Positions 1 through 21,497 of a stretch of DNA of 21,497 nt are shown here, piece by piece. The notes beneath the pieces are model-generated. The model saw only the letters and a list, made by a program, of their open reading frames with translations. It made no database searches and had not been told where the DNA came from. The position numbers and the translations under genes are program-made. Position 1 is the stretch's first letter, and the number at the start of each line of letters is the position of its first letter. The DNA comes from a virus (taxonomy: Duplodnaviria; Heunggongvirae; Uroviricota; Caudoviricetes), in IMG/VR virus record IMGVR_UViG_3300033068_000287, positions 1-21,497 of that record, one strand, 5' to 3'.

Positions 1-186
1 AAAGGAAACTATTCCAATATTATGGATTTTTCCCATCCTGAAAGAAATTCAGCAGAAATGGTTGCTAAACAAATGGAAATTCTTAGTGATGACATTTTTC
101 AAATTAAAACTGCTTTAGATATGGTAAGTTTTGAACTTAATGCTCTACTAAAAAGTCCCACCGTTAACAATACTGTTGGCACTTAA
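1..186 (+). CDS. 3' end of a probable convergently transcribed gene (partial, hypothetical, helical C-terminus)
   Basis: Frame +1 is open from base 1 to TAA at 184-186 (KGNYSNIMDFSHPERNSAEMVAKQMEILSDDIFQIKTALDMVSFELNALLKSPTVNNTVGT*). All three minus frames over 1-147 contain stops. It overlaps the end of the 456-aa gene by 39 nt and is not in the supplied ORF track. Confidence 0.5.
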   Translation, partial: KGNYSNIMDFSHPERNSAEMVAKQMEILSDDIFQIKTALDMVSFELNALLKSPTVNNTVGT

Positions 187-1518
187 ATAGTCAGTACCTT
201 CTACAGCGGCAACAAAACTGCTTCCTGATTTCTTAAAAATCGCTCCGTTCGTTTCTGCGGACAAATCTGCACCAGTACCACCATAAGCAAGGCCAATAGC
301 AGTACCATTCCAAGTACCAGTAACAATGGTACCTAGAGTGGTAATTGTGTTTTGTCCTGCGTATGTTGACGCAATATCAATTGTAGGATTTCCTGTACCA
401 CCATTACCATCAGTTACAGTTACTCTATTTGCTGTTCCTGTAATTGTTCTGGCAGCAAATGTATTAGCAGTAGTTCTAACGACTAAACCATTAGTTGCTA
501 GATCATGTAATGCTCTTGCTTGTCCAGTCAATTCTAACGTTCTGTTAGATGTTAAATCTCCACCACCAGTAATACCATTTTGTGTTGTAATAACTCTATT
601 GCTTGGTGTTGCGTCTGTAATACCATATCCAGAAAGTGTTGTTGGATTTGAACCGGCAGTAATTCTACCGTAAACGTCAACTGTAACAGATTTATATGTT
701 GATGCAGAAATGCCTGTTGTTGCAAGATCAATAGAATCCGTACCAACTACGATACGGCTTGATGATGCAGTTACAACGTTAATGGTATTTCCTGATCTTG
801 TTAGGCCGTCACCAGCTTCCAATGAACCAGCACCAGAAAATTGTGTGAATGTTAGTGCTGTTGTTCCTAGAGTGATAGGATCATTAGTAGACAACACGAA
901 TCCTTGGTCATGATGATCTGTTCCTTCTGTAACGAAAGTAAACATACCGCCAGTAACTTTTGCGCTTGTATTCGCGTCTGCTGATCTTGTCATTGCAGAA
1001 CCAGAACCATTAAAAACGTAAATACCGTTTTGTGATGCTGTTGTTTGTGCTTTTAATAGAACTCTATCACCAGAAGTCAAAGTAATACCGTCAATTGCTG
1101 AAGGAGCAGAAGCAATATTAATATTAGTAGCATCAGGAGAAGCAACTCTAACCGATTCTTTAATATCTAGGCCTTGAATGTTTGCGTCAACATATGCTTT
1201 ATTAGCAGCATCGTTAGGGCCAACAGGGTCGGCAACACCAGAAATAATAATATTATCAAAATCTACAGAACCAGAGAAAACAATATCACCAGAAAATTCT
1301 TTATTGCCTGTAACAGTTTGTGTTCCTGTAAGATTTAGAAATGCTCCAGGTCCTGCAATAGGAATAATTGTAGTAGCTGAACCACCAGAACCGCCTGTTC
1401 CTTGGCCGTAATACAATGTATTGTCAACTTCGTTATAAGCTAACTCCGCATTTTCTAATGATGATGGTGCTCCAGGAGAACCAGCGGTACGTCTTTTGAT
1501 ACGAATAGTATTAGCCAT
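148..1518 (-). CDS. tail/virion fibre protein, 456 aa, with Mtd_N-like N-terminal domain and fibre repeats
   Basis: N-terminus MANTIRIKRR...ELAYNEVDNTLYYG is Mtd_N-like. It has a DAANKAYVD junction, a KESVRVA...IDGITLTSGDRVLLKAQTTASQNGIY fibre domain and a P2-H/lambda-Stf-like repeat (TYKSVTVDVYGRITAGSNPTTLSGYGITDA). It is Thr/Gly-rich and ends NGGTF. Confidence 0.85.
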   Translation of the reverse strand: MANTIRIKRRTAGSPGAPSSLENAELAYNEVDNTLYYGQGTGGSGGSATTIIPIAGPGAFLNLTGTQTVTGNKEFSGDIVFSGSVDFDNIIISGVADPVGPNDAANKAYVDANIQGLDIKESVRVASPDATNINIASAPSAIDGITLTSGDRVLLKAQTTASQNGIYVFNGSGSAMTRSADANTSAKVTGGMFTFVTEGTDHHDQGFVLSTNDPITLGTTALTFTQFSGAGSLEAGDGLTRSGNTINVVTASSSRIVVGTDSIDLATTGISASTYKSVTVDVYGRITAGSNPTTLSGYGITDATPSNRVITTQNGITGGGDLTSNRTLELTGQARALHDLATNGLVVRTTANTFAARTITGTANRVTVTDGNGGTGNPTIDIASTYAGQNTITTLGTIVTGTWNGTAIGLAYGGTGADLSAETNGAIFKKSGSSFVAAVEGTDYLSANSIVNGGTF

Positions 1519-1520
1519 TT

Positions 1521-1793
1521 TTAAAAGTTTCCTCCGTCAACCAATTCCTCGTCCGGAGTGTTGACCCATTTTGATATTGTTGAGTTATAAGTTAATATAT
1601 CTTTATTATTTAGAGTTCCGAACAAAATATCCGAAAATTCTGATAAATTTTCTACTCCAGGAAAGCCTCTAGGACCTCTAGGACCAGCAATAGATACGTT
1701 TACAATCTTGTTGCCAATCTTTTTGATTACAACTTTATTGCTAGGCGCGTTAGTAAAGTCACCTCTAATGTCGATTTGGGTTTCATCAACCAT
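1521..1793 (-). CDS. small fibre adaptor, 90 aa, with mini-collagen and foldon-like hairpin
   Basis: Contains IAGPRGPRGFPG, then LSEFSDI...KDILTYNSTISKWVN (trimer hairpin-type repeat), and ends DGGNF. It abuts both neighbours with 2-nt gaps. Confidence 0.7.
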   Translation of the reverse strand: MVDETQIDIRGDFTNAPSNKVVIKKIGNKIVNVSIAGPRGPRGFPGVENLSEFSDILFGTLNNKDILTYNSTISKWVNTPDEELVDGGNF

Positions 1794-1795
1794 GT

Positions 1796-2161
1796 TTATA
1801 CAGTAACCTCCGGTGATACATAAATTTCTCCTTCTATAAGTCTATAGACAGTTCCATCAAATGTATCTGTTAATTCTAAATCGTACAGGTATTTTCCTGG
1901 TGGTAGTAATTGTGTTTCTTCTGCTGATAGTCTTAGCATCAATTCATTATTTGAATCGATTGTAATCTTACCATTATCTGTAGATAGTTCAGCAACTAAA
2001 GGACCACCAAAGTTCTTTCTGATTTGCATTTTCGCTTCATAGAAAGAAATATCAATAATAGCACCAACAGAATCTTCCCAAATGAATGGGAATTCAAATG
2101 TTGCTCCCTGTTCTATTGACTGGGCTTGTTGATTATCAAAATTTAAATGTGCTGCTGTCAT
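1796..2161 (-). CDS. collar/adaptor beta-sandwich protein, paralogue A (T5 p132/LtfC- or BppU-N-like), 121 aa
   Basis: Motifs IEQGATF, AKMQIRK, ELSTDNGKI, YLYDLEL, RLIEG and VSPEVT match a widespread phage fibre-anchoring beta-sandwich family (recognised from motifs, not searched). Confidence 0.7.
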   Translation of the reverse strand: MTAAHLNFDNQQAQSIEQGATFEFPFIWEDSVGAIIDISFYEAKMQIRKNFGGPLVAELSTDNGKITIDSNNELMLRLSAEETQLLPPGKYLYDLELTDTFDGTVYRLIEGEIYVSPEVTV

Positions 2162-2302
2162 TATATACTATTTATAAAGTAATTTCTGGAGAAACACGGA
2201 ATTGTCCTTCTAACAATCTAACAACTTTATCGCCATTAATTTCATATACTTCCAAGTCATAAACGTATTTTCCTGGTGGTAATAATTGTGTTTCTTCTGC
2301 TG
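1889..2302. repeat. 38-nt near-exact direct repeat (1889-1926 and 2265-2302) inside the two 121-aa paralogues
   Basis: gtattttcctggtggta(g/a)taattgtgtttcttctgctg, one mismatch, encoding AEETQLLPPGKY. Confidence 0.9.
2169..2176 (-). promoter_or_regulatory. T4-type late promoter TATAAATA
   Basis: Exact T4 gp55 consensus on the minus strand. It overlaps the stop of 2172..2537 and lies 7 nt upstream of the ATG at 2161. Confidence 0.7.
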
Positions 2303-2537
2303 TTAGTGCTAGATTGATTCTATTATCAGAATCAAAATAAATTTTGCCGTTGTCTGTAGATAATTCTGTAATTAGATCACCGCTAAAGTTTTTTCTAACT
2401 TGCATCTTTGCCGTATAATCTGACATTTCAATATCAGTTCCGTTAGAGTTTCTCCACGAAAATGTAAATCTCCATGTTGCGCCTTGTTCGATGTGTCCAA
2501 CTTGCTCGTTATCAAAATTTAAATGTGCTGCTGTCAT
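2172..2537 (-). CDS. collar/adaptor beta-sandwich protein, paralogue B, 121 aa
   Basis: Aligns without gaps to 1796..2161, about 75/121 identical by manual count. An AAGGAAC Shine-Dalgarno-like sequence lies upstream. Confidence 0.7.
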   Translation of the reverse strand: MTAAHLNFDNEQVGHIEQGATWRFTFSWRNSNGTDIEMSDYTAKMQVRKNFSGDLITELSTDNGKIYFDSDNRINLALTAEETQLLPPGKYVYDLEVYEINGDKVVRLLEGQFRVSPEITL

Positions 2538-2549
2538 ATCTTTGTTCCT

Positions 2550-3179
2550 TTATGCGCTTGTGTAGAAAGACATTTTTGCGTTTAGTAATGTATCTTTAAT
2601 TGTTTTACCTAGTGTTCCGTTTGTATTATACGATGCTAACGGCGAATTTAGTAGTTCACCAATAGTAAATGATGGTAATGGTGGAGTATAATCAGCAAAG
2701 GCTAATCTTGATGAAACTGGAACGTCAATTCTGCTTAGTTCTGTTGTCAATTCTGCCCTAACAGCTTGTGCAATATCTGAAGGAGTAGCACCACCGCCAC
2801 CTCCACCACTAGTAGATACTGTAATAGCTTGAACAGGTTGAGAAAAATTGATTCTTACGATATAGTTTCCGATAGTATTGATAAAAGGATCACCACCACC
2901 TGATACAAGCAAAATACCATCATTTACACGCAATGTATGATTTGATTCTTGCGGTCTGATTCTCCAACCATTTTGCAGAAATGCATAGATAGGAATATAA
3001 GTTCCTTCACTGGTATCAATAGCTTCACCACCAACGTTAGTTAAAGCTACAGCGTATTTACTGTTATCGCTTTCTACAAACCAGTCAACCCAACGGGACC
3101 ACAATTCTCTTACTGAAAGAACTGTGGTTCCTGATCCCAATGTAATAATTTTTGTTGGTCCGTCAAAGCTAATAGCCAT
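2550..3179 (-). CDS. hypothetical virion protein, 209 aa
   Basis: Intact ORF with upstream AGGA. N-terminal domain MAISFDGPTKIITL...VRELWSRWVDW...NGWRIRPQE, then a Gly linker and a helical tail (ELSRIDVPVSSRLA). Confidence 0.7.
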   Translation of the reverse strand: MAISFDGPTKIITLGSGTTVLSVRELWSRWVDWFVESDNSKYAVALTNVGGEAIDTSEGTYIPIYAFLQNGWRIRPQESNHTLRVNDGILLVSGGGDPFINTIGNYIVRINFSQPVQAITVSTSGGGGGGATPSDIAQAVRAELTTELSRIDVPVSSRLAFADYTPPLPSFTIGELLNSPLASYNTNGTLGKTIKDTLLNAKMSFYTSA

Positions 3180-3194
3180 AGCATATAATTCCTA

Positions 3195-4814
3195 TTAAAC
3201 GTAGGCACGATCTTGCTCGGCAACCAATGAAATTGAAATACCTTTAGAACGGGTAATTGTACCAGTAGCAACTACTGGCTTTGCAGAACCTGGATTACCA
3301 GCTACAATTGTAATGTCTGCGTCTGTTCCTGGTGTTCTTGATCCTTGGTCGTTACCATCATAATCGAAAGTAAACGCAATTGTAGAACTTCCGATTGATC
3401 CTGTGATAGGATTTCCATCAGCATCTTCTACAGTGATAGCACCTGTTAATCCGTAATCACTTGAACCAGTTAAATCTGTGAAATACATTCTGTAGTAACC
3501 AGTACCACCAGAAACTAGAACAGCATTAGAGTTAATAACACCAGCAGCAGCGAAAGGATATGTTCTTGCTGTTCCTGTGTTATCATAGAATGTAACAGTG
3601 TTTAAATCGTCTGGTCTTAATCCTTCAATGATAACACCAGTACCACCAGCATTAGGATTTGTAGGACTATAGAATCCAGCATTTAGAATATCACCAACAA
3701 AGTTCAACAATAGACCAGCAGTTTTACCGTTAACTGTTCCACCAGTCGCATCAATATCAGCATCTTGTCTTAATAGATATTGAATTTTAGTATAAATTTG
3801 TGCAAGTGTAGCAGTTACCGGGGTTGATCTTTGTAGTGTGAAACTTTGGTTTGATACAGTGCTAGGGAATGTTCCCCCTGTAATTGTAACAGTTGTTGCT
3901 GTTGTAGACGCAACGTTATATGTTCCTTGGTTAGCACCTTCGTGAATAGTTAATGTACCACCGTTATAATCTGAAGTATCGATAGAACCATCAGCACTTG
4001 TTAAAGTAGTTCCTGAAGCTGAACATGCTCCATCAATACCAGAATGTGTACCAACGTCAATAACGATACCAAAGTTTCTATCTGTTGTGCTTTCGACCTC
4101 TTTAGAATAAGCACCATCAAAATATTTAACATTGATTTCTGTATAAGGTGAATCTGTAGCTACATCAGCATCGGCATCAGTAATTTTCAAATCGTCTGCG
4201 TTAGACAATAGCAAGTTAACGATATAAGCACCAGTACCAGTTTTACCAGTATCAGCTAGAACAGAATCGGCATATAGTTTACCTTCCTCACGAACGAATC
4301 CTTTGAAGAATGTTCTGTTATCGAAGCTGCCGTTTGTAGCATCACCAAAAACTTGAATACCTTCGTTAACTTCGTCATCAAACGTAAAGTCTACAGAAGA
4401 TGCTGTAGAAGTTAATTGGTAATACAATTGTGCGCCTGTATTAACTTCACCCAATGATACGATACCAACGTATTGTCTATTAAGAACACCGGCAGAAGAA
4501 TATTCAGACCATCCACCGTCTCTTAGCATTTGTCTAGTTGTATCGTCTGCTGGTTTCCAGCCAGAGAATGTTTGACCGTCTGTACCGAATTGAAACTGCC
4601 CAGAAAGAGCATCGATTGCGTACATAGGAAATTCGAATTTGTTGTATGTAGAAGTTGTCCACAAATCAACAAATTTAGAATACAGGGCCTGTAAGGTAAC
4701 ACCATCTTTAGCAACTAAGTTGCCAGCTTCAATAAGCGTGAATGTAGAAGTTGATGTATCGATTGTAATTTCGGTACCAACGTTTAGTTGGGATTTATTG
4801 GTAATTTTTGCCAT
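3195..4814 (-). CDS. hypothetical virion structural protein, 539 aa
   Basis: Long Thr/Gly/Asp-rich beta-type ORF with its own late promoter and SD. The N-terminal motif TLQALYSKFVDLW resembles the 209-aa protein. Ends EQDRAYV. Confidence 0.75.
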   Translation of the reverse strand: MAKITNKSQLNVGTEITIDTSTSTFTLIEAGNLVAKDGVTLQALYSKFVDLWTTSTYNKFEFPMYAIDALSGQFQFGTDGQTFSGWKPADDTTRQMLRDGGWSEYSSAGVLNRQYVGIVSLGEVNTGAQLYYQLTSTASSVDFTFDDEVNEGIQVFGDATNGSFDNRTFFKGFVREEGKLYADSVLADTGKTGTGAYIVNLLLSNADDLKITDADADVATDSPYTEINVKYFDGAYSKEVESTTDRNFGIVIDVGTHSGIDGACSASGTTLTSADGSIDTSDYNGGTLTIHEGANQGTYNVASTTATTVTITGGTFPSTVSNQSFTLQRSTPVTATLAQIYTKIQYLLRQDADIDATGGTVNGKTAGLLLNFVGDILNAGFYSPTNPNAGGTGVIIEGLRPDDLNTVTFYDNTGTARTYPFAAAGVINSNAVLVSGGTGYYRMYFTDLTGSSDYGLTGAITVEDADGNPITGSIGSSTIAFTFDYDGNDQGSRTPGTDADITIVAGNPGSAKPVVATGTITRSKGISISLVAEQDRAYV

Positions 4815-4825
4815 GGTAGTATTGG

Positions 4826-4835
4826 TCCTCTAAGG
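4826..4835 (-). promoter_or_regulatory. ribosome-binding site CCTTAGAGGA
   Basis: Contains GAGGA and ends 11 nt upstream of the ATG at 4814. The identical 10-mer occurs at 11381-11390 upstream of the 393-aa gene. Confidence 0.65.
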
Positions 4836-4848
4836 AATTGTTCTGTTA

Positions 4849-4856
4849 TATTTATA
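4849..4856 (-). promoter_or_regulatory. T4-type late promoter TATAAATA
   Basis: Exact consensus in the 57-nt intergenic gap upstream of the 539-aa gene. Confidence 0.8.
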
Positions 4857-4871
4857 TAAAATTAACTTTTG

Positions 4872-7800
4872 CTATGTATAGTTTCTATCAGGAATTTGCA
4901 CGACTAAAGCAGAACTACCACTAGCATCAAGTGGTAACCCCCTGATATAAAATGGAACATACCCAGTCTTAAATACTCCTATATCAACAACTGGAATTTC
5001 ACCAGCGTCAAATTGCCATACATAAGATGATCCAGAATTAGCATCAACATTTAAATATTCTGTGCTTGTTCCCGGCTCTAGAATAACAATATCTGATCCA
5101 GAAACCATTCCTGTAATAGTCAATTCTGCCATATCTAATGGATATTGATAACCTCTAGACGTATTTGTGCTGGTTGTGTAGAATGTCACATCTTTAATTG
5201 GTTGTCCTGCGAATGCGGGGGAAGCAATTCTAAATTTTAATTTAAATCCTAATTCTGGATCAATACTTGTTTCATTTGCGAGATTGCCGAATTGAATTGT
5301 TCCAGATACAGTTGCAATATTTGCATTGTCCACAGTAATAGTATTGCCAGTAACATCAGTCACTTTTGCAAATGTTGCTATACCTGTACCAAAAACATAA
5401 TCACCAACGTTAACTCCAGTGGCATCTGTTACAGTAAATGTGCTGGCTCCGCTTGACCCAGAACCTCCGGCTCTTGGATATGAAAGATTTTTATATGAAC
5501 TCCAGCCGTTACCATCATTCAAATCAATGGAATAATATAAGTCATGTGATATGATGTTTCCGCCAGTCATAACAGGAGAGACAGGCAAAAATCCAGTATG
5601 TCCTATAACGTAATGTGGAAACTCATAAACCACAACATCAATTGCATCTTTTCCTTGTGCGATAGTTCCTGCCCCGGTAAAATACGCATTGCCTGTTTCT
5701 ACAGTTACTGCGTTTGCTGTTGCTACTGTAGGCTCGTTCATGAACCAAGTTATTCTACTTGATGTATCAACAAAAGACATTGTTCCAGAAGTACCTCCGG
5801 CATTTGGTACAACCATGCTGAACGTGTTAGTTGTAAGCGGTATAGTATTTCGTAATCCTAGAGGTAATGCAGCAAGGTCACTTGATGCTGTTACAAATAT
5901 AGGCAATCCTGCCGTACCGTATCTAAGATTATGGTCGTTAGATGTAACTGTCATTGTCGTGGACGACCTTGCCCAAGAATTCCCTGTTGGATTCGAAGTT
6001 AGGTCATACGAAAAATAGTCAATCATATGCGTACCATAGATATTTGTTTCGGCATTTAGTGACGGCGCTTGTGTAAACCCTTTAAATGTAGTCTGTCTGG
6101 CCTCGATATCTAATCTGTCTGTTCCTGTTGTATAGAACGGGTCCGATCTTATAGATTCAAATAGGAAATTTGATGGGTTGTTACTTGTAGACACAACAGT
6201 GCTTCTATTATGTGTTAAATAAATTCTTTGGAACTTATTATTTGCACCAGTTGTTGATGACCCTGTGACCAACATCCCTGTAGAACACGAATAATAACTT
6301 AATGTTCCTGAAGTTGCGCCGGCGTTTAAACAGGTAAATGTAAAGGTATTTGCTGTAGGAACAGAAGCTACTGATTTTCTTGTTGTTAGTACGATAGCAG
6401 CAACAGAATCACAAGTGTACACTACTAATGAATCCCCAACTTTTAATCCATGGTCATTATGTGTTACTGTTGCTGTTGTTGATGATCTTGTCCATGATAC
6501 GTTCTCTGCTCCTGGTCCTCCCAGTTCTAATGGGTCGGAAATTGTTCCTAAGTTTCTAAACTTAACATTGTAACATCCAGAGGCCCCAAGCTGAACAAGT
6601 CCTGTATATGCAGAAACCATTGGAATACCACCCAACGATAGTCCGTCAACTAAAATATTTGTAGAATAAGAATCGATAGTAAATAGGGATTGCGGAAATG
6701 TTGATGGTGTAGTTCCTGCCACACAATCAACGGCTGTCATATCTAGAAATGTTATATTATCACAACCGTTTGATGTTGATAGTCCGTTTCCTATAAGTGT
6801 ACAACTATCAAATTCAATATTAACACAGTCGGTCATCAAAATAGAAAAGTTTGTCGCGTGCCCTCTATTTGAACATGATCTGAATGTTGTGTTTTCAAAA
6901 GAAAAATCCCTACATCCCCTAATCCATGCGTTATTTAAAGAAGATGTTGCGTGGGCATTTTTAGAAAACACACTATTTGTTACAGTTCCTCCAGCTTGGC
7001 AATTGATAAAATCTAAACCAATTGACGGGTTGTAGTTACTGTGGCTGCCTATACACACCATATCCCACACAACAGCAGAACCACACTCATTAACATATAT
7101 TAATTCACTAGCACATGTGTCGGTAAGATTTACGGAATAAGGTTCTACAAAGTTACAGTTATATGTGAAACATGCTTTATCCATAATTACCGTACCACCA
7201 CCAGATGTTGTCATTCTTGGTCTGGTTGATGGTGTGGTATGAGGAATAACATTTATAGTTGGTGCGCCTGACGCGCTTTGTTGAAAAATAAGATTAGGTA
7301 TTCTAACATTACAGCCAGAAACTGGTAAATATCCGCCGGTACTATTTGTACCGTCATTTTGAAAAGTTACAACACCTGAAGTAGAAATCCAGCAAACTTT
7401 TCCTCTAACAGCTTCTGTTCCTACGTTAGCAAGTAAAGCTGTTTGTGATCCTGCATTTGGATACCATTCGTAAACTCCAGTTCCTACACCGGTTTCAACT
7501 TGAACTCCAGCTATATATTGTGCAGAGCCATTTGTAGGGATTTGATAAGTTCCTGAATTATTTCCTGTTGTTGTTCCCAGATCAAAAAAGTCTCCGTATG
7601 CTTTAAATGTATTCAATCTGTTAATCGTAAACACACCAGATGTCTGGGACACAACAATTTCCAACCATCCTGCGCGATCTGCTGCGGTCGCTGTTGCTGA
7701 TATTCCTGTTAATGCCCCTGCTGTATAGGCTACACTATTCCATTGTTTAATTTTAATAAACCCTGAAGCAGGCATGGCAGAACCAGGTGTTGTTGGTGCT

Positions 7801-8117
7801 ACTGTAAGAGAAGCATATACACCAATTAGTAGACCAGATGCAGAACCTCTAGAAATTGTTGTATTATATGCAGGAACATTACCTGTACCGGAGTTGTATG
7901 GTATAATTCTAACAAGAGTTGAATTAAATTCTACAGTTCCTCCGTTCGTAGCAGACAAAGGAACTTGTCCCATAACACCGCTAGTGTTATTATTTTGTCC
8001 ATATCTTGTGTCTTGGTCTACTGTAAGATACCCACCGTTGATTGTGTATGTATCAGCTTCTACTTTAGAAGCCAGAGAGTCAATATTAACTGCTGTTGTA
8101 ATTGTAAATGTTGCCAT
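4872..8117 (-). CDS. large tailspike-like protein, 1081 aa, with putative parallel beta-helix, two inserted small beta domains and a C-terminal Ig-like domain
   Basis: Beta-helix-type rungs (WIRGCRDFSFENTTF, LMTDCVNIEFDSCTL, NGCDNITFLDM, SGCYNVKFRNL). Two W[TA]RSSTT.TVT.NDH.L repeats. C-terminal AELTITGMVSGSDIVI...VDIGVFKTGY...QIPDRNYT. Confidence 0.7.
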   Translation of the reverse strand: MATFTITTAVNIDSLASKVEADTYTINGGYLTVDQDTRYGQNNNTSGVMGQVPLSATNGGTVEFNSTLVRIIPYNSGTGNVPAYNTTISRGSASGLLIGVYASLTVAPTTPGSAMPASGFIKIKQWNSVAYTAGALTGISATATAADRAGWLEIVVSQTSGVFTINRLNTFKAYGDFFDLGTTTGNNSGTYQIPTNGSAQYIAGVQVETGVGTGVYEWYPNAGSQTALLANVGTEAVRGKVCWISTSGVVTFQNDGTNSTGGYLPVSGCNVRIPNLIFQQSASGAPTINVIPHTTPSTRPRMTTSGGGTVIMDKACFTYNCNFVEPYSVNLTDTCASELIYVNECGSAVVWDMVCIGSHSNYNPSIGLDFINCQAGGTVTNSVFSKNAHATSSLNNAWIRGCRDFSFENTTFRSCSNRGHATNFSILMTDCVNIEFDSCTLIGNGLSTSNGCDNITFLDMTAVDCVAGTTPSTFPQSLFTIDSYSTNILVDGLSLGGIPMVSAYTGLVQLGASGCYNVKFRNLGTISDPLELGGPGAENVSWTRSSTTATVTHNDHGLKVGDSLVVYTCDSVAAIVLTTRKSVASVPTANTFTFTCLNAGATSGTLSYYSCSTGMLVTGSSTTGANNKFQRIYLTHNRSTVVSTSNNPSNFLFESIRSDPFYTTGTDRLDIEARQTTFKGFTQAPSLNAETNIYGTHMIDYFSYDLTSNPTGNSWARSSTTMTVTSNDHNLRYGTAGLPIFVTASSDLAALPLGLRNTIPLTTNTFSMVVPNAGGTSGTMSFVDTSSRITWFMNEPTVATANAVTVETGNAYFTGAGTIAQGKDAIDVVVYEFPHYVIGHTGFLPVSPVMTGGNIISHDLYYSIDLNDGNGWSSYKNLSYPRAGGSGSSGASTFTVTDATGVNVGDYVFGTGIATFAKVTDVTGNTITVDNANIATVSGTIQFGNLANETSIDPELGFKLKFRIASPAFAGQPIKDVTFYTTSTNTSRGYQYPLDMAELTITGMVSGSDIVILEPGTSTEYLNVDANSGSSYVWQFDAGEIPVVDIGVFKTGYVPFYIRGLPLDASGSSALVVQIPDRNYT

Positions 8118-8118
8118 A

Positions 8119-8346
8119 TTATTCTTCGATAATTACTTCTGGTTCATTTTGTGGTTTTGAAATATGTTCAATAATTAATTCATTTATTTCTTCATTGATA
8201 GAAATTCCTCCACCATGAGTTATAGAATAATATTCGTCATCTGTTAAATTATATTCTCTATCATATTTTTCCGGAGAGACTTCTTTAGCAGTATCAATAG
8301 TAAAAAATACGCCTTCGAATAATTTAAATGTTTTATATGTTGTCAC
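8119..8346 (-). CDS. small acidic hypothetical protein, 75 aa (possible fibre assembly factor)
   Basis: Fills the gap between the mini-collagen and spike genes, with a 14-nt overlap upstream and a 1-nt gap downstream. Glu/Asp-rich. Confidence 0.6.
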   Translation of the reverse strand: MTTYKTFKLFEGVFFTIDTAKEVSPEKYDREYNLTDDEYYSITHGGGISINEEINELIIEHISKPQNEPEVIIEE

Positions 8347-8668
8347 TGACTTCTACCTCTAGTAGGACTCCATTGGAATCGTAATGAAATGTTTTTATAA
8401 TAGTATCTGTAATTATTCGTAAAAGTGTAGAATTGGAATCATATTCAAAAGTATGTAGTACAGTTCCTTTTAGAATAGTATCCACTGTTCCGTCTGGATT
8501 ATAAGAAAATACTTTAGATACTTCCTCGGAACCTTCTCCGGCCGGTCCTTGTGGTCCGGGAGCGCCATCATTACCTTTTGGACCTCTAGGCCCAGCAATA
8601 CCTTGAGAAATAATCTTTGTAGGTAGATTATCATCTTCAGGAAGAATAACTGTGATTCTATTGCTCAT
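8333..8668 (-). CDS. mini-collagen adaptor with three YD-like hairpin repeats, 111 aa
   Basis: (Gly-X-Y)8 tract GIAGPRGPKGNDGAPGPQGPAGEG, followed by KVFSYNPDGTVDTI, HTFEYDSNSTLLRI and KTFHYDSNGVLLEV. Confidence 0.75.
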   Translation of the reverse strand: MSNRITVILPEDDNLPTKIISQGIAGPRGPKGNDGAPGPQGPAGEGSEEVSKVFSYNPDGTVDTILKGTVLHTFEYDSNSTLLRIITDTIIKTFHYDSNGVLLEVEVSDNI

Positions 8669-8674
8669 AGAATA

Positions 8675-8682
8675 TATTTATG
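8675..8682 (-). promoter_or_regulatory. late promoter CATAAATA (NATAAATA type)
   Basis: In the 19-nt intergenic gap, 6 nt upstream of the ATG at 8668. Matches the relaxed NATAAATA consensus of T4-like cyanophages. Confidence 0.6.
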
Positions 8683-8687
8683 TAAGT

Positions 8688-10190
8688 TTAGAGTAGAACA
8701 CCACGAAGGTTATCACAGATTAATAGACCACTAGATGCTAGTTCTAATTTAATAGTACATTTAGATTTGTCTATTGTTGATCCTAATGTTAATTCATTAT
8801 CTGTGTATGATGTAAGGCTTGATGAAACTGTAGTTGTCCCGTCTGTAACTGACCATGTTGCATTAGCCACATTGTCAGTAGCTAGTGCAATCTTAGCAAA
8901 TGCTGTTAGATCAATAACACTAGACGTCCATGCAGCACCGGAAGAAGATGAAAATGATCCTCTATATACCCCTCTAGGAACATATCCAGAAGTGTCATCT
9001 TGGGTATTAGCGGAAGTACCAATACCTGTAGCACCACTAATAGTCCATGTTAGTTCGCCGCCGGTAGGAACTTTAGAAGTAAATGCTTCAAAATCTTCTA
9101 ATAAAATAGCAGTTATGTAGCCTTTTAGATTATCAATATATCCTGAATGAAATGATCCTGAAGGATTATATAGTCCTATGCTTAAATATGCATAAGATAA
9201 GTTATGACCATCACTTAGTGTTGGTGTTATAGTTAGTGTTTGTGGTGTTGTGGTGTTTGGTGTACTTGTTACTGATTGATATCCACCAGGCGTAAATAAA
9301 ATAAATTCAAAATATGCGCCGGGTTTGGCGGTGGCCTGCTCTATATCAATAGAAAAACTTGAAAATCTACTAAGATCAATATTAGCAATACCAATAGTAA
9401 ATGTTTTTGTTGCGGCAGAGCCTATTTCTCCGGCATATAATCCTTGTGTAGGGATTCCGCCTATGCCTGTTTTTGCGTAATACCCGTCGGCAGGATTGCT
9501 TACATTCCATGGCATATCAGCAGGAACAGTATTTCCGCTTGATAGTGCTGTGTTTTCAAAACTTTCTAATAATTCTTCTTTCCATACAAAACGGACACCA
9601 CCAGAAGCACCAGCACCACCGGCTCTAGCGTTACCAGCACCGCCACCACCACCACCAGGAACAGTACCATCAGTTCCCGCTGTTAAGTTTGCTCCACCTT
9701 TACCGCCTTTACCACCATTAGCTGCGCTACCACCATCACCACCAATATTTCCAGAAGGGGCCGCTCCATCACCACCGTTAGTATTAACGTCCCCACCAGA
9801 AGATGTACCACCAACACTTCCGTCTGTCCAAGGAACTATACTATCAGCAGTTCCCCCATTAGCAACAATAGATAAAACTGTTGTAGGATTACCATCGATA
9901 CCAGGTTGAGTTACAGGACTAGGAACACCGGCACCAACAGTAAAACTTATATTTGTTCCTGGTGTAGTAGGGTGCGCATTAAGTCTAGAGTAGCCACCAC
10001 CAGAACCACCAGAACGTCCACCAGAACCTGAAGTAGCACCTGTAGAACCAGAACCCCAAGCCTCAACTTGAACAGAATACACTCTATCAGGAACAATAAA
10101 TGATCCAGATGTTGTATATAAGAATCCGTTTTTTACTGGAAGCGCAGGAACACCACTGGTGAATAATACTGAAGGAAACCTATAATACAT
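8688..10190 (-). CDS. glycine-rich adhesin-like protein with two C-terminal beta-sandwich (CBM-like) repeats, 500 aa
   Basis: YTTSGSFIVPDRVYSVQVEAWGSG...GGGY...GGGGGGAG...GGAGASGGVRFVW glycine-rich domain, then two repeats that start LLE[SD]FE and end DNL[KR]G. Confidence 0.7.
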   Translation of the reverse strand: MYYRFPSVLFTSGVPALPVKNGFLYTTSGSFIVPDRVYSVQVEAWGSGSTGATSGSGGRSGGSGGGYSRLNAHPTTPGTNISFTVGAGVPSPVTQPGIDGNPTTVLSIVANGGTADSIVPWTDGSVGGTSSGGDVNTNGGDGAAPSGNIGGDGGSAANGGKGGKGGANLTAGTDGTVPGGGGGGAGNARAGGAGASGGVRFVWKEELLESFENTALSSGNTVPADMPWNVSNPADGYYAKTGIGGIPTQGLYAGEIGSAATKTFTIGIANIDLSRFSSFSIDIEQATAKPGAYFEFILFTPGGYQSVTSTPNTTTPQTLTITPTLSDGHNLSYAYLSIGLYNPSGSFHSGYIDNLKGYITAILLEDFEAFTSKVPTGGELTWTISGATGIGTSANTQDDTSGYVPRGVYRGSFSSSSGAAWTSSVIDLTAFAKIALATDNVANATWSVTDGTTTVSSSLTSYTDNELTLGSTIDKSKCTIKLELASSGLLICDNLRGVLL

Positions 10191-10193
10191 ACG

Positions 10194-11375
10194 TTAGGCC
10201 TCTTGTGCTACGCCTACAACGTCCCATTTAGTATCTGTGGAGTTATAGATGCAAGAAATATATAAAGTTTTACTGATTGTTGTAGTTGTTTTAAGAGTAG
10301 TTCCCATGGCTCTAAAGTTAGCACCATATGTAATTGCTCTTGCTGTACCATTATCTTTGATACGAATAACTAACGCTTGTCCTTGTACAGGTGTTCCTGT
10401 TGGGTTAGCAATTGTAAGTGCTGCCGCCTGTGCAGTTAATGTATACAAATCTGTTGTATCAGAATTGATTGTTAATGTTGCTGTAGATGTTGCTGTAGCA
10501 ACTCTAGGGTTTACTCTTTTGTTTGTAAGAGTTTCTGTTCCTGTTGGAGTAACAAAATCTGTTCCTGCTGTAGCTGCTGTAAATGCAGAAGTTCCGTTGC
10601 CCTTTAGGACACCAGTTAATGTTGTCGCGCCTGTACCGCCTTGCGCTACTGTAACAGCAGCGTTTGATGTTAATACTGTAGCGTTAGCATTTGGAAATGT
10701 AAATGTTCTTGTTGATGTTGCTGGTCCTGATACTGTAAAGAATCCGTTATTTGTTCCGCCGTTAGCAGAAGGTAAAATACCAGATACAGCATTTGCTGAA
10801 GTTAATAGAATTGCTCCGAATCCTATAGCAGTACCAGAACGTCTCATTACGTTACCGTCTGCGCCAGCAATAATATCAGCAGGATCACCAGAGGAGTTAG
10901 CAGAACGACCAATAACAGACAATCCAGCAGAATCTCTTAGCTTTGCATCAGATACAACGTTATTAGCAATTGTTGTGGCATTTGATCCAGCAGAAGCTGT
11001 AACGTCACCAGTCAATTCGGAACGTTGAATGCCTGTAGAGCCAGAGAATTCTATACCACCAGAAACTGTAATTTGTTCTACTACGCCAGAACCACCAGAA
11101 TCGCGCCCTAATAATCTATCTGTAGTAATATCTTGAATTTTTGCTAGAGTAACAGCACTGTTTACGATTTTGTTTGTAGAAATAGAACCATCAGCAACTG
11201 AAGCCGCGATGGTAATTGTTGCGGTATTGCCAGCAGAAGTTACTGAAACCGTTGCGCCTGTACCAGAAATAAAATCTAAAGAATGGAAAGAACCAGCAGA
11301 TACAGTATCATCAAGTATTTCTACTTTAGATTGACCTGTACCAATCATATTTGCTGAAATTTTATCTAATGCCAT
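10194..11375 (-). CDS. tail/virion fibre protein, 393 aa
   Basis: MALDKISANMIG start. Shaft repeats SISTNKI/AVTLAKIQD..RLLGR, LTGDVTA and VTVAQGGTGA. C-terminal domain TLTINSD...ANPTGTPVQGQALVIRIKDNGTARAITY...IYNSTDTKWDVVGV. Confidence 0.8.
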   Translation of the reverse strand: MALDKISANMIGTGQSKVEILDDTVSAGSFHSLDFISGTGATVSVTSAGNTATITIAASVADGSISTNKIVNSAVTLAKIQDITTDRLLGRDSGGSGVVEQITVSGGIEFSGSTGIQRSELTGDVTASAGSNATTIANNVVSDAKLRDSAGLSVIGRSANSSGDPADIIAGADGNVMRRSGTAIGFGAILLTSANAVSGILPSANGGTNNGFFTVSGPATSTRTFTFPNANATVLTSNAAVTVAQGGTGATTLTGVLKGNGTSAFTAATAGTDFVTPTGTETLTNKRVNPRVATATSTATLTINSDTTDLYTLTAQAAALTIANPTGTPVQGQALVIRIKDNGTARAITYGANFRAMGTTLKTTTTISKTLYISCIYNSTDTKWDVVGVAQEA

Positions 11376-11390
11376 TATATTCCTCTAAGG

Positions 11391-11398
11391 TATTTATG
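11391..11398 (-). promoter_or_regulatory. late promoter CATAAATA followed by RBS CCTTAGAGGA (11381-11390)
   Basis: Overlaps the stop codon of the LamG gene and lies 15 nt upstream of the ATG at 11375. Confidence 0.6.
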
Positions 11399-12116
11399 CT
11401 GCTGCATAATGTTCAGCAACTTGCGTTCCTGTTAGTGCGTAGTTATAGATAGCAACTTCATCAAGAGAGCCGGAACAGAATCTAGTAGATGCTGTTTCAC
11501 TCATGAAATATGTAGGGGAAGAACCACCGGAACCTCCTGCAACTTTTCCTGTTAATGTGTTATTTAATACACCATCAACATACGCATTAGCAACGCCAGA
11601 AGAACTATCAAATGTAACAACGTAATGATGCCACGCATTATCATCTAATCTAACAGTTGTAGGAATATCTACAGAAGTTCCTGTAATTGTGGTAATATTT
11701 CTGAACACCATAATACCGTCTTGGTTATGTGGTGCAGTATTACCAGACCACAATGTACACCAATAGTTTCTGTTAGCACCAGCACCTTTAGACAATACAG
11801 TTTTAAAAGTATTCGTAGCTGAAGGAGTTTTAATCCAAAATTCGATTGATAATGATGATAAATCATATGCGGAAGTATATGGTACAGTTCCGTATTGGTT
11901 TGTCCCGTTGAATACTACACACTTATCAACTATGCCTGTGGAATTTAATGTCGGAGAACCAACAAATGTTCCGTTTCTTGCCGCAATAATATCTGTTAAT
12001 GTTGTTCCAGAGGTTTCTTCTAGACGATAGTATCCTACAGGAGAATGTGATAAAATCAATTCTTCATAAGTTATTCTATTTCTTGTTGATGCAAATCCTA
12101 ATGGTATAGCAAACAT
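11394..12116 (-). CDS. LamG/concanavalin A-like lectin domain protein (Laminin_G_3-like), 240 aa
   Basis: PVGYYRLEETSG, VFNGTNQY, SIEFWIK, WHHYVVTFD...AYVDGV and GSLDEVAIYNYALT..QVAEHY are canonical LamG-like jellyroll motifs. Confidence 0.9.
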   Translation of the reverse strand: MFAIPLGFASTRNRITYEELILSHSPVGYYRLEETSGTTLTDIIAARNGTFVGSPTLNSTGIVDKCVVFNGTNQYGTVPYTSAYDLSSLSIEFWIKTPSATNTFKTVLSKGAGANRNYWCTLWSGNTAPHNQDGIMVFRNITTITGTSVDIPTTVRLDDNAWHHYVVTFDSSSGVANAYVDGVLNNTLTGKVAGGSGGSSPTYFMSETASTRFCSGSLDEVAIYNYALTGTQVAEHYAAA

Positions 12117-12119
12117 ATC

Positions 12120-13754
12120 TTATAGCGGCTCCAAGTTACCTTCTAGGTCCCATTCATTTGTTCCTACTTTAATAAGAACAGCAGACGCATATTGTTTAGA
12201 AATTATCAAAGTTTCTGGCGTGTTAATCGTTACACCACCTGTTGCTGCAATAGTTAAAGGACCAGCAGCAAGATTTTTAATATAAATTTGTGTTCCTACA
12301 GGGAAAGCATGTGAAGAATTTAATGGCACAGTTAATGTATCATCAACTCTTACATATTTACCAGCGTCTGCTAGTACAAGACTGTATGGTCCTGTTTGTG
12401 TATTGATTGCTACTGGTGCTACAATTGCGCCTGTTGCTGTTACTGTTCCGTTTACAACTACGTTACCAGAAGTCCCGCCAGACAATAAGGTATTAACAGC
12501 AGTTGAAAAATCTGAAATTGTAGAAGCTGTTTGTGAACCTGTATGGTTTGCTCTATTTTTTAAATTAGAATCTGTATCATTAGCAGTAGCGCCTGTTGCA
12601 ATACCAGAAAGTTTTGTTTTTTCTGCGCTTGTCATGAACAGATGTAATGTACCTTCGCCAATACTATCAGAATCGCCTGGTATTTGATCTAAGCTAGGCG
12701 TATTGTATAGATTATTATAGTCCCCATCAAACAATGTAGGAGTATCTATTAGATCATTATACGATCCTGTATCTGCGACAGCAGCAAGGTCTGATACCTG
12801 TAGTAAATCCGGCAGGTCAGTTAGATCATTATACGATCCTGTAAAAGTATCAAACCATTCAGGATAACTTACAATTTGCCCGTATGGAATTTCACCAAGA
12901 ACCAATTCTCCAGAACTAACAGCAAAGTGAGGTGATAATACAATTTCTTGAACAATGCCGCTTGTGCCGCCACGACCCAATAATGTATTTGCTGCAACGT
13001 TTTGAATTTTTGCGTATGTAATTGATCCGTCAGATACAGAAACAATAGACAACTGTGTTGAAATTACTGTGATCTCAATCGGTTCATCTAAAGGCGCAGG
13101 AGCAGATAATGTAATAACTGAACCTAATAGCGTGTATGTTTCTTTTCTTTGATAAACCCCACCAATAAAAATGTCAGTATGATCTTTAGTTACAGGAATA
13201 ACAGGATCAAGATCATATGCTACTGTTGATCCATCACCGACATATGAGAATGTTGAAATTTCAGAAAATGTATTATCTTCATTTACCCAGTTTGTTCCGT
13301 CATATACAAGAATTTGGCCAGCAGACAAATTAGAATCTAATACAACGTCTGCGATATCATCAATATTTTCTACAGAACTTGTTGAACTAATAACCAGAAC
13401 GCCGTTAGAATCAGGTTCTACAGTAATATTTGGTCCAGCAGTAACATGAGTTTGAATAGTAGCAACAATATCAGGAACAATGGACATGTTTGTCCACAAT
13501 TCGTTAGGCAAATCGTACATCAAGACTTGTCTATCAGCTAAATCTGAAGTTGCTAATGCTACGTCTGCAATATCATCTAGATAATCAACACCGCCACCAA
13601 TTTCACCAATTTCAATGATGGATTCAACACCATCATTTTTTTTCATGAAAATCTTACCGTCACGGGTATTAACAGCCAATTCACCAAGACTTAATTGTCC
13701 TGTTGTTGGTGTGTGTGCAGCAGAGTTAGAATTTTTTAGGATAATTGTAGCCAT
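12120..13754 (-). CDS. mosaic tail/virion fibre protein, 544 aa, with Mtd_N-like N-terminus
   Basis: MATIILKNSN...LGELAVNTRDGKIFMK start. Two DDIADV...Q[VI]L.Y...W.N repeats, a GDGSTVAY...IFIGGVYQ domain, TGSYNDL repeats and a KNRANHTGSQ motif. C-terminal YSLVLADAGKY...AFPVGTQI...QYASAVLIKVGTNEWDLEGNL domain. Confidence 0.85.
   Translation of the reverse strand: MATIILKNSNSAAHTPTTGQLSLGELAVNTRDGKIFMKKNDGVESIIEIGEIGGGVDYLDDIADVALATSDLADRQVLMYDLPNELWTNMSIVPDIVATIQTHVTAGPNITVEPDSNGVLVISSTSSVENIDDIADVVLDSNLSAGQILVYDGTNWVNEDNTFSEISTFSYVGDGSTVAYDLDPVIPVTKDHTDIFIGGVYQRKETYTLLGSVITLSAPAPLDEPIEITVISTQLSIVSVSDGSITYAKIQNVAANTLLGRGGTSGIVQEIVLSPHFAVSSGELVLGEIPYGQIVSYPEWFDTFTGSYNDLTDLPDLLQVSDLAAVADTGSYNDLIDTPTLFDGDYNNLYNTPSLDQIPGDSDSIGEGTLHLFMTSAEKTKLSGIATGATANDTDSNLKNRANHTGSQTASTISDFSTAVNTLLSGGTSGNVVVNGTVTATGAIVAPVAINTQTGPYSLVLADAGKYVRVDDTLTVPLNSSHAFPVGTQIYIKNLAAGPLTIAATGGVTINTPETLIISKQYASAVLIKVGTNEWDLEGNLEPL
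12749..12843. repeat. 23-nt exact direct repeat (12749-12771 and 12821-12843) encoding TGSYNDL
   Basis: ttagatcattatacgatcctgta occurs twice, 72 nt apart and in frame. Confidence 0.9.
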
Positions 13755-13759
13755 TACAA

Positions 13760-13767
13760 TATTTATC
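13760..13767 (-). promoter_or_regulatory. late promoter GATAAATA (NATAAATA type)
   Basis: In the 18-nt intergenic gap, 5 nt upstream of the ATG at 13754. Confidence 0.55.
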
Positions 13768-13772
13768 CAATA

Positions 13773-14378
13773 CTAAACGTTAGGGAATGTAAGAGGAACT
13801 GTTTCTATAGTTGAAAATGATACACAATCAACGCTACCTGAAATGTATGCGGCCTGCGCTTGGTTGCCAACCGCTCCGGTGATTCTGATAACGTCACCAA
13901 CGTTTAAATTAGTAATATCAATGACAGGAAATACTGTTAGTGTGTCCCATGAACCTGTGTCTGCCCATGCATACTGAATATTATTTACATACACATAAAC
14001 ATACATAGAACGGTAAATTGGCGAGCCAGCTTTGGACAAACGACATTTGAATCTAACACCACCAACACGCGGAACAGATACTCTAGCAACTTGAACTTGA
14101 CCAGCACCTACACCATAAGCAGAACCTCCGGACGTAACATCATTAGTTCCGTTATATCCATACTGAACATTTTCGCCAGGAGACATAGCAATAGATGCCC
14201 CATAGAATTGATCTAGAGAAATTGAACCAGCGGTTGAAATTGTGTTTTTAGCATGTAGTGAAACGTAATTATTTGGTGCTCCGCGGTAATATTCGTCAAA
14301 CCCAATAGGATTTGTGCCACCGGTGAATTCAGTTTGAATGTTAGCTAGAGAAATAGGTCCACTATTTTGTAGTGTCAT
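13773..14378 (-). CDS. putative fibre-tip adhesin, 201 aa
   Basis: N-terminus MTLQNSGPISLANIQTEF...IGFDEYYRG is typical of small proteins encoded directly after S74-bearing fibres. Overlaps the upstream fibre gene by 17 nt. C-terminal half is beta-sandwich-like. Confidence 0.65.
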   Translation of the reverse strand: MTLQNSGPISLANIQTEFTGGTNPIGFDEYYRGAPNNYVSLHAKNTISTAGSISLDQFYGASIAMSPGENVQYGYNGTNDVTSGGSAYGVGAGQVQVARVSVPRVGGVRFKCRLSKAGSPIYRSMYVYVYVNNIQYAWADTGSWDTLTVFPVIDITNLNVGDVIRITGAVGNQAQAAYISGSVDCVSFSTIETVPLTFPNV

Positions 14379-15324
14379 TTATTTTTTTATCCAATTCTTT
14401 GATAGCTTCGATAAGTACAGCAACAATATTTCCATATGCTACTGATTTTAATCCATCATCATGGGTCAATACAACTTCAGGTAAAATCTTTTCAACATCT
14501 TGCGCAATAACACCGATCTCATTTGACTGCGTTCTTTTGCGAGTAAAGTGGACACCCTCTAATTTGCGTACTAATTCTAGTGCATTTTCAATAGGTTGAA
14601 TGTTCTCTTTTAGGGTTTTATCTGAATAAGCAGTAACGTTAGCTGAAGCTGTAAAATTACCAGCGGAATCAAATAAAAATCTATTTGTATCAGAAGCCCA
14701 GTTTGCGCCGTGTTGAATAGTAATGTTAGAAACACCAGCAGAAGTCCCTTCCAATAGGAAGAATGCTTGTACTGTTCCGTTATTTGAATATTCTTGCAAT
14801 GTCGCTTTATACAAAGAAATTTGTGCAGAAGCATTTGTTAAAACAGAACCAACTCTTACACGCTTTGTATATCCAGATGGCATTGTCGGTGCAGTTGCAG
14901 ATAATGAAAAAATAGCATCTACTAAAGTATTAGCAGCATTACTAATAATGTAGATATAGTACAATGTATTATTTGCTACTGATCCTGCATCTAGACCACC
15001 AACGTCTGTTCCTGCCACAAATGTAGCATTAATTCTCTTTGTAAATTCTGTACCAATAACAATACGGCTATTATCAGAGAATACAACTTCACCTGTATTT
15101 ACTGTGATATCTCTTGTTGCTGTTGCTCCTAATCGAAAAGGAACAACTTTATAAAATGCTTTTGCTAATCCAGTTGCAGAAAATGCATTTAGGTTTGATG
15201 TGATAGCTGCTTTTGTTTTATCAGCAGTCATAAGTTTATCAGTAGCAACACCAGCAGTAGCTTCATTTAATGTAGCAATAGCGGCATTATCTAACCCGTC
15301 AAACGTTACTCTTGTATCTGTCAT
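14362..15324 (-). CDS. tail fibre protein with C-terminal intramolecular chaperone (peptidase S74), 320 aa
   Basis: C-terminus AY-SDKTLKENIQPIENAL...IGVIAQDVEKILPEVV...VAYGNIVAVLIEAIKEL is an S74 autocleaving chaperone. N-terminal IATLNEATAG.ATDKLMTADKT is a gp12/gp34-type repeat. AAGGAA SD upstream. Confidence 0.9.
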   Translation of the reverse strand: MTDTRVTFDGLDNAAIATLNEATAGVATDKLMTADKTKAAITSNLNAFSATGLAKAFYKVVPFRLGATATRDITVNTGEVVFSDNSRIVIGTEFTKRINATFVAGTDVGGLDAGSVANNTLYYIYIISNAANTLVDAIFSLSATAPTMPSGYTKRVRVGSVLTNASAQISLYKATLQEYSNNGTVQAFFLLEGTSAGVSNITIQHGANWASDTNRFLFDSAGNFTASANVTAYSDKTLKENIQPIENALELVRKLEGVHFTRKRTQSNEIGVIAQDVEKILPEVVLTHDDGLKSVAYGNIVAVLIEAIKELDKKINDTTK

Positions 15325-15336
15325 AATTTATTCCTT

Positions 15337-16647
15337 TTAAATTTCCCAATCTGTCCAGCCGCGAGTTGATACGTTTACTGTACCACCGGCTGTAGCGGCT
15401 CTAATACCAATTTGTCCAGATGTATTTGTACTGCATAATACTGTCATACCTTGAGGGTAAGAACCGTTACCACCAACATTCATTGTAGCGTTAGTTAGTG
15501 AAACGGCAGTATCAGCTTCATTAACAAGGTCTGTAACCAAAATACCATAATCAGAAGATGCAGGACATGTAAAGATCAAACCAACTTCAGCTTCCACAAT
15601 AATACCTGTTGGAACTCTTAATGTTCTTGTATCTCTTGCTGTATTGTTCTGTGTTTGTGCAGATACAGTATTTTGTAGTGCTTTATATCTAAATTTATTT
15701 CCTGTTTGTACGAATTGCAAAATTCCACCAGAGAAACGAACAATAGAACCAATGCGTTTCTTTTTAGTATAATTTGCAGGCATTGTTGGTGCAGTAGCAG
15801 ACAATGAAAATAGAACATCAGAAATATTAGTATCTGTTCTATGAATAACAAAAACATGCCATGTGTTATCTGCGATTGATCCTGTATCTCTTGCGCCTTG
15901 GTTGCTTCCTACTGTCCATGCGGCATCTAACTGTTTAATGATATTTGAAATAGTCATTATTGTAGTTCCGTCATCAGAGACGCAAGAACCAGCAAGGATA
16001 TTAATATCATTAGTTGTATCGCCAGCATCATTAGACATTTTAAGTCCGTATAAAATTTTACCTCTAAGTGTCGTTGCAGGCACAGCACCAAAAATTGTAT
16101 TATATACAGTTGTATCTAGTTTAGCTGTATTGATAGCACCATTAGCAATTTTAGCTGTTGTAACAGAGTTATCTTGAATCTTTTGTAGCGTAACAGAGTT
16201 ATCAGCTAGTTTAGTATTCGTTACAGCAGCAGTACCAATTTTAGATTCTGTTACAGCAGCAGTACCAATTTTAGATTCTGTTACAGCAGAATTAGCTAGT
16301 TTGCTTGTTGTTACAGCGCCAGTTCCAATTTTAACTTCAGAAACTGAAGAATCGGCAGGCTCTACAGTGTCATACACTGAACCGTAAATAATTCCGAAGA
16401 ATGGGGTTCCTGTGTCTGGTGCTGTGGTGAATAGAATTTTATCGTTAGAACTACCAATAGTAAATGCAACTCCAGGCTCTTGAATAACCCCATTAAGAGA
16501 AATTAGAAGCTGGCTATCTGTTCCGATTGTAACAGTTGATCCAGAATTTCTTAAATTGAATTCTGTTAGTACACCGTTAAATTGTGATGAAATATCGTCA
16601 AGGCGTTTATAATCCCCGACAGCAGGTGAAGCACCGATATATGCCAT
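15337..16647 (-). CDS. tail fibre protein (MAYIG family), 436 aa, with decapeptide shaft repeats
   Basis: MAYIGASP...LDDISSQFNG...LLISLNGVIQEP...ILFTTAP N-terminal domain typical of T4-like cyanophage/pelagiphage fibres. Eight [SA][VI].{3}K[IL].{3} repeats at aa 101-180, then a C-terminal globular region. Confidence 0.85.
   Translation of the reverse strand: MAYIGASPAVGDYKRLDDISSQFNGVLTEFNLRNSGSTVTIGTDSQLLISLNGVIQEPGVAFTIGSSNDKILFTTAPDTGTPFFGIIYGSVYDTVEPADSSVSEVKIGTGAVTTSKLANSAVTESKIGTAAVTESKIGTAAVTNTKLADNSVTLQKIQDNSVTTAKIANGAINTAKLDTTVYNTIFGAVPATTLRGKILYGLKMSNDAGDTTNDINILAGSCVSDDGTTIMTISNIIKQLDAAWTVGSNQGARDTGSIADNTWHVFVIHRTDTNISDVLFSLSATAPTMPANYTKKKRIGSIVRFSGGILQFVQTGNKFRYKALQNTVSAQTQNNTARDTRTLRVPTGIIVEAEVGLIFTCPASSDYGILVTDLVNEADTAVSLTNATMNVGGNGSYPQGMTVLCSTNTSGQIGIRAATAGGTVNVSTRGWTDWEI
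16108..16347 (-). repeat. array of eight 30-nt/10-aa fibre-shaft repeats including an exact tandem duplication (16220-16289)
   Basis: gttacagcagcagtaccaattttagattct occurs twice, followed by a further 10 matching nt, encoding AVTESKIGTA AVTESKIGTA AVT. Confidence 0.95.
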
Positions 16648-16650
16648 TTA

Positions 16651-16983
16651 TTATGTGATCTCCAAAACAGACATTACAACGTCAACAGAAGTAGTCAAAG
16701 ATGAAACAGCAGCAATTTTATCTGCTGCCTCTAAAACAACTTTTTGATCTCCACCTACCACAACTAACGAACTGCCAGCAGGCAAAGGAGCGTCTTTAAT
16801 AAGATAAACAGTAGTAGCTGTAGATGTATCAATAAGTTTAACACTTACTGTAATAGTAGATACTGTTGTATTTGCTAAAGATAGTCCGATAACTGTAGAA
16901 GTTGTAGAAGCAGGAGTAACATAAATGTCCTGTTGTGCTGTTCCTAGGTTAGCGTAAACTTTATTTTTAAACGTGTTTGGCAT
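16651..16983 (-). CDS. conserved small beta-sandwich virion adaptor, 110 aa
   Basis: MPNTFKN...DIYVTPASTTSTVIGLSLANTT...LIKDAPLPAGSSLVVV...KVVLEAADKI...VDVVMSVLEIT, a family I recognise from environmental phages between an A[IF]A.AI.[LF]G-ending gene and a MAYIG gene. Confidence 0.75.
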   Translation of the reverse strand: MPNTFKNKVYANLGTAQQDIYVTPASTTSTVIGLSLANTTVSTITVSVKLIDTSTATTVYLIKDAPLPAGSSLVVVGGDQKVVLEAADKIAAVSSLTTSVDVVMSVLEIT

Positions 16984-16992
16984 AGTGCTGTA

Positions 16993-17397
16993 TTATCCTC
17001 CGAATACGATAGCAAACGCAATAATTTGATCTTCAACCGCGGCTGTTTTTGCGTCAACATATGCCTTTGTGGTTGCATGATTTGTTAGTGTAGGGGCAGA
17101 AGCTAATAGAATTGTAACGTTATCTATTGTTCCGCCAGAAATTTTATCACCAGAAATTTGGTCGTTTGCAAGAACTAAAGAAGCAGACGATAAAGTCATA
17201 GTGCTGTTAACTGTTAAGTTAGAAAATGTTCCTACTGCTGGTGTAGATTGTCCAATAGTTGTACCATTGATTGCTCCGCCAGTAATATTAATAGCATTAT
17301 ATTCTCCGATAGCATTCCATCTATCAATCATTGTATTACAACGTTGACGCATAATATTAAAATTATTGCTTAATGTAATTGTATCAATTGTTGCCAT
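16993..17397 (-). CDS. short fibre-connector protein, 134 aa
   Basis: N-terminal helical segment (NNFNIMRQRCNTMIDRWN), fibre motifs (ITGGAINGTTIG, HATTKAYVDA) and a hydrophobic C-terminus IIAFAIVFGG. Confidence 0.7.
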   Translation of the reverse strand: MATIDTITLSNNFNIMRQRCNTMIDRWNAIGEYNAINITGGAINGTTIGQSTPAVGTFSNLTVNSTMTLSSASLVLANDQISGDKISGGTIDNVTILLASAPTLTNHATTKAYVDAKTAAVEDQIIAFAIVFGG

Positions 17398-17398
17398 T

Positions 17399-17617
17399 TT
17401 ATTCTTTTCTTAATAGTTCTAGAATTAAATTTAATTTGTCATCTAAAGCATCAACTCTATTTTCTAAATTACTTAATTTTTGTTTCTCATTAAGTCTAGA
17501 ATTCTTGGATTCTTTAGCTTTTTTCAGTGCATCCGTATTAGTATTTATGATAGCTTGCGTACTAGTATCTCTAATAATATCTGAATGCCCTTCTACTTTT
17601 AGATATTTTTCTGTCAT
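17399..17617 (-). CDS. conserved small coiled-coil protein of T4-like phages downstream of VrlC, 72 aa
   Basis: KVEGHSDIIRDTSTQAIINT plus C-terminal heptad LENRVDALDDKLNLILELL, in the position typical of T4-like cyanophage baseplate regions. Confidence 0.75.
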   Translation of the reverse strand: MTEKYLKVEGHSDIIRDTSTQAIINTNTDALKKAKESKNSRLNEKQKLSNLENRVDALDDKLNLILELLRKE

Positions 17618-17620
17618 AAA

Positions 17621-20600
17621 TTATGTTCCTAATGCGATGGCTCTAAAGTCACGAATAACCGGAACGTCTGAAGTCTCGTTTGTCAACATGACAACTTTGA
17701 CAGAGAATACGCTGAAGTTTTCCAATTCATCTAATTCAAAGATATAATCTCTAAAGTTAGCATCATCAGGAACAGGATATCCAATAGCAGTCATTTCAAC
17801 ATAGTCTAAATCATCAAATAATGTTTGGTCATCGTCAAGTTGATACTTAACGTAAACTTTGATTGTAGCATTAGCAGGTCTAACAGCAGCAAGATAAACT
17901 CTTACACCACTAGCACTATCAGCAAGAGGAATTCTCTTTGTGATATAACGTGCTAATGCTTTACCAGATAGTGCGTCTGTTTCGTCTGTAGAATTATTAT
18001 TAACTCTATTTGAAATTGCTAGTACAGATAGTCTTGTTGTATCAATAACTGGTGATACATATTCTGAATCTGTTTCCATTCTTGCTAGAATATGCACAGA
18101 CTTATTGCTAGGTTCATCATTAGGATTAACGATAAGCTGTGGTGAAGCAAATTGAATGTTTTGTAAAATTGCAACAGAACTAAAGCTGCTAGATAGAATT
18201 CCACTTTCGTTTCTTGTTTTTACAGACCAATCCATTGCTGTGTTAGGGAATGTCATAGTTTGTGCCATGATATTCATTACGTCTGTTCTTAGGTTTCTAG
18301 TAGCAAAAACTCTAGCACCACCAGCAAGACCAGTAGCAGTAGGTAATGTATTGTTGCTATCAAATTCAATTGTGTATGTATCGAAGTCAACATATGTAAT
18401 CGCAAATGTATCATTCAATTCAACAGCAGGAATACCGTTATGTGTTCCTACGATGCCTGTATATGTTACATCTTGTCCTGTTGTCATTCCGTGGCTAGGA
18501 TGGAAAACTGTAATTGTATTATTTCCAGAAACAGTTCTGAAAGGATCAAGAGGTAGAAGAACTTTAGGAACTTCGTTGTTTCTTAATGTAACATTAGCTG
18601 TAACAGCATCATCAAAAGCACAACGGAAGATTTGGAATTTAATATCTTGTTCCTGATCTGGCGTCCATGTAGAAGCGTTAGCAGATTTAAACATAACGCC
18701 AGCATATGGTTGTTGTGAAATTCTTTCACCAGTAGTAACATCAAATTCACCAAGTCTTGAACACCAAACGTTGTAATCATTTGAGTTAGCAAGCAATACG
18801 AAACAGTATTCAGTATTGCCTTCTAGATATACAGGGCTTGGGAATGTAAATGATGTAGCAACGTTAGCTGTTTCTGAAACATTAACTTGTGCAGGATTCA
18901 ATGAAACATCAGAGAATGGAACAACAAACTGTCCAGGAACACCGTTAATAACGTTACGAATTTGCAATCTTACAGGAACGCCGCTAGTGTCTTTTGTCGC
19001 AAAGAAAATATTGATATTGCTTAAGAATGCGCCTTGTGAATTATCGACAAGGAATGTTTGTGCAATAGGATCAATATACTGGAAGTTACCAGTAACTGTT
19101 CTTTGTTCTGTAGAAATTGCAATACCAGTTCTTGTTTCTGTTACGCTGTTTTGAACAATTTCATATTGTTGTGTAGATTGAATTGTTGCTTGTTTTGTTT
19201 GCAGAATACCAGTAGCAGAATATTGTGCTGAAGCTGCTGTAGATGCAAGCAATCTATTGTTTGATTGAATATCAACCAATTCGAATAGTCTTGAACCTGT
19301 TCTAAATTTAACAACACTATCATTAGGAAGATCAAAAGTACCTTCTACAGTTCCGCTAATGTCAGTAACAAGTGCGTCACCGTTAACGGCGTTAGAATCG
19401 TCAGGACGGCAATATGCAGATACATTAATACCATCAAAGAATGGATATACTTGTGTATTTGGTTTCAAATTTCTACCAGTGAACGCAACGGTATTTTCGC
19501 GCATCCACGGAATAACTGTTGTATTAACTACACGGTCTTCGATAACTTCATTGATTGTTGAACCAGGAACTACAGTCATCATTGTACCAGTTCTTGTTTC
19601 ACCAACTTGTCTAACGACAGTTTCTGTTAGTGTACCAGAGAATCTAGCGTAACCATTCATTGTTGCGCCTTGTTCGATGTTTGTTAAGTTAGCACCGAAG
19701 AATTGGCCGTTTGCGTTAACAAATGAAGCGTTGGCAATACTGCTGTTTCCCCATCCTTTAAATGTACCATCAACAAATGATTGACCAGTTTCAACTTCGG
19801 CGCGCATCAATTCGTCACCGATCCATGTTGTAGTCCATTCGTTCCAGTTTTTAGAACCATTCAATGCAGCAACGGCATTATTATACGCTTCAGCATTAGA
19901 AATGATAACGTCTGCTAATTGGTTTTGTTCAAACCAGTCATCGGAACTAGGAACAAGAGTAATACCACCAACCCAACTGAAAACGTTGTATGGGTTGATA
20001 TTTTCTGTTTTAGAAGAATACAACTGACTAATCATAGGTGTTGTAGTATATGGCAATGTAACCAATACGCCAGTTTTTGTATAGTTTGTACTATCAACTG
20101 TGTATAGTTCTAAGTCAACATTTTCAACGTTGAAACTTGGACGTAAAGTACCAGCATTAGCATCAACAGAACATTGATATGCTCTTAAACCTGTATCGCC
20201 GACCAAGTGCGATTTGAAATTATCTACAATGAATCCGTTTTTGAAACGATTCATACCAGTACCATCATCAATGAATAGGTCTGCTGTTTCTTTTTCTAAT
20301 AGAGAAAGAGAAGTGTAGTATTCCATATTATTGATACGTTTTTCTAGTTTACCGATATCACGCATTGTGTAGCGTCTGTTATCGATAAGTTTAATATCAA
20401 TATCTTTGCTAGAGAATGTATAAGGTCTAACATTGCACTGATATAGTACCATTGCATTTTCTGGGTCTTTTGGTGCTAATGGATTAATACCTGAAGCACC
20501 CATTAGTAATCTAAATTTACCAGTAGAATCTAGAATGATTTTATCAATACGACCAACGTGGTATTCGTAATCACAATTGAATTGTTCGCCGTTAGCAACA

Positions 20601-21497
20601 TATTCAACATATGAGGAGAATCCGTTACCAGCATCATTGATTCTTGGTCTAAAGTCGATAGTGTTTACTAGATCATACATTGTACCATCAGAAGCAATAT
20701 ATGTTTGAATATCTTTGTAATCGATAACGCCATCATAAGAATCTACAGAGAAATAATCTCCAGAACCATGAGTAAAAAAGTCATAGTTAACTGAAATGTT
20801 ACCTACAGGAGCAGAATAACCAGTTTTGAATAACAATCTACCACGATCATAGTAATTGTCTCTTTGGCCATTATCAAAGATGTATCTATCTGTAATAACT
20901 TGTGAAGTTGTTACGTCTGTAATAGAATTAATTCTAAAAATATCAGCACGATCTAATTGGAATGTAGATGCATGTGCAGCAGTTTGTGTCCTATTTGTCA
21001 GAGTTTTTGTTTTTTGTGTCGCTAGAGTTTTAATAACAGTAGCAACAATTGCAACAGAAGAACCTGAAATTGAAGGAACAGTAATAGTTACTTGTTTTCC
21101 GACAGGAGAGCCACCAAGAACTACAGAGTTGCCACCAGCAGCTAGATTGATAACGTCTCCGTTAGCAAAACTGTTGCCTGTAGCTGTACCTGAAGCGGAG
21201 GTAATTGATAAGTGATAGCTAAGAATAGTGAAAGAATCAAACAATTCATTTGATCCAGCATTTAATGTAATGCTAGTTCCTGACATTGTTCCTGTGTAAT
21301 ATCTTTTTACAGTGTAACTTGTATCAAGATTCCCTAATTCATTTTTGAATGATTTAATAGCAGGTTCAGGGAAAGAGAATAAGCTAATGTTATTGAATAG
21401 ATCATATAGAACAGCAGAACTTGATTCTAGAACAGGCTTACATGATTTGCCTGTTGCTGTGATATCTCTTACGTTAGCAAAAGTGTTTGAAGTCATA
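17621..21497 (-). CDS. VrlC/DUF4815-type large baseplate structural protein, 5'-truncated by the window edge
   Basis: Motifs IDFRPR, YHVGRIDKIIL, RRYTMRDIGKLEKRINNMEYYTSLSLLE, RFKNGFIVDNF, DPIAQTFLV, VMFKSANASTW and VPVIRDFRAIAL. The frame is open to the window edge, so the ATG at 21496 may be internal. Confidence 0.85.
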   Translation of the reverse strand, partial: MTSNTFANVRDITATGKSCKPVLESSSAVLYDLFNNISLFSFPEPAIKSFKNELGNLDTSYTVKRYYTGTMSGTSITLNAGSNELFDSFTILSYHLSITSASGTATGNSFANGDVINLAAGGNSVVLGGSPVGKQVTITVPSISGSSVAIVATVIKTLATQKTKTLTNRTQTAAHASTFQLDRADIFRINSITDVTTSQVITDRYIFDNGQRDNYYDRGRLLFKTGYSAPVGNISVNYDFFTHGSGDYFSVDSYDGVIDYKDIQTYIASDGTMYDLVNTIDFRPRINDAGNGFSSYVEYVANGEQFNCDYEYHVGRIDKIILDSTGKFRLLMGASGINPLAPKDPENAMVLYQCNVRPYTFSSKDIDIKLIDNRRYTMRDIGKLEKRINNMEYYTSLSLLEKETADLFIDDGTGMNRFKNGFIVDNFKSHLVGDTGLRAYQCSVDANAGTLRPSFNVENVDLELYTVDSTNYTKTGVLVTLPYTTTPMISQLYSSKTENINPYNVFSWVGGITLVPSSDDWFEQNQLADVIISNAEAYNNAVAALNGSKNWNEWTTTWIGDELMRAEVETGQSFVDGTFKGWGNSSIANASFVNANGQFFGANLTNIEQGATMNGYARFSGTLTETVVRQVGETRTGTMMTVVPGSTINEVIEDRVVNTTVIPWMRENTVAFTGRNLKPNTQVYPFFDGINVSAYCRPDDSNAVNGDALVTDISGTVEGTFDLPNDSVVKFRTGSRLFELVDIQSNNRLLASTAASAQYSATGILQTKQATIQSTQQYEIVQNSVTETRTGIAISTEQRTVTGNFQYIDPIAQTFLVDNSQGAFLSNINIFFATKDTSGVPVRLQIRNVINGVPGQFVVPFSDVSLNPAQVNVSETANVATSFTFPSPVYLEGNTEYCFVLLANSNDYNVWCSRLGEFDVTTGERISQQPYAGVMFKSANASTWTPDQEQDIKFQIFRCAFDDAVTANVTLRNNEVPKVLLPLDPFRTVSGNNTITVFHPSHGMTTGQDVTYTGIVGTHNGIPAVELNDTFAITYVDFDTYTIEFDSNNTLPTATGLAGGARVFATRNLRTDVMNIMAQTMTFPNTAMDWSVKTRNESGILSSSFSSVAILQNIQFASPQLIVNPNDEPSNKSVHILARMETDSEYVSPVIDTTRLSVLAISNRVNNNSTDETDALSGKALARYITKRIPLADSASGVRVYLAAVRPANATIKVYVKYQLDDDQTLFDDLDYVEMTAIGYPVPDDANFRDYIFELDELENFSVFSVKVVMLTNETSDVPVIRDFRAIALGT

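Follow-up and report, generated by a model that had tools for sequence, protein, structure and literature searches.

The 17 kb of genes beside the VrlC-type baseplate gene of this phage are best read, with a probability of about 0.75, as the VrlC-proximal part of a host recognition cluster (HRC) in an uncultured T4-like myophage of marine or aquatic origin, organised as a mosaic of cassettes encoding several independent adhesins. The HRC is a hypervariable island of pelagi- and cyanomyophages which extends from VrlC to the neck gene gp14; in marine T4-like phages it spans 34-45 kb, its tail-fibre genes come straight after VrlC, and its products include ConA, collagen and Mtd domains (Zaragoza-Solas et al. 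2020, mSystems, PMC7029224). The novelty that the initial annotation saw in the array, by comparison with T4, Ackermannviridae and phiKp24, was not upheld, as arrays of this kind are already described (PMC7029224) and two of the modules are found in the cultured pelagimyophage Mosig. The less ordinary part is a cassette related to the horn of phage Syn5.

Our reading is built on gene structure, homologies, the modelled folds of g14 and g15 and the recurrence of cassettes in other phages. In the window (the whole stretch of 21,497 nucleotides that was analysed), positions 148-17397 hold 18 minus-strand ORFs, all downstream of the VrlC-type gene g01 and separated by gaps of only -17 to +57 nt (Table 1), a packing which resembles a late structural operon. 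The positions, lengths and strand first given for these ORFs were confirmed; their placement directly downstream of VrlC is right as to the baseplate context but overlooks the small gene g02, which intervenes. The last gene of the array, g20, stops 147 nt short of the contig end (base 1), past which the cluster may extend, CheckV completeness being 68%. GC3 is uniformly low throughout and matches that of VrlC, from which we take the cassettes to be long resident. The T4 late-promoter consensus TATAAATA occurs upstream of g15, and a second copy lies upstream of g18 (2169-2176); such matches are no more numerous than expected by chance, and it is their intergenic position and coding strand alone that hint at a function. 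A search for psbA in this phage found none.

Several features are those of an HRC. The array follows VrlC in a T4-like baseplate operon, being preceded on the same strand by gp6-like, wedge, gp8-like and VrlC genes, and it contains tail-fibre PHROGs (g05, g06 and g20), Laminin_G_3 (g09), mtd_2nd (g06) and collagen runs (g12 and g19). The protein encoded by g01 (DUF4815, E 2.6e-28; phrog_358, E 0) has its closest VrlC in Mosig (38% identity), and is 33-34% identical to the VrlC-type proteins of Ackermannviridae phages. g02, which matches phrog_473 ('virion structural protein', E 1.3e-14) and Mosig_00099 (E 5e-6), has a homologue after VrlC in 38 of 80 VrlC-relative loci, and this position directly after VrlC is conserved. 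A synteny comparison over the same 80 loci revealed recurrence of sub-modules alone, in varying order, and no conservation of the whole array; genes g08-g16 were nearly absent from these loci, with one match each for g08 and g10 and none for the rest. Same-strand gene runs continued to the end of the flank in 11 of the 21 loci with at least 9 kb downstream of VrlC.

Table 1 Features of the VrlC-adjacent array and its flank (positions in the window).
Feature	Position	Strand	Description	Basis or context
g01	17621..21497, continuing to contig 23002	-	VrlC-type baseplate arm protein, 1793 aa	DUF4815, phrog_358
g02	17399..17617	-	72-aa charged helical protein	between array and VrlC-like gene
g03	16993..17397	-	small 134-aa protein with C-terminal IVFGG	first gene of g03-g04-g05 fibre module
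g04	16651..16983	-	110-aa protein ahead of g05-type fibre	phrog_26609 E 3.6e-14
g05	15337..16647	-	436-aa tail-fibre protein	phrog_18673 'tail fiber' E 4e-25
g06	14362..15324	-	320-aa tail fibre, C-terminal intramolecular chaperone	Peptidase_S74
g07	13773..14378	-	201-aa protein, SGPISL N-terminus	overlaps g06 stop by 17 nt
g08	12120..13754	-	544-aa fibre-like protein	phrog_8780 'minor tail protein' E 1.3e-10
g09	11394..12116	-	240-aa LamG/ConA-like lectin-fold protein	Laminin_G_3
g10	10194..11375	-	393-aa Thr/Ala/Gly-rich fibre-like protein	phrog_3030 E 7.6e-24
g11	8688..10190	-	500-aa protein, glycine-rich domain at the N-terminus, two C-terminal units of ~150 aa	Gly_rich_2
g12	8333..8668	-	111-aa collagen-like small protein	8 GXY, residues 23-46
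g13	8119..8346	-	75-aa acidic ORF, GTG start, doubtful gene	ORF call only
g14	4872..8117	-	1081-aa tailspike-like right-handed beta-helix protein	AF2 model, structure search
TATAAATA	4849..4856	-	T4 late-promoter consensus	upstream of g15, sole sizeable intergenic gap
g15	3195..4814	-	539-aa globular multi-domain beta protein	Syn5 gp53 (horn protein) homologue
g16	2550..3179	-	209-aa protein, Syn5 gp55 homologue	BLASTP 39% identity, E 5.6e-21
g17	2172..2537	-	121-aa protein, tandem paralogue of g18	phrog_1084 E 4e-25
g18	1796..2161	-	121-aa protein, first gene of g18-g19-g20	phrog_1084 E 2e-25
g19	1521..1793	-	90-aa collagen-like linker protein ending DGGNF	GXY run
g20	148..1518	-	456-aa tail-fibre protein, C-terminal NGGTF	last gene before contig end

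Five fibre shafts had been proposed for the array; homology is strong for those of 436, 320 and 456 aa (g05, g06 and g20), but weaker for those of 544 aa, through its C-terminal domain, and 393 aa (g08 and g10). The first module after VrlC ends with g05, which combines a conserved N-terminal anchor, a shaft of 11-residue repeats and a distal domain common to g06 (residues 147-303 against g06 1-162, E 7e-22), and which matches the P-SCSP1u fibre gp28 (PDB 8i4m, E 4.8e-8). Homologues of g04 occur in 24 of the 80 VrlC loci, and in 15 loci a homologue of the g05 N-terminus accompanies them and lies downstream. The remaining member, g03, resembles residues 41-118 of g20 (E 1e-7), and its C-terminal motif recurs in Mosig_00066, within the same module order. 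At the contig end, g20 matches 13 PHROGs (E 1e-49 to 1e-22), tail-fibre families among them, as well as annotated tail-fibre proteins by tblastn, and is 42% identical to Mosig_00068 (E 8e-32). The paralogues g17 and g18 are 62% identical; g18 has homologues in 61 phage records, mostly from cyanomyoviruses and pelagiphages, and matches Mosig_00070 (E 8e-15) and PDB 26dk_M ('Structural protein', E 5e-6), and an ORF of ~80 aa takes the position of g19 in Mosig and in four other loci (L100, L133, L155 and L156). Among the 80 VrlC loci, g17/g18 homologues are present in seven and g20 homologues in five.

The fibre encoded by g06 matches 36 tail-fibre PHROGs, Pfam mtd_2nd (E 1.3e-5) and a long tail fibre distal subunit (PDB 6f45, E 5.7e-5), and its residues 234-286 form a Peptidase_S74 domain (PF13884, E 1.6e-16, above the curated cut-off). 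Domains of this type, known from fibres of the endosialidase / T5 pb1 type, are normally cleaved off, leaving a free tip. The C-terminal chaperone of g06 is most likely self-removed as well, which gives no indication of a cap. The SGPISL-type tip postulated behind it is present as an N-terminus in g07, but this protein has no Pfam, PHROG or NCBIfam family match and no structural homologue, and is a candidate accessory or tip protein. The g06 C-terminus is paired with the g07 N-terminus in two other loci as well (L126 and L127); in all, g06 homologues occur in four, g07 homologues in three and the pair in three to four of the 80 VrlC loci.

For g08 the sole outside homology is a C-terminal 90-aa domain common to minor tail proteins, with tblastn matches to residues 451-542 in Gordonia phages, PhiJL001 and others. 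The PHROG match of g10 is a single family without an assigned function, and the protein is also similar to g20 (E 2e-10), g08 (E 1e-9) and g05. The LamG lectin anticipated earlier was recovered in g09, where Pfam Laminin_G_3 covers the full domain (E 2.1e-22). Of the Gly-rich adhesin with CBM-like repeats, the first half stands, g11 having a Gly_rich_2 domain (E 4.6e-10) together with a weak match to phrog_863 (E 4e-7), but the repeats are a lead only: the CBM_4_9 match is at that level and the repeat between the two C-terminal units was not significant by BLAST. These units may nevertheless be carbohydrate-binding. In T-even phages, gp38-type adhesins on fibre tips have a Gly-rich (polyglycine-type) receptor-binding domain and are encoded directly after their fibre gene; a comparable arrangement may apply to g11, which follows the fibre-like g10. 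We infer the g08-g09 and g10-g11 pairings from adjacency only, and found no other loci carrying either pair. g12 gave weak matches to collagen and tail-fibre PHROGs; g13 had no family match in Pfam or PHROGs, and no homologue in the loci of the horn-type cassette described below. Functional homologues were found for none of g07, g13 and g16, and at the domain level only for g11. The variety of fibre proteins and of lectin- or spike-like domains supports the proposal of a multi-gene receptor-recognition module beside VrlC.

If this phage resembles its relatives, it has a double-layered baseplate whose VrlC-type arm would provide docking sites for several different receptor-binding proteins. These would be supplied by cassettes consisting of small proteins and a fibre (g03-g04-g05), a fibre with a self-cleaving S74 chaperone and an accessory protein (g06-g07), a fibre and a LamG lectin-fold protein (g08-g09), a fibre and a glycine-rich protein with possible carbohydrate-binding units (g10-g11), a collagen-like protein (g12, perhaps with g13), a cassette of the Syn5 horn type with a tailspike-like beta-helix as its large subunit (g14-g15-g16) and a conserved fibre module (g17/g18-g19-g20). 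Several independent adhesin classes on the phage could allow multi-receptor or stepwise recognition of surface glycans, and recombination would drive the gain, loss and shuffling of cassettes. The virion presence, trimeric state, attachment sites and ligand classes of the products are putative in this scheme.

It is highly doubtful that the array builds instead one branched apparatus, as first suggested, in which fibre segments from separate genes are joined end to end and each branch is capped by the adhesin of the next gene. Fibre-like genes do alternate with small or lectin-like genes, the C-terminal motifs GGxF, IVFGG and LEI[ST], possible docking motifs, are kept between the array and Mosig, and the VrlC of the array matches VrlC homologues of Ackermannviridae, next to which branched receptor-binding complexes are encoded. 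However, the cassettes occur singly and in a different order in other phages, and independent units fit this better than links of a chain. Furthermore, the S74 chaperone of g06 speaks for a free tip, and Pfam and PHROGs reported no branching adaptor, T4 gp10-like or other, in the array proteins, although remote homologues could escape these searches; in the Ackermannviridae complex, gp10-like domains at the N-termini join the receptor-binding proteins to one another.

Another possibility, which we consider real if somewhat doubtful, is that several of g07, g09, g13, g16 and g17/g18 are assembly chaperones or host-surface modifiers, which would bring the receptor specificities nearer to 3-5 than to 9. 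Genes directly behind fibre genes often encode chaperones (T4 gp38/gp57, Tfa); g17 and g18 match phrog_3304 ('L-shaped tail fiber protein assembly'), phrog_863 (g11) is named 'tail fiber assembly', and g07 and g13 lack structural homologues. On the other hand, g18 matches a PDB chain described as a structural protein, and in Mosig its counterpart carries a tail fibre annotation; LamG and CBM-like folds serve binding and are not those of chaperones; and the homologues of g16 have variable C-terminal extensions, like distal binding proteins. Within our preferred reading of independent cassettes, some small genes may still encode assembly chaperones and not adhesins.

The beta-helix spike expected in the array was substantiated in g14. 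Its AF2 monomer model (pLDDT 81.7, pTM 0.80) gave tailspike matches by Foldseek (probability 0.99-1.0), and residues ~1-800 aligned with CBA120 TSP3, phi29 gp12, AlgE4 and others in VIA superpositions (Z 20-21, rmsd 3.0-3.5 Å, about 290-360 aligned residues); no sequence similarity to solved tailspikes was found. The part kept among relatives is a C-terminal domain of ~85 aa of the Syn5 gp54 type (an HMM of residues 960-1081 matches gp54 513-618, E 3e-14), and this is presumably the anchor, unlike in the N-terminally anchored tailspikes. g15 is homologous to Syn5 gp53 over its full length (BLASTP E 8.5e-35) and has 110 relatives in IMG/VR; its model (pLDDT 90.9, pTM 0.84) has domain-level matches only in the PDB, but the same fold as AFDB cluster A0A350IDJ9 (TM 0.76). 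In g16, a conserved stretch of ~120 aa at the N-terminus is followed by a variable C-terminus, homologues ranging from 72 to 468 aa. Among 80 IMG/VR loci that were kept for their g15 homologue, a g14 homologue was present in 75 and a g16 homologue, behind that of g15, in 64, and the mobile trio is found in most of these contigs. Elsewhere it has mixed contexts, including portal, protease and capsid neighbours, but in this phage, as in at least two further contigs with VrlC (216 kb and 172 kb), it adjoins baseplate/VrlC genes. No horn cassette was found in the cultured Kyanoviridae records of the phage collection.

Homology of the trio to the horn region of Syn5, a head appendage in that phage, means that g14-g15-g16 may not belong to the tail. 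We judge it rather unlikely that the trio builds a Syn5-type horn or other capsid appendage, which would leave about one third of the 17 kb outside the adsorption apparatus proper. In Syn5, the counterparts of g14 and g15 are said to occupy the capsid vertex that faces away from the tail, and antibodies against them reportedly left infection intact, which would speak against receptor binding by the trio. A capsid location would also agree with the homology of all three genes to gp54, gp53 and gp55, with the capsid-gene neighbours seen elsewhere, and with the match of the g15 model to a BFVD entry, a modelled Syn5 structural protein of 622 aa, which is the length of gp54. By its title, one study has the Syn5 horn composed of gp53 and gp54 (Raytcheva et al. 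2014, J Virol 88:2047), and gp55 was tentatively assigned to a capsid knob (Gipson et al. 2014, PMC4102127). Against this stand the baseplate/VrlC neighbours of the cassette in this and the two other contigs, and the tailspike-like beta-helix of its large subunit, a fold typical of receptor-binding depolymerases; moreover, the location of horn proteins in the virion is established in Syn5 only.

A more speculative and unlikely view is that the horn cassette is an integral, long-resident part of the HRC, in which g14 would be reverse-mounted through its C-terminal domain on a g15/g16 base, as a host-recognition organelle that binds or cuts glycans. If true, the Syn5 horn would be a member of a widespread, exchangeable class of receptor-binding appendages, the function of which could be tested in many phages.

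The HRC sets the host range of abundant marine T4-like phages, and one more gene map adds little alone. Small recurring cassettes, some of them in cultured Mosig, offer concrete units for host-range prediction and experiments, and a horn-type cassette with a tailspike-like subunit in the HRC connects the Syn5 horn, so far unexplained, with the machinery of receptor binding and indicates where its function could be tested.

Among known systems, the Ackermannviridae (CBA120 TSP1-4) similarly have a VrlC-type protein beside a multi-gene receptor-binding cluster, but theirs encodes tailspikes in a branched complex whereas the array encodes mostly fibres. The helix of g14 (residues ~1-800) superposes on those of tailspike depolymerases (CBA120 TSP2/TSP3, phi29 gp12, HK620, Det7; Z 18-21, ~290-380 residues), yet g14 lacks their N-terminal particle-binding domain, its helix beginning at about residue 9 and the helix alignments starting at residues 1-9. 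Such depolymerases are homotrimers that hold a catalytic acidic pair in a groove. With Syn5, the array has in common adjacent and co-oriented homologues of gp53, gp54 and gp55. Their order differs (54-like, 53-like, 55-like here and 53, 54, 55 in Syn5), only the last ~110 of the 1081 residues of g14 match gp54, and its surroundings are the HRC of a T4-like myovirus, whereas in the T7-like genome of Syn5 the cassette is near the terminase. Like described HRCs, the array combines multiple genes for tail fibres with domains of the ConA/LamG, collagen and Mtd-like types and is non-syntenic between relatives; it differs in including the horn-type cassette, and the contig stops short of the gp13/gp14 boundary. 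Mosig (Pelagibacter phage EXVC030M) shares the small gene after VrlC and the g03-g04-g05 and g18-g19-g20 modules, with the same C-terminal motifs in both. In Mosig, however, a large glycan-synthesis/AMG island comes behind the first genes after VrlC, with the fibre modules at the far end, whereas here an unbroken 17 kb of fibre, spike and lectin genes, without a glycosyltransferase, follows VrlC.

The window covers bases 1-21,497 of an IMG/VR contig of 122 kb that has a CheckV completeness of 68%, and the minus strand holds every convincing gene in positions 148-21497. The ORF of the VrlC-type baseplate gene (g01) is cut by the window end, with 1291 aa inside the window and the remainder encoded at 21498-23002 of the contig. 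It is followed by the small gene g02 and by an array of 18 ORFs (g03 to g20), whose lengths and coordinates in the initial annotation agree with our ORF listing. Neighbouring genes are separated by -17 to +19 nt, with the single exception of 57 nt before g15. As only 147 nt separate the last gene from the contig end, the array is truncated.

Genes of the VrlC-proximal array in transcription order, with sequence signals
Feature	Position	Strand	Length (aa)
g01, VrlC-type gene	17621 to contig position 23002	-	1793
g02	17399-17617	-	72
g03	from 17397	-	134
g04		-	110
g05		-	436
g06		-	320
g07		-	201
g08		-	544
g09		-	240
g10		-	393
g11		-	500
g12		-	111
g13		-	75
g14		-	1081
g14, C-terminal ending	4872-4886	-
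TATAAATA upstream of g15	4849-4856	-
g15		-	539
g15, C-terminal ending	3195-3209	-
g16		-	209
g17		-	121
g17-g18 tandem pair	1796-2537	-
TATAAATA upstream of g18	2169-2176	-
g18	1796-2161	-	121
g19		-	90
g20	to 148	-	456

The same strand carries, upstream of VrlC, two baseplate wedge genes, one of them gp6-like (phrog_219, E 1e-158), and a gene for a gp8-like protein. The g01 product contains DUF4815 and shares 38% identity with its counterpart in Pelagibacter phage Mosig; homologues from cyanophages, Ralstonia and Pseudomonas phages and Ackermannviridae match less well. No psbA gene was found on the contig. A single IMG/VR contig encodes a VrlC above 50% identity (53%), which makes this phage a T4-like myophage of marine or aquatic origin that branches deeply. 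GC3 values are uniformly low throughout the array (0.17-0.25) and match VrlC, the exceptions being the short genes g02, g13 and g19; recent foreign acquisition of single cassettes was therefore rejected. The exact T4 late-promoter consensus TATAAATA occurs at only two sites in the window, each on the coding strand and a short way ahead of a gene start, and the one preceding g18 overlaps the g17 stop codon. The number of late-promoter motifs in the window was not above chance, and sigma70 and terminator scans gave background levels only.

Three array products are well supported as predicted fibre proteins by their sequence matches. g05 matches tail-fibre PHROGs (E 4e-25) and, through its N-terminus, the P-SCSP1u fibre (PDB 8i4m, E 5e-8); g06 combines a Peptidase_S74 intramolecular chaperone (E 1.6e-16) with an Mtd second domain and matches to 36 tail-fibre PHROGs; g20 matches tail-fibre PHROGs and, by tblastn, annotated tail-fibre proteins. 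Only the C-terminal 90 aa of g08 are common to minor tail proteins of many phages, while g10, which matches one PHROG of unknown function, resembles g05, g08 and g20. A complete LamG/ConA-type domain (E 2e-22) was found in g09, whose relatives are distant LamG proteins only (~31% identity), in uninformative neighbourhoods. g11 carries a Gly_rich_2 domain (E 4.6e-10) and two C-terminal units of ~150 aa with common boundary motifs; the two halves did not match each other significantly by BLAST (E 0.36), and a CBM_4_9-like nature of these units is only a lead. Collagen-type GXY runs are found in g12 and g19, and g07 has the SGPISL N-terminus but matched no known family. Searches of the phage collection by tblastn returned no match for g11 or g07, an IMG/VR pattern search gave no relative of g11, NCBIfam held nothing for the ten array proteins searched, and in PDB sequence searches g14 and g20 had no match and g11 only noise-level ones.

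g17 and g18 are tandem paralogues (62% identity, phrog_1084). Related phages have one copy of this type, followed by a gene of ~80 aa and then by a fibre gene of ~500-570 aa. Residues 37-119 of g18 match PDB chain 26dk_M, a 'Structural protein' from a 2026 entry (E 5e-6), which may mark the virion location of g18-type proteins.

The trio g14-g15-g16 matched neither Pfam nor PHROG families, and the clusters that ESM Atlas feature searches returned for g14 and g15 were all unnamed and below threshold. By tblastn, g15 instead identified gene 53 of cyanophage Syn5 and the 39.6-kb uncultured phage MW202577, in which all three cassette genes are adjacent. Pairwise BLAST relates g15 to Syn5 gp53 (E 8.5e-35) and g16 to gp55 (E 5.6e-21); g14 matches gp54 weakly and at the C-terminus only, and a profile made from 39 relatives of g14 matches gp54 residues 513-618 (E 3e-14). 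According to the title of Raytcheva 2014, gp53 and gp54 'compose the unusual horn structure' of Syn5, and gp55 has been tentatively assigned to a capsid knob (PMC4102127). We found 110 relatives of g15 in IMG/VR and kept 80 loci, of which 75 have a g14-type gene upstream of the g15 homologue and 64 have one of g16 type downstream. The contigs bearing this horn-type cassette range from <40 kb to >200 kb, with mixed neighbours (portal, protease, capsid, helicases), and a DUF4815/VrlC gene is present on 3 of 10 large ones. One g14-g15-g16 cassette lies on IMGVR_UViG_3300020045_008999, a record of 596,785 bases classed as viral, whose size may allow for either a cellular fragment or a megaphage.

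The predicted model of g14 (pLDDT 81.7, pTM 0.80) is a right-handed beta-helix over residues ~1-800, with Z scores of 20-21 to CBA120 TSP3 and TSP2, phi29 gp12, and alginate epimerases and lyases, which bears out the beta-helix spike proposed in the initial annotation. In contrast to the layout of tailspikes, g14 lacks an N-terminal anchor and its constant part is C-terminal: across loci, the last ~85 residues alone are constant in g14-type genes. The g15 model (pLDDT 90.9, pTM 0.84) is a globular, multi-domain beta protein, matching PDB structures at domain level only (a small barrel at 255-333 and a CnaB/transthyretin-like sandwich at 421-538, Z 7-9); further matches of the model are to a Syn5 structural protein modelled in BFVD, which at 622 aa is as long as gp54, and to an uncharacterised cluster in AFDB (TM 0.76). 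The C-termini of g14 and g15 both read Q/E-x-DR-[NA]-Y-x, an ending kept in the consensus lines of both families. When profiles of these C-terminal domains were aligned by hhalign, the match was not significant (E 0.06). By analogy with Syn5, the trio may build a capsid appendage rather than a tail organelle; however, the cassette neighbours the baseplate genes in this phage and in two further VrlC phages, and the g14 subunit is tailspike-like, both of which leave room for a role in host recognition.

The synteny comparison proposed in the initial annotation was run on 80 VrlC-relative loci, using distant relatives, as the contig with the closest VrlC (53%) stops just after that gene. Sub-modules of the array recur separately: g02 in 38 of the 80 loci, g04 in 24, g05 in 15, g17/g18 in 7 with g20 in 5 (and an ORF of ~80 aa between them where ORFs were listed), and g06 in 4 with g07 in 3. 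Of the 21 IMG/VR loci around VrlC relatives that extend 9 kb or more downstream, 11 show unbroken same-strand gene runs up to the end of the fetched flank. The best reading is that the array would be a late-expressed host recognition cluster assembled from exchangeable cassettes of two or three genes, each providing a fibre or spike with its accessory proteins, which together would equip a VrlC-type baseplate with several adhesins that are independent and belong to different classes. The initial observation holds, and its interpretation is supported in part, for the multiple adhesins. Its other part, a single branched, daisy-chained apparatus in which each fibre is capped by the product of the next gene, finds no support at the level of interfaces and fits poorly both with cassettes that occur independently and with the S74 fibre g06.

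Such an array is not unusual, since islands of this kind were already named host recognition clusters by Zaragoza-Solas et al. 2020 (PMC7029224). In most of those genomes tail fibres lie directly 3' of VrlC, which takes the place of T4 gp7 in a double-layered baseplate, and the clusters encode structural proteins with concanavalin A, collagen, Mtd and YadA domains (PMC7029224). The array is a further example of these clusters in marine T4-like phages, the embedded horn-type cassette being its moderately interesting part. Like the window, the cultured phage Mosig has a g18-g19-g20-like module (Mosig_00070-69-68) and a g03-g04-g05-like module (Mosig_00066-65-64), the latter match resting on gene order, sizes and C-terminal motifs (IVFGG, LEI[ST]), not on BLAST. 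Comparing 148-1793 and 16651-17397 of the window with Mosig 11535-14091, we found the IVFGG ending in both g03 and Mosig_00066, LEI[TS] in both g04 and Mosig_00065, and GGxF-type endings in g20 (NGGTF) and Mosig_00068 (DGGSF) and in g19 (DGGNF) and Mosig_00069 (NAGAF). These short C-terminal motifs conserved with Mosig could serve in docking or processing.
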